The notes below the pieces were generated by a model. It did not search any database. It had not been told where the DNA came from and worked only from the letters and a program-made list of their open reading frames with translations. A program made the translations under genes and the position numbers. A DNA stretch of 64,000 bases. Source: a virus. Taxonomy: Duplodnaviria > Caudoviricetes. The DNA lies in IMG/VR virus record IMGVR_UViG_3300031912_000871, positions 1-64,000 of that record; one strand, given 5' to 3'. Positions 1-64,000 of this stretch are shown here, piece by piece. How positions within the stretch are numbered: position 1 is the stretch's first letter; each line of letters starts with the position of its first letter.

Positions 1-1058
1 TGATTGCGGTACTCGTTGGACACACCGGTGTAGATCGCCGTGGTGCTGGCGAACTTGTGCCCCACCTGGTCCTGCACGAACTTGACCGGGTAGTCGAACT
101 CGACCAGATGGGTGACGTAGGAGTGACGCAGGCAGTGCGGGTCGAGCGCCGGGTCCAACCCGGCCGCCTTCTTCGCGGCGACGAACGCCTCGTTGACCAA
201 CCGCGTGGACACCCGCCCCCGACGCTCGGTCACCCACAGCGCCGGATGTTTCCCCGGTCCCAGAGCCGGGCGGACCTCATGCAACCAGTGCTTCACCACC
301 GGCACCATCCAGTCCATCTCTGGCACCAGCAGCACGGTGCGGCGCCGCGGTGGACCGCCCCGCGATGCCTTGCCGTAGCGCACCATGACCATCCCGCACC
401 GGCCGAACTGCGGCGCTTTCGGATTCGATCGCACGTCAACGAGATCAAGCATCGCCACCTCGCGTCGGCGCAGCCCGAAGGCGTACGTCAGCTTCAGCAT
501 CGCCGCGTCCCTCAGCGCGGACAACGCGCCCTTCACCCCTCGCGCTCTGATCTGCTCCGCCCGTCCGTCGGCGGCGTCGAACAATGCCTGCAACTCGTCG
601 TAGGTCAGCGGTCGCCGGCTCGGGTCGCCCTCGTAGTCCTCGACATGGATCACCGAGTTGTCCTGGTGAAAAACCTGCTGTGGTGCCATGCCGAACCGGT
701 CGACGCACAACGAGGCCCAGCCGTACCGTGCATCAAGCAGGTACTCACAGAACATCCGCAGGTCAACCTCGTACGCGCGAGCCGTCGACAGTGCCAATGG
801 CCTGTCGCCGCCGCGTAGATGAGCGATGAACGCTTCTCCCTCGGCCGGCGTCCACTGCCACGGATACAGCCCCGAGAACTCCGCCAGCCGCCGCGTCAAC
901 CGCAACCGCTGCGTCACCGTCGCCTCAGCCAAGAAGCGACTGCGTTGCTGTGTCGCCCACCCCCGCAGCATCTCCTCGAACACCACGGGCGCCGGGTCCA
1001 GATGCACGACGTTGGGCGCCAGCACGAGGCTCGCCGAGCCAGGGTCATCACGCCGCAC
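1..1058 (-). CDS. Tyrosine recombinase/integrase (runs off left edge; absent from ORF track)
   Basis: Manual minus-strand translation from GTG 1058 (MRRDDPGSASLVLAPNVVHLD...) shows the catalytic set: FGLRRRE (R), PHCLRHSY (HxxR), VGH (H), TAIYT (Y). Confidence 0.9.
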   Translation of the reverse strand, partial: MRRDDPGSASLVLAPNVVHLDPAPVVFEEMLRGWATQQRSRFLAEATVTQRLRLTRRLAEFSGLYPWQWTPAEGEAFIAHLRGGDRPLALSTARAYEVDLRMFCEYLLDARYGWASLCVDRFGMAPQQVFHQDNSVIHVEDYEGDPSRRPLTYDELQALFDAADGRAEQIRARGVKGALSALRDAAMLKLTYAFGLRRREVAMLDLVDVRSNPKAPQFGRCGMVMVRYGKASRGGPPRRRTVLLVPEMDWMVPVVKHWLHEVRPALGPGKHPALWVTERRGRVSTRLVNEAFVAAKKAAGLDPALDPHCLRHSYVTHLVEFDYPVKFVQDQVGHKFASTTAIYTGVSNEYRN

Positions 1059-1065
1059 TCCGACG

Positions 1066-1208
1066 TTGTATCAGGTGCATCATTCTTGCAGCTACCTGAC
1101 GCGCCCTGAACACGCCGAGAAACACCTCGACGTCATGCGCGCAGAGAGCCCCGTTCACCTGGGATTCTTCTCAGACCGCCGACCGCACCAATGTTGCATC
1201 TAATGCAA
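1066..1208. mobile_element. Right end of the tyrosine-recombinase element: two related dyad sites
   Basis: TTGTATCAGGTGCAT (1066-1080) and TTGCATCTAATGCAA (1194-1208) lie in an AT-richer segment upstream of the integrase. Confidence 0.5.
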
Positions 1209-1550
1209 TTCCGCGCACTTGGGCGGGTCGTGGGAGACGTCGCCGCAGCCGGGCCACCGGCAGGCCAGGATGAGGTGTCCGCCGCACGGGCAGGTCGTCC
1301 AGCCGCGGGCGGCGCGGGTAGCGGATCCGCCGTCGTAGGGGTGGCCGTTCGGGCAGGCGGCGGGCGGGTCACCGGCCAGTTCGCGGACGGTGCGGTGCTG
1401 GTGCCGGGTGATGTCGGGGTTTGCGCGCGCCCAGGCCACCAGCTGGCGTAGCTCGGCGACGGTGTCGACGCGGCGGGCGGAGAGTCGGTCGCCGGGCAGG
1501 CCGGGCCGCCATCGGACCTCGATCTCCCAGCGTCGTACCCACTCGGACAC
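1200..1550 (-). CDS. Cys/His-rich putative Zn-binding protein, probably LexA-regulated
   Basis: CPNGHPY...CPCGGH...CRWPGC motifs; SOS box 12 nt upstream. Confidence 0.7.
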   Translation of the reverse strand: MSEWVRRWEIEVRWRPGLPGDRLSARRVDTVAELRQLVAWARANPDITRHQHRTVRELAGDPPAACPNGHPYDGGSATRAARGWTTCPCGGHLILACRWPGCGDVSHDPPKCAELH

Positions 1551-1562
1551 GCCCTGACCTTA

Positions 1563-1578
1563 TCGAACAGGCGTTCGA
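1563..1578. promoter_or_regulatory. LexA (SOS) box
   Basis: TCGAAC-AGGC-GTTCGA is an exact match to the actinobacterial consensus TCGAAC-N4-GTTCGA. Confidence 0.8.
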
Positions 1579-1588
1579 TTAAGCCTAG

Positions 1589-1616
1589 TTGACGGGTGTA
1601 CGCGGAGCACTACGCT
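1589..1616 (+). promoter_or_regulatory. Housekeeping-sigma promoter, probably leaderless
   Basis: TTGACG-N16-TACGCT, with GTG at 1623. Confidence 0.6.
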
Positions 1617-1622
1617 CAGCGA

Positions 1623-2177
1623 GTGAGTCTCGATGACGCGATCAACGCGATCCACCGCCAGAACGAGTACCAAGAACGCGAGGCGGCGAAGAAGCGGCAG
1701 CAGCTGCGCGAGGAAGACGAACAGGTCCGCCAGCTGTGCCTGGAGGCGGTCGAACGGCTGGCCGGGCTCGGCAACGAGGAGTTCGTGCGCGTCGAGCCGA
1801 AGCGCAGGATGCTCTGGCCGCCGTACCGCGACCCGCAGGGCAACCGGTACGCCGTGGTCTCCCGCCGCCGCTGCTGGATGATCGTGGACATCAGCGGAAT
1901 CCGCGAGTCGGACCGGGAGGCCCGCGGCCCGATCCGGAAGTCGCCGGTCCTGCTGCTCAGCGACGGCACGCTGGGCCGGTTCTGGCCGGAGCCGCTCGGT
2001 CTGCGGGCGACGTCCTGGGATGAGGAGCGAGCGGTCGAGTACGTGTCGTCCGTCGACCTGGACCCGGCCGGGCGGGACAACTTCACGATCGGCAGCTACA
2101 ACTCGAACTTCGTGATGCTGGTCAAGGACCGGCTCGCTCATGCCGTTGTCGCCTACCAGCGGCGGGCACGCGGGTGA
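1623..2177 (+). CDS. Hypothetical protein
   Basis: High-GC3 ORF; start moved to GTG 1623 because of the promoter position. Confidence 0.7.
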   Translation: MSLDDAINAIHRQNEYQEREAAKKRQQLREEDEQVRQLCLEAVERLAGLGNEEFVRVEPKRRMLWPPYRDPQGNRYAVVSRRRCWMIVDISGIRESDREARGPIRKSPVLLLSDGTLGRFWPEPLGLRATSWDEERAVEYVSSVDLDPAGRDNFTIGSYNSNFVMLVKDRLAHAVVAYQRRARG

Positions 2178-2187
2178 TCGTCAGCGT

Positions 2188-2571
2188 CTAGAACGCGATG
2201 ATCGGACCGCCGCCGGCGAGCCCGGCGTACAGGCCGGGCTGGCCGGTGAGCACGTAGCCCTCGTTGTCGACGGCGGCGAGGAGCGCGGCTGCGGCGTCGA
2301 GGCGACCTACCGTGTCGTAGACGACCGCCAGGGCCCGCCAGCTGGACGGGTCGACGGTGAGCACCACGGCGGCGGGGTGGTTGACGAGCAGGTCGAGCCG
2401 GTCACCGTCGGCGGCGGCGCGGGATGCTTCGGCCAGGCACATCACCGGCACCCCGAAGCAGCAGTCCTCGTCGGCCAGCTCGGCGATCACCTCGCCGACG
2501 TGGATCGACTCGCGGCAGAACGCGAGGATCGCGGAGGCGTCGAGGATGATCCGGATCGGGCGGTCGTTCAC
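2188..2571 (-). CDS. PIN-domain (VapC-like) toxin
   Basis: IILDASAIL N-terminus, E42-type residue (CLAEA), DAAAA motif, 127 aa. Confidence 0.85.
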   Translation of the reverse strand: MNDRPIRIILDASAILAFCRESIHVGEVIAELADEDCCFGVPVMCLAEASRAAADGDRLDLLVNHPAAVVLTVDPSSWRALAVVYDTVGRLDAAAALLAAVDNEGYVLTGQPGLYAGLAGGGPIIAF

Positions 2572-2753
2572 GCGGCGCGGGCGGGGAGGCCGATCTGGGC
2601 GCGCAGTTCGTCACGCAGCTCGGTGGTCCACCGCTGGTCGGCCGCGCGGAGCCGCTCCCGGGCGCGGGCCTTGCCCTCCGGGGTGACGACGATGCCGGCG
2701 GCGGCGAGGACGTCCTCGCTGCGGGTGCCGGTCTCGGGGCTCTGGTTGGCCAT
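2568..2753 (-). CDS. Cognate antitoxin
   Basis: 61 aa (MANQSPETG...), overlaps the PIN start by 4 nt. Confidence 0.7.
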   Translation of the reverse strand: MANQSPETGTRSEDVLAAAGIVVTPEGKARARERLRAADQRWTTELRDELRAQIGLPARAA

Positions 2754-2799
2754 GTCCGCAGGATACCCCCGTACGGGCGGGTAGTCACCCACGACGCGG

Positions 2800-2834
2800 A
2801 GCGGCCCCGCACCCGGGCAGGTTGCGGGGCCGCT
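2800..2834. terminator. Intrinsic terminator-like hairpin
   Basis: AGCGGCCCCGCA/TGCGGGGCCGCT 12-bp stem. Confidence 0.6.
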
Positions 2835-2846
2835 GGTAGCGGTGGG

Positions 2847-3209
2847 TCAGGTGGTGCAGAACGCGATCACCCAGTCGGGCAGCGGCTCGGGTTCCGGGGT
2901 GAGGTGCTTGGCCGCGTGGACGCCGGTGAGGGCCTGGCCGAGCGCCCGGTCCAGGTCGGGCCAGGACACCCAGTCGGAGTCGATGTCGCCGAGGACCCGG
3001 CCGGCGGCGACGGCCAGGCGGACCTGTCGGGCGGCCTCGGTCAGGTGCTGGGCGGCCTCGACGCGGGCCTCGTGGACCCGGACCGCGTGGTCGAGCTCGG
3101 CGGTGTGGGCCGGGCAGAGCGGGCTGCCGTCGGCGTTCGGCTGGCCGCAGGGCCCGGCCGCGTCCGGGTTCGGGGCGGGGCAGGTCCGGACGGTGGCGGG
3201 GGCGGTCAT
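2847..3209 (-). CDS. Hypothetical protein with a C-x-C-x-C-x2-H zinc-finger-like motif
   Basis: TCPAPNPDAAGPCGQPNADGSPLCPAH; coupled to the upstream gene. Confidence 0.65.
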   Translation of the reverse strand: MTAPATVRTCPAPNPDAAGPCGQPNADGSPLCPAHTAELDHAVRVHEARVEAAQHLTEAARQVRLAVAAGRVLGDIDSDWVSWPDLDRALGQALTGVHAAKHLTPEPEPLPDWVIAFCTT

Positions 3210-3721
3210 GCGGGCTGCCCGGCGTCGATCCGGGCGGCGATGGCGCCGCCGTGCTCGCGGATCAGCTCGTCCAGGTCGGCGACGATCGCCGGCCAGATGT
3301 GCTGCTCCCACAGGGCCACGTACGTGATGGTCGGTTCGAGGGGCATGCCCGCCTGGGCCAGCGCGGAGCCTTCGGCGTCGGTGAGCTGCCGGAAGAACTC
3401 CCGGTACGGCTCCGGCGTGGTGGTGATGGCCTTGGCCCAGAGGCCGGTGTCGGCCGGAGCGGCGGTGAGCCGGCGGGCGAGGTCGCGCATCTGGGTCGCG
3501 GCGCGTGTGTAGGCGGTGGCGGTGCCGTCGTGGTGGGCGGCGCCGCTGGCCGAGCCGGCGTCGCGGTGACGCTTCGCGGTCTTGCCCTCGTGCAGGGCGT
3601 ACAGCTCGAACTGCTCGGCGATCGCCGTGCACACCGTGGCCGCGAGGGCTGCGGGGTGCAGCGGGGCGTCCACGGCGGCGCGGATCCGCGCGCCGAGGTC
3701 GGTCGTGGGCTGCTGCTGCAT
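3206..3721 (-). CDS. Hypothetical protein
   Basis: GGAGACCC SD plus leader hairpin; MQQQPTTD... Confidence 0.7.
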   Translation of the reverse strand: MQQQPTTDLGARIRAAVDAPLHPAALAATVCTAIAEQFELYALHEGKTAKRHRDAGSASGAAHHDGTATAYTRAATQMRDLARRLTAAPADTGLWAKAITTTPEPYREFFRQLTDAEGSALAQAGMPLEPTITYVALWEQHIWPAIVADLDELIREHGGAIAARIDAGQPA

Positions 3722-3810
3722 GGATGGGTCTCCACTTCCGGGCCGGTCGCTCACCGGCCCACGGGTTGCAGGGTAGGCCACCGCGTCCAGCGCGGCGACC
3801 GGCCCGGCCG

Positions 3811-4437
3811 TCACCGCGTTGCGGCGGCCGGGGCGTAGCGGGCGCGGTACTCGCGCGGGTCGTACACGTCGTAGCCGAGGTCGACACCGCCGAACTCGTG
3901 CCGCCACCACAGCCCGTCAGCGAGGCGGGTAGCGCCGGTGCAGGTGACCGGCCGGGCGGGCCGGTAGTCGGCGAGCGCGGCGGCGACCAGCGACGTGTCC
4001 CGGTCGACGGTGACGCGGCGGGGCAGGTAGATGACGACGCCTTTGCCGTGCAGGAGGCCGGTGGGGCTGGTGGCGGCCTTCATGCCGAGACCGGCGGCCC
4101 ACACGATCGGGAACACGGCGGCCAGGGCGGCGCGTACGTCGGCGAGGGTCGCGGCGGGCGCGTAGAGCTTGTGCCCGGACCACGAGTCGGGCATGAGCAG
4201 CTGCTTCCACGCCGGGGTGGGCACGCGGCCGTCGTCGGCGATGCGGTGCCAGCGGGCGATCGCGTCGACCGCGTTGGTCGCGACGACGGCGCGTTCGAGG
4301 GCGGTGAGGTCGGCGGGGTCACCGAAGCGGGCAGGGCCGGCGATGTCGTCGGGCAGCTCGGTGCCCTGGATCTCCCACCAGTCGGGGGCGGCCGGCGCGG
4401 GGTGGATGGCTGGCGGGGCGACGGTCGTGGTGGTCAC
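3811..4437 (-). CDS. Standalone LanL/OspF-like phosphothreonine-lyase-fold protein (putative)
   Basis: GHKLYAP...MKAAT...GKGVVIYLP resembles the GxKxH..K..GKxxTxY lyase signature. Confidence 0.5.
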   Translation of the reverse strand: MTTTTVAPPAIHPAPAAPDWWEIQGTELPDDIAGPARFGDPADLTALERAVVATNAVDAIARWHRIADDGRVPTPAWKQLLMPDSWSGHKLYAPAATLADVRAALAAVFPIVWAAGLGMKAATSPTGLLHGKGVVIYLPRRVTVDRDTSLVAAALADYRPARPVTCTGATRLADGLWWRHEFGGVDLGYDVYDPREYRARYAPAAATR

Positions 4438-4482
4438 GGGGGTCTCCATCCTGCGGGTCGCTCGCCCGCTGGCCGGGGTGGA

Positions 4483-4623
4483 TCAGATCAGGTGGAGCAC
4501 GTTAAGGACGACGGACGGTGTGGCGGCGATGAACGCCTTCACCCGGTCCGGGCCGATCGCGGCCATCAGGACAGCGGCGGCGCCGAACGTGGCGGCGAGG
4601 GTGGCGTAGAAGCTGCGCGGCAT
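4483..4623 (-). CDS. Small membrane protein (46 aa)
   Basis: Strong SD, hydrophobic sequence, own promoter and hairpin. Confidence 0.65.
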   Translation of the reverse strand: MPRSFYATLAATFGAAAVLMAAIGPDRVKAFIAATPSVVLNVLHLI

Positions 4624-4681
4624 GGGGGTCCTCCGGTCTCTGGCGGGTCGCTCACCCGCACACCCCAAAGTGTAGCGCAGG

Positions 4682-5692
4682 TTAGGCGCTCCGCATAGCA
4701 AGCTCGGCGTCCAACTCGTCCACCAGCTGCTGCGCGGAAAGGTCAACCCGCAGTCTGTGGCCGATCCGGCCCTCCAGCGCGGCCACTTCGCGGGCCTTCG
4801 CCGGCCACAGCCGTGTGGCCTTGCGGAGGTCGCACGGCGAGGCGAGCACGCAGAACGCGCAGGACGCCCGGGTAAGGCCGTGGTCGTACACCGGGTGGTA
4901 CGGCACCCCGGACGCCTTGATCCGGTCCCACACCTGCTCGTCGGTCCAGGAGTGGATCGGCAGCCACCGCCACACGTGCCGGGTCGTCAGCGACGTGGCT
5001 CCGTGGTCCAACTCGAACGGCTTCAGCTTCTGCCGGCCGCAGGACTCGGCGCCGCGCATGCCCATGACGTTGAGGACCCTGACCGGCCGGCCGAGCGACT
5101 TTGGGCCTCCCAGCTCGTCCACCAGCTTGGTGATGAGTGCACGCACGGGCGCTCGCTTCTGGTCGGACGTGCAGTACCTGGCGGCCGAGGAGGGGAACAT
5201 GCCGCGCTCCTCGATCTGCTCCAGCAGGCCCTGCCGCTTGCCGTCCTTGGTGCGGCGGCTGACGACGATGAACCGGACGCCGTACGCCGCAGCGTGCCGG
5301 CCAGCCAGGTCGGCGGTCCCCTTCCAGTCCTTGGCCAGGGGGATGGTCTCGTCCCACTCGCTGTCGCGGAGGTCTGCGTGCACGGCCACCACGCGGTCGA
5401 GGATGCCGAGTCGGCGCGCCTCCGTGGCCACCACGTCGAGGATGGCCTGGGAGTCCTTCCCGCCGCTGATGTTGACGATGATCCAGTCGAACCAGGCGAG
5501 GTCGTCCGCGAGTTGTGGGGGCAGCGGCAGCGCTTCGAGCGCGACGCGTCGCAGGATCGCCCGGATGTGCGCCTTGGTGAGGTGCGGGGCGTAGCTGGCC
5601 CAGTCGTCGTTCGTCAGGGCTGGCGGGATGTCCGCCAGGCGCTTGGTGGTGCAGCAGGGCCGGTCGCAGCCGTCAACGGTGGCGCGGGCCAT
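4682..5692 (-). CDS. PAPS-reductase (DndC-like PP-loop) family protein
   Basis: SGGKDS PP-loop, RYCTSDQKRAP, GMRGAES, WLPIHSW, RASCAFC. Confidence 0.9.
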   Translation of the reverse strand: MARATVDGCDRPCCTTKRLADIPPALTNDDWASYAPHLTKAHIRAILRRVALEALPLPPQLADDLAWFDWIIVNISGGKDSQAILDVVATEARRLGILDRVVAVHADLRDSEWDETIPLAKDWKGTADLAGRHAAAYGVRFIVVSRRTKDGKRQGLLEQIEERGMFPSSAARYCTSDQKRAPVRALITKLVDELGGPKSLGRPVRVLNVMGMRGAESCGRQKLKPFELDHGATSLTTRHVWRWLPIHSWTDEQVWDRIKASGVPYHPVYDHGLTRASCAFCVLASPCDLRKATRLWPAKAREVAALEGRIGHRLRVDLSAQQLVDELDAELAMRSA

Positions 5693-5775
5693 TGGGTCTC
5701 CGATCGTCGTGCGGATCGCTCATCCGCAGGGGTATGACGATGGCCGGGCCGCGCAGGGCGGCCCGGCCGGGGTGG

Positions 5776-6147
5776 TCAGGGGCAGTCGCAGTCGCCGACG
5801 GGCAGGTCCCGGCAGGTCGGGCAGAGAGGCTCGACGGTGTACGCGCCGGGCCGGTTGGTGGCGTCGGCGTTGTCGGCGGCGGCCAGCTCGGCGAGGGTCG
5901 GGTCGTCGTGGGTCTCGACCAGGCGGTCGCCGTCGAACACGCCGTACTGCTGGGTGGGCTCGGCGAGGCTGATGGGCCTGCGGATCAGGGTGAGGGCGGT
6001 GCGGCGGGCCTCGCGGGTGAGGATGTCCCGGGCCAGGGTGCGCAGCTGCCGCTCGGCGATGATGCGACGCGCGGCGGCTTCGTCGGCCTCGGCGACCGGG
6101 CGGGGGGCGGGCCGGTCGGCGGCGGGCTGGATGCGGGTCTGCTGCAC
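5776..6147 (-). CDS. Hypothetical protein
   Basis: SD, hairpin and promoter; C-terminal CPTC..CDC. Confidence 0.7.
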   Translation of the reverse strand: MQQTRIQPAADRPAPRPVAEADEAAARRIIAERQLRTLARDILTREARRTALTLIRRPISLAEPTQQYGVFDGDRLVETHDDPTLAELAAADNADATNRPGAYTVEPLCPTCRDLPVGDCDCP

Positions 6148-6220
6148 GGGGTCTCCCTCGTTCGGGAGCGGGTCGCTCACCCGCTCACACCCCAAAGTGT
6201 AGCACAGTTTAGAGGTTGGG

Positions 6221-6499
6221 TCAGTGCCAGCCGATCAGGTGATTCCACTGGCCGCCGTACCACAGCGCGGCGTCGCGCTGCTCCGGCGTGATGGTCTTCT
6301 GGTTGGACTCGGGCGCCAGGGTGAACCGCTTGTCGACCTTCGCGGCGTGACGGATCGCGGCGTGGATCTCCTCGATGGTGAGGTCGAGGGCCTCGGCGAC
6401 GGTCCGGATGTTCATCCAGGAGCCGGCGCCGTACTGGTGGGCATGCAGGTCGTATGCGCGGCGGATCTGGCTGATCGCCCACTCGGCGGTGCGCTCCAT
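6221..6499 (-). CDS. Small winged-HTH-like protein
   Basis: WMNIRTVAEALDLTIEEIHAAI...PESNQK; own promoter. Confidence 0.7.
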   Translation of the reverse strand: MERTAEWAISQIRRAYDLHAHQYGAGSWMNIRTVAEALDLTIEEIHAAIRHAAKVDKRFTLAPESNQKTITPEQRDAALWYGGQWNHLIGWH

Positions 6500-6565
6500 G
6501 ATGGCCTCCGTTCGTTCCGGCGGGTCGCCCACCCACCTACACCCCGGAGTGTAGCAAACATTAAC

Positions 6566-6907
6566 TCACGGGGGGAAGCCCCCGACGCGATGCCCGCGCA
6601 CGTACTCGGCAGCCTGGGCGGCGGTCGCGTCGCCGACCGCGTTGCCCTGGCCGACGAGGGCACCACCCGGCCGGAAACCCGGCCGGGGCTCCCCCGACGG
6701 CGCGTCGGCCGTCCACCACGCCCGCAGCCGGCGCCCGGAGCGGGTCGCGGCGGACAGCTCCACCACCTCACGGTGGACGTCGCCGCACCGCAGCGGCCCG
6801 GTCGTGGTGATCCGGCAGTCCCAGCCGGCGTCGTGCACGGCGTCGACCAGCAGGTGGTAGGAGCGGGGCAGCCTCGGCGCGATCTCAGGCTTGTCGAGTA
6901 CGCCCAT
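6566..6907 (-). CDS. Hypothetical protein
   Basis: GAGGAGG SD, high GC3. Confidence 0.6.
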   Translation of the reverse strand: MGVLDKPEIAPRLPRSYHLLVDAVHDAGWDCRITTTGPLRCGDVHREVVELSAATRSGRRLRAWWTADAPSGEPRPGFRPGGALVGQGNAVGDATAAQAAEYVRGHRVGGFPP

Positions 6908-7025
6908 CACTGCCTCCTCGCCGTCCGTTGCGACACGGTTACCGAATGGAGAAAGGGTGAAGGATAAGACAGGTTTCCGTCTGCCGCACTGCGCGGGCCG
7001 GGGCACTCACAACCCCGGCCCCGCG

Positions 7026-7487
7026 TCAGCTGCTCTGCCAGTAGGACGGCAGAGCACCCTCGGGCTGCGGGAACTCGCGTACGCGCCGCTGCGCCTCCAG
7101 CATCACCGCCACCGCGTCGGTGTACTGGCGCATCTGCTTCAGCTGCTTCGGGTCGCGCAGCGCGGCCACGGCGGCCTCGGCGGTGGGGAACTGGGCCTCC
7201 AGCCAGCCGCCGGTGTCGCTGACGCTCCAGGCGCTGCCGTCCTCGCGGGCGCGGCTGACGACGCCGTACGCCTGGCTGCTCCACTCGCTGCGCCCGGGGA
7301 TCTCGATGACGGCGAACCGCAGCTGCTGAACCCCGTCGCCGTCGGTGCGGTAGTCGCAGGCGGCCGCGGTGTCGCCGATGGTGCTCAGGGTGTAGCCGGA
7401 GCTGGCGGCGATGTCCCGGAGGGTGGTCGAGATCAGCTGGCGGTCGGGCGTGACGGCGGGCTTCTTGCGCTGGACGGTCTTCGGCAA
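7026..7487 (-). CDS. Hypothetical protein
   Basis: GGAGACCCC SD plus hairpin. Confidence 0.7.
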   Translation of the reverse strand: MPKTVQRKKPAVTPDRQLISTTLRDIAASSGYTLSTIGDTAAACDYRTDGDGVQQLRFAVIEIPGRSEWSSQAYGVVSRAREDGSAWSVSDTGGWLEAQFPTAEAAVAALRDPKQLKQMRQYTDAVAVMLEAQRRVREFPQPEGALPSYWQSS

Positions 7488-7534
7488 CGGGGTCTCCTGT
7501 GGGCCGTGGGCGGGTCGCTCTCCCGCCCGGGTGG

Positions 7535-7747
7535 TCAGGCTGTGGTGGCGGCGTGCGCGCCGGCGTCGATCGCGGCGGTGCTGATGCCGCGCTCGACGGC
7601 ACCGAACAGCACGTCGGCCTGGCCGAGGTGCGCGGCGAGGGTGGCCGGGTCGGTGGTGGCGGCGTCCTGGTCGCTCCAGGTGGTGCCGGGGATCCGGGCG
7701 ACGAGGACGATGGTCACGGTGTCGGAGCGGTCAGGCAGGGCCTCCAC
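7535..7747 (-). CDS. Hypothetical protein
   Basis: GGAGG SD, high GC3. Confidence 0.6.
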   Translation of the reverse strand: MEALPDRSDTVTIVLVARIPGTTWSDQDAATTDPATLAAHLGQADVLFGAVERGISTAAIDAGAHAATTA

Positions 7748-7800
7748 GGGTGCCTCCGGTGGGTGGGAGGGCCGACGCTGGGTCGGCCCTCCGGGGGTGG

Positions 7801-7992
7801 TCAGAACGGGATGTCGTCGGTGGTGTTCTTGCTGGCGAGGATGCCGAAGGGGTCGGCCATCGCGGCCTGGTAGCCGACGCTGGTCCGGGCCAGCTTCTCC
7901 CGCACCTGCTGTGCGCTCTCGGGGGTTGCGAGGGGCTCGGGGGTGCGTACGGTGAAGGTGTAGGTCCGGACGATGCGGGCGGCCTCGTTCAT
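7801..7992 (-). CDS. Hypothetical protein ending in DDIPF
   Basis: SD, hairpin and promoter; acidic-aromatic C-terminal tail like SSB. Confidence 0.65.
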   Translation of the reverse strand: MNEAARIVRTYTFTVRTPEPLATPESAQQVREKLARTSVGYQAAMADPFGILASKNTTDDIPF

Positions 7993-8400
7993 CGGGGGTC
8001 TCCTGTTCTGCGCGGGTCGCTCACCCGCACACCCCGAAGCGTAGCATAGTTTCGCCAGGTCTGCGCGACAGTCCCGTTCACGGGATGTAAGTGCATAACG
8101 AGCGAGGTGGCGAGAGGGCACGCGCATAAGTCCCGGTTTTCGCGATCTGTCGAAACGGGGCCATCCGTCGCACAGGCCATCATCGACCGTCGCTTGGTTG
8201 CACCCCCACGCATGACGCGCCTTCACTGCTCCTAGCTGGGAACATCCGCCATCCCCAACGCCCGCCGGGAGCAACCGCTCCCGATTGGACAGCCTGGGGG
8301 CCGGAGTACCCACGAGGTGCGGGGAGGCGATACCGTCTCTCCTCGCACCTCCTCCGGCTGCGCCTGCCGGAATCCGACGCACGCGCGGAAGGAGGTGATG

Positions 8401-8526
8401 ATGGTGGACGCGAGTCAGGACGGTCATGCCCCCGACCGGAAGACAGCCCGGTTGTACGCCTGGGCGGCTCTTCTCGGTGCGGTGGCCACACTGGTGAGCG
8501 CCCTGGCTGGATGCTTCCCCACCTGA
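8401..8526 (+). CDS. 41-aa single-TM peptide with LAGC lipobox; candidate type I toxin or lipopeptide
   Basis: AAGGAGGTG SD; MVDASQDGHAPDRKTARLYAWAALLGAVATLVSALAGCFPT. Confidence 0.6.
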   Translation: MVDASQDGHAPDRKTARLYAWAALLGAVATLVSALAGCFPT

Positions 8527-8548
8527 CGGGCTAGCCCGTCAGGTGGGG
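8517..8548. terminator. 32-bp perfect palindrome / terminator
   Basis: CCCCACCTGACGGGCT-AGCCCGTCAGGTGGGG. Confidence 0.7.
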
Positions 8549-8762
8549 TGCACCGGCCGGACCGGCCGCATAAGCGTTCGGGTCGTGATGGCGGCCGGTC
8601 CCCCTCAGCTGGACCGCGAGAAGCTGCCCAGGGTGACGTGGCGACTCTAGTAGGAACGCCTCTGCTTGGGTACACGCATTCCGTCACACCGCAATTCGGA
8701 CTGGCCCCGCGCCACTGGCCATTCATCTGATCGGTCAACGAATCTCCCTGCTCAGACGACCC

Positions 8763-8802
8763 GCCATGAGCACATGACGCCATGAGCGCATGACGTCATG
8801 TC
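8763..8802. repeat. 8-bp-periodic CATGA array (copy 2 of a putative centromere)
   Basis: gccatgag cacatgac gccatgag cgcatgac gtcatgtc. Confidence 0.6.
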
Positions 8803-8842
8803 GACGCTCTCAGATGGCGAACGGCCCTCTATCGCGAGTTAG

Positions 8843-8873
8843 CAGATGCCGATAGGCTGCCAATCGGCATCTG
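8843..8873. promoter_or_regulatory. Operator-like inverted repeat upstream of an HTH gene
   Basis: CAGATGCCGAT-N9-ATCGGCATCTG. Confidence 0.55.
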
Positions 8874-8897
8874 TGCCGCGCAGCGATCGGAGACCCC

Positions 8898-9362
8898 ATG
8901 ACCACCGACACCATCAACACCGACCAGCTCAGCGACGCCCTCACCCGCCTCGACCGGGCCCGGAACCTCCGCGACGCCCTCGCCCCCCTCGCCCGCCTCA
9001 TCACCGAGGCCGACGAGGAGGCCCGCGCCGCCGCCATCGCCGCCGCCCAAGCCGGCCTGTCCGAGCGGGCCATCGCCGCGAAGTTCGGCATCGCGCAGCC
9101 CACCGCGCACTCCTGGCTGGACGGCCGCACCGCCGCGCCGATGCCCGCCCCCACCATCGGCGAGCGGGCGTGGCTCCTCCACCAGACCGTCCGCGCGGTG
9201 GAGACGATCGTCCACCGGCTCGACGGCGAGGATCTGCCCTCACCGCCCTACGGTGGGGTTGTCTCCGCCCGTTCCCGCCTGACAGAGGCGCGCAAGGCGC
9301 TCAACACGGGCGCGTGGGCGCTCGGTGAGGCCGGCAGCATCCTGGAGCAAGCCGGGAAGTAG
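8898..9362 (+). CDS. HTH DNA-binding protein
   Basis: GLSERAIAAKFGIAQPTAHSWL helix-turn-helix; GGAGACCCC SD. Confidence 0.8.
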   Translation: MTTDTINTDQLSDALTRLDRARNLRDALAPLARLITEADEEARAAAIAAAQAGLSERAIAAKFGIAQPTAHSWLDGRTAAPMPAPTIGERAWLLHQTVRAVETIVHRLDGEDLPSPPYGGVVSARSRLTEARKALNTGAWALGEAGSILEQAGK

Positions 9363-9364
9363 AC

Positions 9365-9416
9365 CGTACGACGGAAGGGCCCGCAGGGACGTCCCTGCGG
9401 GCCCTTCCGTCGTACG
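9365..9416. terminator. 52-bp perfect palindrome between convergent genes
   Basis: CGTACGACGGAAGGGCCCGCAGGGAC mirrored with no loop. Confidence 0.7.
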
Positions 9417-9418
9417 CG

Positions 9419-9650
9419 CTACAGGCCGGGCTGGCCCTGCGCCTCCAGGCCCGGGAACGCGGCCGCAATGGCCGTCCAGAACGCCGTAGCCGCCTCGCTG
9501 GCGTCTGCGGGCAGCTCCCCCGGCCGGAGGGGTGCACTGCGGCGAGAAGCCGCCCGTCAGGGCTGCTGACCCGCAGCGAGGGTCCGCCCGGCACCGCGAG
9601 CTCCAGCAGCGGGCCCGGCGGGTCTGGACCGCATCGTCGGGCAGGCTCAC
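9419..9650 (-). pseudogene. Small phage gene with two apparent 1-nt losses in C/G runs
   Basis: Three frames join into VSLPDDAVQ / PLLELAVPGGPSLRVSSPDGRLLAAVHPSG / ELPADASEAATAFWTAIAAAFPG; may be sequencing error. Confidence 0.5.
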
Positions 9651-10207
9651 GGGGTCTCCTTGGGGGGTCGCTGGTGCAGGTGGATGAACGGGCCGCGCAC
9701 CCCTGCGCTGAAGTGCGCGGCGGCTTCGAGGGCGGCCTTCACCCGCCGGGCCGGGGGCTGCCCGACGGTGGCGTGGAGAGCGCCGAGGGCGATGTCCTGG
9801 CCGCAGCCGACGGCGGCGTACCCGTCGGCGGGCTCGCCGACCTGGAAGTCGCCGTACACCTGGAACAGGCGGCCAGCGGTGCCGACGAGGAACGTGCCGC
9901 CGAGTTCCCGGCCGGAGTCGAGGGTGAGCCAGCCGCCGTCGACGAGGGTCTTCCGTACGGCGTCGATGAACGTGGTGGCCATGTGCCGGTCCAGCGCGGC
10001 CGGGGCGGTGGGGAGCTTCGGTGGGGTGAGGGCGTAGCGGAGCAGCTGCCCCATGCGGAAGCTGTCGGTGAAGCCCATCAGGTACGGGCCGTTGCGGAAC
10101 ACCTTCGCGTCGGCGCGGACGCTGCTGGACCAGCCGGGGCCGACTCCGGCGGAGTCCCCGCCGATGTGGACGGCGCCGCGGTGGACGAGGCCGACGATCG
10201 CGGTCAC
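9647..10207 (-). CDS. Ntn-hydrolase (HslV/proteasome-beta-like) peptidase
   Basis: N-terminal (M)TAIVG, GGDSAG, KVF, AVGCGQDIALGAL. Confidence 0.75.
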   Translation of the reverse strand: MTAIVGLVHRGAVHIGGDSAGVGPGWSSSVRADAKVFRNGPYLMGFTDSFRMGQLLRYALTPPKLPTAPAALDRHMATTFIDAVRKTLVDGGWLTLDSGRELGGTFLVGTAGRLFQVYGDFQVGEPADGYAAVGCGQDIALGALHATVGQPPARRVKAALEAAAHFSAGVRGPFIHLHQRPPKETP

Positions 10208-10446
10208 GCGAGCATCCGGCCGGTGCGCGGGTCGTACGGGACGGGCACGATCACCGGCGGGGGCGGCGCCGGGTGGATGTGCAGTTGCATTGCCGGCTGG
10301 GTGAGGTTGGCGAGGGGGCCGCGGAGCCGGTCGATCGCGGTCAGCGCGGCCTGCACGGTATCGGCCGGGTCGCCGCTGTCGGGAACGGTGATGCCCCGGT
10401 CGGCGAGACCCACGCGGAGGCGCTCCAGCGCGCTGGTGGCGGTCAT
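10204..10446 (-). CDS. Hypothetical protein
   Basis: Translationally coupled on both sides. Confidence 0.6.
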   Translation of the reverse strand: MTATSALERLRVGLADRGITVPDSGDPADTVQAALTAIDRLRGPLANLTQPAMQLHIHPAPPPPVIVPVPYDPRTGRMLA

Positions 10447-10949
10447 CGGACGTCCGGCCCGGTGCTGTCGGCGGCGGCCTGGGAAGCCGGGGCCGGATCG
10501 GGCTCGGTGGGCTCCAAGTCGGCCTGTTCGGGGCCGCGGCCGGCACCGTACGGGCGGAGCAGCAGGCCGCCCTTGACGACGTGCTCGTACGCCTCGGGGT
10601 CGCGGCGGCGCAGCCGGGACAGCTGCCGCTCGCCGGGCCGGTACCACTCCCAGGCGGGCTGGGTGGTGACTCCGGCGGGCCACGCCTCGGGGATCGGGTA
10701 GCCGAGGGAGAAGGCGGTGCCTTCGCAGCTGTCGGTGGCGCGGCAGGCCAGGGTGGACGGGGTGACTCCGGCGTCCACGTCGATGGTGACGGTGCAGCTC
10801 TGGCAGGCGGGGCACCGGTAGGCGTTGAGGCGGCCCTTGTAGAGGGCTGTCACACCGGCGGGCCGGGTGTCGAGCCGGTTGGCGCGGTGGTCGGTGAGGG
10901 CCTGCTGGAAGCGGGCCATGCGGCGGCGCAGGGCGCGGGAGTTAGACAC
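10443..10949 (-). CDS. Cys-rich hypothetical phage protein
   Basis: YRCPAC...LAC...C...WEWYRP...HVVKGGLLLRP. Confidence 0.7.
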   Translation of the reverse strand: MSNSRALRRRMARFQQALTDHRANRLDTRPAGVTALYKGRLNAYRCPACQSCTVTIDVDAGVTPSTLACRATDSCEGTAFSLGYPIPEAWPAGVTTQPAWEWYRPGERQLSRLRRRDPEAYEHVVKGGLLLRPYGAGRGPEQADLEPTEPDPAPASQAAADSTGPDVR

Positions 10950-11289
10950 GGCTGGTCTCCTGGTCGGCTGCAAGGTGGGCGGCGAGGTCGACGGGGTGGA
11001 CGGTGCCGCCGGCGGCGAACACCGCGGCGGTGAGGGCCGGGGCCTGCACCCACCGGACGGGAGGCTCGGCCGGGGTGGGCCGGTCGAGCGGGTGAGGCCA
11101 GGTGACGGCGAGGTAGAGGCGTTTGCGGGCCAGGTCGGTGCAGGCCAGGCGGGCGAGGCCGGTGCGGCCGTGCGGGTCGGTGACGGTGAGGACGTCGCCG
11201 GGTAGCGGGATCGGCCCGGTGGGTAGGTCGGTGACGAGGTGCTGGCCGCTGGTGCGGGCGGGGTCGACCGGGATTTTCGGTGCGGGCAT
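10942..11289 (-). CDS. Hypothetical protein
   Basis: High-GC3 ORF at the operon start. Confidence 0.65.
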   Translation of the reverse strand: MPAPKIPVDPARTSGQHLVTDLPTGPIPLPGDVLTVTDPHGRTGLARLACTDLARKRLYLAVTWPHPLDRPTPAEPPVRWVQAPALTAAVFAAGGTVHPVDLAAHLAADQETSRV

Positions 11290-11369
11290 CGGATTACCCC
11301 TTCCCCTCGTGGTGAATGTCTGCTACACTTTGGGGTGTAAGCAGGTGAGGGCGAACGAAGGAGCCAGAG

Positions 11370-11579
11370 ATGAAGATCAAGGTCGAGGGAAACCTCAAGC
11401 GGATCGCCCGGTTCACCCCGTCGGCCTTCGCCGAGTGCCGCGCCACGGCGAACCCCGACGAGCAGGTCGCCCTGGACCTCCTCCGCGCCAACCCCGACAT
11501 GAGCGCCGGCCGCGCGCTGGCCGAGGCCACCCGGCGGCGCAACGCGGAGGCCAACGCCGACTGGCAGGCCACCGCCTGA
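11370..11579 (+). CDS. Small hypothetical protein
   Basis: AAGGAG SD; early-type promoter at 11322-11338. Confidence 0.7.
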   Translation: MKIKVEGNLKRIARFTPSAFAECRATANPDEQVALDLLRANPDMSAGRALAEATRRRNAEANADWQATA

Positions 11580-11765
11580 GACAACCCCCGGGCCCGGGCA
11601 ACCGGGCCCCAGGCGTGCCCGCCAGCCGCAAGGCTGAGCAGGCACGCCTTTCGCGTGTCCGCCCGAAGCACGATCACCGCTGACACCAGCACCAGCCGAG
11701 CTGCTCCGCGGTCGGCGAGTGGACGCCGAGGAGACGCCCGAGCCACCCAGCCCGCCAGGACCGCT

Positions 11766-12287
11766 TCACTGGCCGGCCGCCGAGGTGCGGGTGATGGCGC
11801 CGCCGAGAAGCCGGTACCGATCCGGGTAGGCACGGGCGGCCGCCTGGGCGAGGATCGCGTGCTGGAGGGCGTTGATCGGCGCGGCCAGCTCGGCGAGATC
11901 CTGCCCGGCCGACGCCGCGGTGCCGACGACGTGGCACAGCGTCTCCCACAGCTCAGCGGTGAGCCCCATCGCCTTGTGCTCCAGCTCGGTGAGCAGCTCC
12001 CCGCGCTGATAGGGGGTGCCGGGCAGCGCACCCGGGTAGGGCGGGGTGCAGTGCGCCGACTCGCCGCAGTAGACGCCGGCGGTGTGGTACTCGTCCGTCA
12101 AGGGCGCATCCCGAAGGACGGTGGGCTGCGCGTGGCCGCGCTCGCGGAGCAGCCGCTCGATCAGGTTCGCTGCGCCCTTCTGCAGGGTCGGGTGGGCGGC
12201 GCCGGTGCGCAGGCCGGCGATGACCTCACGCTCGCCCCAGGTTGCGCTGTCCGGGGAAGCGGTCGACTCGTCTCCGGCGTGGCTCAT
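11766..12287 (-). CDS. Hypothetical phage protein
   Basis: GGAGACCCG SD; coupled to the DUF1643 gene. Confidence 0.7.
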   Translation of the reverse strand: MSHAGDESTASPDSATWGEREVIAGLRTGAAHPTLQKGAANLIERLLRERGHAQPTVLRDAPLTDEYHTAGVYCGESAHCTPPYPGALPGTPYQRGELLTELEHKAMGLTAELWETLCHVVGTAASAGQDLAELAAPINALQHAILAQAAARAYPDRYRLLGGAITRTSAAGQ

Positions 12288-12880
12288 CGGGTCTCCAGGG
12301 GCTCGTACGGAACAGGACGGGCGGTGCGGGGCAGGTAGAGCGGGTGGCCGGGGTGGCCGCCCTTGGTGATGGCCAGCGCGGCCATCTGCACGCCCCGCTG
12401 CGCGGTGAGCGCGGCGACCTGCCGGTGGCGGTCGAGGTGGACGCCGTGGGCGCCCCACGCGGCGATCAGCGGCCCACCGTTGGCTGCGATCCGGGTGAGG
12501 CGCTGGCCGATCACCCGGTCGTTGTCCGGGCCGATCGGGTCCGCGTGGCCGTAGAGGGCGCGCGGGTCTGTGGACCGGAGAGCGAACGTGTTGATGACGA
12601 CCAGGCCGCCGCAGGCCCAGGTGCGGGCGTAGCCGATGCAGCGGCGGATGGTGGGGTCGTCGGTGAGCGCGTCGGCCGTGCTGGGGTTGAGCATCAGGAA
12701 CGTGGCCGGTGGGCGGCGACGGTCCCAGGTGCGGGTCAGCTCGTACCGGTAGGGGTGGCAGCCGGCGCACACCGTCGTTGGCCGGCCGGGGTGACGGCGG
12801 CACGGCTGGGCGGGCCCGAACACGGCGGTGGCCGTCTCCCCCAGGGCGGGAGTCTCCGCGTCGGTGACCAGCGCGCTCAT
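12284..12880 (-). CDS. DUF1643 family protein
   Basis: YRYELTRTW...FLMLNPSTADALTDDPTIRRC...WGAHG...HPLY. Confidence 0.9.
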   Translation of the reverse strand: MSALVTDAETPALGETATAVFGPAQPCRRHPGRPTTVCAGCHPYRYELTRTWDRRRPPATFLMLNPSTADALTDDPTIRRCIGYARTWACGGLVVINTFALRSTDPRALYGHADPIGPDNDRVIGQRLTRIAANGGPLIAAWGAHGVHLDRHRQVAALTAQRGVQMAALAITKGGHPGHPLYLPRTARPVPYEPLETR

Positions 12881-13260
12881 GCTGCCGCCTCGAACGGCTG
12901 GCGCATGCCGCGCGCCCGGTAGCCGGTCCAGCCGCCGCAGCGGGGGCAGCGGACCTGCACGTCGCTCGGCTTGGCGTAGAGCTGCCCGCCGCACGGCTCC
13001 CCGTCGGGCTCCAGATCGTTGTCGCAGACGCCGACGTGCAGGGCGTACTCCCGCCACCGGTTGGTGTAGCGGTCCCAGTCGCCGACCACCACGGCGCCCG
13101 GGCCCTGCACGGTCACGTAGCGGGCACCGTTGCAGCAGGCGAGACGAAGCGCGAGGGACCGCGCGGACGGCCAGTCGAGGAGCGGCTCCCGCGTCTCGAC
13201 CGCAGCGACAGTGCTGCTTCCCTGCCAGGACACGAACACGGTGAAGGAGCCCGCCGTCAT
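12877..13260 (-). CDS. Zn-ribbon protein
   Basis: C..CGGQL...RCPRCG. Confidence 0.65.
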   Translation of the reverse strand: MTAGSFTVFVSWQGSSTVAAVETREPLLDWPSARSLALRLACCNGARYVTVQGPGAVVVGDWDRYTNRWREYALHVGVCDNDLEPDGEPCGGQLYAKPSDVQVRCPRCGGWTGYRARGMRQPFEAAA

Positions 13261-13820
13261 GCCGTCACCTCGGCGGGCGCGTCAACCGCGGTGAGCCGGA
13301 ATGTCAGCCGGGTACCGACGGCGCGGGCGTACCGCTGAGCCGGGGCGACCATCACCCCGTCGGCGCCTTGCTCCCACAGCTGCACGGCCTTGTCGCTGAC
13401 ACCCATCACCGCGGCGACATCTTCCTGCCGCAAACCGGCGTCGATACGGATCCGAACCAGGTCACGGACCAGCACCGCGCGGGTGAGTTCGTCGGCCGCG
13501 GCCGGGCTGGCCGGGCGCATCGCCGCGTACACCGCAGCGAGGGGGTCACCGTCGTCGGGCAGCGGAGCGGCGATCTCAACAGCCAGCCGCCGCCCGTACA
13601 GGCGCGCCAGGGCTTGGAGGGTCCGCAGCTGCCAGTTGTCGGCCCGCTCAACCCGCCACAGGGCGCCGTGAGGGCTCTTCCAGCCCATCCGGGCGGCGAC
13701 GTCCCGGCCGGTCAGGCCGGCCTCCTCCCGCAGCCCGCGGATCCCGGCGATCAGGTCCCGGCGTGCCAGGGCATCGTCGGGGTGCAGGTCCCAGAACCGG
13801 GCCGCGTACGGGGCGCTCAC
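13257..13820 (-). CDS. Double XRE-type HTH protein (paralog B)
   Basis: Two HTH units (LREEAGLTGRDVAARMG; RIDAGLRQEDVAAVMGVS); 187 aa. Confidence 0.8.
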   Translation of the reverse strand: MSAPYAARFWDLHPDDALARRDLIAGIRGLREEAGLTGRDVAARMGWKSPHGALWRVERADNWQLRTLQALARLYGRRLAVEIAAPLPDDGDPLAAVYAAMRPASPAAADELTRAVLVRDLVRIRIDAGLRQEDVAAVMGVSDKAVQLWEQGADGVMVAPAQRYARAVGTRLTFRLTAVDAPAEVTA

Positions 13821-14380
13821 CGGACACCGGCCAGCGGCTCGATGCGGGGCTCCAGCCAGCCGCCGCAGCCCCGCAGGTGCCGCTGCGCCGCGGCCAGGTC
13901 GAGGTTGTCCTCGATCCGCTCGGCCCGGTTGATCGTGTCCAGGCTGACACCGAGACGCTGCCCCAGCTGCTTCTGGGTGAGCCCGGCCGCTTCCCGGGCG
14001 CGCCGCATGTCGTTGACCAGACCGGCGCGGGCGTAAGCGTCGACCGTCTCCGGCGCGCCGATCGTCTTCGCCGCGTACATGACGGCCAGGGCGTCCGGCT
14101 CCAGCTCGAACGGCAGATGCAGCGTCCACGTGAACCGGTGGTCGAGCCACCGCGCCCACCGCTGAAGCGTTCCGACGGTCCAGTAGCCGCGCAGCTCCAT
14201 CGACTGGATCGACGCCTTCGACCGGCCGCCCCGGGCCGCAGCCGCCTGCCGCGACAGGCCCAGGCTCGTACGGACGGCGAGCAGCTGCTCACCGACGCGC
14301 AGCCGCGCCGTGGTGTCGTCGGGATGCACGTCGGCCACGCGGCTGCCGCCGTAGCGGCGCACCGGCGCCGGGGCGGTCAC
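13817..14380 (-). CDS. Double XRE-type HTH protein (paralog A)
   Basis: Two HTH units ([18 protein letters not shown]); 187 aa. Confidence 0.8.
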
Positions 14381-14850
14381 GGCCGCGTCTCCGGGCCGCC
14401 GCTCACCGCAGGCGTGGACCACGGGTCGTCCGGGTCGAACCCGCCCGCCGGCCGCTGCTGCGCCGTCGGGGTACCCGAACCGCGGCCCATCTTCTGCACC
14501 TTCGCTGTGGCGTACCGCAGCGACGGCCCGATCTCGTCTACCTCCAGCTCGATGACGGTCCGCTTCCCGGACCCGTCCCGGGCTTCGTAGGACCGCTGCC
14601 GCAACCGGCCGGTCACGATCACCCGGGCGCCGCGCTGCAACGACTCGGCCAGGTGCTCCGCCGGCTGGTTCCACAGCACGCAGGCCATGAACAGCGGCTC
14701 GCCGTCCTTCCACTGCCCGGACGCCTTGTCCAGGTAGCGGGGCGTCGAGGCGACACGGAACTTCGCCACCGCCGCCCCACCAGGGGTGAACCGAAGCTCC
14801 GGGTCGTCCGTGAGGTTCCCGACGATCGTCAGGGTGGTGTCACCGGCCAC
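14377..14850 (-). CDS. ssb: Single-stranded DNA-binding protein
   Basis: [38 protein letters not shown] is the actinobacterial SSB N-terminus. Confidence 0.95.
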
Positions 14851-15058
14851 GGCCGGCCTCCTTCCGAGGGGTCATCTCGATGCGGTACAGGTCGACCCCT
14901 GCGGCGGTGCGCACCCACGCCAGGTCCCACCCGGACGCCACGAAGTGCCGCCCATCAGCGACGGCGGCGTGCTCGTTGCGGTACTCGTTGCGGGTGCGGA
15001 ACTCCAGACCGGCCTTCACCAGCACGAGGCGGTACGGCCGGCGACCGGTGGTCACCAC
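14840..15058 (-). CDS. Hypothetical protein
   Basis: SD plus hairpin. Confidence 0.65.
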
Positions 15059-15414
15059 GGGGTCTCCTTCACGCGGGCCGGTCGCTCACCGGCACGCAGG
15101 TCGATTCTACCGGCGGGAACCGGCACGAAGGCGACACCGACGGCCGCCAGGTCGGCGCGCCGACGCGGCGAAATCACGTCGCCGAGGACCGCCGCCGCCG
15201 GCTCGTCGTACAACGCGACCGCGGCGGCCAGCACACCGAGCGCCAGATGCCGCACCTGCGCCGCGTTGACGGCATCCAGCCGGTACACGGCGGCACCCCG
15301 ATGCCAGGCCACCAGCGGCCCGCCCACATGCACGGCGAGCGCATCCCACACCGCCAGCTCCCGGGCAGCGGTCTCCTCGGCCTCGTGGAGCAACTGCAAC
15401 TCGTAGGCGTCCAT
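15052..15414 (-). CDS. Hypothetical protein
   Basis: MDAYELQ..., coupled to the terS stop. Confidence 0.65.
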   Translation of the reverse strand: MDAYELQLLHEAEETAARELAVWDALAVHVGGPLVAWHRGAAVYRLDAVNAAQVRHLALGVLAAAVALYDEPAAAVLGDVISPRRRADLAAVGVAFVPVPAGRIDLRAGERPARVKETPW

Positions 15415-15989
15415 CAGGCCGCCGCCTCCTCTTCGTCGTCCACGATTTCGGCGTCCACCACGGCGGACGACAGCGCGGCCTGCACCCGGTCGGCGAGGCC
15501 GTTGATCCGCTCGGCGGACACCTGGATGGGGCCGCCACCAGCGCCGGTCACTTCGAGGGCCTTGCGGGACGCCCACCGGTCCGGGAACGCCCGGGACAGG
15601 AACTCCAGGGCGACCTTGCCGTTGGGGCCGGCGATCGTCTCCTCGGTCTCTGTGTCCCCGTTGCGCAGCACCCGGGTGACCCTCTTCGTCACGTAACCGC
15701 CGCTGGCGTCCTTGATCACCGCGCCGACCATCCGCTGCTCGGCCTCCGCACGCGCCCGCGTCAACGCCTCGCAGAACTCGCGCTTGGCCTTCGGTGCTCC
15801 GGGTGCTTCGCCGTCTTGGATCCAGCGGTAGACGGTGGCGGGGTGGACGCCTGCGGCCTTGGCGGCGGTGTCGAGGAAGTTGCCGAGGCGGACGGCTTTG
15901 ATGATGCGGTCGGCGGTTTCGGGGGTGAGTTTGGATCGGCGGCCGACGGTGCGGGCGACGTGCCGGCCGGGCTGGTCGGTGACGGTCAC
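15414..15989 (-). CDS. Terminase small subunit-like protein
   Basis: GRRSKLTPE...AAKAAGVHPATVYRW...EFCEALTRARAEAE...FLSRAFPDRW. Confidence 0.75.
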   Translation of the reverse strand: MTVTDQPGRHVARTVGRRSKLTPETADRIIKAVRLGNFLDTAAKAAGVHPATVYRWIQDGEAPGAPKAKREFCEALTRARAEAEQRMVGAVIKDASGGYVTKRVTRVLRNGDTETEETIAGPNGKVALEFLSRAFPDRWASRKALEVTGAGGGPIQVSAERINGLADRVQAALSSAVVDAEIVDDEEEAAA

Positions 15990-15993
15990 GAGG

Positions 15994-16167
15994 TCACCTG
16001 CCTGTTCCGAGGGCGAGGAAGGCGCCGACGATGCATGTCCAGGTGGCGGCTCCGGCGAGGAGTGCCCAGAAGATGGGGCTGGCGCTGATGGAGACCACGC
16101 GGAGGTTGAGGGTGGTCCAGCGGGGGTTGAGGGTGCGCTGGGGGGCGTGGTTGCGGTGTCTGCCCAC
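15994..16167 (-). CDS. Small membrane protein
   Basis: GGAGGAG SD; C-terminal TM segment. Confidence 0.55.
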   Translation of the reverse strand: MGRHRNHAPQRTLNPRWTTLNLRVVSISASPIFWALLAGAATWTCIVGAFLALGTGR

Positions 16168-16249
16168 GCTCTCCTCCTGCTGGTCTGCGGGTGTTGCTGG
16201 ACGGCCGGACGGTAGGTCGGGGTGGTGGCTTACGTCCCGGGGCGCGGGG

Positions 16250-16900
16250 TCAGCGGCTGATGGGCCGGCAGTCGTAGCCGTCGAGCTGGAGCTGGGTGTG
16301 GACGGCGGCTTGTTCGGCTTCGTCGGCGCAGATGACGAGGACGCCGTACTGGACGCCGGCGGCGGGGGTGGGGGCGTCGGCCTGGTCCTGCTGGTCGTCG
16401 TCCCCGTCGGTGGCGTCGTCGCTGTCACCGCTGCTGGCGGGGTCGGGGCCGTCGAGGAGCCGGTCGATTTCCTCGGGGGTCCAGCCGAGGCCGGTGTAGT
16501 CGTCCTGGTCGCCGAGGATGTCTACGAGGCCGTCGAGGTCCCAGCCGGCGAGTTCGCCCTGACGGTTGTGGGAGGCGAGGAAGCCTGCTGCCTCCACATC
16601 ATTCGGGGAGGCCCAGCCGCGCTGTACGGGTGCGAGCCACTCGCCGCGCTCACCGACGACGATGCCCTTCGGTGGGGGCTCACCGGAGTCGCGGAGGCCG
16701 CGGAGGGTGTCACGGCGGCCGTGTCCGGCGACGAGGCGGCCGGTGCGCTCATCCAGGATCATCGCGTCGGCGTAGCCGAACCGGGCGATGGAGGCGCGCA
16801 GTTCGGGGATGTTGTGGCGGCGGGGGTTCCGGTGGGCGCCGGGCAGCTGGTCGATGTCCATCAGCTCGGTCCAGCGGCGGCCGGTGTCGGTGTGGCTCAC
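16250..16900 (-). CDS. ParB/Srx-like N-terminal domain protein
   Basis: NPRRH...SIARFGY...LVAGHGR...NRQGELAGWD. Confidence 0.8.
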   Translation of the reverse strand: MSHTDTGRRWTELMDIDQLPGAHRNPRRHNIPELRASIARFGYADAMILDERTGRLVAGHGRRDTLRGLRDSGEPPPKGIVVGERGEWLAPVQRGWASPNDVEAAGFLASHNRQGELAGWDLDGLVDILGDQDDYTGLGWTPEEIDRLLDGPDPASSGDSDDATDGDDDQQDQADAPTPAAGVQYGVLVICADEAEQAAVHTQLQLDGYDCRPISR

Positions 16901-17292
16901 CGGCGGCGGTTGCGTCGGCGCTGGCCGCGAATCTTGGCCTTGGCGGTGCGGGCGCGGGCGCGGCCGACGGCGCGGATGCCGGGCTGGGGTTGACCGCAGC
17001 GGCAGCCGGTGTGGCTGAGGGGGCCGGTGGTGGGGTCGCCGAGGCGGGCGACGAGGTCGGCCCACACGATCGCGTCGGCCTCATCGAGGAGTGCGTCGGC
17101 GGGGACCGGGAGGAGGAGGTCCGGGTCGGAGCGCAGGGTGGCGCCGGGGATCCGCAGCGGCAGCATCCGGGTGGGGCCGAGCAGGGCGTCTGTGGCGTCC
17201 GCGTCGGCCGGCGTCGGGGGGAACGTCGTCATGTCGGCGGACGGTAGGAGCCGCGCGGGGTTTACGTCCTGGCCAAGATCGTTGTGGTGCAA
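16897..17292 (-). CDS. Hypothetical protein
   Basis: TTG start after GGAGACCCC SD and a 13-bp hairpin. Confidence 0.55.
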   Translation of the reverse strand: MHHNDLGQDVNPARLLPSADMTTFPPTPADADATDALLGPTRMLPLRIPGATLRSDPDLLLPVPADALLDEADAIVWADLVARLGDPTTGPLSHTGCRCGQPQPGIRAVGRARARTAKAKIRGQRRRNRRR

Positions 17293-17357
17293 GGGGGGTC
17301 TCCCGGGGGGCGGGACCGGCCCGGGTCGCTCACCCGGGCCGGTCTGTGTGGATGGGA

Positions 17358-18245
17358 TCAGCGGTGTCGCAGTCGCGCGAGCAGGGTGCCGCCGACCGCG
17401 AGGGTGAGGGACACGGCGGTCACGGCCGACTTCGGGCCGATGTCGTGCCACATGTCGGCGATGATCAGCCCGAGCGCGGTGGACCACAGCAGCGCGGGGA
17501 TCGTGGGCAGGCGGAGCGGGCGCAGGATCGGCAGGAGCGTGGCGCCCACACCGGCTGCGGCGGCCGCCAGGATCGTGATGACGGCCGCCATCTCGTCGGG
17601 AGGCCCGAACTGCGGTGCCGGCGGCGGGAACACCACGGCGGCGGTCACGACGGCCGTGGAGACGACGATCAGGACCCACAGCAGCTCCCGCGCCAGGCCC
17701 TGCCACGGGAGGGTCGCGAGGTGCTGCAGGAGGGTGACGGGCCGCTCGTGGCCGGGCATCGGCACCGCGTTGATCACCTCGGCGGCGTGCGGGCCCACGA
17801 CGTCGACCACCGCGTCGTACAGGTTGTCCAGCATCCGGCCCCGGGCTACCGGGTCGCGGGTGGCGGCCATCCGGGTGAGGACCGGCCCGGCGTGCGCTTC
17901 CAACCACGTGTCGGTGATGGTGCGGGGGCCGTTGATGGTGGCGGCGTATTCGACGTCGGCGAGCAGGTCCAGCAGCGTCGCGGCGTGCAGGTCCGCCTCG
18001 GCCATGTCCCGGCCGCCCTCGTCGGCGATCGGTGACGGGCCGAACGCCTCGGGCCGCAGCCGGCCCATCTGCTCGTGCAGGGCGGCCAGCTGGCTGAGTA
18101 GACCGGCGCGGACGAGGCCGGACATCGGGTGGTTCAGTTCGGCGTAGGTGCGGTACGCCTGCCGATCCAGGGCGGCGTGTGCCTGCCGCGGTCCGGCGGT
18201 GGTGGGGCGGACGGTCCGCCCCGTGAAGGCTGTCAAGATCCTCAT
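17358..18245 (-). CDS. Membrane protein with C-terminal TM helices
   Basis: SD plus hairpin; hydrophobic C-terminal third. Confidence 0.7.
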   Translation of the reverse strand: MRILTAFTGRTVRPTTAGPRQAHAALDRQAYRTYAELNHPMSGLVRAGLLSQLAALHEQMGRLRPEAFGPSPIADEGGRDMAEADLHAATLLDLLADVEYAATINGPRTITDTWLEAHAGPVLTRMAATRDPVARGRMLDNLYDAVVDVVGPHAAEVINAVPMPGHERPVTLLQHLATLPWQGLARELLWVLIVVSTAVVTAAVVFPPPAPQFGPPDEMAAVITILAAAAAGVGATLLPILRPLRLPTIPALLWSTALGLIIADMWHDIGPKSAVTAVSLTLAVGGTLLARLRHR

Positions 18246-18309
18246 TCGGGGTCTCCTTCCTGACGCCACCGGTGCGGCCCGGTCGCTCACCGGGCCGCAC
18301 GGGGAAGGG

Positions 18310-18864
18310 TCAGGCCAGAGTCGGCCGGGGCCGCAGCCACTGCTTGCCGATGTACTTCGCGCCCATCTCCCCGGCCACGGGGGTCGGGTCGTCGCCGGGG
18401 GTGAACACCACGTCGGCGAAGTGGATGCCCTTGCGGTAGGTGGCGATCAGCGTCAGGCCGTCGAGGCCGCGGTGCGGGTTCGACTCCACGTCGAACTCCC
18501 AGTCGCCTTCGATCAGCGCCCGGGCGTCGGGGATGAACTGGTTGGGTGCGGGCTCACCGATGTAGCGGGCGGTCGGCTCCTCCGGGTCGCGCAGGTACAG
18601 GCAGCCGGCCGCGTCCTGGTACAGCTCCACCGTCGCCTTGTCGAGGTTCGACACCTGGTCGATCTCGGTGTAGAGCACCGACCGCATCGGCAGCATCCGG
18701 GGCATGCCGCCGGTGGTGGTCTCGATGACGGCGGTCGGGTCGCCGACCTTCGAGCGGGCCTCGATGACCTGCGCCTGGGTGGCGGGGTGCACGCGCAGCA
18801 CCGCGCCGTCGACGTCGCGCAGGAAGAACGTGATCCGGTTGTCGTACGTGATGCCGAAAGGCAT
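18310..18864 (-). CDS. Hypothetical protein
   Basis: GGAGACCCC SD, high GC3. Confidence 0.75.
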   Translation of the reverse strand: MPFGITYDNRITFFLRDVDGAVLRVHPATQAQVIEARSKVGDPTAVIETTTGGMPRMLPMRSVLYTEIDQVSNLDKATVELYQDAAGCLYLRDPEEPTARYIGEPAPNQFIPDARALIEGDWEFDVESNPHRGLDGLTLIATYRKGIHFADVVFTPGDDPTPVAGEMGAKYIGKQWLRPRPTLA

Positions 18865-18892
18865 GGGGTCTCCTCGTTCGCGGGGATGCGTC

Positions 18893-18936
18893 TGGTTGTA
18901 GGGACAGGGACTGGTGGTTGTAGGGACAGGGACTGG
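18893..18936. repeat. Perfect 22-bp tandem duplication
   Basis: TGGTTGTAGGGACAGGGACTGG x2, intergenic. Confidence 0.85.
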
Positions 18937-18960
18937 TCCCGCCAGGGTGGCGGGAGCTGG

Positions 18961-19308
18961 TCAGCGCGGCTCGATGGCGGGCTGGCCGGTCTCGGCCGCC
19001 CAGTGCTCCAGGTGCGCGTCCATCTGCTCGCGGGAGGTCGGCTCGTCCGTGTACGGCGACCCGGCGCCGCACGAGCAGCCCCAGCCGCCGTCCGGGCGGA
19101 CGGCCGTGTTGTGGCCGGAGCGGCCCGGGTCGCCCTCCGGGTACGCGGGGATCGACTCGACGCGGGCGCGGGCGCCGTCGTGGATGCCGTGGCCGCGCTC
19201 GGCGTTGTAGCGGCGGACGAACTCCTCGGCGTCCTGGACGCGGGCGAACACCGCGATCGGCTTGTCGTCCTCGTACTCGCCGGCGCACACGATCGGGAGA
19301 GTCAACAC
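18961..19308 (-). CDS. Hypothetical protein
   Basis: Promoter, hairpin and SD; CSCG...H motif. Confidence 0.7.
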   Translation of the reverse strand: MLTLPIVCAGEYEDDKPIAVFARVQDAEEFVRRYNAERGHGIHDGARARVESIPAYPEGDPGRSGHNTAVRPDGGWGCSCGAGSPYTDEPTSREQMDAHLEHWAAETGQPAIEPR

Positions 19309-19448
19309 GGGGGTCTCCGTTTCCGGCGGGTCGCTCACCCGCACACCCATACTGTAGCAGTCCTTAACCGCCGTGGGAAGGTGCCGCGCTGGACACGTCA
19401 CTACCGGCAGCGCGTCCTAGGACAGCAGGTCGGCCGCTCCCCCGAGCG

Positions 19449-19478
19449 GGGACGCTACCCGGGTCGCGGACTCATCAT
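19449..19478 (+). promoter_or_regulatory. Late-type promoter (Ig-like gene)
   Basis: GGGACGCTACC-N13-CATCAT, ATG 7 nt later. Confidence 0.7.
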
Positions 19479-19485
19479 CCGGGCC

Positions 19486-19953
19486 ATGACTGCTCTCTTC
19501 GACGCCAGCGGCGCGCGCATCCCCAAGTCGTCCTTCCCGGCCACCAACGTGCCGGACCCGCAGATCCGTGAGGTCACGGCCCCGGTCTACAAGCGAGTGC
19601 CGTACGGGCCGACCGACGTGGCCGTGGACGGCACCCAGCTGGTGCTGGCGTACCCGGCCGGCACCCGAATCCCTCAGTCCGAGATCGACGCCCACTACCC
19701 GGCGGCCACGGTGACGCAGGTGACCCCGGCGACGGGCCCGGCGGCCGGCGGCACGGTCGTCACCATCACCGGCACGAACCTGTCCGGGGTGTCGGGGGTG
19801 ACGTTCGGCGGGACTGCCGGCACGAACCTCCAGGTGATCAGCCAGTCGCAGATCAAGGTGACCACTCCGGCGAAGGCGGCCGGGGCGGTGGCGGTCGTGG
19901 TGGCCGACGACGCCGGCAACGTGACCGTGGCCAACGGCTACACCTACGTGTAG
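19486..19953 (+). CDS. IPT/TIG (Ig-like) domain virion accessory protein
   Basis: VTQVTPATGPAAGGTVVTITGTNL...VTFGG...IKVTTP; late-type promoter. Confidence 0.85.
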   Translation: MTALFDASGARIPKSSFPATNVPDPQIREVTAPVYKRVPYGPTDVAVDGTQLVLAYPAGTRIPQSEIDAHYPAATVTQVTPATGPAAGGTVVTITGTNLSGVSGVTFGGTAGTNLQVISQSQIKVTTPAKAAGAVAVVVADDAGNVTVANGYTYV

Positions 19954-20004
19954 GGCCAGCGCGGCGGCGGCCACTGACCCACCCCTCAGCACTGGTAGAC
20001 GGCT

Positions 20005-20038
20005 CTGGAGAGCCGCCCTTCGCCGGGCGGCTCTCCAG
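20005..20038. terminator. Bidirectional terminator
   Basis: CTGGAGAGCCGCCC/GGGCGGCTCTCCAG between convergent genes. Confidence 0.75.
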
Positions 20039-20048
20039 GAGTGGTTGG

Positions 20049-20420
20049 TCAGGCGGTCTCGGTGTGGACCGGGGCGGTGCGGCGGGGGGCGAAGTAGCGG
20101 ACCAGCACGCCGGCGGGGATGTCGTACGCCTTACGGGCGGCCCAGCGGGCGGTGCCGAGCGTGTCGCGGCCGTCGAAGACCCGGACCGGCCCGAAGACGG
20201 TGCCCTCCGCACCGAACGCGACCTCGCCGTTGTCGAACAGGACGCCCGGGGTGACGGTGATGGTGACGCGGCGGCCGGTGCTGTCGGCCGACCAGGTGAC
20301 GTCCACGACGGGAGTGGCGGAGGCGATCTCGGCGGCGGCCTCAGGGCCGTGCTGGGCATTGAAGGCGACGGTGGCGTCGATGATGGCCTGGATGCCGGGG
20401 GTGATAGTCGTCGCAGTCAT
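20049..20420 (-). CDS. Hypothetical protein
   Basis: Promoter, hairpin and SD. Confidence 0.7.
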   Translation of the reverse strand: MTATTITPGIQAIIDATVAFNAQHGPEAAAEIASATPVVDVTWSADSTGRRVTITVTPGVLFDNGEVAFGAEGTVFGPVRVFDGRDTLGTARWAARKAYDIPAGVLVRYFAPRRTAPVHTETA

Positions 20421-20583
20421 CGGGGGTCTCCTCCCGTTGGGGCGGGTCGCTCACCCGCCTACACCCCAAACTGTAGCGGCGATTAACTGGGTGCGCAAGA
20501 GGGGCGCGGCCGAATCTGGCCGCGCCCCTCTTGGGCCGATGCGGGCTACAGCCGCACCTGGAGGTAGACGGCGGACCCCTTGG

Positions 20584-21126
20584 TCACCCGGCGTCCTCGA
20601 CGGCCTGGGCGAGCGCCGGGCTGAGCAGTTCCCCGAGGGGCACCCGCTCCTCGTCGGCCCGGGCGATCAGGGCGTGCCATGCGTCCGGGTCGTGGTTGTA
20701 GGCGCTCACCAGCGCGGCCACGACCGAGGTCATGTCGGTGCCACGGATGAGGACGCCGTACTTCAGCAGCCAGTGGTCTCCGCCCGGCAGGTAGACCTGG
20801 AGGGGCTTGGTGCTGTCGACGTAGCCCGGTGGGGGCTGCGGGATGCCCGGCGCCGGCGGAAGCGGCGCGGAGCGGGCGGGAGCGGCTGGCAAGCGGGGTG
20901 GGGCCGAAGCACGCCGGCGAGGTGCGGCCGGAGCAGCTGCGGCGGGCGCGGTCGCCTTCGCTTCGGTGGTCTCCGCGGCCGGGGTGGGCGCGGGCTCCGG
21001 ATCGGGCTGCGGGTCGCGGGCGAACGGCGGCCGGCCGGCGGGGCGGGCCGCGGTCGCGGCGGTCACCTCGTCCAGAATGCTGCCTCCGCCCGGGGCGGAG
21101 ATGGTGGGGCGCTGGGGCTTCGGCAT
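20584..21126 (-). CDS. ParA partner, putative type Ib centromere-binding (RHH-like) protein
   Basis: Coupled to parA; disordered N-terminus then KPLQVYLP-helix-helix. Confidence 0.65.
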   Translation of the reverse strand: MPKPQRPTISAPGGGSILDEVTAATAARPAGRPPFARDPQPDPEPAPTPAAETTEAKATAPAAAAPAAPRRRASAPPRLPAAPARSAPLPPAPGIPQPPPGYVDSTKPLQVYLPGGDHWLLKYGVLIRGTDMTSVVAALVSAYNHDPDAWHALIARADEERVPLGELLSPALAQAVEDAG

Positions 21127-21896
21127 CAGACTGCCTCCTCTCTCTGGATCAGGCCGCTGGCGAGCGAGGCGAAGTCGCCGGCGCACCGCCCGTTGGGCTC
21201 GTACAGGTTGATCGGGATGTGCGCCTCGGTGGCCTCGCGCATCCGCACGCTGTCGGCGATCGGCGCGACGAGGCTGTCCGGGTACTGGGCCCGGAACGAG
21301 TCGATGAGCTGCTGGTCGAACGCGGTGTAGCGGCCGGGTCCGATGGCTTTGGCGCGGCCGACGACGATCGCGCTGATCCGCAGGTCCGGGTTGATGCGCC
21401 GTCGGACGGTCTTGACCATCTCCAGCAACTCCTCCATGCCCACCACGTCAAGGCCGGACGCCTGCACGGGGACGATGAGGCCCTCGGCGGCGGCGACCGC
21501 GGCGACGGCCAGGACGTCGAGGGTGTGCGGGCTGTCGATGATGTCGACGTCGATGGGCGCCTCGCTGGTCGCGAGGGCCGAGCGGAGCACGAGTTCGCTG
21601 CCGGGCTCGCGGGTACGTTCGACCTCGCGGAGGGTGGTCCACGACGGGACGATGTAGAGGTTGTCGACGGCGGTTCGTGACGTTACATCGTCTATGGTCG
21701 ATTTGTCCCTGAAGACGTCTACAAGCCCCTCCCCCACGTTGTCCTTCGGGGGCAGCCAGTAGGTAGCGCTGCCGGCCTGCGGGTCGGCGTCGATGATGCG
21801 CACGCGCTTCCCCTCGGCCGCGAGAGCGGCGGCGGTGTTGACCGTGGTGGTCGTCTTGGTGCTGCCGCCCTTCTCGTTGATCACGGCGAGGATCAC
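21126..21896 (-). CDS. parA: ParA partition ATPase
   Basis: NEKGGSTKTT deviant Walker A, IIDADPQ, IIDSP, VPVQAS. Confidence 0.9.
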   Translation of the reverse strand: MILAVINEKGGSTKTTTTVNTAAALAAEGKRVRIIDADPQAGSATYWLPPKDNVGEGLVDVFRDKSTIDDVTSRTAVDNLYIVPSWTTLREVERTREPGSELVLRSALATSEAPIDVDIIDSPHTLDVLAVAAVAAAEGLIVPVQASGLDVVGMEELLEMVKTVRRRINPDLRISAIVVGRAKAIGPGRYTAFDQQLIDSFRAQYPDSLVAPIADSVRMREATEAHIPINLYEPNGRCAGDFASLASGLIQREEAV

Positions 21897-22235
21897 GCGC
21901 TCCCCGCTCCTTCTGTGCGATCCGGCCACAAGATGAGTCCTCCTTGCGATGGGTGTGGGATACCTCCGCGCATTCTGGCAGCGCGACGCCCGAGGGGGCA
22001 GTAGGCGCGCGCCCTGACGGTCGGGCCAGTGGCGAAGTCCACCCGCAGAGGGGCAGCTCAGATGGCATAAGCGCCGATGTGCGTGATCACCCGACCCCTC
22101 ACTGACCCGATAGGTAGACCGGCTACGGGTCTGCCCACCAGGCGGTCGATCCGCCGTCGGCTGAGACGTCGACCGGTTCGCCCGACGGGCGCCCGGGCGT
22201 AGGGGGTGGCGGGGGAGCCTCCACATCAGCCCGTC

Positions 22236-22287
22236 GTCATGAGCGCATGACGGCATGACGACCGTCATGAACGCATGACGGCGCGAC
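22236..22287. repeat. 8-bp-periodic CATGA array upstream of parA (putative parS/parC)
   Basis: gtcatgag cgcatgac ggcatgac gacc gtcatgaa cgcatgac ggcgcgac. Confidence 0.6.
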
Positions 22288-22410
22288 GGCGGGGGAGCGG
22301 GGTTCACAGGCCGACGTTCACACTGGCTGTCACCCCGCCCGGCGGCCCTACACGTTAGGTGCGCGCATGCGCGCAGGCGCGCGCGATACCTGAGAACATG
22401 TGAACATGCA

Positions 22411-22444
22411 AGAGGGGCCGACCGGTCACACGGTCGGCCCCTCT
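22411..22444. terminator. Terminator after the tra/spd operon
   Basis: AGAGGGGCCGACCG/CGGTCGGCCCCTCT. Confidence 0.75.
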
Positions 22445-22458
22445 GCGGGTTCCCTGCT

Positions 22459-23922
22459 CTACGCGGTGGCCACCGGGACCGGCGACTGCGCGTCCTTCGC
22501 AGGCCCTGCCGTCACCTCAACGGCGTCTAGAGCCAGCGCGCCGAGGATGTCGTCACCCGTCGGCTCGGCCACCTTCGGCTCGCGAGCCGGAGTCGGCGCG
22601 CTCTGCTCCGGCACGCGCGCCCGCGTCTCCGGGGGCAGCAGCGCGGCGACCTCACCGGGCAGGTTCGCGGGGCGGGCACGCGCGCCGGACGCGATCTCCT
22701 GGGCGATCCGCACGCGCCACGGCTCGCGAGCCTTCCGCCCGTTCGCCGCGTTGCGGTAGCCGATCCAACCCGCGACGGTCGACCCGTCCGGCTCGCTTCC
22801 GTTCTTCTCCACCCACGCCGTGTACTGCGCATATGCGGCTTCGGCGCGCGCTGAGATCTCCGCCCGGGCGGCACCCGAGCGCGCGCCAGCGGCGGCGGGC
22901 TCGGCCGAGTCGGTGGACCCGCCGGCCGTCTTGGCGCGGGCCGGTTTCGGACGCGGCGCGGGCCGCGCCGACGCGCCCGGAACCGGCTCGGTGGGCTCGG
23001 CGCGCGTGCCGGTCGTCGGCGCGCTGTCGTCGGCGCGCGTGCCGGTCGTCAGCGCGGGGTCGTCAGCGCGCGTGCCGGGTCCGGCGGGCTCGCTGTCGGC
23101 TCGCGCGCCGGGCGCGCTCGGCGCGTGGGCGTTGTCGCCCGCCACCGGAGAGGTGAGGCGTTCGATGTCGTGCACGAGACGGACCCGCCGCGCCACCTCC
23201 TCCACCATCGTCGGGGTCGCGACCAGACCGAGGCGACGCAGCCGGGCCGCGCGGAACGGCTTCCACAGCGGCCAGCCGTGGTGCAGCTTGTGGGCGGCGG
23301 TCGTCAGCCGGCGGATCTGCCGCTCCTCGTGGACGACGCTCAGGTCGGCGTCGGTGGGGTCGACCAGGCCGGCCCACACCAGGATGCGGCGCGGGGAAAG
23401 GCGGAACGCTCCGCTCTTGCGGACCGACTCCCCGGCCGCTGCGGCCCGCTTCACGACGTCCGGGGCGTAGGGGATCCACCAGACGACGGCGACGAGCAGC
23501 GGCAGAACGATCCGCAGCGCGAACTCGGCCGTGGTGGCGGCGGTCAGGGCGACGACGAAGCCCATCGGGACGGCCACGATCCACACGAGCCGGCCGGGCC
23601 AGCCGAGGTTCCCGTGCTTCTTGTGGTGGTCGTCGGCGTAGGCGGCGAGGGTGATCAGCACGGCGCTGGTGACGCCGGCCAGCACCCACGCCGCTACGCC
23701 CTTCGCGCCGCTGATGACGGCGAGGTGGTGGAGACCCTGCGCCTCCCACAGCAGCACGAGCGGGGTGGTGACGGCGCGGCCGACCTTGGCCAGGGAGCGG
23801 CGCCGCACCTGCCACCACAGCAGACCGATCAGTACGGCGGCCAGGGCGGCACCGGTTGGCACGATCATCGCGCCCACCTGGTCGAGGGCCGGCGCCCACT
23901 GCGCCGGGTCGAACTGGTCCAC
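22459..23922 (-). CDS. Spd-like (plasmid spreading) membrane protein
   Basis: Several TM helices, low-complexity GTRAD repeats, C-terminal HTH-like segment; near traB. Confidence 0.6.
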   Translation of the reverse strand: MDQFDPAQWAPALDQVGAMIVPTGAALAAVLIGLLWWQVRRRSLAKVGRAVTTPLVLLWEAQGLHHLAVISGAKGVAAWVLAGVTSAVLITLAAYADDHHKKHGNLGWPGRLVWIVAVPMGFVVALTAATTAEFALRIVLPLLVAVVWWIPYAPDVVKRAAAAGESVRKSGAFRLSPRRILVWAGLVDPTDADLSVVHEERQIRRLTTAAHKLHHGWPLWKPFRAARLRRLGLVATPTMVEEVARRVRLVHDIERLTSPVAGDNAHAPSAPGARADSEPAGPGTRADDPALTTGTRADDSAPTTGTRAEPTEPVPGASARPAPRPKPARAKTAGGSTDSAEPAAAGARSGAARAEISARAEAAYAQYTAWVEKNGSEPDGSTVAGWIGYRNAANGRKAREPWRVRIAQEIASGARARPANLPGEVAALLPPETRARVPEQSAPTPAREPKVAEPTGDDILGALALDAVEVTAGPAKDAQSPVPVATA

Positions 23923-23949
23923 AGGGGTCTCCTCAGTGTCGGGGCTCGC

Positions 23950-24168
23950 TCAGCCGCTGATCTTCTGGCGCACGGAGTTGTCGGAGGCGTAGTCGAGGTG
24001 GCGGGCCAGCGCGCGCTTCGGCACGCGGTGAACGCGCACCAGGCGGAGCAGACGCGCGCCGAGGGTGCCGCGTAGCTCGGCGACGCGCGCCTCCAGCTGC
24101 TCGATCTCGTCCTTCGCGGCGCGTGCCGCGTCGAGGTCGGCGCGCGCGTCGGGGGGCAGGGTCTCCAT
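23950..24168 (-). CDS. Small coiled-coil/HTH protein
   Basis: VPKRALARHLDYASDNSVRQKI. Confidence 0.6.
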   Translation of the reverse strand: METLPPDARADLDAARAAKDEIEQLEARVAELRGTLGARLLRLVRVHRVPKRALARHLDYASDNSVRQKISG

Positions 24169-24250
24169 GTCGGAGCACCGTACCGTCGGGCGCGCACTGG
24201 TGTGCGCGGTCGGGGCGGGGTGAGCGTGTCGCAGATGCATCGGCGCGCTC

Positions 24251-24634
24251 CTAGCGGGCGATGGCGCGCGCCGGGCGCGCGTTGGAGGTGAGGGGGTTCG
24301 CGCGCCGGGGCGCGCTGGCGGGGAGTTCCGGCGCGCGGCGGGGCGTGCCAGCGATCTGGGTGAGCGCGGCGGCGAGCTGATCGGCGACCACCTCGGCGCG
24401 TAGCGCGGCGCGGTGGTCGCTGGGCAGCGGCGCGGAGAGAGTCACGTCGAGCCGAACCCGCCGGCCGGGGATCTGGGTGAGGGTGGCGACGACGACGCCG
24501 AGGTCCGGAACGTGCCGGCGGATCGGCTCGCTGCGGTGCTCGCCGGACAGGCTGAGGGCTTGGCAACGGGGGACGTCGCACCACTCGGGGTGGGTCTTCG
24601 GCGGGCGGGTCCAGCGGCGGCCGGTGATGGTCAC
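24251..24634 (-). CDS. Hypothetical protein
   Basis: HPEWC..C...H; coupled to the traB stop. Confidence 0.6.
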   Translation of the reverse strand: MTITGRRWTRPPKTHPEWCDVPRCQALSLSGEHRSEPIRRHVPDLGVVVATLTQIPGRRVRLDVTLSAPLPSDHRAALRAEVVADQLAAALTQIAGTPRRAPELPASAPRRANPLTSNARPARAIAR

Positions 24635-26748
24635 GCTACCTCCTGAAGCTGCCGGGCGGTACGGGTCGCGAGCGCCCACTCGCCGTCGCGGTCGGTGCGG
24701 CGCACGCGGGCGCCGGGTCGGGACACCTCCCGGCCGAGGGAGGTGGAGACGGTGCTGCGGGTCGCGTTGATGGCGGTGGCGATGACGGAGGTGGTGGCCG
24801 GGCCGTGCTCGGTGAGGAAGTCGACCGCCTTGTCCACGACCGTGCCGCGCGCCCTGGGCTGCGCCGCCGCGGCAGGCGCAGCGGCCGGGACGGGAGCCGG
24901 GGAAGGGGCAGGGGCCGGGTTGGCTGCCTGAACGGTGATGACCTCACGGGCCGGGGCCTCTACGGGCATCGTGGGTTCGGTGGCCCGGTTGTAGCCGGGG
25001 CGGACCGCCTTCGGTGCCAGCGGCGACCGCTTCCACTGCTCGTAGTAGTCGCGGCCCGCGCCGCGGGCGGTGATCTCGTCCAGCGCCGGGCGGCGGGCGG
25101 CTGCCGCCTCCGCGTGCTCGAAGTCGTCCTCGTCCGCGACCGACGGCGTGCGGGAGAACGTGGCGCGGGCGCTGCCGGGGGCGATGGACTCCAGCACGCA
25201 GGTGCCCTTGGTGTGCTCGTACGGCTGGCCCGGGGGGTGCAGCGGGATCTGGTCCGGTGACGGCATGTGCGCCGAGAGGATCATGCCCTTGCCGACGGGC
25301 TCGTTGTTCCGGAACGCGACGACGTTGCCCTTGGTGTTCTGCCGGATGGTGTCGTTGTTGCCCAGCTCGGGGATGGACGGCATCTGCACGCCGACGGCCA
25401 GGCAGCCGCCGACCTTGCCGTCGAGCTTGACGATCTCGGCGACGAGGGACCGGCTGTCGGGGTCGTAGCGGAACAGGACGGGAATCTCGTCGGCGGCGAC
25501 CCACAGGATCGGCATGTACTCGCCGAGGCGCATGGGCTGCCCGTCGACCAGCACCATGATGTCCGGGTCGTAGCGGGCGATGCCGTGGCGGATCTTGCCC
25601 TTGCTGGTCTGGAACGGCAGCTCACCGAGGACCGCGGACCGGGCGAACAGGGCGTTGCGGAACGCCTCCAGCAGCTCGATGCACTGCTCCGGGTCGCGGG
25701 CGATGTAGTCGGCCTGGCCCTCCTTGCCAGCCCAGGCCGGGAAGGACTGGCCGCCCTGCGGGCACGCCGCCCACGGCACGACCAGGCCGGTGTCGGTGAC
25801 CTGGGTGCAGGCGGTGGAGAAGCCCTTACTCTTCCCGGACCCCGAGTCGCCGGCGAACACCGAGTTGACGGTGCCGGCCTGCGGCACGTAGATCGCGAAC
25901 CGGCCCCGCGCCCCGTCGGGGTAGGTGGTGAGGGCTACGGAGCCGTGCTCCAGGCCCTTCCAGCTGTCGTCGTAGTCGGTCTTCGCGTACGTCTTGTTGG
26001 CGTTGACCTTCATAACGCGGGCGGTGTCGAGACGCTCCGACGCCTCCGGCTCGACCACGAACTCACCGCGCGAGCACCGGTATGCGGAGCCGATGAACTC
26101 CTGAGCGGCGACGGCCTGGCCGGTGGTGAACAGGCCCGGCTCCCCGACGATCACGCCTTCCCACTCGATGTTGCCCTTGCCGGGCTTCACGTCGATCAGC
26201 TCGGTGCCGGCGAGCCTCCGGTTCGGGGCACCCAGCTTCTCCGCCCAGATGACCTGCTGCGGGGTCAGCGGCTTCGGGCGGCGTACCCGCCGGTCCCAGA
26301 TCCACGGGCCGGCGGCGGCGATGGTGAGCGCGGCGTGGATGCCGGCGGTCCAGGTCAGCGGCAGGGTCCAGGTGGTGAGGATCAGGGACCAGACGGCGGC
26401 GGTGGTGAGGCACGCCCAGGCGTAGACCTGCTTCGCGCGGCGGAGCTTGCGGCTCTGCCTGCTGCGGCGGCGGATCCAGAGGGCGAGGTAGACGGCGGCG
26501 ATCGCGGTGCCGGCGGTGACGGTCTGCCATGGCTTGTGGGTGCCGTGGAGCAGCACCGCGGCGATGGCCAGCCAGAGGGAGGCGTAGAGCGGGGCGAGCA
26601 GCTGCCGGTACCGCCAGCCGTAGCGCAGCGACAGCCGGATGACCCAGGTGATCGCGCGGACGAGGCCGCTGATGAGGGCGCCGAGCGCGCGCAGCGGCCA
26701 CCACACGCGGCGGCGCGGCGCGGGTTGCTGCTGGGTCTTGCCGAACAC
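24631..26748 (-). CDS. traB: TraB-like FtsK/SpoIIIE DNA translocase
   Basis: N-terminal TMs, Walker A FAGDSGSGKS, Walker B VAADE, C-terminal wHTH. Confidence 0.85.
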   Translation of the reverse strand: MFGKTQQQPAPRRRVWWPLRALGALISGLVRAITWVIRLSLRYGWRYRQLLAPLYASLWLAIAAVLLHGTHKPWQTVTAGTAIAAVYLALWIRRRSRQSRKLRRAKQVYAWACLTTAAVWSLILTTWTLPLTWTAGIHAALTIAAAGPWIWDRRVRRPKPLTPQQVIWAEKLGAPNRRLAGTELIDVKPGKGNIEWEGVIVGEPGLFTTGQAVAAQEFIGSAYRCSRGEFVVEPEASERLDTARVMKVNANKTYAKTDYDDSWKGLEHGSVALTTYPDGARGRFAIYVPQAGTVNSVFAGDSGSGKSKGFSTACTQVTDTGLVVPWAACPQGGQSFPAWAGKEGQADYIARDPEQCIELLEAFRNALFARSAVLGELPFQTSKGKIRHGIARYDPDIMVLVDGQPMRLGEYMPILWVAADEIPVLFRYDPDSRSLVAEIVKLDGKVGGCLAVGVQMPSIPELGNNDTIRQNTKGNVVAFRNNEPVGKGMILSAHMPSPDQIPLHPPGQPYEHTKGTCVLESIAPGSARATFSRTPSVADEDDFEHAEAAAARRPALDEITARGAGRDYYEQWKRSPLAPKAVRPGYNRATEPTMPVEAPAREVITVQAANPAPAPSPAPVPAAAPAAAAQPRARGTVVDKAVDFLTEHGPATTSVIATAINATRSTVSTSLGREVSRPGARVRRTDRDGEWALATRTARQLQEVA

Positions 26749-26809
26749 GGCTTCCTCCTTCTTCGTGGGGGCGGCCCCGGGCCGGAGTGGTCCGGGGCCG
26801 CCGGGTTGA

Positions 26810-27193
26810 TCAGTTGGTGCGGGTGGTGGTGTTCGGTCCGGCGCCGTACGTCTCGCGTTGGGCGAGGCCACCGGCGGCCTGGCCGCGTTCGCGGATGGAC
26901 AGGTGCTGGTCGATCAGGCCGAGGATCGTGCTGGCGATGCCGCGGCTGGCGTCGGCGTGCTTAGCGCGGTCGGTGGCGGCCTGGGCGCGCTGCTGCGCGC
27001 GGTCGCGGAGACGACCGACGGCCGCGACACCGGCCCCGGTCGGGCCGAACAGCCGGATCATGTTGCCGTGGAAGCGGTCGAACCGGGCGAGGTCCTCGTC
27101 TGCGAGCTGGCGGGCGGCGCGGGCGTCCTCGACGTCCCGGGAGGCCGTCACCTGGAGGTCTCCGGCGTACCGCTTCGCGTCGGTGAGGTTCAT
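26810..27193 (-). CDS. Helical-hairpin protein of the transfer locus
   Basis: C-terminus HLSIRERGQAAGGLAQRETY is similar to the end of the upstream gene. Confidence 0.7.
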   Translation of the reverse strand: MNLTDAKRYAGDLQVTASRDVEDARAARQLADEDLARFDRFHGNMIRLFGPTGAGVAAVGRLRDRAQQRAQAATDRAKHADASRGIASTILGLIDQHLSIRERGQAAGGLAQRETYGAGPNTTTRTN

Positions 27194-27207
27194 CTGGATG
27201 CTCCTGT

Positions 27208-28629
27208 TCAGATGGCGTAGGCGTCGGTGACGGCCATGCCGCCGGCCTGGTCGACGGCGGCCTTGACCTGCCGGTGCGGGTCGACCTCGGAGAGGGCCTG
27301 CCGGGCGTCGGAGAGGGTGCCGTCGGCCGCGGCGATCCGGGCGGCGGCGGCGTTGACGCGGCCGTTCGTGTGGTCGGCGAGGTCGCGGACAGCGCCGATC
27401 ACGTCATCGGGGAAGTTGTAGCCCTCCACCCAGTGCTTGAGATCGGTGTGCCACTTGGCTTCCTCCATGACCCGCTGGAGGTAGGACTGGGCGTCCTCCC
27501 GCTCGGCTTCCTGCTCGCGGATGATGCTGTCCAGCTCGGCGCGGACCTGCTCCAGGTTCCGCACGTCACCGCCGGTCGCGGTCTCGATCGGCACCGTGGT
27601 GCCCCCTTCGGTCGTCGTGGTGTTGTCGCTGGCCAGTCGCAGGTGGCGGCGGTTGGTCCGCTCCTGCTCGTCGGCTGTCTTGGCGTGCCGCTTGCACAGG
27701 TCGCCGACCTCGGTGGCCTCGTCGGTGCACCGCTCGCCCGGACCCTGACCGCCGATCGGGGGCGACACGTGCCGGCACTGGCTGGTCCGGGCGTTCTCGG
27801 CGGCGACCAGCGCGTCGTGGCGGGTGCAGTAGCCGTTGCCGAGCTGCTCGTCGCGCAGGTCGGTGCAGTTCGAGCGGCCGGTGTTGTAGCGGCACAGGCG
27901 GTGAGGTTCGTCGCGGGCGACCTTCTTGAGCTCCTCGGTGAGGGTCTGCTGCTTCTCGATGGTGTCGATGCAGGTCTGGCAGTACGGCTCGCCGGGGGCC
28001 TTCGGGTTGGTGCACTGCTGGGTGCTCGGCCACGGCAGCGGGAACCTCTGGCACGTGTCGTCCTGCTGCTCGGCCGGGGCGGCCGGCTTCGTTTCCGGTG
28101 CGGCTGTGGGCACCGGCTTGGCCTTGCGGTCGGCGGTGGTGTTGCAGTCGACGCACTTGTCTCCGGGCAGGAGGATGGTCTTGCAGTCGGGGCAGCGCTG
28201 CCAGCGGGAGTCGGTCTTCCAGTCGTACTGGCACAGCTCCCGCTTGCGGTTCTGGTGCTGCGCGGGCCAGCCCATCTTGGCGAGGTTGGCGCGGCAGTCG
28301 GCCTGCGGGCATAGGCCCGGTTCGTCCGTGCCCGCCTCCTTCTTGGTGCGCTGCTCGTACCACTTCCGGGCGGTCGCGGATCCGGTGGGCCAGCCCTCCT
28401 TCATGCCCTTGGCGAAGCCGCGCAGGTAGAGGAAACCGCCGACGGCGCCGGTGGCGATCGCGGCGCCCACCTTGACGCCTGCGGGGGCCGGTTCGGGGCT
28501 GGAGCCCTTCCACGCCTCGACGCGGCCCCGGTAGAAGCCGGCGACGGCGGCCTTGCCTTTCCCTCCGGCCTTATAGATCACGGTCGCGATGACGGCGATC
28601 CAGATCAGGCCGATCCACGTGATCTCCAT
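27208..28629 (-). CDS. Membrane-anchored protein with multiple Cys/His finger repeats and a helical C-terminal domain
   Basis: N-terminal TM; about five Cys/His clusters (three clear C..C..Cx2H/C fingers); C-terminus HRQVKAAVDQAGGMAVTDAY. Confidence 0.75.
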   Translation of the reverse strand: MEITWIGLIWIAVIATVIYKAGGKGKAAVAGFYRGRVEAWKGSSPEPAPAGVKVGAAIATGAVGGFLYLRGFAKGMKEGWPTGSATARKWYEQRTKKEAGTDEPGLCPQADCRANLAKMGWPAQHQNRKRELCQYDWKTDSRWQRCPDCKTILLPGDKCVDCNTTADRKAKPVPTAAPETKPAAPAEQQDDTCQRFPLPWPSTQQCTNPKAPGEPYCQTCIDTIEKQQTLTEELKKVARDEPHRLCRYNTGRSNCTDLRDEQLGNGYCTRHDALVAAENARTSQCRHVSPPIGGQGPGERCTDEATEVGDLCKRHAKTADEQERTNRRHLRLASDNTTTTEGGTTVPIETATGGDVRNLEQVRAELDSIIREQEAEREDAQSYLQRVMEEAKWHTDLKHWVEGYNFPDDVIGAVRDLADHTNGRVNAAAARIAAADGTLSDARQALSEVDPHRQVKAAVDQAGGMAVTDAYAI

Positions 28630-28631
28630 CG

Positions 28632-29084
28632 TTACTTCTTTCCGGTGCCGGTGAAGGAGCCGACGATGCTGCCGACGAACTCGGTGATGCCCTTGACCAG
28701 CTGCTCCAGGCCGTCACCGAAGTCGCCGGTGGCGGACCGGACAGCGAGGGGGAGCAGCGCGGCGGCGGCGAGGGTGATCCAGTCGACCTGCTTGCGCCAC
28801 ATGTGCACGGCAACCACGAAGAAGGCCGCCAGGGCGATGAGGCCGGAGACCTTCGCGTCGAGCTTGTCCATGGTGAGCTTGTCGATCAGCTTGGTGATGG
28901 AACCGACCGCGCCGTCCGCCTGCTCGCCGGCCCAGGTGGTGATGAGGCCGGACACCCCGGTCATGACGAGGACTGTGGTGACGCGCGGCAGCATCCGGTT
29001 GCCGACCGTCCAGAGCAGAGTGGCGATGACGAGGCAGGCGAGGCCGGCCCCGGCGGACACCGCGTAGGTGGCCTCGGGCTTCAT
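28632..29084 (-). CDS. Multi-TM membrane protein (Spd-like)
   Basis: About four hydrophobic helices, within the tra operon. Confidence 0.7.
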   Translation of the reverse strand: MKPEATYAVSAGAGLACLVIATLLWTVGNRMLPRVTTVLVMTGVSGLITTWAGEQADGAVGSITKLIDKLTMDKLDAKVSGLIALAAFFVVAVHMWRKQVDWITLAAAALLPLAVRSATGDFGDGLEQLVKGITEFVGSIVGSFTGTGKK

Positions 29085-29093
29085 GGGGGGTCC

Positions 29094-29351
29094 TTACTGC
29101 GAGAGTGTCTGGATGTCGCGGAGCAGGTCGTCGAGACCGACGTGGACCTTCCGCCAGGCGGCGGCGCGCTGCGCCGGCCGGAGACGCATGACGGCCGCGC
29201 GCACCTGGTCGTAGCGCACGGCGGCCTGGGCGGCCGGGTCGTCGCCGGCCTCGGCCCACTTGCGTCTCCAGGTCGCGTCTTCGCGCTGTTCCCGGCGGCT
29301 CTTGCGGGTCGACTTGACCGGGCGGCCCGGCTTGCGGTTGAGGATGTTCAC
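29094..29351 (-). CDS. Hypothetical protein
   Basis: Coupled ORF VNILNRKPG... Confidence 0.6.
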   Translation of the reverse strand: MNILNRKPGRPVKSTRKSRREQREDATWRRKWAEAGDDPAAQAAVRYDQVRAAVMRLRPAQRAAAWRKVHVGLDDLLRDIQTLSQ

Positions 29352-29596
29352 CGGGTCACCACCGTCGCGCCGGAGCGGGCGACGGTGACGGTGGCGATGA
29401 CCATGCCGCCGCCGAGCCGGTGCACCCGCAGGGTCCACTTCGTCAGGTCGGTGTTGAGGGTGCCGGTCTTGGCCTTGACCATCGCCTCGAACTGGGCCCG
29501 GAGGGCGGCGTTGTCGGCGGGGTCGATGTTGGCCTCCACCTCGGCCCTGACGAAGAGGCCGCGGTGGAGGCGCAACGTGTACCGGTAGGGGCTCAC
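29348..29596 (-). CDS. Hypothetical protein
   Basis: High GC3, coupled. Confidence 0.65.
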   Translation of the reverse strand: MSPYRYTLRLHRGLFVRAEVEANIDPADNAALRAQFEAMVKAKTGTLNTDLTKWTLRVHRLGGGMVIATVTVARSGATVVTR

Positions 29597-29599
29597 GGG

Positions 29600-29857
29600 T
29601 CAGCGGGTGACCTTCGTGCGCCGGTCGCTGATGATCCCGGCGACGACGGCGATGAGCAGGGCGCCGACGGCGCCGGCGAACGCGCCGTCGGGGTTGCCGC
29701 CGGGGGTGTGGCGCTGCACGAGCGCCACGGCGAGCAGGGTCACCATCGCGCCGAAGGCGAGGATCGTGGCGACGCTGAACGGGTTGATGGTGCTGGTGGG
29801 GCGCTGGGTGCGCCCGGGCCCCGGCATGGTTGCCGGGGCCCGACCGATCTCGGGCAT
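29600..29857 (-). CDS. Two-TM membrane protein, first gene of the tra operon
   Basis: GGAGACCCC SD. Confidence 0.65.
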   Translation of the reverse strand: MPEIGRAPATMPGPGRTQRPTSTINPFSVATILAFGAMVTLLAVALVQRHTPGGNPDGAFAGAVGALLIAVVAGIISDRRTKVTR

Positions 29858-30031
29858 GGGGTCTCCTTCGCATGAACGCTTACGCATAGTTGCGCATTGG
29901 CGTGCGCAGTTAGCGTATGCGGATCCATGCGGGGAGGCAAGGCGCGAACCGGGTGGGTCGGCATGGACGTCGCGCAGATGGCGAAAAGCCCCCGACCTGG
30001 TGCAGGTCGGGGGCTTGGCTGCGCGGCCGAG

Positions 30032-31264
30032 TCAGGGCTTTCGCAGCAGGGTGGGGATGGTCGCGGCGACGGACATGGCGAGGATGACGCCTCCGGCCAC
30101 CATCGGTGCTCGCAGGCCGGCACTGGCGGCGATGAGTCCACCGAGGACCGCGCCGGCCGGTGACGCGCTGTTGGCGACGGTGCGGAACCCGGCGATGACG
30201 CGGCCGAGCATGTCCGCCGGGACGAGCAGCTGCCGCAGTCCCGCGTTGACGGTGGTGATGAGCGTCTGCGACGCGCCGATGGCGGCGAGCAGCGGCGCCG
30301 CCACCCACGGGCTGTCGACCACGGCGATGACCGGCCAGGCGGCGGCGTGGGCGACCACGCCGATCAGCAGGGCCGGTTCGGCGCCGACGGCACGGGTGAT
30401 CCGGTGGGCGAGTGGCCCGATGACCACGCCGCCGGCCGCGAGGGCCGCGACGAGCAGCCCGAACCCGGCGTCGGTGACCCGCAGTCCCTGCTCGGAGGTG
30501 GCGTAGAGGACGAACGTCGCCCAGGCCGCGTTGTAGGCGAGGTTCGCGGCGGCGGCGAGGAGCGCGAGCGTACGCAGCCGGCGGTGCCGGGCGAGCCACA
30601 GCAGCCCGTCCTTCACGGCCCGGCCGATCGGGGCGGTGTGGTCACCGGCGGCGCGTAGCCCTCGGGGGAGCCTGGTCAGCAGTGCGGCGCTCGCGGCGAA
30701 GCTGGCCGCGTCGACCGCGTACGGGACGACTCGGGCCGCGGTGAACGCGGCGGCGCCGACCGGCGGCCCGATCAGGCTCTTCCCGGCGGTGTCGAGAGAG
30801 AACATGCGGCCGTTGACGTGGTGCAGGGTGTCCGGGTCGCGGTGGGCCAGCTCGGCGACGGCGGCCTGGAGGGCGATGTCGTGGAACACCTGCCCGGTGA
30901 CCACGACGGCGGCGATGACGGCCAGGATCCACACGGTGGCCACGTCCAGGGCGACCGCCGCGGCGAGCGCGGCGACGGCGACAGCGCGGGTGATGTCGGC
31001 CGTCAGGACGGTCGCCCGGTACGGCCACCGGTCGACCAGCGCGCCGGCGAACGGCGCGACGACCACCCACGGCAGGTAGCCGATGGCGGTGACGGCGGCG
31101 ACGGCCGTGGGTGAGCGGGTGAGGGCGGCGGCGGTCAGCGGCACGGCGGCGAGGAACATGCCGTCGCCGACGCTGGAGACGCCGACGGAGGCGAGGATGG
31201 CCCGTAGACCGCGGCCGCCCGGCCGGGCGGTGTGCTCAGCCGGGCGGGGGTTCGTCACGGTCAT
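30032..31264 (-). CDS. MFS transporter
   Basis: About 12 TMs; GALVDRWPYRA motif A; start overlaps the DUF397 stop. Confidence 0.9.
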   Translation of the reverse strand: MTVTNPRPAEHTARPGGRGLRAILASVGVSSVGDGMFLAAVPLTAAALTRSPTAVAAVTAIGYLPWVVVAPFAGALVDRWPYRATVLTADITRAVAVAALAAAVALDVATVWILAVIAAVVVTGQVFHDIALQAAVAELAHRDPDTLHHVNGRMFSLDTAGKSLIGPPVGAAAFTAARVVPYAVDAASFAASAALLTRLPRGLRAAGDHTAPIGRAVKDGLLWLARHRRLRTLALLAAAANLAYNAAWATFVLYATSEQGLRVTDAGFGLLVAALAAGGVVIGPLAHRITRAVGAEPALLIGVVAHAAAWPVIAVVDSPWVAAPLLAAIGASQTLITTVNAGLRQLLVPADMLGRVIAGFRTVANSASPAGAVLGGLIAASAGLRAPMVAGGVILAMSVAATIPTLLRKP

Positions 31265-31476
31265 CAGTCGTGGTAGCCGGACCGGATCGCGGCCACGAAG
31301 GTGTCCCACTCGCGCGGGTTGTAGAACTGGGTGCCGCCGTCGGGGTTCTTGCTGTCGCGGATGGCGCGCCATCCGGTCGGGTGCTTCGCCACGGTGACGC
31401 AGCTGCCCTCGTTGCTGCTGGTGTCGAACGGGCCGAACTCGTTCAGCGGCGGCGGGGTCTTGTCCGTGCGGTCCAT
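31264..31476 (-). CDS. DUF397 protein
   Basis: SSNEGSCVTVA...AIRDSKNPDGG...WDTFVAAIRSG. Confidence 0.9.
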   Translation of the reverse strand: MDRTDKTPPPLNEFGPFDTSSNEGSCVTVAKHPTGWRAIRDSKNPDGGTQFYNPREWDTFVAAIRSGYHD

Positions 31477-31513
31477 CGAATCTCCTCTACGGTCGACGCC
31501 CCGCAGCGTGGTG

Positions 31514-32368
31514 CTACGAGGCGGTTGTGGCCATCTGCTCGATGAAGGTCAGGGACTCGGCCGGCGGAAGCGCGGCGGCCGTCATCCGGTCGAACACGGT
31601 GGCGAAGTCGCTGGTCTCCGTATCGCCGGCGAAGGTGATCTCGGCGGCGGCGGTCTCCACGATCACCAGCGGGTCGTCGTCGGGGAACGAGTGGAGCGTG
31701 AACCCGCTGGTGGGCAGCGCCGTCATCGGCGTGCCGGTGGGGATGACCTGCACGGTGATGGTGTCCACGTCGGCGGTGTCGAGGATGCTTTGCCACACGC
31801 CGGGGCGGGGGTCGACGTCGCCGGCGGGCCGCCACCGCAGTGCCGCTTCGGTGAGGACGGCGTGGTAGGTCGGCGCGCCGGGTGCCCGCATGCGGGTGAC
31901 CCGCTCGACTCGGGCCTGCACGGCGGCGGTCACGTCCCGCTCGCCGTGCAGGTTCGCGGCGGTGATGCAGGCGCGGGCGTAGTCGGCGGTGTGGAACAGC
32001 CCGGGGACGACCAGCGGCTGGAAGTGGCGCACGAGGGTCGCCCGGCCGTCGAGATTGGTCAGTTCCAGCTGGCGCACTTCGAGGGAGCCCCGGTGGAGGT
32101 CCCGCAGGGTGGTGACGCCGTGCTCGATAGCCTCGGCCAGGGCGAGGGCCCGATCCCGCGTGGGCTGGTCGACGTAGCAGGCGTCCAGCCAAGCGGTGAT
32201 GTCGGCGATCGGCGGCCACAGCTCGCCGCTCTCGATCCGCGAGACCTTGGACTGGCTGACACCGATCCGCTCGGCCAGCTGCTTGCCGGACAGGCCGCGG
32301 GTGCGTCGGGCCACGCGCAGCTGTGCCCCCAGGCGGAGCCGGAGAGCAGAGCGAAGCGGGTCCGACAC
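31514..32368 (-). CDS. XRE HTH plus DUF5753 transcriptional regulator
   Basis: LRVARRTRGLSGKQLAERIGVSQSKVSRIESG...VVPGLFHTADYARA...LTEAALR. Confidence 0.9.
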   Translation of the reverse strand: MSDPLRSALRLRLGAQLRVARRTRGLSGKQLAERIGVSQSKVSRIESGELWPPIADITAWLDACYVDQPTRDRALALAEAIEHGVTTLRDLHRGSLEVRQLELTNLDGRATLVRHFQPLVVPGLFHTADYARACITAANLHGERDVTAAVQARVERVTRMRAPGAPTYHAVLTEAALRWRPAGDVDPRPGVWQSILDTADVDTITVQVIPTGTPMTALPTSGFTLHSFPDDDPLVIVETAAAEITFAGDTETSDFATVFDRMTAAALPPAESLTFIEQMATTAS

Positions 32369-32424
32369 GGGTTCTCCTCGGGTTGAGCTACCGGCAGGGT
32401 ATGCGGGTTTATGCGGGACAGCAA

Positions 32425-32456
32425 GGAGGGCGCCAGCACTTCTGCTGGCGCCCTCC
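32425..32456 (-). terminator. Terminator-like hairpin
   Basis: GGAGGGCGCCAGCA/TGCTGGCGCCCTCC, followed by UUGCU on the minus strand. Confidence 0.7.
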
Positions 32457-32551
32457 GCGCGTTTCAGCGGCCAGGCACCGGTTCGCTCACCCGGTCCCGT
32501 GGCCGTCCTCACGTTGTACGGCATCCGGCCGGCTACCGTCTTGGGGCAAGA

Positions 32552-32806
32552 TCATCGGAGCCTCCGTCGGGCTTGCTGGCTGCTCTGCCGCATCGCCGCG
32601 TCGAGGGCGTTGTGGTCGACCATCAGGATCTGGCCGGGCAGACACGCCGGCGACTCGTGCACGTCGAACTGATCGCCCATGTCGTGCTCGGTGAGCAGCT
32701 GCCGTACCTCCGTCACCCGGCCGGGCTCGCAGTAGACGGTCCTCCGCTCGTCCTCGATGACCTGCGCCCAGAACCGCACCTCGGCCTCAGCGTCGCCGCC
32801 GGTCAC
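32552..32806 (-). CDS. Hypothetical phage protein
   Basis: Coupled to the DnaC-like gene. Confidence 0.7.
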   Translation of the reverse strand: MTGGDAEAEVRFWAQVIEDERRTVYCEPGRVTEVRQLLTEHDMGDQFDVHESPACLPGQILMVDHNALDAAMRQSSQQARRRLR

Positions 32807-33699
32807 CAGTCGAGGCCCGTCAGCTGGCGGCGGTCCGGACCGAGGAACGTGAAGGCGGTGGCCCGGTCCTGGAGCCGGGAGAACAGCCGGTCGCCGAGCA
32901 TGGTCTCCAGGCCCGCGACCCGGGTGCCGTCGCGGCGCTCAACGTCGCGGGCCCGCAGGTTCGTGGTCACGATCGTGCGGAGCCGCGCGTTGAGCCGGTA
33001 CTCGATCAGCTCCAGCAGCTCCCGCCGTACGAACTCCCGCGCCTCGATGTCCATCTCCGCGCCGAGGTCATCGAGGATGAGCAGCTCAGCGGTGCGCGCC
33101 CGGTCGCGGATCTCCCACACCGGGTGCTTCGAGCCCTCCGGGCGCAGCTCGGCGAGGTAGCCGTGCATCGTCCAGGACCGTACGAGGAGCTGCTTGGTGA
33201 CGACCTCACCGGACCGCAGCCGAGTCGCGGCGCCGCGCCGGGCGGCTTCGGCGGCCGTCGCGTATGCGGCCTGGGTCTTCCCGGAGCCGGTCTTCCCGGC
33301 GAAGATCGCCGTCCGTGCGTCCGGGTCGGCCAGCCACGCGGCGATCGCGTCCGGGTGCTGGTCCGTGTCGAGGGACGCGAGTCCCACGTCGGCGGCCACC
33401 CGGTCGTCGGGCAGGCACGCCTGCAACGCCCGTTCCCGCATCGCGGATTGGTGGCGTAGCACCAGCTCGCTGGCCGGAACGTCGTCGTCGGTTCCCGTTA
33501 CGGGGGCCGGGAGACCCGCCTCGCGGGCCTGCCGCGCGGCCTCGGCACGTTCCGCTGCGAGGGCGCCCACCTGGTCGCGTAGGTGCTCCGGGAGCGCGCC
33601 GAGGAGACCCTTCGCGAGCCAGCTGGCCTGCTGGGTGTCGGGGCGGCGCTGCCGGGCGATGGCCTTGCCGACCGAACCCGTCACTTCCTGCGTGGTCAC
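32803..33699 (-). CDS. DnaC/IstB-like helicase-loader ATPase
   Basis: GKTGSGKT Walker A, LLILDDLG Walker B, TIVTTNL, DRLFSRL. Confidence 0.9.
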   Translation of the reverse strand: MTTQEVTGSVGKAIARQRRPDTQQASWLAKGLLGALPEHLRDQVGALAAERAEAARQAREAGLPAPVTGTDDDVPASELVLRHQSAMRERALQACLPDDRVAADVGLASLDTDQHPDAIAAWLADPDARTAIFAGKTGSGKTQAAYATAAEAARRGAATRLRSGEVVTKQLLVRSWTMHGYLAELRPEGSKHPVWEIRDRARTAELLILDDLGAEMDIEAREFVRRELLELIEYRLNARLRTIVTTNLRARDVERRDGTRVAGLETMLGDRLFSRLQDRATAFTFLGPDRRQLTGLDW

Positions 33700-34826
33700 C
33701 AGGCACCTCCCGCAGCAGCACCCGCGCCGACCGGGCGGACGTCCTCAGCCCAGGCGTCGTTGACCTGCATGACGCCGGGGGAGGGCCGACCGGCCACACC
33801 GGCCGGTGGGCGGGGTGCCCGTCCACGGATCCGAACGAGCGCCCGCTCCATCTGGGCCTTCGACGGGATGCCCTCGCCGAGGCCGTTGAGGGCGCGCTTG
33901 ATCTCGTCCTCGGTGTAGTCGGCATCGAGGAACGGGCGGATCAGCGAGGCGAGCTGGTGCAGGGGCCGGCCGCCGACGACGGGCACGCCGAGGTTGGCCC
34001 GGTGGTCGATCCACTTCCGGGCGATGCCCATAGCGACGTCGTGGTTTGTCGGTTGCCGCTTCGGCTCGGCTGGGGTCCGGGGCGGCGGCACGGCGCCGTC
34101 GAGGGTCGGCTGAACGGCAGCAGACCGCTCGTCGCGCCGATCATCCGCAGGATGATCGGAATCTGTGTAACCCCTCTGGTGTAACTCCTCTTGTATAGGC
34201 GCCGGGTTTCCGGACTCTGCCGCTCCGGGCCCCGGGTTTCCGGACCCCGGGTTCCCGGAGCCCGGAAACCCGTCCCCGGGGGTGTCGGAATCCTCGGAGC
34301 CCGAAAACCCGTCTCCGGGGTCTTCCTCCTCGGCGGTGCTGTCCGCGTCCGGCCGCGGCGGCGGGGGGAACTCGTCGTCTAGCAGCGTGCCGTCGGGGTA
34401 CTTCACCTTGAACGAGCCGTCCGGCTGCTCCACCAGAGGGACAGCCTTCCCGCCGAAGAACTCGGCCTGCGCCGCCCAGGACGCCACCGGCGTCTCCGAC
34501 ACAGCCGTGCCCATGACGAAGGTGCGGTCGAGCATCCGCCGCTTCTCCAGCCGGTAGTAGCCGGCCAGGGCCAGCTCGCGGAGCGCCGTACGGACGGCCT
34601 CCCTGCCCTCGCGGGCGGCTTCACGGCCGCGGAGGGTCTTGCCCTTGCCCTCGTTCGCGATCTGGATGGAGTTGACGTCCCAGCCCTCGGGCTTGTTCAG
34701 GAGCCAGGTGAGCACGCCCAGACTGCGGAACGGGACGGTGAAGTCGTCCACCGTGCTCGACGGCACCTGGACGAAGGGGTCGCGGCGACGCTTGCGCAGG
34801 CCACCGCGCGGGTTGTCGGAGGTCAT
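33696..34826 (-). CDS. Phage replication initiator protein
   Basis: N-terminal wHTH (FVQVP...LGVLTWLL...ALRELALAGYYR), central GNP repeats, upstream of the DnaC-like gene. Confidence 0.8.
   Translation of the reverse strand: MTSDNPRGGLRKRRRDPFVQVPSSTVDDFTVPFRSLGVLTWLLNKPEGWDVNSIQIANEGKGKTLRGREAAREGREAVRTALRELALAGYYRLEKRRMLDRTFVMGTAVSETPVASWAAQAEFFGGKAVPLVEQPDGSFKVKYPDGTLLDDEFPPPPRPDADSTAEEEDPGDGFSGSEDSDTPGDGFPGSGNPGSGNPGPGAAESGNPAPIQEELHQRGYTDSDHPADDRRDERSAAVQPTLDGAVPPPRTPAEPKRQPTNHDVAMGIARKWIDHRANLGVPVVGGRPLHQLASLIRPFLDADYTEDEIKRALNGLGEGIPSKAQMERALVRIRGRAPRPPAGVAGRPSPGVMQVNDAWAEDVRPVGAGAAAGGAW
34160..34313. promoter_or_regulatory. Putative replication origin inside the initiator gene
   Basis: CCGGGTT(T/C)CCGGA x3 (34202, 34232, 34247) plus two inverted copies (34260, 34299), next to an AT-rich patch at 34160-34200. 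Confidence 0.6.
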
Positions 34827-34866
34827 GCCACACCGCCAGGGATCCGGGGGGAACTCATGAGCGGGG

Positions 34867-34896
34867 TGTCTACCGGCACCGCGACGTTAACGTCCT
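34867..34896 (-). promoter_or_regulatory. Late-type motif upstream of the replication genes
   Basis: AGGACGTTAAC-N13-TAGACA. Confidence 0.5.
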
Positions 34897-35078
34897 CGCC
34901 GATGTGACGAACCGCGGGACGGAGGTGTGTGCGAGTGGGCGACTCGTATGCCAAAATGGGCACACGAGTACGACCCAAGGGGTCACGCATGTGGCTCCTC
35001 GGTGATGTTGCGAGGGCCGCTTCTGGGTGTGGGATCCGGGAGGCGGCCTTTGCGGCTTTTTGGGTTGTGCTCTCGTCT

Positions 35079-35300
35079 CTAGGCCGCTGCCAGCTCCAAG
35101 GGGAGCGTCGGCGCGGGCGCTGCTGCCGGGTACGGCTCGGGGAGACCCGAGGCGCGTGCCGCGAGGTTGGCGACGTAATCGGAGAACGCGATGCCGAGTT
35201 CCTTGGCCTCGCGCTCGTACCGGTCGAGGTGCTCGTCCGGGAAGCGCACGGGGCGGCGCTTGCCGCCCTTCGGCGCTCGCCCAGGTTTGGTGCCAGCCAT
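35079..35300 (-). CDS. Ribbon-helix-helix DNA-binding protein
   Basis: RRPVRFPDEHLDRYEREAKELGIAFSDYVANL. Confidence 0.75.
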   Translation of the reverse strand: MAGTKPGRAPKGGKRRPVRFPDEHLDRYEREAKELGIAFSDYVANLAARASGLPEPYPAAAPAPTLPLELAAA

Positions 35301-35388
35301 GCCACGGTTCTACTCCATTGCTGATTCAGATTCACGCACCCGGTCGGCGTGTCGTGATCCGAGGAGCCGGCGCGTGCCGGCTCACCCG

Positions 35389-35880
35389 TCACGCCGCCGC
35401 TTCGACCTGCATGCCAGCCTCGCGAGCCCGCCGCCGGGCCCGCTGCACTGACCGTTCGCTGACGCCCGCGACCCGCGCGATGCTGGCCGCGCTCGCATCA
35501 CCGGCGGTCAGCTCCAGCACCTGCCCGTCCAGGCCGGACACCGGGCCCGGCCTGCGCTTCGGTAGCTGCACCTCCACGTTCGTTCCGGGCACCCGGATCG
35601 ACGTCAGGCGGAACCGCTGCTTCTGGCTGAGCCCGCCCCAGACGCCGATCCGCTCGTCGGTGATCACGGCGTAGCTGAGGCACATCTCCTTGACCGGGCA
35701 GCCGTCACACAGCTTCGCTGCGGCCCGCCACGTCTGGCCCTTGCCCTCGGGGAAGAAGGCTTCCGGGTCGGTCTGGGCGCACACCGCTTCCTTGACCCAG
35801 CGGCCAGGGAGCCAGCCGGCCATGTTGGCCCACACCAGTACCCCGGCGCTGATCCACGGCCGCAGATCCTTGACCCTCAC
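35389..35880 (-). CDS. whiB: WhiB family transcription factor with a C-terminal HTH
   Basis: C..TDPEAFFP...AKLCDGCPV..C...GVWGG. Confidence 0.9.
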   Translation of the reverse strand: MRVKDLRPWISAGVLVWANMAGWLPGRWVKEAVCAQTDPEAFFPEGKGQTWRAAAKLCDGCPVKEMCLSYAVITDERIGVWGGLSQKQRFRLTSIRVPGTNVEVQLPKRRPGPVSGLDGQVLELTAGDASAASIARVAGVSERSVQRARRRAREAGMQVEAAA

Positions 35881-36038
35881 CGCTGCACCTCCGCTCCACT
35901 GTGCGGCAGGACGGTCGACGTGCGGCGATGGCCGGAAGGTCCAGGGCTGATCGGCCGACTGGTGGCTACGATGGCCAGCGAGAGATCCGTCAGGATCGGG
36001 TCAGGAACCTGACCCGGGAGAGGTTGAAGTAGAACCAC
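35877..36038 (-). CDS. Small hypothetical protein
   Basis: GGAGACCCC SD plus hairpin; coupled to whiB. Confidence 0.5.
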   Translation of the reverse strand: MVLLQPLPGQVPDPILTDLSLAIVATSRPISPGPSGHRRTSTVLPHSGAEVQR

Positions 36039-36243
36039 AGGGGTCTCCGTTCGTGCGGCGGGTCGCTCACCCGCTGGTCTGCCCCCGACGTCGAGGGCTG
36101 GCCACCCAGTCAAGTAACTGAGTGGTGTGTATGTGTGACAGTACAAACGGTGCAACGTGACTCGCAAGGGGATGCGCGAGCCGGCACAGCCGCATCATGA
36201 TCGGGTAGCCGGTTGGTACCCAAGCCCCGCGGAAGGCGGGCCC

Positions 36244-36645
36244 GTGACACATCAGCCCCAGATCAGCGACGGCGCCCGGCCTCGCCTCGTCATGTCGCAG
36301 GCGCTCCAGCTGACCGCCGAACTGGCGACCAGCCTCGTCCCGACGTACGCCGACCAGCACGCCGAGTTCGGCGAGCACCTCCAAGCGGCCCGCCGGCTGC
36401 GGCTCTGCGCCGAGCGGGTCATCGACGCGGCGATCGCCGTCGAGGCCGAGGCAGGGGCAACCGCTGCGGAGATCGCCGCCTGGCTCGCGCTGCCCGTAGA
36501 GCAGGTCGAGATGCGCCTGGCGAACCAACGTGCCCGCGCCGCAGCGATCGACCCGCCCAGCCTCGCCGAGGAGCTGGACGCCTGGTACGCCCGGGTGAGC
36601 GGACCAGACGCCCCCTCCAACGCCGTCTCAGCCGGTCTGGCCTAA
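36244..36645 (+). CDS. Putative regulator (HTH-like), divergent from the whiB-rep operon
   Basis: GATAAEIAAWLALPVEQVEMR; AT-rich control region at 36100-36160. Confidence 0.6.
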   Translation: MTHQPQISDGARPRLVMSQALQLTAELATSLVPTYADQHAEFGEHLQAARRLRLCAERVIDAAIAVEAEAGATAAEIAAWLALPVEQVEMRLANQRARAAAIDPPSLAEELDAWYARVSGPDAPSNAVSAGLA

Positions 36646-37610
36646 CCGCGCGGCTGCGCCCCGGCCGGCCAGCCAGCCTCGTCGTACGCCGCATCCGGGT
36701 TGCCCACCGTCTGGCCGGGCTCGACGTCCGCCTCGCTGTCACCAGCGTGCTCGGTCACCTCGTCCACCGGCGCGTCCGGCGAGTCGTTGTGCCGTACCCC
36801 GCCGTCAGCCGCGATGGCCTGCCGAGCGGTCGCCGACAGCGGCAACCACTTGCCCAGCTGCTTCCCGACCGTCTTGTGCGCCATCGCCTCGAAGCCATCA
36901 CCAGCCACACCGCGGTCATCGAACCAGGGGCCCGACTTGATCCGGACGTAGCGGGCCCGGTGCGCCTTCATCGCATCCCGGTGCACCGGCCGGGTCAGCT
37001 GGTAGCCGCCCCCGTTGAGCAGCGCCCGAGCGTAGTAGAGCACCGGCGCACCCGGCTTGTCGTCCAGCAGCCACGGCTCGTGGACCAGCTCGTCACGGTC
37101 CTCGTGCCAGCTCAACCGGAAGGACGGCAGCTCCTTCTCGTACACCGTCCGGGCGACGATGCCACGCACCAGGCCCGACTGCATGGCCAGCTTGACCAGG
37201 CCCTTGTAGCCGAGCACGAACGTCGCCTCCCGGCGGCCCCGGTCGTTGTTCCAGAACGGCAGCACGTACGCCTGCCCGGTCGCCCCGCCGACTCGCAGGC
37301 CCAGCTGCGCGCAGGTCATCACCGCCCCGACGATCGTGCGGGGGTCGCACTCGTCCAGCCCCTTGACCGTCGACAGCGCAGTGACGGTATCGGTGATCAG
37401 CTGCACGCCGGTCGGCCCGCCGTCCGGAGCCGCCCGGTTGAACAGCTCCTCCCGCTGCCTCAGCGCCTCGACGGCACTGCCGTACCCGGACACCTGGACC
37501 GCGGCACGCTGGTCCGGCTGCGCGGGCATGACGGTGCCCTCGACGGCCGGGCCAGGCTGTCCGGCGGTCTGTCCGGCCCGGGCATCTTTCACTCGGTCTC
37601 GCAAGCTCAT
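36642..37610 (-). CDS. recT: RecT family recombinase
   Basis: CDPRTIVGAVMTCAQLGL...GQAYVLPF...LGYKGLVKLAMQSG...MAHKTV. Confidence 0.92.
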   Translation of the reverse strand: MSLRDRVKDARAGQTAGQPGPAVEGTVMPAQPDQRAAVQVSGYGSAVEALRQREELFNRAAPDGGPTGVQLITDTVTALSTVKGLDECDPRTIVGAVMTCAQLGLRVGGATGQAYVLPFWNNDRGRREATFVLGYKGLVKLAMQSGLVRGIVARTVYEKELPSFRLSWHEDRDELVHEPWLLDDKPGAPVLYYARALLNGGGYQLTRPVHRDAMKAHRARYVRIKSGPWFDDRGVAGDGFEAMAHKTVGKQLGKWLPLSATARQAIAADGGVRHNDSPDAPVDEVTEHAGDSEADVEPGQTVGNPDAAYDEAGWPAGAQPRG

Positions 37611-38623
37611 CTCTTCACCTCTCGCAACTCGACGTACTCGCAGGGGTTGACGGTGTAACCGGCGCGGGAACGGCGGGCGAGCCGGACCGCACGGCGCCCG
37701 CCGAGCCGTCCGTACTCGGCGCCCGCCTCCACCAGCTGCGCCTTGATCTCGTTCTCCACCTCGTCCAGCTCGACCTTCAGCGCCTTGCGCCGGGCCTTCA
37801 GATCCCGGCGGCGGGCGAGCAGGTCCGCGGTGTGCTCGGCCAGGTCGACTTCCTTGGCCTCGGTGATGCTCGCCAGCGCGGCGACGGCGAGCGCCTCCGA
37901 CGTGGCCGCCCGCGCGTCGGCGGGCGGAGCGGTGTCCGGCCACAGGTGGTCGCGGCAGAACTGGGCGGCGGCCTCGCGCAGCTCGCCGATCAGGTCGTCG
38001 TCGCGGGCGACGTACTCCACGACCGGTTCGTCGCAGCCGTCGACCACGGCCACGACGTACCAGCCGAGCGCCCCGGTCACTCCCATGCACCACTGCGCCT
38101 GGGCCTGCGGATAGTCCGGCACGGAGCCACCCAGCCACAGCTTCACGTCCGGGGAATGGTCGTCCACCGTCTTGATCTCGACCCCGGCCGGCTCGCCGAC
38201 GACGAACCGGTCCGGGTTGCACAGCATGTAACGGGCGAAGCCGTCCACCTCGAACAGCGGAACCGGATGCCGCCAGGTGCCGGTCACCCCGAGCTGCTTG
38301 CCGTGCAGCTCGGCGAACCAATCGGCTGCGACCGGCTCCAGCCGGTGCCCCCACGCCAGCCGTCCCTTCGCCGGTGTCGGCGGCAGCCGTCCGGACTTGT
38401 CCAGCCACAGCTTGTACGGCGTCGACCAGGGGGACAGGCTCAGCGCCGCGAGAGCATCACTCCCGCCGAGGCCCGTCAAGCGGATGGCGTGCCAGTCCGG
38501 CATCGGCGCGCCGTACGGCAGCACCTCCACGGCAGGGCCAGATGCCCACCACGGTCTGGAAGGCGGCGCGGGATCGGCCGGCGGTCCGGCACCCACACCA
38601 TGATCATGGATGACAGCAGTCAT
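37607..38623 (-). CDS. YqaJ-like viral recombinase exonuclease
   Basis: WHAIRLTGLGGSD...WGHRLEP...CNPDR..VEIKT...YPQAQAQWCM. Confidence 0.92.
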   Translation of the reverse strand: MTAVIHDHGVGAGPPADPAPPSRPWWASGPAVEVLPYGAPMPDWHAIRLTGLGGSDALAALSLSPWSTPYKLWLDKSGRLPPTPAKGRLAWGHRLEPVAADWFAELHGKQLGVTGTWRHPVPLFEVDGFARYMLCNPDRFVVGEPAGVEIKTVDDHSPDVKLWLGGSVPDYPQAQAQWCMGVTGALGWYVVAVVDGCDEPVVEYVARDDDLIGELREAAAQFCRDHLWPDTAPPADARAATSEALAVAALASITEAKEVDLAEHTADLLARRRDLKARRKALKVELDEVENEIKAQLVEAGAEYGRLGGRRAVRLARRSRAGYTVNPCEYVELREVKR

Positions 38624-38970
38624 CGTCAGGGGTCTCCTCGTCCGGCCCGTCGCTCACGGGCCAAGCGGAACGCGGCCAGGACCATAACGTCCTGACACCC
38701 CAAAGTGTAGCAGACATGGAGCAGGGCCGCGCACCATGTCCGCGGCCCTGCAAAACGGAAGGCCAACCCCGCGAGCTGAGATCGTCATCGCGGGAGCGAA
38801 CCGCTCAGACCTCGCACGCCGTCACGGTGGAGACCCCGTTGCCCGAAGGGCTCAAAGGTGCCGCAGACGGACGTGTTTCCCACGCCAGTTGGCCTTTCCA
38901 CCACCCATGCTACGGCACCCCCACCGACACAACTACGCTGATCGGACCTGCGACTTGCCGACGAAAGGAC

Positions 38971-39468
38971 GTGCCCGGGTTGAGCGACCCCAGGCGCCTC
39001 GCCGAGATCGCCGCCGCCGACGACCGCGGATTCCTCATGGAGCTGCTGCGGCACCTGGACCGGCCCACCCCCGACACGATCGCCATGTTCCGCGGTGATG
39101 TGCTCCGCCGCCGTACCCGCGCCGCCGTCGGCGAGCTGCTGAAGATGGCCGACCAGCACGACCGCAAGGGCGCCCCCGAGCAGACCCGCGCGAAGTGGAG
39201 AGCAGTCCGGACCGCCGCCCGCGCCGAGCGAGAAGCCCTCCAGGCCCTCCCACCAGAGGGCGCCGGACCCCGCCGGCGAGCGCTGGAACGCCTCGGCCAG
39301 GAACACCCGGACGAGCTGAAGGCACTGCGTGCCGGCCCGGTCGCCAAGAACGCACGCCGCAGCCTCCTCGAACAGATCGCCGCGCGTCACCCCGTCCGCA
39401 TGATCGAGCTGCTGCGGGAGGAGCGGACGCGCGGCGAGTCCAGCGGCGATCAGGACGCCAGGTCGTAG
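38971..39468 (+). CDS. Helical hypothetical protein
   Basis: AAAGGA SD, high GC3. Confidence 0.7.
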   Translation: MPGLSDPRRLAEIAAADDRGFLMELLRHLDRPTPDTIAMFRGDVLRRRTRAAVGELLKMADQHDRKGAPEQTRAKWRAVRTAARAEREALQALPPEGAGPRRRALERLGQEHPDELKALRAGPVAKNARRSLLEQIAARHPVRMIELLREERTRGESSGDQDARS

Positions 39469-39776
39469 TCCTGGCGCCGGCTGGTCTTCTCCTCCACCAC
39501 CGGGGCGACCTTCGAGAAGATGGTCTTGTAGGCGGCGTGCGACGCGACCGCCACGACGGCGACCACCTGGAGCACGGTCTGGCCGTCACTGATCGAACCG
39601 TCGGCGAGGCAGCCGACGACGCCCAGCGCGACGGCGACCGCGATGGCCACCGCCTGCCGGGTCGACTTCGACCACTGCGGCTGGTTGACGATCGAGACGA
39701 GCAGCGGGTTGATGACGCCGAGCAGCAGCGCCCACGACGGGGTGTCGAGCACCCAAGCGAAGAGAGTGGTGTCCAT
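39450..39776 (-). CDS. Holin-like membrane protein (leaderless)
   Basis: Three TMs; ATG 7 nt after the late promoter -10. Confidence 0.7.
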   Translation of the reverse strand: MDTTLFAWVLDTPSWALLLGVINPLLVSIVNQPQWSKSTRQAVAIAVAVALGVVGCLADGSISDGQTVLQVVAVVAVASHAAYKTIFSKVAPVVEEKTSRRQDYDLAS

Positions 39777-39783
39777 GCCCGCC

Positions 39784-39813
39784 ACGATCGGCCCCGCGAG
39801 GGGTTAGCGTCCC
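39784..39813 (-). promoter_or_regulatory. Late-type promoter (holin)
   Basis: GGGACGCTAAC-N13-GATCGT. Confidence 0.7.
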
Positions 39814-39820
39814 GTGGCAG

Positions 39821-40423
39821 CTACTCGCCGTCGTGGGCGCACAAGGTCACCTGCCGTGTTCCGCCGGTGGTGAGCACCATCGCCTCCTGCGGGTGGTAGC
39901 CGTCCGGGCAGGCCGGACCGTCCTCACCGGCCGGTCCAGACGGGCCCGGCGGGCCGGGCGGCCCCGAGGGGCCCGCCGGGCCTTCCGGACCGCGCGCCCC
40001 CGCCGGACCCGACGGTCCGGCAGGCCCCGCCGCGCCGGCGGCACCGACCCGGCCAGCACCATCCGCGCCATCCGCGCCGTCATCCCCGGCCGGGCCAGAC
40101 GGGCCCGGCTCACCCGGCCACCCACGCGGACCAGGCGGGCCGCTCGGACCGGCCTGCCCGTCGGCGCCCGCCGGCCCTGGATCGCCGCGCAGCTGCTCGG
40201 GGTCCTCCACGCACGTCATGCCAGCCTGCCGCACCTGGTCGCACAGCTGCTGCGCCACCGACACCGCCGTAGTGGCACGTCGCTCCGCCGTCTCCGTGCG
40301 TACCGTCGCGGCCCGCAGCGCCCAGCCCATCATCACCCCGGTCAGCGCGATCAGAGCTGCCAGGGCGATCGCCCGGCTCCGCGGCCACCGCCGCAGCGTC
40401 GTCGCCTGCTCGCCGTGCCTCAT
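39821..40423 (-). CDS. Membrane-anchored collagen-like (Gly-X-Y) lysis-cassette protein
   Basis: TM, Cys pair, about 25 GXY triplets, terminal C...C. Confidence 0.8.
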
Positions 40424-40746
40424 GCCGCCGCTCCGTTCAGCCTGGCCACCTCTTGCTCAAGGTGGGTGATCCGGTTGGTCTGCTTGGTGACCTGCTCGGT
40501 CAGTGCCTCGACCTTGCGGCCCAGCTCGGCCACCGAGTCCTCCGCCTTGCGCCGCAGATCCCGTTCCCGGTCCAGCTCCGCCTGCGTCTCGGCGTGGTCC
40601 CGCACTTCCTGCTTGTACCGCTCGTCGGCGGCCACCAGCTGCCCGCGGTCGTGGCCGATCATCCTGGCGAGGATGATCACAGCGGTGCCGAAGGTGCCGA
40701 ACGCGCCCAAGCCGGGGATCAGCGTCTCCAGCTGTGACGTGTCCAC
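40420..40746 (-). CDS. TM plus coiled-coil lysis-cassette protein
   Basis: [18 protein letters not shown] followed by a coiled coil. Confidence 0.7.
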
Positions 40747-40781
40747 GATCCCCCCGTTACCCCCGCAACCCGGACCGCGCC

Positions 40782-40811
40782 ACCGTAGGGCCGTTCCGTC
40801 CCTTGCGTCCT
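40782..40811 (-). promoter_or_regulatory. Late-type promoter variant (lysis genes)
   Basis: AGGACGCAAGG-N13-TACGGT. Confidence 0.55.
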
Positions 40812-40852
40812 CACGGACCGTATGGCGGGCCGGCACCCCGCATAATCGCCCG

Positions 40853-41269
40853 GTGGCAACCAACCCTCCGACCCGGCCCGGGCGGTCCTGGCACGGCGTG
40901 ACCGCGGCCGTGTTGGCCGCCGGCGCCGTCGCGCTCGTGGCCGTCGCTCCCGAACCGGTGCGGGCGACCGCCCGCCCGACCACCGTCCTGCTGATCGCGC
41001 AGCCCACCGTCAGCGCCGCGGCCGCCATCCACCGCGCTGACGGCAGCACCGTCACCCCGGCGCCCATCGGCCGGGAGATCCAGCTGAGCGGCCGTCCAGT
41101 CGGGGTGCAGGTGTTCCTCCGAGCGCCCGAGGGTGGAGTCGAGGTGTCCCAGCCGGGTGTGGACCTGCCGCTCCGCGCGACCGCCGCGTACTGCGCGATC
41201 GTCATCGACGGCGAGGTGGTCGACCAGTCCGGGCCGTCGTCGGTCGCGTCGTGCCAGTGGGACGGCTAG
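40853..41269 (+). CDS. Exported MmpS-like protein (possible superinfection exclusion; inference)
   Basis: Signal/TM segment; C-terminal YCAIVIDGEVV...SVASC; CATAAT -10 at 40841, leaderless. Confidence 0.55.
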   Translation: MATNPPTRPGRSWHGVTAAVLAAGAVALVAVAPEPVRATARPTTVLLIAQPTVSAAAAIHRADGSTVTPAPIGREIQLSGRPVGVQVFLRAPEGGVEVSQPGVDLPLRATAAYCAIVIDGEVVDQSGPSSVASCQWDG

Positions 41270-43248
41270 CCGGCGGCGCGCCGCTCCAGCTCCACCACCC
41301 GCTCGGCCAGCTTGGCGAGCTGCCGGTCCTGATCCCGCACCAGCAGCATCAACGCGGCCGTGAACCGGTCGTACTGGACGCCGTCCGGCTCGCCGTGGAG
41401 GTAGGTCACCAGCTCCCCCAAGCCCAGCTGGTCAACCTCCTCGGCGACGAACCCCGCGTACCAGCGCGCATCGTCGCCGCGTTCCTCGACCTCACCGCGG
41501 TCGCGGAACCGGACCGGCCGCAGCGACCGCAGCGCGTCCAGGCTGAGCTCCAGATCCTCGACGTCGGTCTTGTACCTGATGGATGACGTCGACCGGCTGA
41601 TCTTGTGGGTTCCGGAGTCGATGAAGCAGTTCGCGGCCGACGTCGTAGTGGCGTTCGTCCGCAGCCGCAGGGAACCGATGAACGCACTGCCGGCGCGCGG
41701 ACCGAGGATCACCTCGCCGTTGCCGGGAGTGTCCAGCCACCACCGGTTGTTCGACCCGCCCGCGCCGGCGTTGTCCACGTAGATCGAGTAGCCCTCGTTG
41801 AACGTGATTGCCTTCGACGCCGCCGAGTGCGGCAGGGACAGCTCCAGCCCTCCGGACGGCGTGAACCGGTAGACCGAGATGGCAGTGATCGGGTCGGTCC
41901 AGCAGGAAATCTGCCACGCGAAGTCGGTGTCCTCCGCGACCATGCTGGTGCCGGCGGCGCCGAGGGTGCCGGCCGGGCCTCGGATCGTGAACCGACGGTT
42001 GGAGCCGGTGCCGATCTGGTTGGCCTGGATGACCGGCTCGTCCCAGCCCCGGCCGAGCAGGTCCCACTTGATGGAGGCGACCGCGCCGCCCTCGTACGCG
42101 GTCTCGCCCATCTCGACCCGGGGCGCGGCCGACCGGGTGAAGAACGTGCCGCCGGTGATGACCTTGCCGGTGATGGCGTTCGCGGACAGCTTGTCCGCGG
42201 TGATCGCACCGTCGGCGATGCTGACCGCGCTGATCGCCCCGGCCGGGATGACATCAACCGCTACCAGGTCCACCTCGGCGGTGCCGTTGCCCGCCACGGC
42301 GTTGAGGTTCAGCACCGGCCGCAGGTAGCGGGTGCCGGTGACGGCGGCGCCCGGGTTGTTCGGGTCCGGGCGGGCCGTACTCGTGCCGGTGGTGGCGGTG
42401 CCGCGCAGGTAACCGGTGAACTCCTGCCACCCGGCCCCGGCCACCAGGACCGCGTTCGCGGCGGCGACGTAGTGGGCGTTCGTCGGCCCGGGCGTCGCGG
42501 TGCCGGTGACGTCCACGTACGTCGCGCCGTCGGCCATCACCGCGGCGAACCCGGCGGACACCTTGGACGCGGTGGTGTCACCGGTCGGAGCGACGGTCTG
42601 CCGGACCCGGATCTTGATGCGGTACAGGGCGGTCGGGTCGAACGGGATCACCGGCGTCCGGACCAGCCCGGTCACCGCTCCGCCGGCCCGGAACACCGTC
42701 CCGCCGGTCACCGAGTCCACCACCTGCTGCACGGTCAGCGTCCCCGCGACGCCGGCCGCCGCCCAGTCGGCCAGGTCACCACACGCGTCGACCACCCGGG
42801 CGGCGATCGCGCCCTGGCTGCCGACGGTCAGCTTGTCGGTGCTGATCGACCCGGCTTCGATCTTCCCGGCGGTGACCGCGTTCGCGGCGATCTTGTCCGA
42901 GGTGACCGACCCGGCTTCGATCTTGTCGGCGGTGACCGCGTTCGCCGTCAGCTTCGGCGTGCTGATCGCGTCGTCGGAGATGTCCGTCTCGGTGATTGTG
43001 CCTGCCGGCAGGTTCAGATCCTGCGCGACGACGACACCGCCGTTGACGCCGGCCACCGCGTACGTGCCGTCGCCCTGGTCGCCGATCACCAGCACCGGGT
43101 TGCCCTCGGCGTCGGAGACGGTCAGCTGTCCGGCCTCGATGGAGGAGTGCCCCAGCTGCGAACCCCGCTCCAAGGCGGCAAGCCTGGCCTCCGTCTCCGA
43201 TAGCCGCTTCGCCAGCTGCGTGATCGCCTGATCGGCCGCCGTCGTCAT
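41266..43248 (-). CDS. Tail fibre with C-terminal peptidase S74 chaperone
   Basis: 10-aa AVTADKI repeats; SSIRYKTDVED...LRPVRF...GFVAEEV...VQYDRF. Confidence 0.85.
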   Translation of the reverse strand: MTTAADQAITQLAKRLSETEARLAALERGSQLGHSSIEAGQLTVSDAEGNPVLVIGDQGDGTYAVAGVNGGVVVAQDLNLPAGTITETDISDDAISTPKLTANAVTADKIEAGSVTSDKIAANAVTAGKIEAGSISTDKLTVGSQGAIAARVVDACGDLADWAAAGVAGTLTVQQVVDSVTGGTVFRAGGAVTGLVRTPVIPFDPTALYRIKIRVRQTVAPTGDTTASKVSAGFAAVMADGATYVDVTGTATPGPTNAHYVAAANAVLVAGAGWQEFTGYLRGTATTGTSTARPDPNNPGAAVTGTRYLRPVLNLNAVAGNGTAEVDLVAVDVIPAGAISAVSIADGAITADKLSANAITGKVITGGTFFTRSAAPRVEMGETAYEGGAVASIKWDLLGRGWDEPVIQANQIGTGSNRRFTIRGPAGTLGAAGTSMVAEDTDFAWQISCWTDPITAISVYRFTPSGGLELSLPHSAASKAITFNEGYSIYVDNAGAGGSNNRWWLDTPGNGEVILGPRAGSAFIGSLRLRTNATTTSAANCFIDSGTHKISRSTSSIRYKTDVEDLELSLDALRSLRPVRFRDRGEVEERGDDARWYAGFVAEEVDQLGLGELVTYLHGEPDGVQYDRFTAALMLLVRDQDRQLAKLAERVVELERRAAG

Positions 43249-44660
43249 GCCACGCTCCCGTACGTGTACCGGTCGGCGCGCTGGAGCGCCAGCTTCGCCC
43301 GGTGCTCACCGATCAGCGACCAGCCGATCACCCGCGACCACAGCGGCACGTCACCCAGCCACGGCACCCGGGCCTGCACGAGGATGTCGTCGCCGACAGC
43401 CCATGACCCGATCCGGGCGTTCGGGTGGTCGACCACCTCGATCTCGGTGATCTCGACCAGGCCCCGCCGGCGGATCAGCTCGTCCCGGCAGATCATGTCC
43501 AGCCGAGACCCGGAGGTGACCGCCTTGTTCGACACCACCGCCACCCGGCGTAGCCGCCCGTCGATGATCGGCAGGCGGGTGTGCACCAGCGTTCGGCCCT
43601 CCCCGGCGCCGAGCCCGAACACCTCGTTGGCGTAGTCATCGCCGTCGACCTGCACCGGCACGGCGGACACCACGTTGTCGCCCTGCACGAACGCCAGGTC
43701 GTCGCGGCGGCGACCGAGCCGCGGGTACCCGAGCCGGATCCGGTGCACGATGCTGCCCCCGGCACCCCAGGCGACGTCTTCCGCCCAGTCGAACGGCGTC
43801 TGGTTCGCCAGCTGCTCGAACTCGCCCCCGCAGTCCTTCGCGTCCCACCACGCCAGCAGGTACGGCTCGGCCGGCTGCGCAGCCACCGTGCGGGTCTGCG
43901 TACCGTCGTGCTTGACGAGGGTGCCCTCCCGGTGCGACGTCGCCGAACTGGTGCCGTAGCCGCGTTCCAGGCCGGTCAGCTTCGTGCCGGTCCGGCCGGT
44001 CACCCGCATCGTCTCCGCGCCCACCGTGATCAGGTACGGGGGTGCCAGCTGGTCGTACAGGCCCATCGCGGCGAGGGTGAGACTGCTGTCGTTGGAGTCG
44101 ATGCCGGTCTTCAGCTTCGCCGACGCTGACGGCTCGACCGAGGACGCGGGCACCGCGTCCTTCCGCACCCACTTCCCGCCCAGGAACACCTCCTCGAAGG
44201 CGGCCACGCCCGGCTTCCCGAGCCGGGCCGGGCTCTTCGTGCCGTCGAGCACCACACCCAGATCGCCGTTCGGAAAGGACTGAAGGTGCGCCCAGATCTC
44301 CCGCGCCGCGTCCAACGGGTCGACGCCGACGCGGGAGTATTCGCCGAGGTAGGGGATGCCGCGCGGGTAGGCGGACACACCAGCAGCCTCGATGCTCCAC
44401 TGCGAGCCGGAAAACCGGGACGACACGATGATGCCGCCCCACCGCAGATGCCCGTCCGCCTCGGCGAACAGCTCGGTTCCCCACTCCTCCAGCAGCAGCC
44501 GCCCGTCAGGAGCGCGCAGCTGCCCTATGTCCGGGTCGATGCTGCCGCGCAGCGACCCGGAGCGGCGCAGCCCCCACGTCAGCTCATCCCGGTGCAACGG
44601 CAGATCCCAGTCGAGGATCTCCCCGGTGACCGCGCGGCGTGCGATGTACCGCCACGTCAC
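43245..44660 (-). CDS. Minor tail (Tal/hub-like) protein
   Basis: Position after Dit; WDLPL...YANEVFGLGAGEG. Confidence 0.75.
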   Translation of the reverse strand: MTWRYIARRAVTGEILDWDLPLHRDELTWGLRRSGSLRGSIDPDIGQLRAPDGRLLLEEWGTELFAEADGHLRWGGIIVSSRFSGSQWSIEAAGVSAYPRGIPYLGEYSRVGVDPLDAAREIWAHLQSFPNGDLGVVLDGTKSPARLGKPGVAAFEEVFLGGKWVRKDAVPASSVEPSASAKLKTGIDSNDSSLTLAAMGLYDQLAPPYLITVGAETMRVTGRTGTKLTGLERGYGTSSATSHREGTLVKHDGTQTRTVAAQPAEPYLLAWWDAKDCGGEFEQLANQTPFDWAEDVAWGAGGSIVHRIRLGYPRLGRRRDDLAFVQGDNVVSAVPVQVDGDDYANEVFGLGAGEGRTLVHTRLPIIDGRLRRVAVVSNKAVTSGSRLDMICRDELIRRRGLVEITEIEVVDHPNARIGSWAVGDDILVQARVPWLGDVPLWSRVIGWSLIGEHRAKLALQRADRYTYGSVA

Positions 44661-45619
44661 GCTGGCTTCTCCACGAACTCGTAGTCGATGGTGATGATCG
44701 ACTGATAGTCCGCCTGGAAGGTGCCAGAGCCACCGGAGCGGACCCCGGCAGCGGCGAGGGTGCGGGTGGTGCCGCGGTGCGCGGCCGGGATCGCGTGCTC
44801 ACCGGCCACCGAGTAGTAGCCGCGGCCGGCGACCGTCTCCACCAGGATGCCGTTCTCCGACGAGTAGTCGCTGCCGTTGTAGACGGTCTTCAGACCAGCG
44901 ACCGTCGGGGTGCTGGCGCCGGGAATGTGCTCGATGCCCTGCAAGGTGATGTTGACCCGCACGTGGGTCGCCCAGGCCGGCACCTCCACGCTGATCTGCG
45001 ACGCCGCCGGCCACACCCCGTACGCGGTGCCGGAGATGTTGTTGTCGCCCCCCGGGAACTTCACCACGAGGTCTCGCTCGCGGCGCGGATTCGCGATCCG
45101 CCGCAGGTCCGCGATCATCGCCTGGGTGACGGTGGCCGTGGACGGGGGAATGTCCACCCGCGCCAGCGCGATCCCGGAGAACCCGAGGCCCAGGTCGGTG
45201 AGCCGCCTCGTGGTCGGCGGGACGCCGGGGATGACGACGGTGTTGATGTACGGGCCGACCGCCGGGTCGGCCGGGTCGGACCACGGCTCCCCAGCGAGCC
45301 ACGGGTCTTCCACCCTGGCGATCACCAGGTCGGACCGGCCCGCGCCGGCGCCGGTCGCTGCGATGCCCGCCGTGTCCTGGGTGGCGCATCGGCCCGCGTA
45401 CGCCTGGTGCAGTTGCCCGGCCGCTCGGCAGAGGATCGAGCAGGCGCCCGGGTCGACGGTCACGCCCGCGCCGGGCACGGCCAGGGCCTTGACCTTCAGG
45501 TCGTCGGGCCCGACGACGCCTTCGTTGCCGCGGAAGGCGACGAAGGCGAGCATCCGGGCTACCTCGGCGGAGTGCTGCGCCCCACCGCCCACCATCCACG
45601 GCACGCCGTCCCAGCCCAC
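44657..45619 (-). CDS. Minor tail protein
   Basis: LKVKALAVPGAGVTVDPG...RSDLVIARVEDP; synteny. Confidence 0.75.
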   Translation of the reverse strand: MGWDGVPWMVGGGAQHSAEVARMLAFVAFRGNEGVVGPDDLKVKALAVPGAGVTVDPGACSILCRAAGQLHQAYAGRCATQDTAGIAATGAGAGRSDLVIARVEDPWLAGEPWSDPADPAVGPYINTVVIPGVPPTTRRLTDLGLGFSGIALARVDIPPSTATVTQAMIADLRRIANPRRERDLVVKFPGGDNNISGTAYGVWPAASQISVEVPAWATHVRVNITLQGIEHIPGASTPTVAGLKTVYNGSDYSSENGILVETVAGRGYYSVAGEHAIPAAHRGTTRTLAAAGVRSGGSGTFQADYQSIITIDYEFVEKPA

Positions 45620-45627
45620 TGTGCCTC

Positions 45628-46533
45628 CTACAGCCCGCCGTACGTCTTTTGCCAGGCGAATTGCATCTGAGCGGTGCCGCTAACGTCCTGGCCCCGCATC
45701 ACCACCTCGTACGTGCCGGGTGGCACGGCAGCGTCGGCCAGACGCACGCCAGTCCGGGTGAGCGCACCACCGAACGACGCGCCGTCGCCGCGCAGCACGC
45801 TGCGCCGCCACGGCCGGGTGTCGATCGTCAGGTGCTGGCCGGCCAGGATCGTTACGTTCAGGGCCATCGTCCACAAGCCCGTGACCTGCACGACCGGGTT
45901 GGTCAGCGGCGCCGACACGGCCCGCAGCGTAATGACCGGCCACGCCGGCAACTCGCCGCCCACCACGATGCCGCCCGGCGCGGCGCCCGTCGGCACGGTC
46001 GTCAGCGGGGTTATCAGCGGCGACACCAAGCCCCCGGACGGCGGCGGCACCAGCGACACCGTTTCCTGCTCGAGCACCGGGTCGTACCAGCAGTCGTCCA
46101 CGGCGGCGAAGTCACACACCACGGGAATCACGCCCTGCCGTGGCTGCTTCGCGGCGGGCGCGAAGCGGCGGGGCCGCCCGTACGCCACCCGGGGCCGCCC
46201 GGCGATCACCGTGGACAGCTCGGCGACCATGCCCGGCACGGAGCGCACCGCGTCGGCCCGCCACGCCAACGCCAGATCCGTCTGCCGCTGCCGGACCGCC
46301 AGCTCGCTGTCGCCCAGCACGAGCAACTCGAAGGTGATCGTCTGCCCGCCCCGGAAGTCCTGGCCGAAGAGCCGGCCGTCGCCGCGCGGTCTGGGCGCGT
46401 CGTCGGTGAGCAGTTCCACCGCCCCGATCTGCGGTTCCGTGGCGAGCATGATCCCGGAGGCGTACGGCCCCCACGTCAGCGACCGGCCCGGGTAGGTCAG
46501 GGTCCACTCGTCAGGTGCCTGCAACGACTCCAC
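45628..46533 (-). CDS. Distal tail (Dit-like) protein
   Basis: Directly after the TMP; GGELPAWPVITL...LTIDTRPW. Confidence 0.75.
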   Translation of the reverse strand: MESLQAPDEWTLTYPGRSLTWGPYASGIMLATEPQIGAVELLTDDAPRPRGDGRLFGQDFRGGQTITFELLVLGDSELAVRQRQTDLALAWRADAVRSVPGMVAELSTVIAGRPRVAYGRPRRFAPAAKQPRQGVIPVVCDFAAVDDCWYDPVLEQETVSLVPPPSGGLVSPLITPLTTVPTGAAPGGIVVGGELPAWPVITLRAVSAPLTNPVVQVTGLWTMALNVTILAGQHLTIDTRPWRRSVLRGDGASFGGALTRTGVRLADAAVPPGTYEVVMRGQDVSGTAQMQFAWQKTYGGL

Positions 46534-49500
46534 CTCTCCGGATCACCCGCAGCCGGAACATCAGCTCCTCCAGCTGGTCGTTGAAGCTGCCCTCACTGCC
46601 CTGGAACGTGACCTGCCCGATCAGCGGCGACGGGCCCGCCGCACCGTCGCCGGCCGGGACGCCGGCCATCGGCGTGACCGGGTTGCCCGCGCTCGCCCCG
46701 TCGGTGACGGCCGCGGCGAGCCGCTCGGCTGCCTTCACCGCGGTGGGGGCGTTCTTGTCGAGGCCCACCGTGTAGCCAGCCACCAGCTGACGGGCGATCG
46801 CCATGAACACCCGGCTCGGGCTCTTGATGCCGAGGGCGTCTTTCGCGCCGCGGATGCCGGAGTTGATCACGCCCTTGATCGCGCCGACGGCCGCGCCGGC
46901 CATCGACTTCACACCGTCGATCAGGCCCCGGATCAGGTCCTTCCCGGCGCCGACCAGCATGGATCCGAGGTCGCCGAGCTTGCCCGGGATGCCCTTGACG
47001 GTGGAGACGGTGTTCGACACCCCGTTGGACACGGCGCTCTTCACGGCCGACCACATCGCCGAGAACGCGCCAGTCACCCGCGACTTCGCGTCCGACGCCG
47101 CGGCCGACAGCCGGCCCGGCAGTTGCAGCGCGAACGTGACCACCGCGGCGACCCCGGCGGAGAACAGCGCCCGTGCGCGCGCCCACAGATCGGTGACGAT
47201 CGCGGCTACCCGGCCCGGCAGCAGCTGGAACCAGGTGATCACGGCGGACACCGCGTTGCCGACGAGCACGCCCAGCGCGGTCGCGGCAGCCATCACCCGG
47301 CCCGGCAGGTCGATGAAGAACTTGATGATCGACCCGATGCCGAAGCCCACCCAGTAGGCCGCCTGGGTGAGCAGGAACATGAAGAACGAGGCGAGCTGGC
47401 CGGGCAGGGCGGACAGGAACGCCATGATCTGGCCCGGCAGCGCCGCGAACCACGAGCCGATGCCGGAGATCCAGCCGGGCAGTGTGACGGTGAAGAACTG
47501 GCCGATGGACGATCCGGCGCCCCGTACCGCCTGCCACGCCTGGGAGAGGAAGCCGCCCACGGCGAGCGCGGCCCCGAGGAGCACCTTCCCGAACGCCTGG
47601 GTGGCGTTCAGCGCGGTGGTGAGCCAGCCGGCCAGCATCGAGATCGGCTTGGAGAGCCCGAACAGCCAGACGGCGAGCTTGACCGCGATCAAGCCCATCT
47701 GCACCAGGTACGGCACGAGGGGGATCGCGGCGACGAGCAGCTGCGTCATCGCCAGGGCTAGTTGGAGGCCGGCTTCCACCAGTTCGGGAAGCTGCGGGGC
47801 GAGCGCCAGCAGCGCCTCCAGCAGCGCCCCGGACAGCGCCTTGGCGATCTTGATGACGGCGGGCACCAGCTGCCCGGTGAGCAGCGCCTGAAGCTCCGGC
47901 AGGTGCTCCAGCAGTTGGGAGGCGATGACCTGGGCGAGCTGCACGATCACCGGGACCAGCGGCATGAACGCCTTGGCGATCGCCAGCCCGGCGGTCGTGG
48001 CCGGGCCCAGGCCGCCGGAGACGAGCTGCTGAAGGACCGGCAGGAGGGTCGTGGCGAGCTGGACGCCCATCCGTGCCCAGACGCCGAGTAGCGGCCCGGC
48101 CTGGCGGGCCACGACGGACAGGACGCCGGCGGCGATCGTGAGGACGTTGGCCAGCTGCGCGCCGATCAGTGGCAGCAGCGGCGCGACGGCCTTGGCTACG
48201 TCCGACAGTGCCCGGCCGACCGGCGCGGCGGCTGGCGCGAGCAGCCGCAGACCGTCGGCGAGGGCGTTGACCAGCACGGTCAGCCCTGGCGACACCGCGA
48301 CCGCCAAATCACCGACGATCTTGGCGAGGGGACCGAGCCCGCCGACCACGGCGGTGAGAACCGGCGCCAAGGCGGATCCGACCTGCGACAGGGCGGTGAA
48401 CACGGCGATCAGGGCCTGCTGGCCCTCCGCGCTGTTGGCGGCCTTGTTCAGGGTGTCGAGGGCCTGCTTGACGAGCGTGAACGCGCCGCCGCCGGTGGCC
48501 TCGTTCGCGGCGGCGAACACCCCGCGCAGGATCCCGATGACGTCCCGGCCCATCTGGGCCAGGTCGCCGAGCATCGACAGTCCGTCGGAGATCCACTGGT
48601 GCAGCCGGCCGTCCGACGCCGCCGCGCTGATCTTGTCGGCGAACGTGGTCGCCCACTCAGCCAGCCCCGACGTGAGACCGGGCAGGAACGCGCTGCCGAC
48701 CTGGCCGATCTGAAGCAGCGCCTGACCGATCGGGCCGAGCGCACCGAACAGGTCCCACGCCGCCTGCCCAGTGTTGGCGAGCAGGCCCGCCAGAGCCGAC
48801 GACGACGCGGCGTTGTCCAGCCAGGTGAGCGACTGACGGAGCCCACCGTTGATGTTCGTGGCGATGTCGCCGAGGCCGGTCTTCAGGGACGGCAGGTACC
48901 GGTCGGCCAGATCCCGCACCGCGCCGTTGAGGCCGCGGAAGAACTTCTCCTGCACGTCGAGGCGCAGGCCGTTGAGAGCTGGCGCCATCCGGGCCAGCTC
49001 CTGCACGAACGAGCGGGCGTTCGGCGACAGCTTCGCCAGCGCCTCGTTCAGTTTCTCCTGCTCAGCGGCGGTCAGCTTCCCGCCGGCAGCGAGCTTGGAG
49101 TAGGCGGAGAACGTCTCCGAGATGGCGTCGTTGACGCCCGACAAGGCCAGCTTGAAGGTGGCGAGGATGCCGACGCTCGCGCCGATGATGGCGGGCAGCA
49201 GGCCCGCCGACTGCGCGGCGGTCGCCGCCGCAGCGGCGAACCCGAGAAGGTTCGTGGCGGCCGACGCCGCCCCGGCCGCCACCACGGCCAGACCGACGCC
49301 CTTGGCGATCGTCACCCCGAACGACAGCGCGCTGGCTGCGGCCTTCTTCAGCCCGGCCTGGAAGCCTCGGGTGTCGACGTTGAGCTGGACCCGCTGGTGC
49401 TTCAGCCCTTCGATCGCGCGGCGGGCCGGCTTCGTGTCGGCGTCGACCCGCACCTTCGCGGCGGCCTTGTCGCCGGCTTCCTTGACCGCCCGGCGCAGCT

Positions 49501-49819
49501 CGGTGGCCGGGATCCGCACGCCGATCTTCGCGAGGGCCTTGGCCTTCTCGGCGGCCTCCTTGACCGCGCGCCGGAAGTCCGCGACGGGGATCCGCACGCC
49601 GATCTTCGCGGTGACCTTGCTCTTCTCGGCGGCCTCCTTGACCGCCGTCCGCAGCTCGGTCCGCAGACCGGTCGTCTTGACCTTGACCTGCACCTTCGCC
49701 GTGACCTTCGCCGCCGCGGCGTTGACACGGCGGCGAAGGTCCGTCACGAACCCGCGTAGGTCCGCTACGACCGAGAGGTCGAGCTGGCCGGCGTCCTCAC
49801 CGCGCCCCGGCTGCGTCAC
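46511..49819 (-). CDS. Tape measure protein
   Basis: 1102 aa, Ala/Leu-rich helical; LGIKSPSRVF near the C-terminus. Confidence 0.9.
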   Translation of the reverse strand: MTQPGRGEDAGQLDLSVVADLRGFVTDLRRRVNAAAAKVTAKVQVKVKTTGLRTELRTAVKEAAEKSKVTAKIGVRIPVADFRRAVKEAAEKAKALAKIGVRIPATELRRAVKEAGDKAAAKVRVDADTKPARRAIEGLKHQRVQLNVDTRGFQAGLKKAAASALSFGVTIAKGVGLAVVAAGAASAATNLLGFAAAAATAAQSAGLLPAIIGASVGILATFKLALSGVNDAISETFSAYSKLAAGGKLTAAEQEKLNEALAKLSPNARSFVQELARMAPALNGLRLDVQEKFFRGLNGAVRDLADRYLPSLKTGLGDIATNINGGLRQSLTWLDNAASSSALAGLLANTGQAAWDLFGALGPIGQALLQIGQVGSAFLPGLTSGLAEWATTFADKISAAASDGRLHQWISDGLSMLGDLAQMGRDVIGILRGVFAAANEATGGGAFTLVKQALDTLNKAANSAEGQQALIAVFTALSQVGSALAPVLTAVVGGLGPLAKIVGDLAVAVSPGLTVLVNALADGLRLLAPAAAPVGRALSDVAKAVAPLLPLIGAQLANVLTIAAGVLSVVARQAGPLLGVWARMGVQLATTLLPVLQQLVSGGLGPATTAGLAIAKAFMPLVPVIVQLAQVIASQLLEHLPELQALLTGQLVPAVIKIAKALSGALLEALLALAPQLPELVEAGLQLALAMTQLLVAAIPLVPYLVQMGLIAVKLAVWLFGLSKPISMLAGWLTTALNATQAFGKVLLGAALAVGGFLSQAWQAVRGAGSSIGQFFTVTLPGWISGIGSWFAALPGQIMAFLSALPGQLASFFMFLLTQAAYWVGFGIGSIIKFFIDLPGRVMAAATALGVLVGNAVSAVITWFQLLPGRVAAIVTDLWARARALFSAGVAAVVTFALQLPGRLSAAASDAKSRVTGAFSAMWSAVKSAVSNGVSNTVSTVKGIPGKLGDLGSMLVGAGKDLIRGLIDGVKSMAGAAVGAIKGVINSGIRGAKDALGIKSPSRVFMAIARQLVAGYTVGLDKNAPTAVKAAERLAAAVTDGASAGNPVTPMAGVPAGDGAAGPSPLIGQVTFQGSEGSFNDQLEELMFRLRVIRRGGVVAGT

Positions 49820-50213
49820 CGTCCCTGACCACCCTCACTCTGCCGGCAGCGGCCATTGCCTTGGCCATCTGCGCGATACCGACCGAGCCGGGGGGAGGCG
49901 TGGATTTCTTACCTGGTCGAGGGAGGCGGAGCGGTTCCTTGCGGCGGTGGTCCGACGACAGCACCGACAGCTCCTCCAGCAGCAGCGCGAGCAGCTCGTT
50001 GTGCTCGTTCCACGGCGCTTCGCCGGGCCGTCGGCGGATGGCAGCGTCCGGGGGCAGGCTGCGGATCAGCGCCCGGACGCGGCGTACGCCGATCAGCTCC
50101 GGGTGCCACGCCGGGAGCCAGATCCGCCGCGCGTCGTACCCGCGGGCTTCGAGGTCGGCTTCGAGGTCGTCCCACCGGTGTCGGCAGAGGGCGACAAGCC
50201 CAACGCTTCCCCC
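49797..50213 (-). CDS. Tail assembly chaperone, -1 frame (GT) extension
   Basis: Slippery GGGGGAA at 50207-50213 gives ...LCRHRWDDLEADL...VRRVRALIRSLPPD...WNEHNELLA, stopping at 49797. Confidence 0.75.
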   Translation of the reverse strand, partial: GGSVGLVALCRHRWDDLEADLEARGYDARRIWLPAWHPELIGVRRVRALIRSLPPDAAIRRRPGEAPWNEHNELLALLLEELSVLSSDHRRKEPLRLPRPGKKSTPPPGSVGIAQMAKAMAAAGRVRVVRDGDAAGAR

Positions 50214-50614
50214 AGGCTCACCCCGTACTCGCCGAACGCGGCGCGGCCGAGCCGGAAGTAGTCACCGAGGCCGGGCCGGCCGGCGAGCCACTGCGCCCAC
50301 TGCTCCTCGCCGAGCAGCTCGGAGAACGCCCGCCGGATGGCCCGGAGGGTGGTCGACAGCAGGGCAGGGTTGCGGGCCAGGATCGGCAGCAGCTTCATCG
50401 GGTCGAAGTCGACCCTCTCGGTGTCGCCGTCGCCGATGAGTTCGATCAGCAGGGCGAGCAGGTCGTCCAGCTCACCCTCGAACAGCGGGTCGAGCACCGA
50501 CGCCGGGAACTCCGGCGGCAGCGTCCACTCCCGCCGGTTGAGCAAGACGACGATCGGCTCCCCGGCCCCTTCGCGGGCCGGGGCGTTGACGTCGAGGTCG
50601 ATCACACGGGCCAC
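50093..50614 (-). CDS. Tail assembly chaperone (G frame)
   Basis: Between the tail tube and TMP; VARVIDLDV... Confidence 0.8.
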   Translation of the reverse strand: MARVIDLDVNAPAREGAGEPIVVLLNRREWTLPPEFPASVLDPLFEGELDDLLALLIELIGDGDTERVDFDPMKLLPILARNPALLSTTLRAIRRAFSELLGEEQWAQWLAGRPGLGDYFRLGRAAFGEYGVSLGEALGLSPSADTGGTTSKPTSKPAGTTRGGSGSRRGTRS

Positions 50615-50652
50615 AGGGGGGCCGCCTCTCTCGGTAGGGAAGGGATCGCAGG

Positions 50653-51222
50653 TCAGGGGGTGGGCTCCGGGTCGAACGCCGCGTCGTTGGTGACCATGTA
50701 CCAGGCGTCCGTGGAGTCCCCGCCCAAGATCGACAGGCGGAGCGGCAGTTTCGCCTCGGGGTTCTTGTTGAGCTCCAGCTCCACCTCGGACTCGTTGAAC
50801 ACCCGGGCGGCGATGAACCGGTACTTCTTGGCCCCGTCGATCACGTCGAGGATCGCGGCCAACTCGTCCCGGTTGCCGAAGCTCGGCGGCACGAACTTGT
50901 ACAGGTTCGGGGTGCCGCTGATGGCGGTGATGTTGCCGCCGCCGTACACGGCCTTGAAGTTCGCGCCGTTCCATTGGAGCAGGTCGACGTCCATGCCGGC
51001 CGCGTCCGAGGTCTGGAGGATCTTCACCGGGTAGTTCGACTGGTGCGCGAACACCCGCTCGAATTCCGGCGACACCCGGAACCGGCACGACTCCGGGTTG
51101 GTCAGGCCGACGTTGAAGAACCCGCTCCCGGGCGCGGACAGGTCCGCCGGCAGAGTGGAGCCGACCACACCGAGGTAGAGGGCGATGGTCTTGGCCTGGA
51201 CAAGCTGGTTGGGCTGCGTCAT
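50653..51222 (-). CDS. Major tail (tube) protein
   Basis: FFNVGLT..ES...FERVFAHQSNYPV...LLQWN; late promoter. Confidence 0.85.
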   Translation of the reverse strand: MTQPNQLVQAKTIALYLGVVGSTLPADLSAPGSGFFNVGLTNPESCRFRVSPEFERVFAHQSNYPVKILQTSDAAGMDVDLLQWNGANFKAVYGGGNITAISGTPNLYKFVPPSFGNRDELAAILDVIDGAKKYRFIAARVFNESEVELELNKNPEAKLPLRLSILGGDSTDAWYMVTNDAAFDPEPTP

Positions 51223-51259
51223 CTCACGCCTCGCGGTGCTGGTCGATCAGGACGACCGC

Positions 51260-51289
51260 ACGCTAGGGCCGGGCGACAGTTAACGTCCC
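51260..51289 (-). promoter_or_regulatory. Late-type promoter (tail tube)
   Basis: GGGACGTTAAC-N13-TAGCGT. Confidence 0.75.
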
Positions 51290-51296
51290 AGGCCGG

Positions 51297-51737
51297 TCAG
51301 CCGTTGTCCGGGTGAGCGACGATCCGGACGGTATGCGCCCAGCACAGCTGCCCCGTCGCCGGGTCCGGCTGGAGGCGCCCGGAACCCACCGTGTACGCGT
51401 CCGTGACCACCGGCCGGCCCGGCACGTGCGGGCGGCCCGCCGCCCGCACCAGGTGGTGCACCGCCAGGTACAGCAGCCGGCGCAGCGCCGCCGAACCGGG
51501 CCGCCCGTCGGGGCCCGCCCAGGCCAGCAACACGACCTCGCCAGTCACCGACCACACCAGCCGGCCGTCCTCACCGCCAGGGGAGGGCCGGACCTGAAGA
51601 TGCGGATACGGGCCCTCGTTCAGCCCGGACACATGTTCGGCGCCGCCGGAGCCGTACTCGGCGAGCATCTCGGTGGCCGAGGTCAGCTCGGCGAGCGCGA
51701 TGGCCACCGGGTCGACGTCGACCACCGGCTCGATCAC
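51297..51737 (-). CDS. Tail terminator-like protein
   Basis: Synteny; PYPHLQV motif. Confidence 0.65.
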   Translation of the reverse strand: MIEPVVDVDPVAIALAELTSATEMLAEYGSGGAEHVSGLNEGPYPHLQVRPSPGGEDGRLVWSVTGEVVLLAWAGPDGRPGSAALRRLLYLAVHHLVRAAGRPHVPGRPVVTDAYTVGSGRLQPDPATGQLCWAHTVRIVAHPDNG

Positions 51738-51952
51738 GGCCGCGTGTCGCTGTCCGGCTCTTCCAGGCGGGCGTACCCCGCCCAGACCCACGACTGCGCC
51801 ACGTCGACCGGCACGGTCAGCTTGTCGCCCGGCTTGTAGCTCTTGCCGTCGTAGTCGTGGAAGTGCGACAGGACCACCTTGACGCCCGTCTCGGCGGCCT
51901 GCTGCGTCTCGGTCGGGGTCTCCTCGGCGGGTGCCGGGTTACTGCGTGCCAT
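51734..51952 (-). CDS. Small virion-associated protein
   Basis: DGKSYKPGDKLTVP...GYARL. Confidence 0.65.
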   Translation of the reverse strand: MARSNPAPAEETPTETQQAAETGVKVVLSHFHDYDGKSYKPGDKLTVPVDVAQSWVWAGYARLEEPDSDTRP

Positions 51953-52021
51953 CGCTGCCTCCAGGTGCTCGACGGCCCGCACGATAGGCGGCCAGAGCCG
52001 GTAGCGTCCCGGGCCGCCCGT

Positions 52022-52543
52022 CTACTTGGCGCGCAGCCGGCGAGCCACCTCGGACACAGCCCGGCCCATGAAGCGGGCCGCCTCGTCCTTGTCGGTGCCG
52101 AACTCGGACTCCACCACCCGGTGGCCGTGGCAGGTGACCGTTCCCTCCACCCGTGAGCCGGACACCCGGACCGGGTGGGCGTGGATGTTCCGGGCGATGC
52201 CATCCGGGTCCTTCACCGCCTGGCAGCGGCAGTTCTCCGTCAGCCCCGGAGTGCCCTCCCGGTCGCGGGGCTCCCGCAGCTGCTGGTGCGGGCCGGCGCC
52301 GTAGTGGTGCTGGTCGTACTCCGGGGACTGGAGCACGAACCGCAGGTTGTCGGGCTGCTCCTGGCCGTGGGCCTCCCGGTGCTCGGGCCGGACCACCGCG
52401 TCACCCTTGGACACCCACGTCTTCGTCGGCGGGGCGTTGCGCTGCGCCGCGTCGGCCAGGTCATCGGTGATGCGCTGCACGCGGGGCGCGATCAGCCGCG
52501 CGATCGCCTCCTCCAAGCCCGGACGGGGCCGGTACCGGGTCAC
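52022..52543 (-). CDS. HK97 gp10-like neck protein with an embedded MuF-type motif
   Basis: KTWVSKGDAVVRPEHREAHGQ...NCRC...VESEFGT. Confidence 0.65.
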   Translation of the reverse strand: MTRYRPRPGLEEAIARLIAPRVQRITDDLADAAQRNAPPTKTWVSKGDAVVRPEHREAHGQEQPDNLRFVLQSPEYDQHHYGAGPHQQLREPRDREGTPGLTENCRCQAVKDPDGIARNIHAHPVRVSGSRVEGTVTCHGHRVVESEFGTDKDEAARFMGRAVSEVARRLRAK

Positions 52544-52896
52544 GTCACGCTCCTCACCGGGTAGCCCCGGTCGACGTCCGGCGGGTCCTGCACCGCGGTC
52601 ACCGCCACGTAGTCCACGTCCGAGTGCCCGGCGACCTGATGGCGCAGGGGAGTGCCGGTCACCACCCACCGCCGGTCGTCGGCGACCCGGGTGATGACGT
52701 CCCCGGCCGCGACCGGCCAGAGTGCAGGGTCGAGGCGCAGCGACCAGGATCCGTCGACCTGCCGCGTCGCCGCCCCGTCGGCCGGGCCGACCGGCGTCGG
52801 CGGCGGTCCGGGCATGGGGGTGCCGTGCGCGTCGCGAGGTTGCGGGTGGACTTCCTGGAGGAGCAGGTACAAGCCGTCCGCGAGCAGCACCGCCAC
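52540..52896 (-). CDS. Head-closure/adaptor-like protein
   Basis: GGAGG SD 8 nt upstream of GTG 52896; WPVAAGDVI...WVVTG. Confidence 0.65.
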   Translation of the reverse strand: MAVLLADGLYLLLQEVHPQPRDAHGTPMPGPPPTPVGPADGAATRQVDGSWSLRLDPALWPVAAGDVITRVADDRRWVVTGTPLRHQVAGHSDVDYVAVTAVQDPPDVDRGYPVRSVT

Positions 52897-52915
52897 AGTC
52901 ACCACCTCCGCCTGC

Positions 52916-52945
52916 ATGGTGCCGGGCGAGGTGGAGTTGCGTCCT
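52916..52945 (-). promoter_or_regulatory. Late-type promoter variant
   Basis: AGGACGCAACT-N13-CACCAT. Confidence 0.6.
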
Positions 52946-53090
52946 GGAGGCGAGCCTCCAAAAGCGACTTTTTTGCCGCTACGAATGTCACCTTCTTCGC
53001 ACAGCCGTTCGATGCGAAAGGCTGATTTTTCAGGCACTTTCCGTGCTCAATGCGCCCTTCGCTCCGCATATGTCCACGTAGACGCCCTCA

Positions 53091-53468
53091 TTGGTGACCC
53101 TCTGTGTTCCGAACACTACGCGCACAAGGTTGCGGAGGATGACCATGCGCGGCATAGGGTGTACCCCGATCCACAGCGGCGGACCTCTGGTCTGCGTCAC
53201 GGTCTACGCTATGGGTCGCACCACGCTGATCCGTCTCGCCTTGCTGTCCCCCGGGGGGCAAGGACGCTCCCGAACCACCAGGAGTGCGACGGAGAGGACT
53301 GTGGTGGGAACACCCAACCGCCGGCGATGCTGCCGGCACTGCAAAACAGCTCGGCGGAAGGCCACCGATCGGTGGCGGAACGCCGAGCGAGCGGCGAACC
53401 TCCTCGCGAGGATCGCCGTGATCGTCGAAGCGGCGCACCAGGTCGCTCGCGACGCCGGGCTGATGTGA
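53091..53468 (+). CDS. Uncertain ORF opposite to the structural genes, with a CxxC motif
   Basis: Only the C-terminal half (RRCCRHCK...AANLLARIAVIVEAAHQ) has coding-like GC3. Confidence 0.35.
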   Translation: MVTLCVPNTTRTRLRRMTMRGIGCTPIHSGGPLVCVTVYAMGRTTLIRLALLSPGGQGRSRTTRSATERTVVGTPNRRRCCRHCKTARRKATDRWRNAERAANLLARIAVIVEAAHQVARDAGLM

Positions 53469-53469
53469 C

Positions 53470-53947
53470 CGGTCACGGTCATCGACGCCCGAAACGGGTG
53501 TGACCCCACCTAAACGGCAGGGTCACGATTCCGTGCGGTTAGGGCAAGCGGATCCCCGCTGGGTGGCCGCCCAGTGGAACAAGGGTCCGCTTGTTCCTAT
53601 TTACGGGCCATGTTACGGCCCGGTATCGCCCTCGCAGGTTACTCCAGAGTTCTGGATGAGCCTGACAGGAGCGAAGTGTGGCACAGCGTTCGTTGTGGCG
53701 AAAGCCCCGGGGGCGGCGCAAGTTGCCCCGGTCAAGATTCTCACAGCGCCGAGGTGAGCAGCTTGCTGAGCAGGAGAAACGGCCTTCACCTGCGCAAAGG
53801 CGTGTCCTAGGACGGACTAAACGGCACGCGGTGTGTCACACGCCCGAGGCGCCTACCCGCCGGTAGTTTGTTGGGCGGTGAGCCCGGCCTGGAACGTCCG
53901 GACCCACCACCAACACCCCACTAGGGGAAACGACCCCCCCGGATCGT
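53470..53947 (-). ncRNA. Candidate large structured phage ncRNA (about 480 nt)
   Basis: Dedicated late-type promoter at 53954-53983, no credible ORF, more than 10 consecutive helices; G-U pairs in four stems favour the minus strand. Confidence 0.6.
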
Positions 53948-53953
53948 GAGCGC

Positions 53954-53983
53954 ACAGTATCGACCGTCCTGACGTAGCGTCCC
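53954..53983 (-). promoter_or_regulatory. Late-type promoter driving the candidate ncRNA
   Basis: GGGACGCTACG-N13-TACTGT. Confidence 0.7.
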
Positions 53984-54000
53984 TCGCCAAGATCACAGCG

Positions 54001-54594
54001 CTACAGCCAGGGCAAACCATCACCGGGAATGGTCTCGGCGCGATCCGACCGCTGCCACGCCAGCCCATCGGCGGACCGCCAGAAGTCGAGCGACGTCAGC
54101 GGCGGCACGCCCGCCGTCGGCGCCGCACTAGCCCCCGGGATCGGCTCGTACGACACGGACTGTCCCTCGGCGCTGACCGACCTCACCTCGCGCCCGGCGG
54201 ACCCGGAGAGCCGACGTACCGCTGGGTGAACCTGCGCCGCCGCTGTCACCCACTCCCGGATCGCCGCGTACTGCGGCTCCCGGCCGTCGAGGCCCGTCTC
54301 GTACACGACGGTGAAAAACCCGGTCTCCCACCCGGTCGGGTCGGTCTCCGGCGTCACCGACACGATCCGGGCGGGCGGGTGCTCCAGCGGCCATCCGGAG
54401 TCGAGCGGCCGGACCCCGCGCTGCGTGAGCTGCACCGGCACCACCATGCGCCGCAGGTAGCCCTCGGCCGCCGCGGTGGCGGCCCGGATCGCCGCTTCCA
54501 CCGCGAACTGCACCTGTTCCTCGGTGGGGTCGAGCCCGGCCAGCCGGGCCACCTGGTCGACGGGCACGATCAGCGGGGGAAGCGGCGCCGTCAC
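54001..54594 (-). CDS. Head-tail connector (gp6-like)
   Basis: AIRAATAAAEGYL...VRSVSAEGQSVSY. Confidence 0.75.
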   Translation of the reverse strand: MTAPLPPLIVPVDQVARLAGLDPTEEQVQFAVEAAIRAATAAAEGYLRRMVVPVQLTQRGVRPLDSGWPLEHPPARIVSVTPETDPTGWETGFFTVVYETGLDGREPQYAAIREWVTAAAQVHPAVRRLSGSAGREVRSVSAEGQSVSYEPIPGASAAPTAGVPPLTSLDFWRSADGLAWQRSDRAETIPGDGLPWL

Positions 54595-54597
54595 CGA

Positions 54598-55173
54598 TCA
54601 GCCCTCGGTTGCAGGGGCGGCGGCGCGGGCCAGCGCGATCGCCTCCAGCGCGGTCGCCCGGTTGACCTCCGTGCCTTTCGGGAACGCCAGCGACATCAGC
54701 TCGGTCCGGGAGTTGCCGCGCCGGATCAGGGCGTTCGCGCGGACCTTCGCCACCACGATCGTGCCGACCCCGGACATGTCGAACAGGTCGTCGGGGTCGA
54801 TCGGGTTGCCGGCGTCGTCCACATAGCCCAGGAAGGCGTCCGCGTCGGCGGGCGCCACCGGGGCCGGTGCGACCAGCGGTGCCGCGGGAGCGGTGTTCGG
54901 GCTCGCCGGCGGGGCGAGCGGAGCGGCGGCTGGTTGAGGCGCGGCGGCCGGGGCCTGCGCGGTCGGCGGTGCCTGCTCGGTCGGCGGTGCCAGCGGTGCG
55001 GATGGCTCCGGCGTGCTGCTCGGGGCCTGCGCGGCGGCCGGGGCCTGCGTGCTGGTCGAGGGCTGCTCGGCCGGCTGAGCGGCGCCCTCCGCCTGGCCGC
55101 TTGGCTCGGCGGTCTCCTTGGGCGCGGTCGGCGCGGCCGGCGCGGTGGCCTTCCTGGCGGTGCTGCGGCTCAT
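54598..55173 (-). CDS. Ala/Pro-rich virion-associated protein
   Basis: Late promoter; low-complexity N-terminus, folded C-terminus. Confidence 0.7.
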   Translation of the reverse strand: MSRSTARKATAPAAPTAPKETAEPSGQAEGAAQPAEQPSTSTQAPAAAQAPSSTPEPSAPLAPPTEQAPPTAQAPAAAPQPAAAPLAPPASPNTAPAAPLVAPAPVAPADADAFLGYVDDAGNPIDPDDLFDMSGVGTIVVAKVRANALIRRGNSRTELMSLAFPKGTEVNRATALEAIALARAAAPATEG

Positions 55174-55209
55174 CAGGATCTCCTGCTGACGGGTGACGGA
55201 TCGTCCCGC

Positions 55210-55238
55210 ACCGTACGGCCGCAACCGGCTAACGTCCC
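55210..55238 (-). promoter_or_regulatory. Late-type promoter
   Basis: GGGACGTTAGC-N12-TACGGT. Confidence 0.7.
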
Positions 55239-55241
55239 CGG

Positions 55242-55520
55242 CTAGAACACCACGTCCTCTGGCGTGGGGCCGGGCGGCGGCACCGAGGGAGGGTCGCCGG
55301 TGATCGTCAGCGGCCCGGGTACGACGTGCAGCACCACCAGGTACTGCCACACGGGGTCCGTGGCGCTCAGCGGCGCGTACGCCGGCCCGGTTGGGGTGAT
55401 CGGCACCGCCCGCCCCTCGAACGCGGTCAGGTCCGCGAACGTCGCGTCGTCGCAGTCCAGCTGCCCGTTCTCGCCGAGCGCCGCCCACCGGCCGTCTCGG
55501 CCTTCCACACGCCAGGTCAC
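55242..55520 (-). CDS. Small partner (possible immunity/chaperone) of the HExxH protein
   Basis: GTGA overlap; C-terminal GDPP...P.DVVF. Confidence 0.65.
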   Translation of the reverse strand: MTWRVEGRDGRWAALGENGQLDCDDATFADLTAFEGRAVPITPTGPAYAPLSATDPVWQYLVVLHVVPGPLTITGDPPSVPPPGPTPEDVVF

Positions 55521-57103
55521 CGGCTCCTCCGCTTCCTCTTCGGCTTCGTGGTCTCGGTACGGGCGAGGGTAGCCAGCACACCCAGGGTGAAGTGCTGCAA
55601 CTCGTCGTCGCCGAAGCGCGGGTTCCGGCCGAAGGTGTCCTGCAACCCGACCTGGAACACCTCCCACGGCCGAGCGCCCGGGTCGGGGTCCTGCACGAAC
55701 GGCCGACCGTTGACGCGCCCGATCTGCTCGTACGACTTGCCCGCGTACGGGTTGCGCCAGTCGTCCGGGAAGGCCACCTCCCGCTCGTCGTAGCCGCTGT
55801 GCCGCACGATGTCCTTCAGCCGGGCCAGTGGCTCCAGGCTGCTGCCGCGCATGGACCGGCGCCGCACGAACGTGAACTCGAGTTCCTGCAACCCGGGCAC
55901 CATCATCTCCATGCGGTGGCCCATCTCGTGGACGTTCACCTCGTGCGTGTAGTCCCGGAACGCGCCGATGTAGACGTCCTGGTCGCGTGCTGTGACCGGC
56001 ATGGCCAGCAAGGACGAGTCGTGGCCCCGTCCACCCGCGTGGAAGGCCCGCTGGCTGGACGCGATCCGCAGCTCGGCCTTGGCCGACAGACTCAGCCAGT
56101 CGTCGGGGAAGTACGCCTCCGCCTCCCGCAGCCGCGCCTCCCAGTCTGGACGGGCGGCCTCAGCGCCATACACGCGGCGGCTGCTCTCTCCAGCCGGGGC
56201 GGCCTTATGCCGCACACCGCCGAACGGCCTCACCGAGGCGAGCAGCTGCTTCAGTAGCTCATGCTCCCGGCGGGTCTGTGCCTTCTGCGCCGCGTTCCGC
56301 CGGGCCATCAGGTCGTGCCGGCCCGGGTCCTGGGCGGCGAACGCCTTCCGGATCGCCTCGGGGCCCAGCTCCCCGTCGAGCTTCCGTTGCAGGTCGTTGT
56401 ACTCCTTGTCGCGGCGCTTCGCGTCGAGGAAGTCGTCGTGCAGCGCCTTCCCGGCCTCCAGCACCTGGTCGAGGGCCTTGTGGTACTCCTCGGGCGGCAG
56501 CACCCGGCCCACCGGGTCCTTCGGGTAGACCATCTCGACCTGCGCCGCAAGCATGTTGCCGAGACCACGGTTGGAGGGCTTCGCCAGCTCCTCCGGGTTT
56601 TCGGCGATGCCACGCATCCAGGCCAGCTGGGACTCCGCCATAGCCACGTCGCGGATCTCGTCGGCGAGCCGGTCGTTGGCGATCTGCTCCCGCTTCGACT
56701 TCGGGGTGCGCTTGCGCCGGAACTCGTCGGCCAGCTCGGCGCGCCGCTTCGCGAGAGTGTCCCGGACGGCGGCCAGCTCCGCTTCGAGCTCAGCGACCCG
56801 CCGGTCGACGGCCCGCTCTGCCGGGCGGATCTCCTTGCGCACCGCGGACCGCCACCCGGCCTCGTCTGCGGGCAGCGCCTGACGTGCCCGCTGCGCCGCC
56901 TCCCACGCCCGAGTGGACGCGACGTGGTTGCGGGCGGACGGCCGGCGGGGCCGTTTCGGGCCGCCCGGCTTCGGGATGAACCGGCCGGTGCGCGGGTCAC
57001 GAGGGTGGTCCTCGGCTCGCCACAGCTTCACCGCGTAGCGGGCGTAGCCGAGCGGTGTGAGTAGGGGTGCCACCACCTGGTAGCGGGCCCGCGTCGACAG
57101 CAT
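55517..57103 (-). CDS. Head-associated protein with a C-terminal zincin (HExxH) domain
   Basis: HPRDPRTGRF motif; VHEMGHRME...YAGKSY...WEVFQVG. Confidence 0.75.
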   Translation of the reverse strand: MLSTRARYQVVAPLLTPLGYARYAVKLWRAEDHPRDPRTGRFIPKPGGPKRPRRPSARNHVASTRAWEAAQRARQALPADEAGWRSAVRKEIRPAERAVDRRVAELEAELAAVRDTLAKRRAELADEFRRKRTPKSKREQIANDRLADEIRDVAMAESQLAWMRGIAENPEELAKPSNRGLGNMLAAQVEMVYPKDPVGRVLPPEEYHKALDQVLEAGKALHDDFLDAKRRDKEYNDLQRKLDGELGPEAIRKAFAAQDPGRHDLMARRNAAQKAQTRREHELLKQLLASVRPFGGVRHKAAPAGESSRRVYGAEAARPDWEARLREAEAYFPDDWLSLSAKAELRIASSQRAFHAGGRGHDSSLLAMPVTARDQDVYIGAFRDYTHEVNVHEMGHRMEMMVPGLQELEFTFVRRRSMRGSSLEPLARLKDIVRHSGYDEREVAFPDDWRNPYAGKSYEQIGRVNGRPFVQDPDPGARPWEVFQVGLQDTFGRNPRFGDDELQHFTLGVLATLARTETTKPKRKRRSR

Positions 57104-57141
57104 GGTGCTCCTCACCGAGGCAGGGGACAGGGCTGGTACGA

Positions 57142-57176
57142 GGCGGGGCCGCAGGAGAACGTCCTGCGGCCCCGCC
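57142..57176 (-). terminator. Terminator after the capsid gene
   Basis: GGCGGGGCCGCAGGA/TCCTGCGGCCCCGCC. Confidence 0.75.
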
Positions 57177-57189
57177 CTCACGTGCCTCG

Positions 57190-58545
57190 TCAGCCGACGT
57201 GCAGGGTGCCCTGCACGAACGCCTCCGGCCGGTCCACGGTCAGACCGACCCGCTCGTGGCCCTTCAGGGTCACGCCGTCGCGCTCGAACAGGTCCTGGTT
57301 CTCCGTCGACACGTCGACCTGGACGCTGCGCCGGTCGAACAGCTGCGCGCCCAGCCCGAACGCACCGAGCAGGTACCGGCCCTCCGGCATCGCGGTGGTC
57401 GCGACGACCGGCAGCCGCCACACCCGCTCCTCGGCGCCGACGGCGATGGAGGTGACCAGGGTCAGGCGACCGTTGTCGTCGGTCTCCAGCTCCATGTCCT
57501 CCCAGTCCAGCGGGTTGATGATGATCCCGGTGGGGGCCATCTCGGCCAGCTGGACGCGGGTGATCGCCCGCCGCAGCGTGACGGTCTTCTTCTCCGACGG
57601 GTTGCCGGAGTTCAGCGGCTGGTTGTAGGTCTGCACGCCGGTCGTGTTGAGGATGCCGCGGATGTTGGCACCCTGACCGTTACCGAAGAGGATCTGGTCG
57701 TCCTCCTCCAGCCGCACGCCCTCGATCAGCTGCCGGTTGATCAGGCCGCGCATGCGCGGCTCGTCGTCCAGGGTCTGCTGGTGGGCGTACATGACGTGGC
57801 TGATGGTGGCCAGCGGGTACGTGACCACCTCCAGCGTGAGCTTGCTGCGGGGCGCGCGACCGAACACGTCGGTGTCGCCACCGGTCGGGGCGCTGGTGCC
57901 GTCGGCGGCGGTACGCTCCCGCACCGCGGCGGCGTTGTTCACGAAACCGGTCTGCCGGATGCCGTAGAGGATCGCGGCGGTGGTCTCGTCCGGCGGGAAC
58001 AGGTTCCGCACGTGCATCAGGCGGGGCAGCTTCTCCACCAGGGGCCGCTGCTGGTGGTTGCCGAGGGCCTGCACGCCGGTCAGGTTGCCGGCCATCGCGG
58101 AGAAGACGTCCTTCGCGCCGATCTCCCCGGCGTCGACGCCCTTGCGGAACATGCTCTCGCCGTCGACCTCGAAGGTCATGCGACCCCGGTAGCCGCGGCC
58201 CTTGTACTCGGCCCACGACTCCGAGGCGAGGAACTGCTCGCCGAGGCTCTGCCCGCCGTTCATCGCGTGGTGGGCGGCGCTCGCGGCGCCGGCGACCGAC
58301 CCGCCTTCGGGGGCGTCGAGCCACTCCCGCAGGCCCGCGTTGCTGGCCTTGGCGTCGATCAGCGCCTTCAGCGTCTTCGCCTCTTCGGTGGCCGCGAGGT
58401 ACGCCTTGGCCTGGTCACCGTGGAGGCTGACCTTGCCGTCCTTCACCTCGAACGCGCCGGTCATGGCGTCGATCTCGGCGGTCTTCTCCTTCAGCGCGTT
58501 CTTGAGACCGGTGATCTCGTCGCGCACCTTCGTGCTGGTGGTCAT
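57190..58545 (-). CDS. Major capsid protein (HK97 fold)
   Basis: N-terminal scaffold helix; EEDDQILFGNG...GILN...INPLDW...VWRLPVV...FERDGVTLKGHERVG. Confidence 0.92.
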   Translation of the reverse strand: MTTSTKVRDEITGLKNALKEKTAEIDAMTGAFEVKDGKVSLHGDQAKAYLAATEEAKTLKALIDAKASNAGLREWLDAPEGGSVAGAASAAHHAMNGGQSLGEQFLASESWAEYKGRGYRGRMTFEVDGESMFRKGVDAGEIGAKDVFSAMAGNLTGVQALGNHQQRPLVEKLPRLMHVRNLFPPDETTAAILYGIRQTGFVNNAAAVRERTAADGTSAPTGGDTDVFGRAPRSKLTLEVVTYPLATISHVMYAHQQTLDDEPRMRGLINRQLIEGVRLEEDDQILFGNGQGANIRGILNTTGVQTYNQPLNSGNPSEKKTVTLRRAITRVQLAEMAPTGIIINPLDWEDMELETDDNGRLTLVTSIAVGAEERVWRLPVVATTAMPEGRYLLGAFGLGAQLFDRRSVQVDVSTENQDLFERDGVTLKGHERVGLTVDRPEAFVQGTLHVG

Positions 58546-58656
58546 GGTGGTCTCCCAGATGGGCACGGATTCGTTGTCGTGCCCGGGCGGGAGGCGTCGC
58601 GTCGGCCCGGCCACCGCCGGGAACGCCCGCAGGCCGATCGCCCGTGGCTGCCCGGA

Positions 58657-58686
58657 AACGTAGAGGCGGGCCGGGGTTAACGTCCC
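58657..58686 (-). promoter_or_regulatory. Late-type promoter (capsid)
   Basis: GGGACGTTAAC-N13-TACGTT. Confidence 0.75.
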
Positions 58687-58709
58687 CGGCCCGCCCGTTA
58701 CCCGTTCGG

Positions 58710-60560
58710 TCAGTCGCGCAGCGCCGCCAGGTCAGCCTGCATCTGCTCGAAGTCGAGCACCATGCTGTCGTCCGGCTCGCCGGTCTTCTCCTCCACCTGG
58801 CCGCCGGTCTTCTCACCCGGCTCGCCGTCGGGGTCGAGCACCGCGCCCAGGTCCACGCCCGCCTCGGTGAGCGCGTCCAGCAGCTGCCCGACCGACGCGG
58901 CGAGCCGCTCCGACCCATCACCGGCAACCTGGGCGCCCTTCACCCCGGCCGCGTCGGCGGCCACCGCCAGGGACAACTGCGCGGTCGCGTCGGCCAGCAG
59001 CTCGGCGACCGACGCGACGGTCGCCTCCGCCACCTCCGGCACGTCGCCGGACTTGGTGGCCGGCACCACCTGGGCGACCAGCTGCACCCGCAGCATCTCC
59101 CCGAAGCTGATCGTCCCGTCCTCGCCGACGGTGTAGGGGATCTGCCAGGTCTGCGTCTCCCCGTCGTCGCGGGGCGACCGGTTGACGACCACGTGGTCGT
59201 CCCAGGTACCCACGACGTACACCCACCACTCCGGCTGCCCGTGCTGATCCCTCGGCCCGGCCAGTGCCTGCCGGGCGGCCTCCCGCAGCGCGTCCCGCCG
59301 CTCCTCGTACGAGCCGGGAAGCACGTCCCTGACCTTGGTTTCCAGCGTCACCGAAGCGCCCTTCTCGCCGGTGTCACCGGCGGTCTCCTCGTCGCCCACC
59401 TCGTCGGTGAGCGCATCGTCGTCCACCGCCAGCTCCAGGTCCCCATCGAGCTCCGGGTACACCTCGGCGGTCTTCTTCCCTCGCTGCGCGGCCGACCACT
59501 TGCGGCGCCGCTCCCGCTCGGCGTCCCGCGCGGAGTCGAACGCCTCCTGCCACTGGCGGCGCCGTTCCCGCTCCGCCGCCTGGAGTTCCTTCTTCGTCTC
59601 GCCGGTCGCGGCCTCGACCGTCCGGTCGGCGTCCGCGCGCCGTATGCGCTCGGCGGCCCGCTCCCGGTCGAACGCGGCCTGCACCTTGTCCCGCCGGGCC
59701 GCCTCGGCGTCGCGTTCCTTCTTCCGCGCCGCCCCGTCGCCCGACCCGGAGCTGCCCGAACCACCGCTGCCCTCGACGAGCGCGCGGTCGCCGCCGAGGA
59801 CCCGCTTCAGCCAGTCCGGGCCGAGCTTGGCGTTCGGGTCGCCGCCCGGCCCGGCCGGGGCCGCGCCGCCGGACCCGCCGGCCGTCCACTGGCCGGAGGC
59901 GTCGCGGGGCTGCGACGGGTCGAACTTGGCCTCCAGCTCGTCCGGCTGGTCCAAGGCGGCACCGAACCCGCCGCCCGTCGCGTCCTTCACGCCGAGGGTG
60001 GACGTCTGGGTGTTCGCGCCGTGCAGCACATCGGACCACTCGAAGAAGTCGACCTTCGCCATCACCCGCGCGCCGTCGCCCTTGCGGCGGGTGACGTGGC
60101 CCGGCACCGCCCGGTAGCCGATCGACCACTGGCCCTCGTCCGCGTAGAACTTCGCGTTCGAGTAGCCCTCCTTGCCGTCCTTCGTGTCCAGGTTGTACTG
60201 GCCCTTGATGTACAGCGCCCCGGCTTCCTTCGGCCACGGGGAGCCGTCCGGCAGGGTCTTCGGCAGCCGGGAGTCACCCGGCAGCCACTCCTCCTGGACG
60301 AGGGTCTTCGCGGCCATCCGAGCCCAGTCGTGGTGCCGGACACCCTTGCTCTTGCGCCTGGCGAGCGTGTCGGCGTACGCGCCGGGGGTGATGATGTCGC
60401 CCTGGTCGTCCTTGATGCCGGTGATCGACACCAGGCACTCCACGATGCCGTGCTCGTCGTCGTGGTCGAGCAGCACACCGGACGCGCCGGCGGCCTTGTA
60501 CTCCAGCTGCGGCGGCGGAGCCGACAGGTCGAGGTCGGCGGTGCCGGCAGATGCTCCCAT
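58710..60560 (-). CDS. HK97-type prohead protease with a long C-terminal scaffold-like extension
   Basis: DDQGDIITPGAY...HHDW...WSIGY...EWSDVLHGAN; QPRDASGQW motif. Confidence 0.85.
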   Translation of the reverse strand: MGASAGTADLDLSAPPPQLEYKAAGASGVLLDHDDEHGIVECLVSITGIKDDQGDIITPGAYADTLARRKSKGVRHHDWARMAAKTLVQEEWLPGDSRLPKTLPDGSPWPKEAGALYIKGQYNLDTKDGKEGYSNAKFYADEGQWSIGYRAVPGHVTRRKGDGARVMAKVDFFEWSDVLHGANTQTSTLGVKDATGGGFGAALDQPDELEAKFDPSQPRDASGQWTAGGSGGAAPAGPGGDPNAKLGPDWLKRVLGGDRALVEGSGGSGSSGSGDGAARKKERDAEAARRDKVQAAFDRERAAERIRRADADRTVEAATGETKKELQAAERERRRQWQEAFDSARDAERERRRKWSAAQRGKKTAEVYPELDGDLELAVDDDALTDEVGDEETAGDTGEKGASVTLETKVRDVLPGSYEERRDALREAARQALAGPRDQHGQPEWWVYVVGTWDDHVVVNRSPRDDGETQTWQIPYTVGEDGTISFGEMLRVQLVAQVVPATKSGDVPEVAEATVASVAELLADATAQLSLAVAADAAGVKGAQVAGDGSERLAASVGQLLDALTEAGVDLGAVLDPDGEPGEKTGGQVEEKTGEPDDSMVLDFEQMQADLAALRD

Positions 60561-60598
60561 GAGCGTGCCTCCAGATGGGCGGGCAGAGTCTGCCCGGC

Positions 60599-60628
60599 AT
60601 GGTCGCTCCGCCGCCGGGTTAGCGTCCC
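60599..60628 (-). promoter_or_regulatory. Late-type promoter
   Basis: GGGACGCTAAC-N13-GACCAT. Confidence 0.7.
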
Positions 60629-62958
60629 GCTCGTGTGGCCCGCTTGGCGCTGAGGGTCAGCCGACACCGGCAGCCGATCGTCTCCTCCAGCGGGCCGTCC
60701 GGGTCGCGCGGGTACCGCAGCTGCGCCTTGCCCACGGAGAACGTCTTGCCGACCGGTCGGGCTTGCCCGTTGGCGTTGCGGTGGGTGGTCCGGACGGCGC
60801 TGTCACGGCGGTCCCGCCACGTCGCGGTCACCTCCAGCCCGAGCGCGGCAGCAGCCCGCGCCGCGGCGTACATGCCGCCGGTGACAGCCGTGCGGACGGC
60901 GTGACCGGCGACGCTCTTCGCCCAGCTGAGCAGCGACCCGGCGTCGACCCGGGCGGTGAGCTGCTCCATGGTCTCTCCGGCGGCCTCCCCGGCGGCGAGG
61001 GACGCGGCGAGCTTGAGGCCGGCCGCGCGGGCGGCGTCAGCGGCGGCTGTGACCGCTGCGGTGGCCACGGCCGCCGCTTCCCGGCCTGCGGCGGCCGTGC
61101 CTGCCGACGGACCGGCGAGCAGCCCCACCGCGGTGACGGCGGCGCCCGTAGCTGCGGCCGCGATCAGCGGGCTCAAGGCATCCTCGGTGTCCTGCGCCCA
61201 CACGTCGGGGTCGACGGCCGCCGTGGTGTCGAGGGCCTTCAGCCCGACCCGCCGGTCCACCTCCATATCGGGGTCGGCCGTCCAGTGCCGGGTGCCCTTG
61301 CGGGCCTTCGGGGACCGCAGCCGCGCCGACGTCCGCGCCGCCCATCGGGCCGTCAGAGCCGTCAGTGCCGCGGTCACCGCGGCCTCGGCTGCCTCGCCGC
61401 CCACCTGCTCGCTGCTCACCGTGCGGGCTGGCGCGGCGGCGGCCTTCAGCCCGTACCGGGCTACCCCGAGGGCGGTTTTGCCGGCCGGTTCGCCGGCTGG
61501 CTTCTCACGGTCGGCGGCGTCGCGTGGCTTCCTGCCGGCAGGTGGCTTCGTCTCGCTGTCCGGCTTCTCGTCCGGCTTCTTCCCGGTGGGGGGCTTGTCG
61601 CCGGGCTGCTCCTCGTCGCCGCCGTCGGCCGCAGGGGCCATCTGGGCGGCCATCTCCTCGCGGCGCTTCTCGGCCTCCTCGACGTCCTCCGGTGTCTGCG
61701 GGATCTGTGCCTTCCCGGTGTTGGGCAGCCACAGCGCCCGGGTCTCGGGCGTGGAGTGCACCTCGTAGCCGGCCAGCTCCGCGTACGACTCGATGGTGCG
61801 GAGGCCCTGCTGCACCTCCAGCCGGGCCTCCTCGCGGACGGCCCGCTGAGGTAGCCGCAGCGCTTCGACACCGGACAGGTCGAACTCCGGTTCGAGGTCG
61901 CGCTCGTCCAACGGGTCGACCATCTCCGCTGCGATCAGCTCCAGCGGCGGCGGCATGGTCTCGGTCCAGAAGTTGTACTTGTCCTGCGCGGCGTTGTCGA
62001 ACGTCGAGCCCTTGGAGATGCCGAGCAGGCTCTCGGGTACACCGATGCCGCCGAGGATCTCCTCCCGCGCGTTGCGGGTCAGCTGCTCGTACAGCATGTC
62101 CTTCGGCCGGGCCGACAGGTCGGCGTAGCTCACCTGGTCGGAGTTGACGATGGTGACCTTGCCGGCGTCGACCGGACCCCGACCGAAGCGGCGCTCCAGC
62201 TTCGTGGTGTCCTCGCCGTTGAGGCCGCCCTTGATGCCGACGATCGCGCGTACGTGCCCGTCGTTGAGCATCCAGTGCACGTTGATCTGCCGGGCCAGGT
62301 CGTCCATCTCGACGGACGCGCCGAGCGCCGACATCACCGTGTCCGCCCGGAACGGGTCCAGCGGGTGCGGCTCGCGGATCCACCACACCCGGTCGAACGG
62401 CACGGTCCGGACCGAGCCGTCGGGCATCTTCGTCTCGAAGTGGGAGATCAGCCGGTCACCGGCCACGACCCGCCCACTCTTCGCGCTCTCGGTGGGCACC
62501 GGCACGGTGCGGCCTGGGGGCAGCAGGTCCAGGCGGATGATGTCCCCGCCACGGGAACGGGTGAACTCCACGAACGCGCCACGCGGCGAGTACATGACCT
62601 GGATGAACAGGCGCCGCTTGAACGCGCGGCCCTTCTCCAACGGGTTGGTCTGAGCGTGCGGCTGGAGCAGCCGGACCACGGGGTGGTCGTCCACGTACTC
62701 GTCGGTCCCGGCGACCTTGTACCGGAACGGCAGCCGGGAGAAGTGCCCGGCCATCAGGGAGGTGCCCCGCCACAGCCAGACGGTCCGCTCATACGCCTGG
62801 TAGACGGCCCGCTCGACGTCCCACTTCTGCTGGCGGCGTTTCCCGCCGAGCCAGTCGGGCATCTGCCCGCTGTCGGTGGACCACCGGATCGTATCGACCG
62901 TCTTGGTCTCCACGTCGTCGGCGCGGCGGCCGAGGCGGAGGCTGGGGAACAGCGGCAC
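60619..62958 (-). CDS. Portal protein fused to a MuF-like head morphogenesis domain
   Basis: IIRLDLLPP...WWIREPHPLDPFRA...AREEILGGIGVP; C-terminal VRTTH...RYPRDP...GCRC. Confidence 0.88.
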   Translation of the reverse strand: MPLFPSLRLGRRADDVETKTVDTIRWSTDSGQMPDWLGGKRRQQKWDVERAVYQAYERTVWLWRGTSLMAGHFSRLPFRYKVAGTDEYVDDHPVVRLLQPHAQTNPLEKGRAFKRRLFIQVMYSPRGAFVEFTRSRGGDIIRLDLLPPGRTVPVPTESAKSGRVVAGDRLISHFETKMPDGSVRTVPFDRVWWIREPHPLDPFRADTVMSALGASVEMDDLARQINVHWMLNDGHVRAIVGIKGGLNGEDTTKLERRFGRGPVDAGKVTIVNSDQVSYADLSARPKDMLYEQLTRNAREEILGGIGVPESLLGISKGSTFDNAAQDKYNFWTETMPPPLELIAAEMVDPLDERDLEPEFDLSGVEALRLPQRAVREEARLEVQQGLRTIESYAELAGYEVHSTPETRALWLPNTGKAQIPQTPEDVEEAEKRREEMAAQMAPAADGGDEEQPGDKPPTGKKPDEKPDSETKPPAGRKPRDAADREKPAGEPAGKTALGVARYGLKAAAAPARTVSSEQVGGEAAEAAVTAALTALTARWAARTSARLRSPKARKGTRHWTADPDMEVDRRVGLKALDTTAAVDPDVWAQDTEDALSPLIAAAATGAAVTAVGLLAGPSAGTAAAGREAAAVATAAVTAAADAARAAGLKLAASLAAGEAAGETMEQLTARVDAGSLLSWAKSVAGHAVRTAVTGGMYAAARAAAALGLEVTATWRDRRDSAVRTTHRNANGQARPVGKTFSVGKAQLRYPRDPDGPLEETIGCRCRLTLSAKRATRAGR

Positions 62959-62962
62959 CCGG

Positions 62963-63148
62963 TTACTCCCTACCCAGCAGGAAACCGACTCCGGCGGTGA
63001 GGCCGCCGGCCAGCGCGGCACCGGCGAGCGGATGCCAGCCGAACGCGGCGACCACTGCGGCAGCCGCGACGGTCAGGACCCCGGCGGCGAGCAGGACGGC
63101 GCCGGTGATGTCGCGGGCGCGGCGGCTGGTCAGAAGTCGGCGGCTCAC
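62963..63148 (-). CDS. Small two-TM protein (leaderless, late promoter)
   Basis: Hydrophobic; GTG 7 nt after -10. Confidence 0.7.
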   Translation of the reverse strand: MSRRLLTSRRARDITGAVLLAAGVLTVAAAAVVAAFGWHPLAGAALAGGLTAGVGFLLGRE

Positions 63149-63155
63149 GGCCGGG

Positions 63156-63185
63156 ACGGTAGGCCCACCGAAGGGCTAGCGTCCC
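63156..63185 (-). promoter_or_regulatory. Late-type promoter
   Basis: GGGACGCTAGC-N13-TACCGT. Confidence 0.75.
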
Positions 63186-63197
63186 CCGGGCGCGTGG

Positions 63198-63551
63198 TCA
63201 GGCGACCGCCATCGCGGGCATGGGAGGCCGGCCGTAGTTGTGGGGCTCCTCGTGCAGGTGCTCGCAGGCGTCCCAGGGCATCAGGTGAGTGGGGCACTTG
63301 CGCTTGCGGCGCCCGTCCGGGCCGCCGCGCAGGTGAGCGGTGCCGACGGTCGCGGCCGAGCATGTCTGTCCGCGCACTGCGTCGTACCAGCCCTGGCACT
63401 GAGCGCACCGCAGGTCGAGCACATCTACCCTGACCCCCGCGGTCAGGACGATGTACCCGTCTTCGAGGGCCTGTTCGGCGGACTCGGGTTCGATGGTGAC
63501 GTTTGCTGCCGCGTACCACTGGTGTTCGGGGCTGAAGACCGCTGCTGGCAA
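63198..63551 (-). CDS. Cys/His-rich hypothetical phage protein
   Basis: GGAGG SD with TTG start; LRCAQC...HLRGGP. Confidence 0.65.
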   Translation of the reverse strand: MPAAVFSPEHQWYAAANVTIEPESAEQALEDGYIVLTAGVRVDVLDLRCAQCQGWYDAVRGQTCSAATVGTAHLRGGPDGRRKRKCPTHLMPWDACEHLHEEPHNYGRPPMPAMAVA

Positions 63552-63799
63552 GGGGGTGACCTCCAAGCACGAGGGGAGGGATCTGCTTGTTTCGGCGACA
63601 TCTGGGGCAGGGTTGCGGCCCGCCGTCCTCCCCGGCTCGCGTAGCGAAGTATGTCGATGACCAGCGAAAACCGGTCGATGTCGCTGGCTGCTGTGATGCC
63701 CGAGCATACGGTGATCACCCGCCCCCGCGTCAACTACAGTGAACGAATCTAGCGCCAGGCCGTCCGGTTGACTTGACTGGCCGGATGGCCGAGGGAAGC

Positions 63800-64000
63800 A
63801 TGGTGGAAATGTCGACCCCCCCGCGGCAGACCTTCGCCGAACTCCTCGAACATCTCTTCGTCACCCATCCGAACCCAGCAACCCGGCGCCGCTACAGCGA
63901 CGCCGAGGTCGCCATAGCCGTCGGAATCTCCAAGACCGCCGTCTGGGCGTTACGCACCGGCCAGTCGAGCAACCCCACCCTGGAGACCATCTACGGCTTG
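63800..64000 (+). CDS. XRE/EspR-like HTH regulator (runs off right edge)
   Basis: TFAELLEHLF...YSDAEVA...ISKTAVWALRTGQSSNPTLETI. Confidence 0.8.
   Translation, partial: MVEMSTPPRQTFAELLEHLFVTHPNPATRRRYSDAEVAIAVGISKTAVWALRTGQSSNPTLETIYGL

Follow-up and report, generated by a model that had tools for sequence, protein, structure and literature searches.

A GAGCG-loop hairpin resembling a shared control tag on accessory-gene messages of a Micromonospora phage-plasmid

Results

Our analysis of a Micromonospora phage-plasmid revealed a family of GAGCG-loop hairpins which looks, from sequence comparison, like an undescribed control tag shared by about two dozen accessory-gene messages. The evidence supports a hairpin that functions in a strand-specific manner as a folded nucleic acid, in the simplest case as mRNA, in connection with translation starts. 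The reading that we favour, with a probability of about 0.55, is that of a leader hairpin adjacent to the ribosome-binding site (RBS) and often 5'-terminal, which would shield and insulate the message while its loop docks a putative trans-acting reader.

A direct scan of the 64-kb window, which is the whole stretch of DNA that was analysed, returned 16 clean and one degenerate minus-strand hairpins (Table 1), confirming both the 17 copies and the stem range of the original prediction; the function of the degenerate copy is doubtful. The whole 87.3-kb virus genome holds 24 hairpins, eight of them outside the window at 68.8-83 kb, and each has an N-GAGCG-A loop, N being mostly U, above a stem of 4-13 bp. 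GAGCG is the commonest pentaloop on the minus strand, where TGAGCGA occurs 23 times versus five times on the plus strand. With the loop limited to U-G(A/G)GCG-A and the stem to 4 bp or more, 21 hairpins are found on the minus strand and two on the plus strand, while 200 first-order Markov simulations average 1.1 and reach 5 at most, against the 21 observed. The few plus-strand copies are located in plus-strand gene areas, and orientation tracks the gene strand in both of the phage lineages compared; the window also holds a relative on the plus strand, at 34927..34951. Throughout the virion genes at 39-64 kb the covariance model has no match above 17 bits, in line with the claim that the late structural operons lack copies. 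Folded in isolation, the hairpins reach -10.7 to -31.6 kcal/mol with z of -3.2 to -6.5, the exception being 23943-23955 (-5.7 kcal/mol, z -1.8); in longer leader contexts the hairpin is sometimes lost in thermodynamic folding, and the loop-unpaired probability is 0.25-0.5 in several leaders.

Table 1. Hairpins and associated features in the window; scores are those of the covariance model (R1), and C21 is a syntenic 86.7-kb contig of Micromonospora sp. NPDC006766 with 73-87% nt identity to the window genome
Feature	Position	Strand	Leader context	C21 orthologue; score or fold
Hairpin UGGGCCGG-UGAGCGA-CCGGCCCG	3739..3761	-	SD GGAGACCCA 5 nt past stem; ATG 3721 (171-aa ORFan)	Identical; 37.1 bits
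Hairpin GCGGG-CGAGCGA-CCCGC (C for U)	4453..4469	-	GGAGACCCC next; GTG 4437	With U
Hairpin GCGGG-UGAGCGA-CCCGC	4643..4659	-	9 nt past -10-like box; ATG 4623 (46 aa)	40.7 bits
GCTACACT box, -10-like hexamer TACACT	4669..4676	-	Putative promoter; TG of the extended form missing	
Hairpin UGCGGA-UGAGCGA-UCCGCA	5710..5728	-	No promoter box; GC-rich hairpin upstream; ATG 5692 (PAPS-reductase-like, 336 aa)	GGCGGG-C-GAGCG-G-CCCGCC; closing pair U-A to C-G
Hairpin GAGCGGG-UGAGCGA-CCCGCUC	6166..6186	-	Box 6196-6203; GTG 6147	
Hairpin GGUGGG-UGGGCGA-CCCGCC (loop variant GGGCG, one U.G pair)	6519..6537	-	Box 6548-6555; ATG 6499	
Hairpin GGGCGGG-AGAGCGA-CCCGCCC	7508..7528	-	GGAGACCCC next; TTG 7487	
Hairpin UGUGCGGG-UGAGCGA-CCCGCGCA	8009..8031	-	Only 6 nt past box 8038-8045, hence at predicted 5' end; ATG 7992 (63 aa)	Compensatory C-G to A-U
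Hairpin GCCGG-UGAGCGA-CCGGC	15077..15093	-	Within 3' end of upstream ORF; TAGAAT hexamer 10 nt upstream; GTG 15058	
13-bp hairpin	17314..17344	-	Just past upstream stop codon; TTG 17292	Two compensatory pairs, GACC/GGUC versus GGUC/GACC; -31.6 kcal/mol, z -6.5
12-bp hairpin	18272..18300	-	Past upstream stop codon; ATG 18245	
Hairpin GCGGG-UGAGCGA-CCCGC	19326..19342	-	Box 19351-19358 (GCTACAGT); GTG 19308	
Hairpin GGCGGG-UGAGCGA-CCCGCC	20441..20459	-	Box 20470-20477; ATG 20420	41.6 bits, best model match
Short hairpin (4 bp) GGC-UGAGCGA-GCC	23943..23955	-	Inside/after upstream ORF; GTG 23922 (487 aa)	Kept; weak fold alone (z -1.8)
Degenerate CCGGG-UGAGCGA-ACCGG, one G.A mismatch	32471..32501	-	Next start ~100 nt	Sequence conserved; 21.3 bits
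Relative GUGUGCGAG-UGGGCGA-CUCGUAUGC	34927..34951	+	Divergent intergenic region; alternative, mutually exclusive hairpin next; ATG near 34990	Compensatory A-U to G-C
Hairpin GCGGG-UGAGCGA-CCCGC	36058..36074	-	No box; GTG 36038	Present, also in metagenome contig L091
Hairpin UUGGCCCG-UGAGCGA-CGGGCCGG	38642..38664	-	Box 38704-38711, 39-nt gap; ATG 38623 (YqaJ-like exonuclease)	

All copies stand close before a translation start, the SD lying 2-10 nt and the start codon 14-26 nt past the stem (about 100 nt to the start for the degenerate copy), which shortens the 5-15 nt from stem to SD that had been claimed. The downstream genes are non-virion and mostly ORFans, and many of them are preceded by the extended RBS word GGAGACCCC. 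At least 11 of the 24 hairpins start 6-11 nt past a -10-like TACACT box, which in most cases has the extended form TGnTACACT. More specifically, six window copies (4653, 6178, 6530, 8022, 19336 and 20452) are directly 3' of a TGCTACACT box, in agreement with the six that had been placed right after an early promoter, which is the probable role of the box; copy 38655 follows a box of the same type with a longer spacer. A two-hexamer promoter scan found nothing, and the boxes are -10-only. Eleven copies are boxless, several of them directly after the stop codons of upstream genes, and the predicted locations after an upstream stop (17314, 18272) or inside an upstream coding sequence (15077) were recovered as well.

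The claim that the stem sequence co-varies is borne out by controls and by orthologues. None of 500 shuffles reaches the observed covariation score, every slid register scores far lower, and four of the six inner pairs show changes on both sides. When the window copies are compared with their C21 orthologues, compensatory changes are seen at 17331, 5721, 8022 and 34937. Among the 71 copies pooled from five elements, 50 have the CGGG/CCCG core in common, and the covariation signal thus comes from a minority of copies. The inner five pairs of the same 71 copies comprise 343 Watson-Crick, eight G.U, no A.C and four other pairs, and the presence of eight G.U with no A.C points to sense-strand RNA. 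As to the loop, 69 copies have GAGCG and two GGGCG, so that the supposed invariance stands for these loop forms, but the A that follows is replaced by G in one orthologue, which has C-G instead of U-A as its closing pair, and the U before GAGCG gives way to A or C in some copies. At the level of sequence, these comparisons demonstrate selection for pairing and on the loop sequence.

Among the genomes surveyed, the family proves to be restricted to this phage group and absent from the host chromosome. A sister element resides in a 6.9-Mb Micromonospora genome, and there 22 of 25 model matches and 19 of 34 11-mer matches fall on the 86.7-kb element contig, so the idea of an element-borne family withstands the comparison of frequencies with the host chromosome. 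Besides, 150 other genomes of the same taxonomic family have single matches only, in 10 of them, and no multi-copy family; among 73 stretches of genome contigs, multiple copies occur only on the 86.7-kb element contig; and the Gilgamesh-type relatives are without the hairpin family. A second lineage of distantly related phages (the IMG/VR G152 group) has about 20 matches, with a cassette of TGGTATCAT, 5 nt, UGUGCGGG-(U/C)GAGCGA-CCCGCACA and then GGAGGGAG, where the hairpin runs from the predicted +1 right up to the SD, and where promoter and SD differ from those of the window genome. The loop has thus stayed the same in two lineages that share only 35-65% identity in their core proteins and use different promoters and SDs. 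In the parts compared, the proteins common to both lineages are IPT/TIG, endolysin-like, HTH, ImmA-like, DUF6545, DUF5131, integrase and virion proteins only. No Rfam family or paper describing a GAGCG-loop hairpin was found.

Discussion

According to the favoured reading, the hairpins would be a family of sense-strand RNAs, rather than of single-stranded DNA signals, in the 5' leaders of the non-virion genes of the element, with a role that is probably post-transcriptional and exerted at the RBS by two parts, the stem and the loop. Since the hairpin starts 6-11 nt past the box, a box-linked message would begin with a base-paired or nearly base-paired 5' end, given the transcription start sites that we infer from the boxes. 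The stem would keep RNases E and J, which act in a 5'-end-dependent way, off this end and would also insulate the RBS from the sequence upstream; bacterial mRNAs are known to be stabilised by 5'-terminal base pairing and by 5' stem-loops together with ribosome binding (Emory 1992, Bouvet and Belasco 1992 and Hambraeus 2002, as listed in PMC3997798). The GAGCG pentaloop, usually closed by U-A, would be the docking site for one trans-acting reader, through which about 25 messages could be stabilised, translated or silenced together. A scan of about 90 element proteins found no known RNA-binding domain, sigma factor or RNA polymerase, and neither an anti-loop RNA nor a 16S complement of the loop was found. 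Of the element-encoded RNA-binding regulon proposed originally, the folded sense-strand element at translation starts is supported, and the element-encoded binder is putative. With the loop constant between lineages that differ in promoters and SDs, the putative reader may just as well be a conserved component of the host as a protein of the phage. It counts against the leader-hairpin reading that a purely protective hairpin needs no fixed loop, and that a fixed loop could also reflect a cleavage site.

One rival reading is a purely structural leader, namely a 5' cap-like stabiliser and RBS insulator without any specific reader, whose loop is kept for fast folding or nuclease resistance. It shares the positional evidence with the favoured reading and agrees with the empty search for a reader, yet we consider it unlikely: stems, promoters and SDs drift from lineage to lineage but the loop is the same in 69 of 71 copies, GAGCG is not among the known extra-stable loops, and a fixed loop is at odds with the 5' stabilisers known so far, of which, to our knowledge, none has a loop-sequence requirement. 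The ompA, papA and B. subtilis aprE leaders (references listed in PMC3997798) do resemble the present case in having a hairpin at or near the 5' end with a strong RBS close by, and a shield against RNase E and RNase J is plausible as both are present in actinobacteria; however, those are single-gene elements with no known loop-sequence requirement, whereas here one fixed-loop motif is carried by about 25 messages, at internal positions too.

Another rival is an endoribonuclease entry or processing site, at which host RNase E or a phage nuclease would cut at the single unpaired loop C (GAG|CG) and thereby either mature polycistronic RNA into hairpin-headed cistrons or trigger the decay of accessory messages. 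In mycobacteria, RNase E cleaves single-stranded RNA on the 5' side of cytidines within RN|CNU (PMC10641625), and the loop AG|CGA matches the RN|CN part; the loop invariance and the 11 boxless copies, several right behind upstream stop codons, would also fit. But +3 is A and not U, the copies at predicted 5' ends require no processing, and a cut in the loop would ruin a structure whose pairing is selected, so this too is improbable.

A DNA-level signal seems still harder to accept, whether it be an operator of an ImmR-like HTH repressor over the start site, a hairpin-type promoter, or a single-stranded-DNA signal for replication or transfer. In fact, the promoter-linked copies share the palindrome TGTGCGGG-N7-CCCGCACA from +1 to +23, where operators typically lie, an XRE-HTH and ImmA-like pair is kept in both lineages, and the element encodes ParA and a Xer-type integrase. 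On the other hand, the half-sites vary with compensation around a fixed asymmetric centre, the inner pairs hold eight G.U versus no A.C, 11 copies are without a -10 box, and no phage RNA polymerase gene was found. Orientation follows the genes with no polarity switch at the dif-like site near 70.2 kb, and the pattern is therefore not KOPS-like.

The boxB hairpins of lambda and P22 are U-A-closed pentaloops on a short GC stem, just past early promoters. A boxB-like site recruiting an N-type processive antiterminator onto RNA polymerase at each leader has this shape in its favour, including the G-first purine-rich loop and the place in early leaders, as well as terminator-like GC-rich hairpins between some genes, for instance upstream of 5710-5728. 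The analogy drawn originally survives for shape, but breaks down on copy number (24 versus 2), on position, as tight hairpin-SD spacing (0-10 nt in both lineages) has no antitermination rationale, on the lack of a conserved boxA-like element in the leader alignment, and on loop type, as a loop ending in G makes the GNRA-like fold with a 3' A unavailable; moreover, no N-like protein was identified among the element proteins. The hairpin is not a boxB/nut site, and an antitermination role appears very unlikely.

Least credible is a PeSL-type mobile cassette, that is a portable promoter-hairpin-RBS unit serving as a recombination linker that shuffles ORFans: near-identical cassettes of about 44 nt, at 8022 and 69071, stand before 63-aa ORFs that are unrelated to each other, the downstream genes are mostly ORFans, and of 72 homology-block ends 11 are no more than 60 bp from a cassette versus 2.4 expected for random positions, but with other gene leaders as the null the proposed role as recombination points loses its significance (11/24 vs 13/48, p = 0.12), most cassettes are nearest to their syntenic orthologue and not to paralogues, and such a unit, although compatible with the favoured reading, leaves the loop invariance unexplained. 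The PeSLs of the T4-type phages RB49 and phi1 (Arbiol et al. 2010, PMC2839356) are alike in being dozens of repeated units of host-type early promoter, stem-loop and SD before ORFans, in plastic non-virion regions and with nearly none in virion modules. Their stem-loop, placed upstream of, between or over the -35/-10 elements or immediately ahead of the start site, terminates or attenuates transcription coming from upstream, and no conserved loop is described for it (PMC2839356). The GAGCG hairpin, which is not a typical PeSL, differs in lying downstream of the -10 in the transcript, in its invariant loop, in the absence of a U tract, in having promoterless copies too, and in that recombination between cassettes has no significant support.

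The SAS/ESAS of cluster K mycobacteriophages (2011, PMC3203893) are likewise an actinophage-private extended RBS word, GGGATAGGAGCCC versus GGAGACCCC here, preceding many non-structural genes, about half with an upstream inverted repeat in a single orientation. The earlier analogy is apt for the GGAGACCCC RBS but not for the hairpin, which is not an ESAS. In fact, ESAS are 17-bp imperfect repeats with conserved half-sites and a variable 4-13 bp spacer, for which their authors saw little support for mRNA hairpins (PMC3203893) and whose function was still untested in 2025 (PMC12699233), whereas the GAGCG hairpin has a fixed centre, variable arms and compensated pairing.

A hairpin family with a constant loop before the ribosome-binding sites of accessory genes

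The complete virus record comprises 87,321 bp with 72% GC, of which the window is the first 64 kb, and according to our own GC3-based gene calls the minus strand carries almost all of the genes. Besides the virion genes at 41-63 kb, including those for the portal, the capsid protein and a protein that with 1102 aa has the size of a tape measure, it encodes ParA, an MFS transporter, YqaJ, RecT, SSB, WhiB, several HTH proteins, a Xer-type integrase and many ORFans. Judged by the capsid protein, the closest cultured relative is Streptomyces phage Gilgamesh with 42% amino acid identity, and 125-145 kb plasmids of Streptomyces and Thermobispora stand at a similar distance.

The whole genome was scanned mechanically for hairpins in which a stem of 4 bp or more carries a U-G(A/G)GCG-A loop, and this gave 21 on the minus strand versus 2 on the plus strand, where first-order Markov simulations lead one to expect 1.1 on average and 5 at most; when A or C is permitted before GAGCG, three extra copies are found and the genome total becomes 24. 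Past the stem of each copy there is an SD at 2-10 nt, usually GGAGACCCC, and a start codon at 14-26 nt. Moreover, a TGCTACACTTTGGGGTGT box directly precedes 11 of the genomic copies, 6 of them in the window, and two others follow such a box after a spacer. The -10 box precedes the hairpin by 6-11 nt, the hairpin lacks a U tract, and in alignments the -10 box and the SD are the sole conserved elements beside it.

The original prediction, which counted seventeen such hairpins in the window, agrees with the 16 clean copies and one degenerate copy (see the table) that we find there, and the stems and positions it listed are right; three small corrections apply to other details. It also saw six copies immediately after an early promoter, which is the number of window copies directly following a TGCTACACTTTGGGGTGT box as the predicted promoter, and none in the late structural operons, a view shared by the covariance model, whose scores across the virion genes do not exceed 17 bits.

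Coordinates of features in the virus genome and in a metagenome contig
Feature	Position	Strand	Remark
Degenerate hairpin copy	32471-32501
Hairpin copy	34927-34951	+	before or inside plus-strand gene
Hairpin copy	70287-70303	+	before or inside plus-strand gene
Two mutually exclusive folds	34927-35000	+	UGGGCGA-loop hairpin, then second hairpin reusing its 3' arm; ATG near 34990
Possible shifted variant	38790-38810	+	GCGG-GAGCGAA-CCGC; divergent region before plus-strand gene starting near 38716 or 38971
(G)TTAAT or CTAA motif, example sites	4677-4690, 6204-6215, 6556-6567, 20478-20490		upstream of -10 boxes
GGAGACCCC before hairpin-less genes, examples	7497, 9659, 12296, 18873, 24166, 29866
Likely immunity module	63773-66079 (window part 63773-64000)	+	XRE-type, ImmR-like HTH (140 aa, 63773-64195), ImmA/IrrE-like M78 peptidase (174 aa), DUF6545 protein (423 aa)
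Rejected anti-loop candidate	77212	+	another minus-strand copy with an AGAGCGA loop
UGAGCGA hairpins, metagenome contig L129	5540-5570, 7962-7992	-

Selection for pairing, probably in sense-strand RNA

In an ungapped alignment of 41 copies, a 13-pair helix was scored against shuffles and against slid registers. Paired cells make up 70.9% as against 59.5% in the shuffles, and the covariation score is 0.296 as against 0.116, a value reached by 0 of 500 shuffles, while registers slid by 1-3 columns all score far lower. The inner pairs formed by columns 8/24, 10/22, 11/21 and 12/20 show changes on both sides. When 71 copies from five elements are pooled, 69 have a GAGCG loop and 2 a GGGCG loop, and the closing pair is U-A in 58, C.A in 7, A.A in 5 and C-G in 1; the inner five pairs comprise 343 Watson-Crick pairs, 8 G.U, no A.C and 4 others. 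Such an occurrence of G.U without A.C is what is expected of a structure in the sense strand, and not of a double-stranded palindrome or of an antisense structure. In addition, the two plus-strand copies in the table and several more in a second lineage are located before or inside plus-strand genes and are kept with compensatory stems, which means that the orientation tracks transcription rather than replication or a dif-centred polarity.

One of these plus-strand sites, with its two folds (see the table), is kept with a compensatory change in the syntenic Micromonospora contig and could be a leader switch for a plus-strand gene in the divergent control region. Another plus-strand hairpin, at which a surrounding 22-mer is kept in the same contig, may be a shifted variant of the loop family.

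Distribution across a sister element, a second lineage and host genomes

When 185,579 species genomes were scanned with a pattern, 73 stretches matched, and the single multi-copy contig among them (12 matches) is NZ_JBEYIX010000021.1 of Micromonospora sp. NPDC006766, 86,731 bp in length. It shares synteny with the window genome, the nucleotide identity being 73-87%, is circularly permuted, and bears 20 strict copies plus variants. Orthologous copies show the compensation directly: at 17331, GACC...GGUC has become GGUC...GACC; at 8022, UGUGCGGG/CCCGCGCA has become UGUGAGGG/CCCUCACA; and at 5721, GGAU/AUCC has become GGGC/GCCC together with a change of the closing pair from U-A to C-G. The sister element looks complete on its own contig (G001:C21, loci L080-L084), which speaks for Micromonospora as the host and for an extrachromosomal state as a plasmid-prophage.

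The hairpins are concentrated on the element. In the 6.9-Mb Micromonospora genome, 19 of the 34 occurrences of GGTGAGCGACC fall on the 86.7-kb contig, 1.25% of the genome by length, and so do 22 of the 25 covariance-model matches at E<=1; 150 other genomes of the host family yield single matches only, in 10 genomes. A similar frequency in the host chromosome, which the original prediction had named as evidence against itself, is thus contradicted by these counts. Gilgamesh and three related plasmids, relatives of a type in which the family is absent, reach model scores of at most 23 bits.

A looser scan of IMG/VR uncovered a second lineage, namely UViG_3300031178_000002 (80.6 kb, hereafter G152) together with three contigs nearly identical to it. 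The group gives about 20 model matches, and its core proteins are only 35-65% identical to those of the window phage. This group has a TGGTATCAT-like promoter and GGAGGGAG as SD, and its hairpin UGUGCGGG-(U/C)GAGCGA-CCCGCACA is the same as that of the window, starting at the predicted +1 and abutting the SD; the spacing from -10 box to stem is 5 nt there and 6-11 nt in the window genome. As promoter and SD differ while the hairpin is the same, the conserved unit is the hairpin and not the promoter or the RBS word. The cassette of the window genome and its sister is present as well in three metagenome contigs (k87-*) at 66-71% identity, which also hold an AGAGCGA loop on a 13-bp stem whose sequence is unrelated.

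Comparison with known systems

The closest described systems are the promoter-early stem-loop cassettes (PeSLs) of T4-type phages, the start-associated sequences (SAS/ESAS) of Cluster K mycobacteriophages, boxB and single-gene 5' stabilisers, and none of them fits as a family assignment. Like the PeSLs (PMC2839356), which combine an early promoter of host type, a stem-loop and an SD before ORFans in plastic regions, the present cassettes place a TGnTACACT box as predicted promoter, a hairpin and an SD before genes without Pfam or PHROG match, and none in virion genes; in PeSLs, however, the stem-loop is a terminator or attenuator upstream of or within the promoter, whereas here it comes after the -10 box and is without a U tract. 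The Cluster K elements (PMC3203893 and PMC12699233) have an SAS of consensus GGGATAGGAGCCC at start codons, to which the RBS word GGAGACCCC is analogous though a different word, and their ESAS are imperfect inverted repeats of 17 bp in which the half-sites are conserved, the spacer varies and compensatory changes lend no support (PMC3203893), whereas here a centre of 5-7 nt is fixed, arms of 4-13 bp vary and the pairing is compensated. For 5'-terminal stabilisers the hairpin is about 0-4 nt from the primary 5' end, while here such a placement is predicted from the -10-to-stem spacing.

As for the lambda/P22 boxB, to which the original prediction had likened the hairpins, its U-A closed pentaloop has a GNRA-like fold with G first and A last or second-to-last, and it occurs with boxA alongside, at a single site in each early operon ahead of the terminators. 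Here the loop ends in G, the alignments show no conserved boxA, and 24 copies lie each 2-10 nt before an SD, so that the analogy fails on the fold, on boxA and on the number of sites. For a cognate arginine-rich N protein the proteins scanned gave no family match, and Arg-rich N-termini are uninformative at 72% GC. The DNA hairpin promoters of N4 type, in which a phage RNA polymerase reads extruded DNA hairpins, differ in that the present hairpin is tied to the SD with no fixed distance to start sites, and no RNA polymerase or sigma family was found among the proteins scanned.

Proposed mechanism and rival explanations

Judging from sequence comparison, the function of the hairpin is tied to the ribosome-binding site and not to the polymerase, because its position to the SD is fixed in promoter-linked and box-less copies alike, in both lineages. 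A 5'-terminal, nearly blunt hairpin is a known way to shield bacterial mRNA from 5'-end-dependent decay (references in PMC3997798), and RNase E and RNase J are both present in actinobacteria. The predicted 5'-terminal hairpins would accordingly be able to shield their messages from such decay, and the GAGCG loop would be a docking site for a trans-acting reader. We favour the docking role, since protection alone leaves unexplained 69 identical loops out of 71 amid drifting surroundings. A further-reaching reading, at a probability of about 0.4, is that GAGCG may be an RNA address label private to a single group of actinophages. One reader, be it a phage RNA-binding protein of a new kind or a conserved component of the host (the ribosome or an RNase, for example), would use it on about 25 leaders to switch translation or stability of the whole accessory set together.

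One rival takes the loop as an RNase E processing or decay-entry site, and it is still alive considering that the loop's single C fits the mycobacterial RNase E preference RN|CN (PMC10641625). A DNA operator for the conserved ImmR-like repressor at the promoter-linked copies is conceivable, but the arms are compensated, the centre is fixed and asymmetric, and there are copies without a box, all of which contradicts it. Several others were rejected. Pairing of the loop with 16S rRNA is discounted by the absence of CGCUC and UCGCUC from the host 16S, and a phage anti-loop small RNA by the finding that UCGCUC is in no conserved intergenic hairpin except where it is cassette antisense. Host-RNA mimicry has only the single matches in 10 of 150 host-family genomes and no Rfam match; in fact 4227 Rfam covariance models gave nothing at gathering score in 84 kb and nothing at E<=1 in 3600-8200. 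Polar DNA words like KOPS, Chi or the TraB TRS would not need a hairpin, and polarity is not seen to switch at the dif-like site, which is near 70.2 kb; elements of the REP/RAYT or integron attC type have the wrong size and the wrong position, the hairpins being SD-linked in a single orientation with the genes; and concerted evolution as the source of loop identity is at odds with most cassettes being nearest their syntenic orthologue.

With regard to the identity of the reader, the proteins common to both lineages, in the parts compared, are virion proteins, terminase, HTH, ImmA-like, DUF6545, DUF5131, integrase, IPT/TIG and an endolysin-like protein, with no obvious RNA binder and no small protein among them, and no known RNA-binding domain was detected among the element proteins scanned. 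BLAST of the cassettes against cultured phages, a first strict pattern scan of viral contigs and a search for related loci with the capsid protein gave nothing useful, and our literature search found no description of a GAGCG-loop motif.

To our knowledge, the classical global RNA chaperones Hfq, ProQ and CsrA are lacking in actinobacteria, and we know of very few sequence-specific RNA-protein control pairs in these bacteria or their phages. The address-label reading, if true, would mean an RNA regulon acting at the ribosome-binding site in bacteria without those chaperones. The family provides a clean handle, with an unchanging 5-nt loop, changing stems and about 25 messages in two diverged phage lineages, as well as a testable model for the long unexplained start-associated sequences of mycobacteriophages. 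Moreover, -10 box, 5' hairpin and RBS together form a compact unit that phages reuse before unrelated genes, and in the engineering of Micromonospora and Streptomyces it may serve as a portable part for expression or insulation.

Cassette mobility and associated signals

Identical cassettes of about 44 nt precede two unrelated 63-aa ORFs. As to the proposal that the repeats act as recombination points, homology breakpoints between the window genome and its sister are significantly more frequent near cassettes than near random positions, but not significantly more frequent than near other gene leaders (11/24 cassettes versus 13/48 other leaders near breakpoints, p = 0.12). A shuffling role like that of the PeSLs, where genes are replaced through recombination between cassettes, is therefore possible.

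The RBS word GGAGACCCC also occurs before hairpin-less genes (see the table), and 21 of the 45 matches of this word plus start codon in the Micromonospora genome are on the element contig; it is a private start-associated word, like the SAS of Cluster K. Its ACCCC has no complementarity to the 16S 3' tail, and the complementary GGGGUCU at 16S position 1278 is probably there by chance. Another likeness in the host 16S rRNA (locus L301, about 300-330) is a helix-12-like hairpin, CCGGCC-UGAGAGGGCGA-CCGG, which resembles the phage CCGG-UGAGCGA-CCGG copies in having the same stem and a loop beginning with UGAG and ending with GCGA; this may be a coincidence.

The plus-strand cluster of XRE-type HTH, ImmA/IrrE-like and DUF6545 genes adjoins a terminase-like gene, is kept in the second lineage at 31-41% identity, and is likely an immunity module. 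In the 14.8-kb metagenome contig L129 (ERZ777003 NODE-3568), one of the two hairpins is accompanied by GGAGACC and ATG, and SSB, at 65% amino acid identity, is the sole gene in common with the window phage; this contig may represent a third lineage. Finally, most cassettes in the two genomes have (G)TTAAT or CTAA as a motif 4-6 nt upstream of GCTACACT, where a -35 hexamer is absent, and as the element has a WhiB-family gene, the motif may mark an activator- or repressor-dependent class of promoters.
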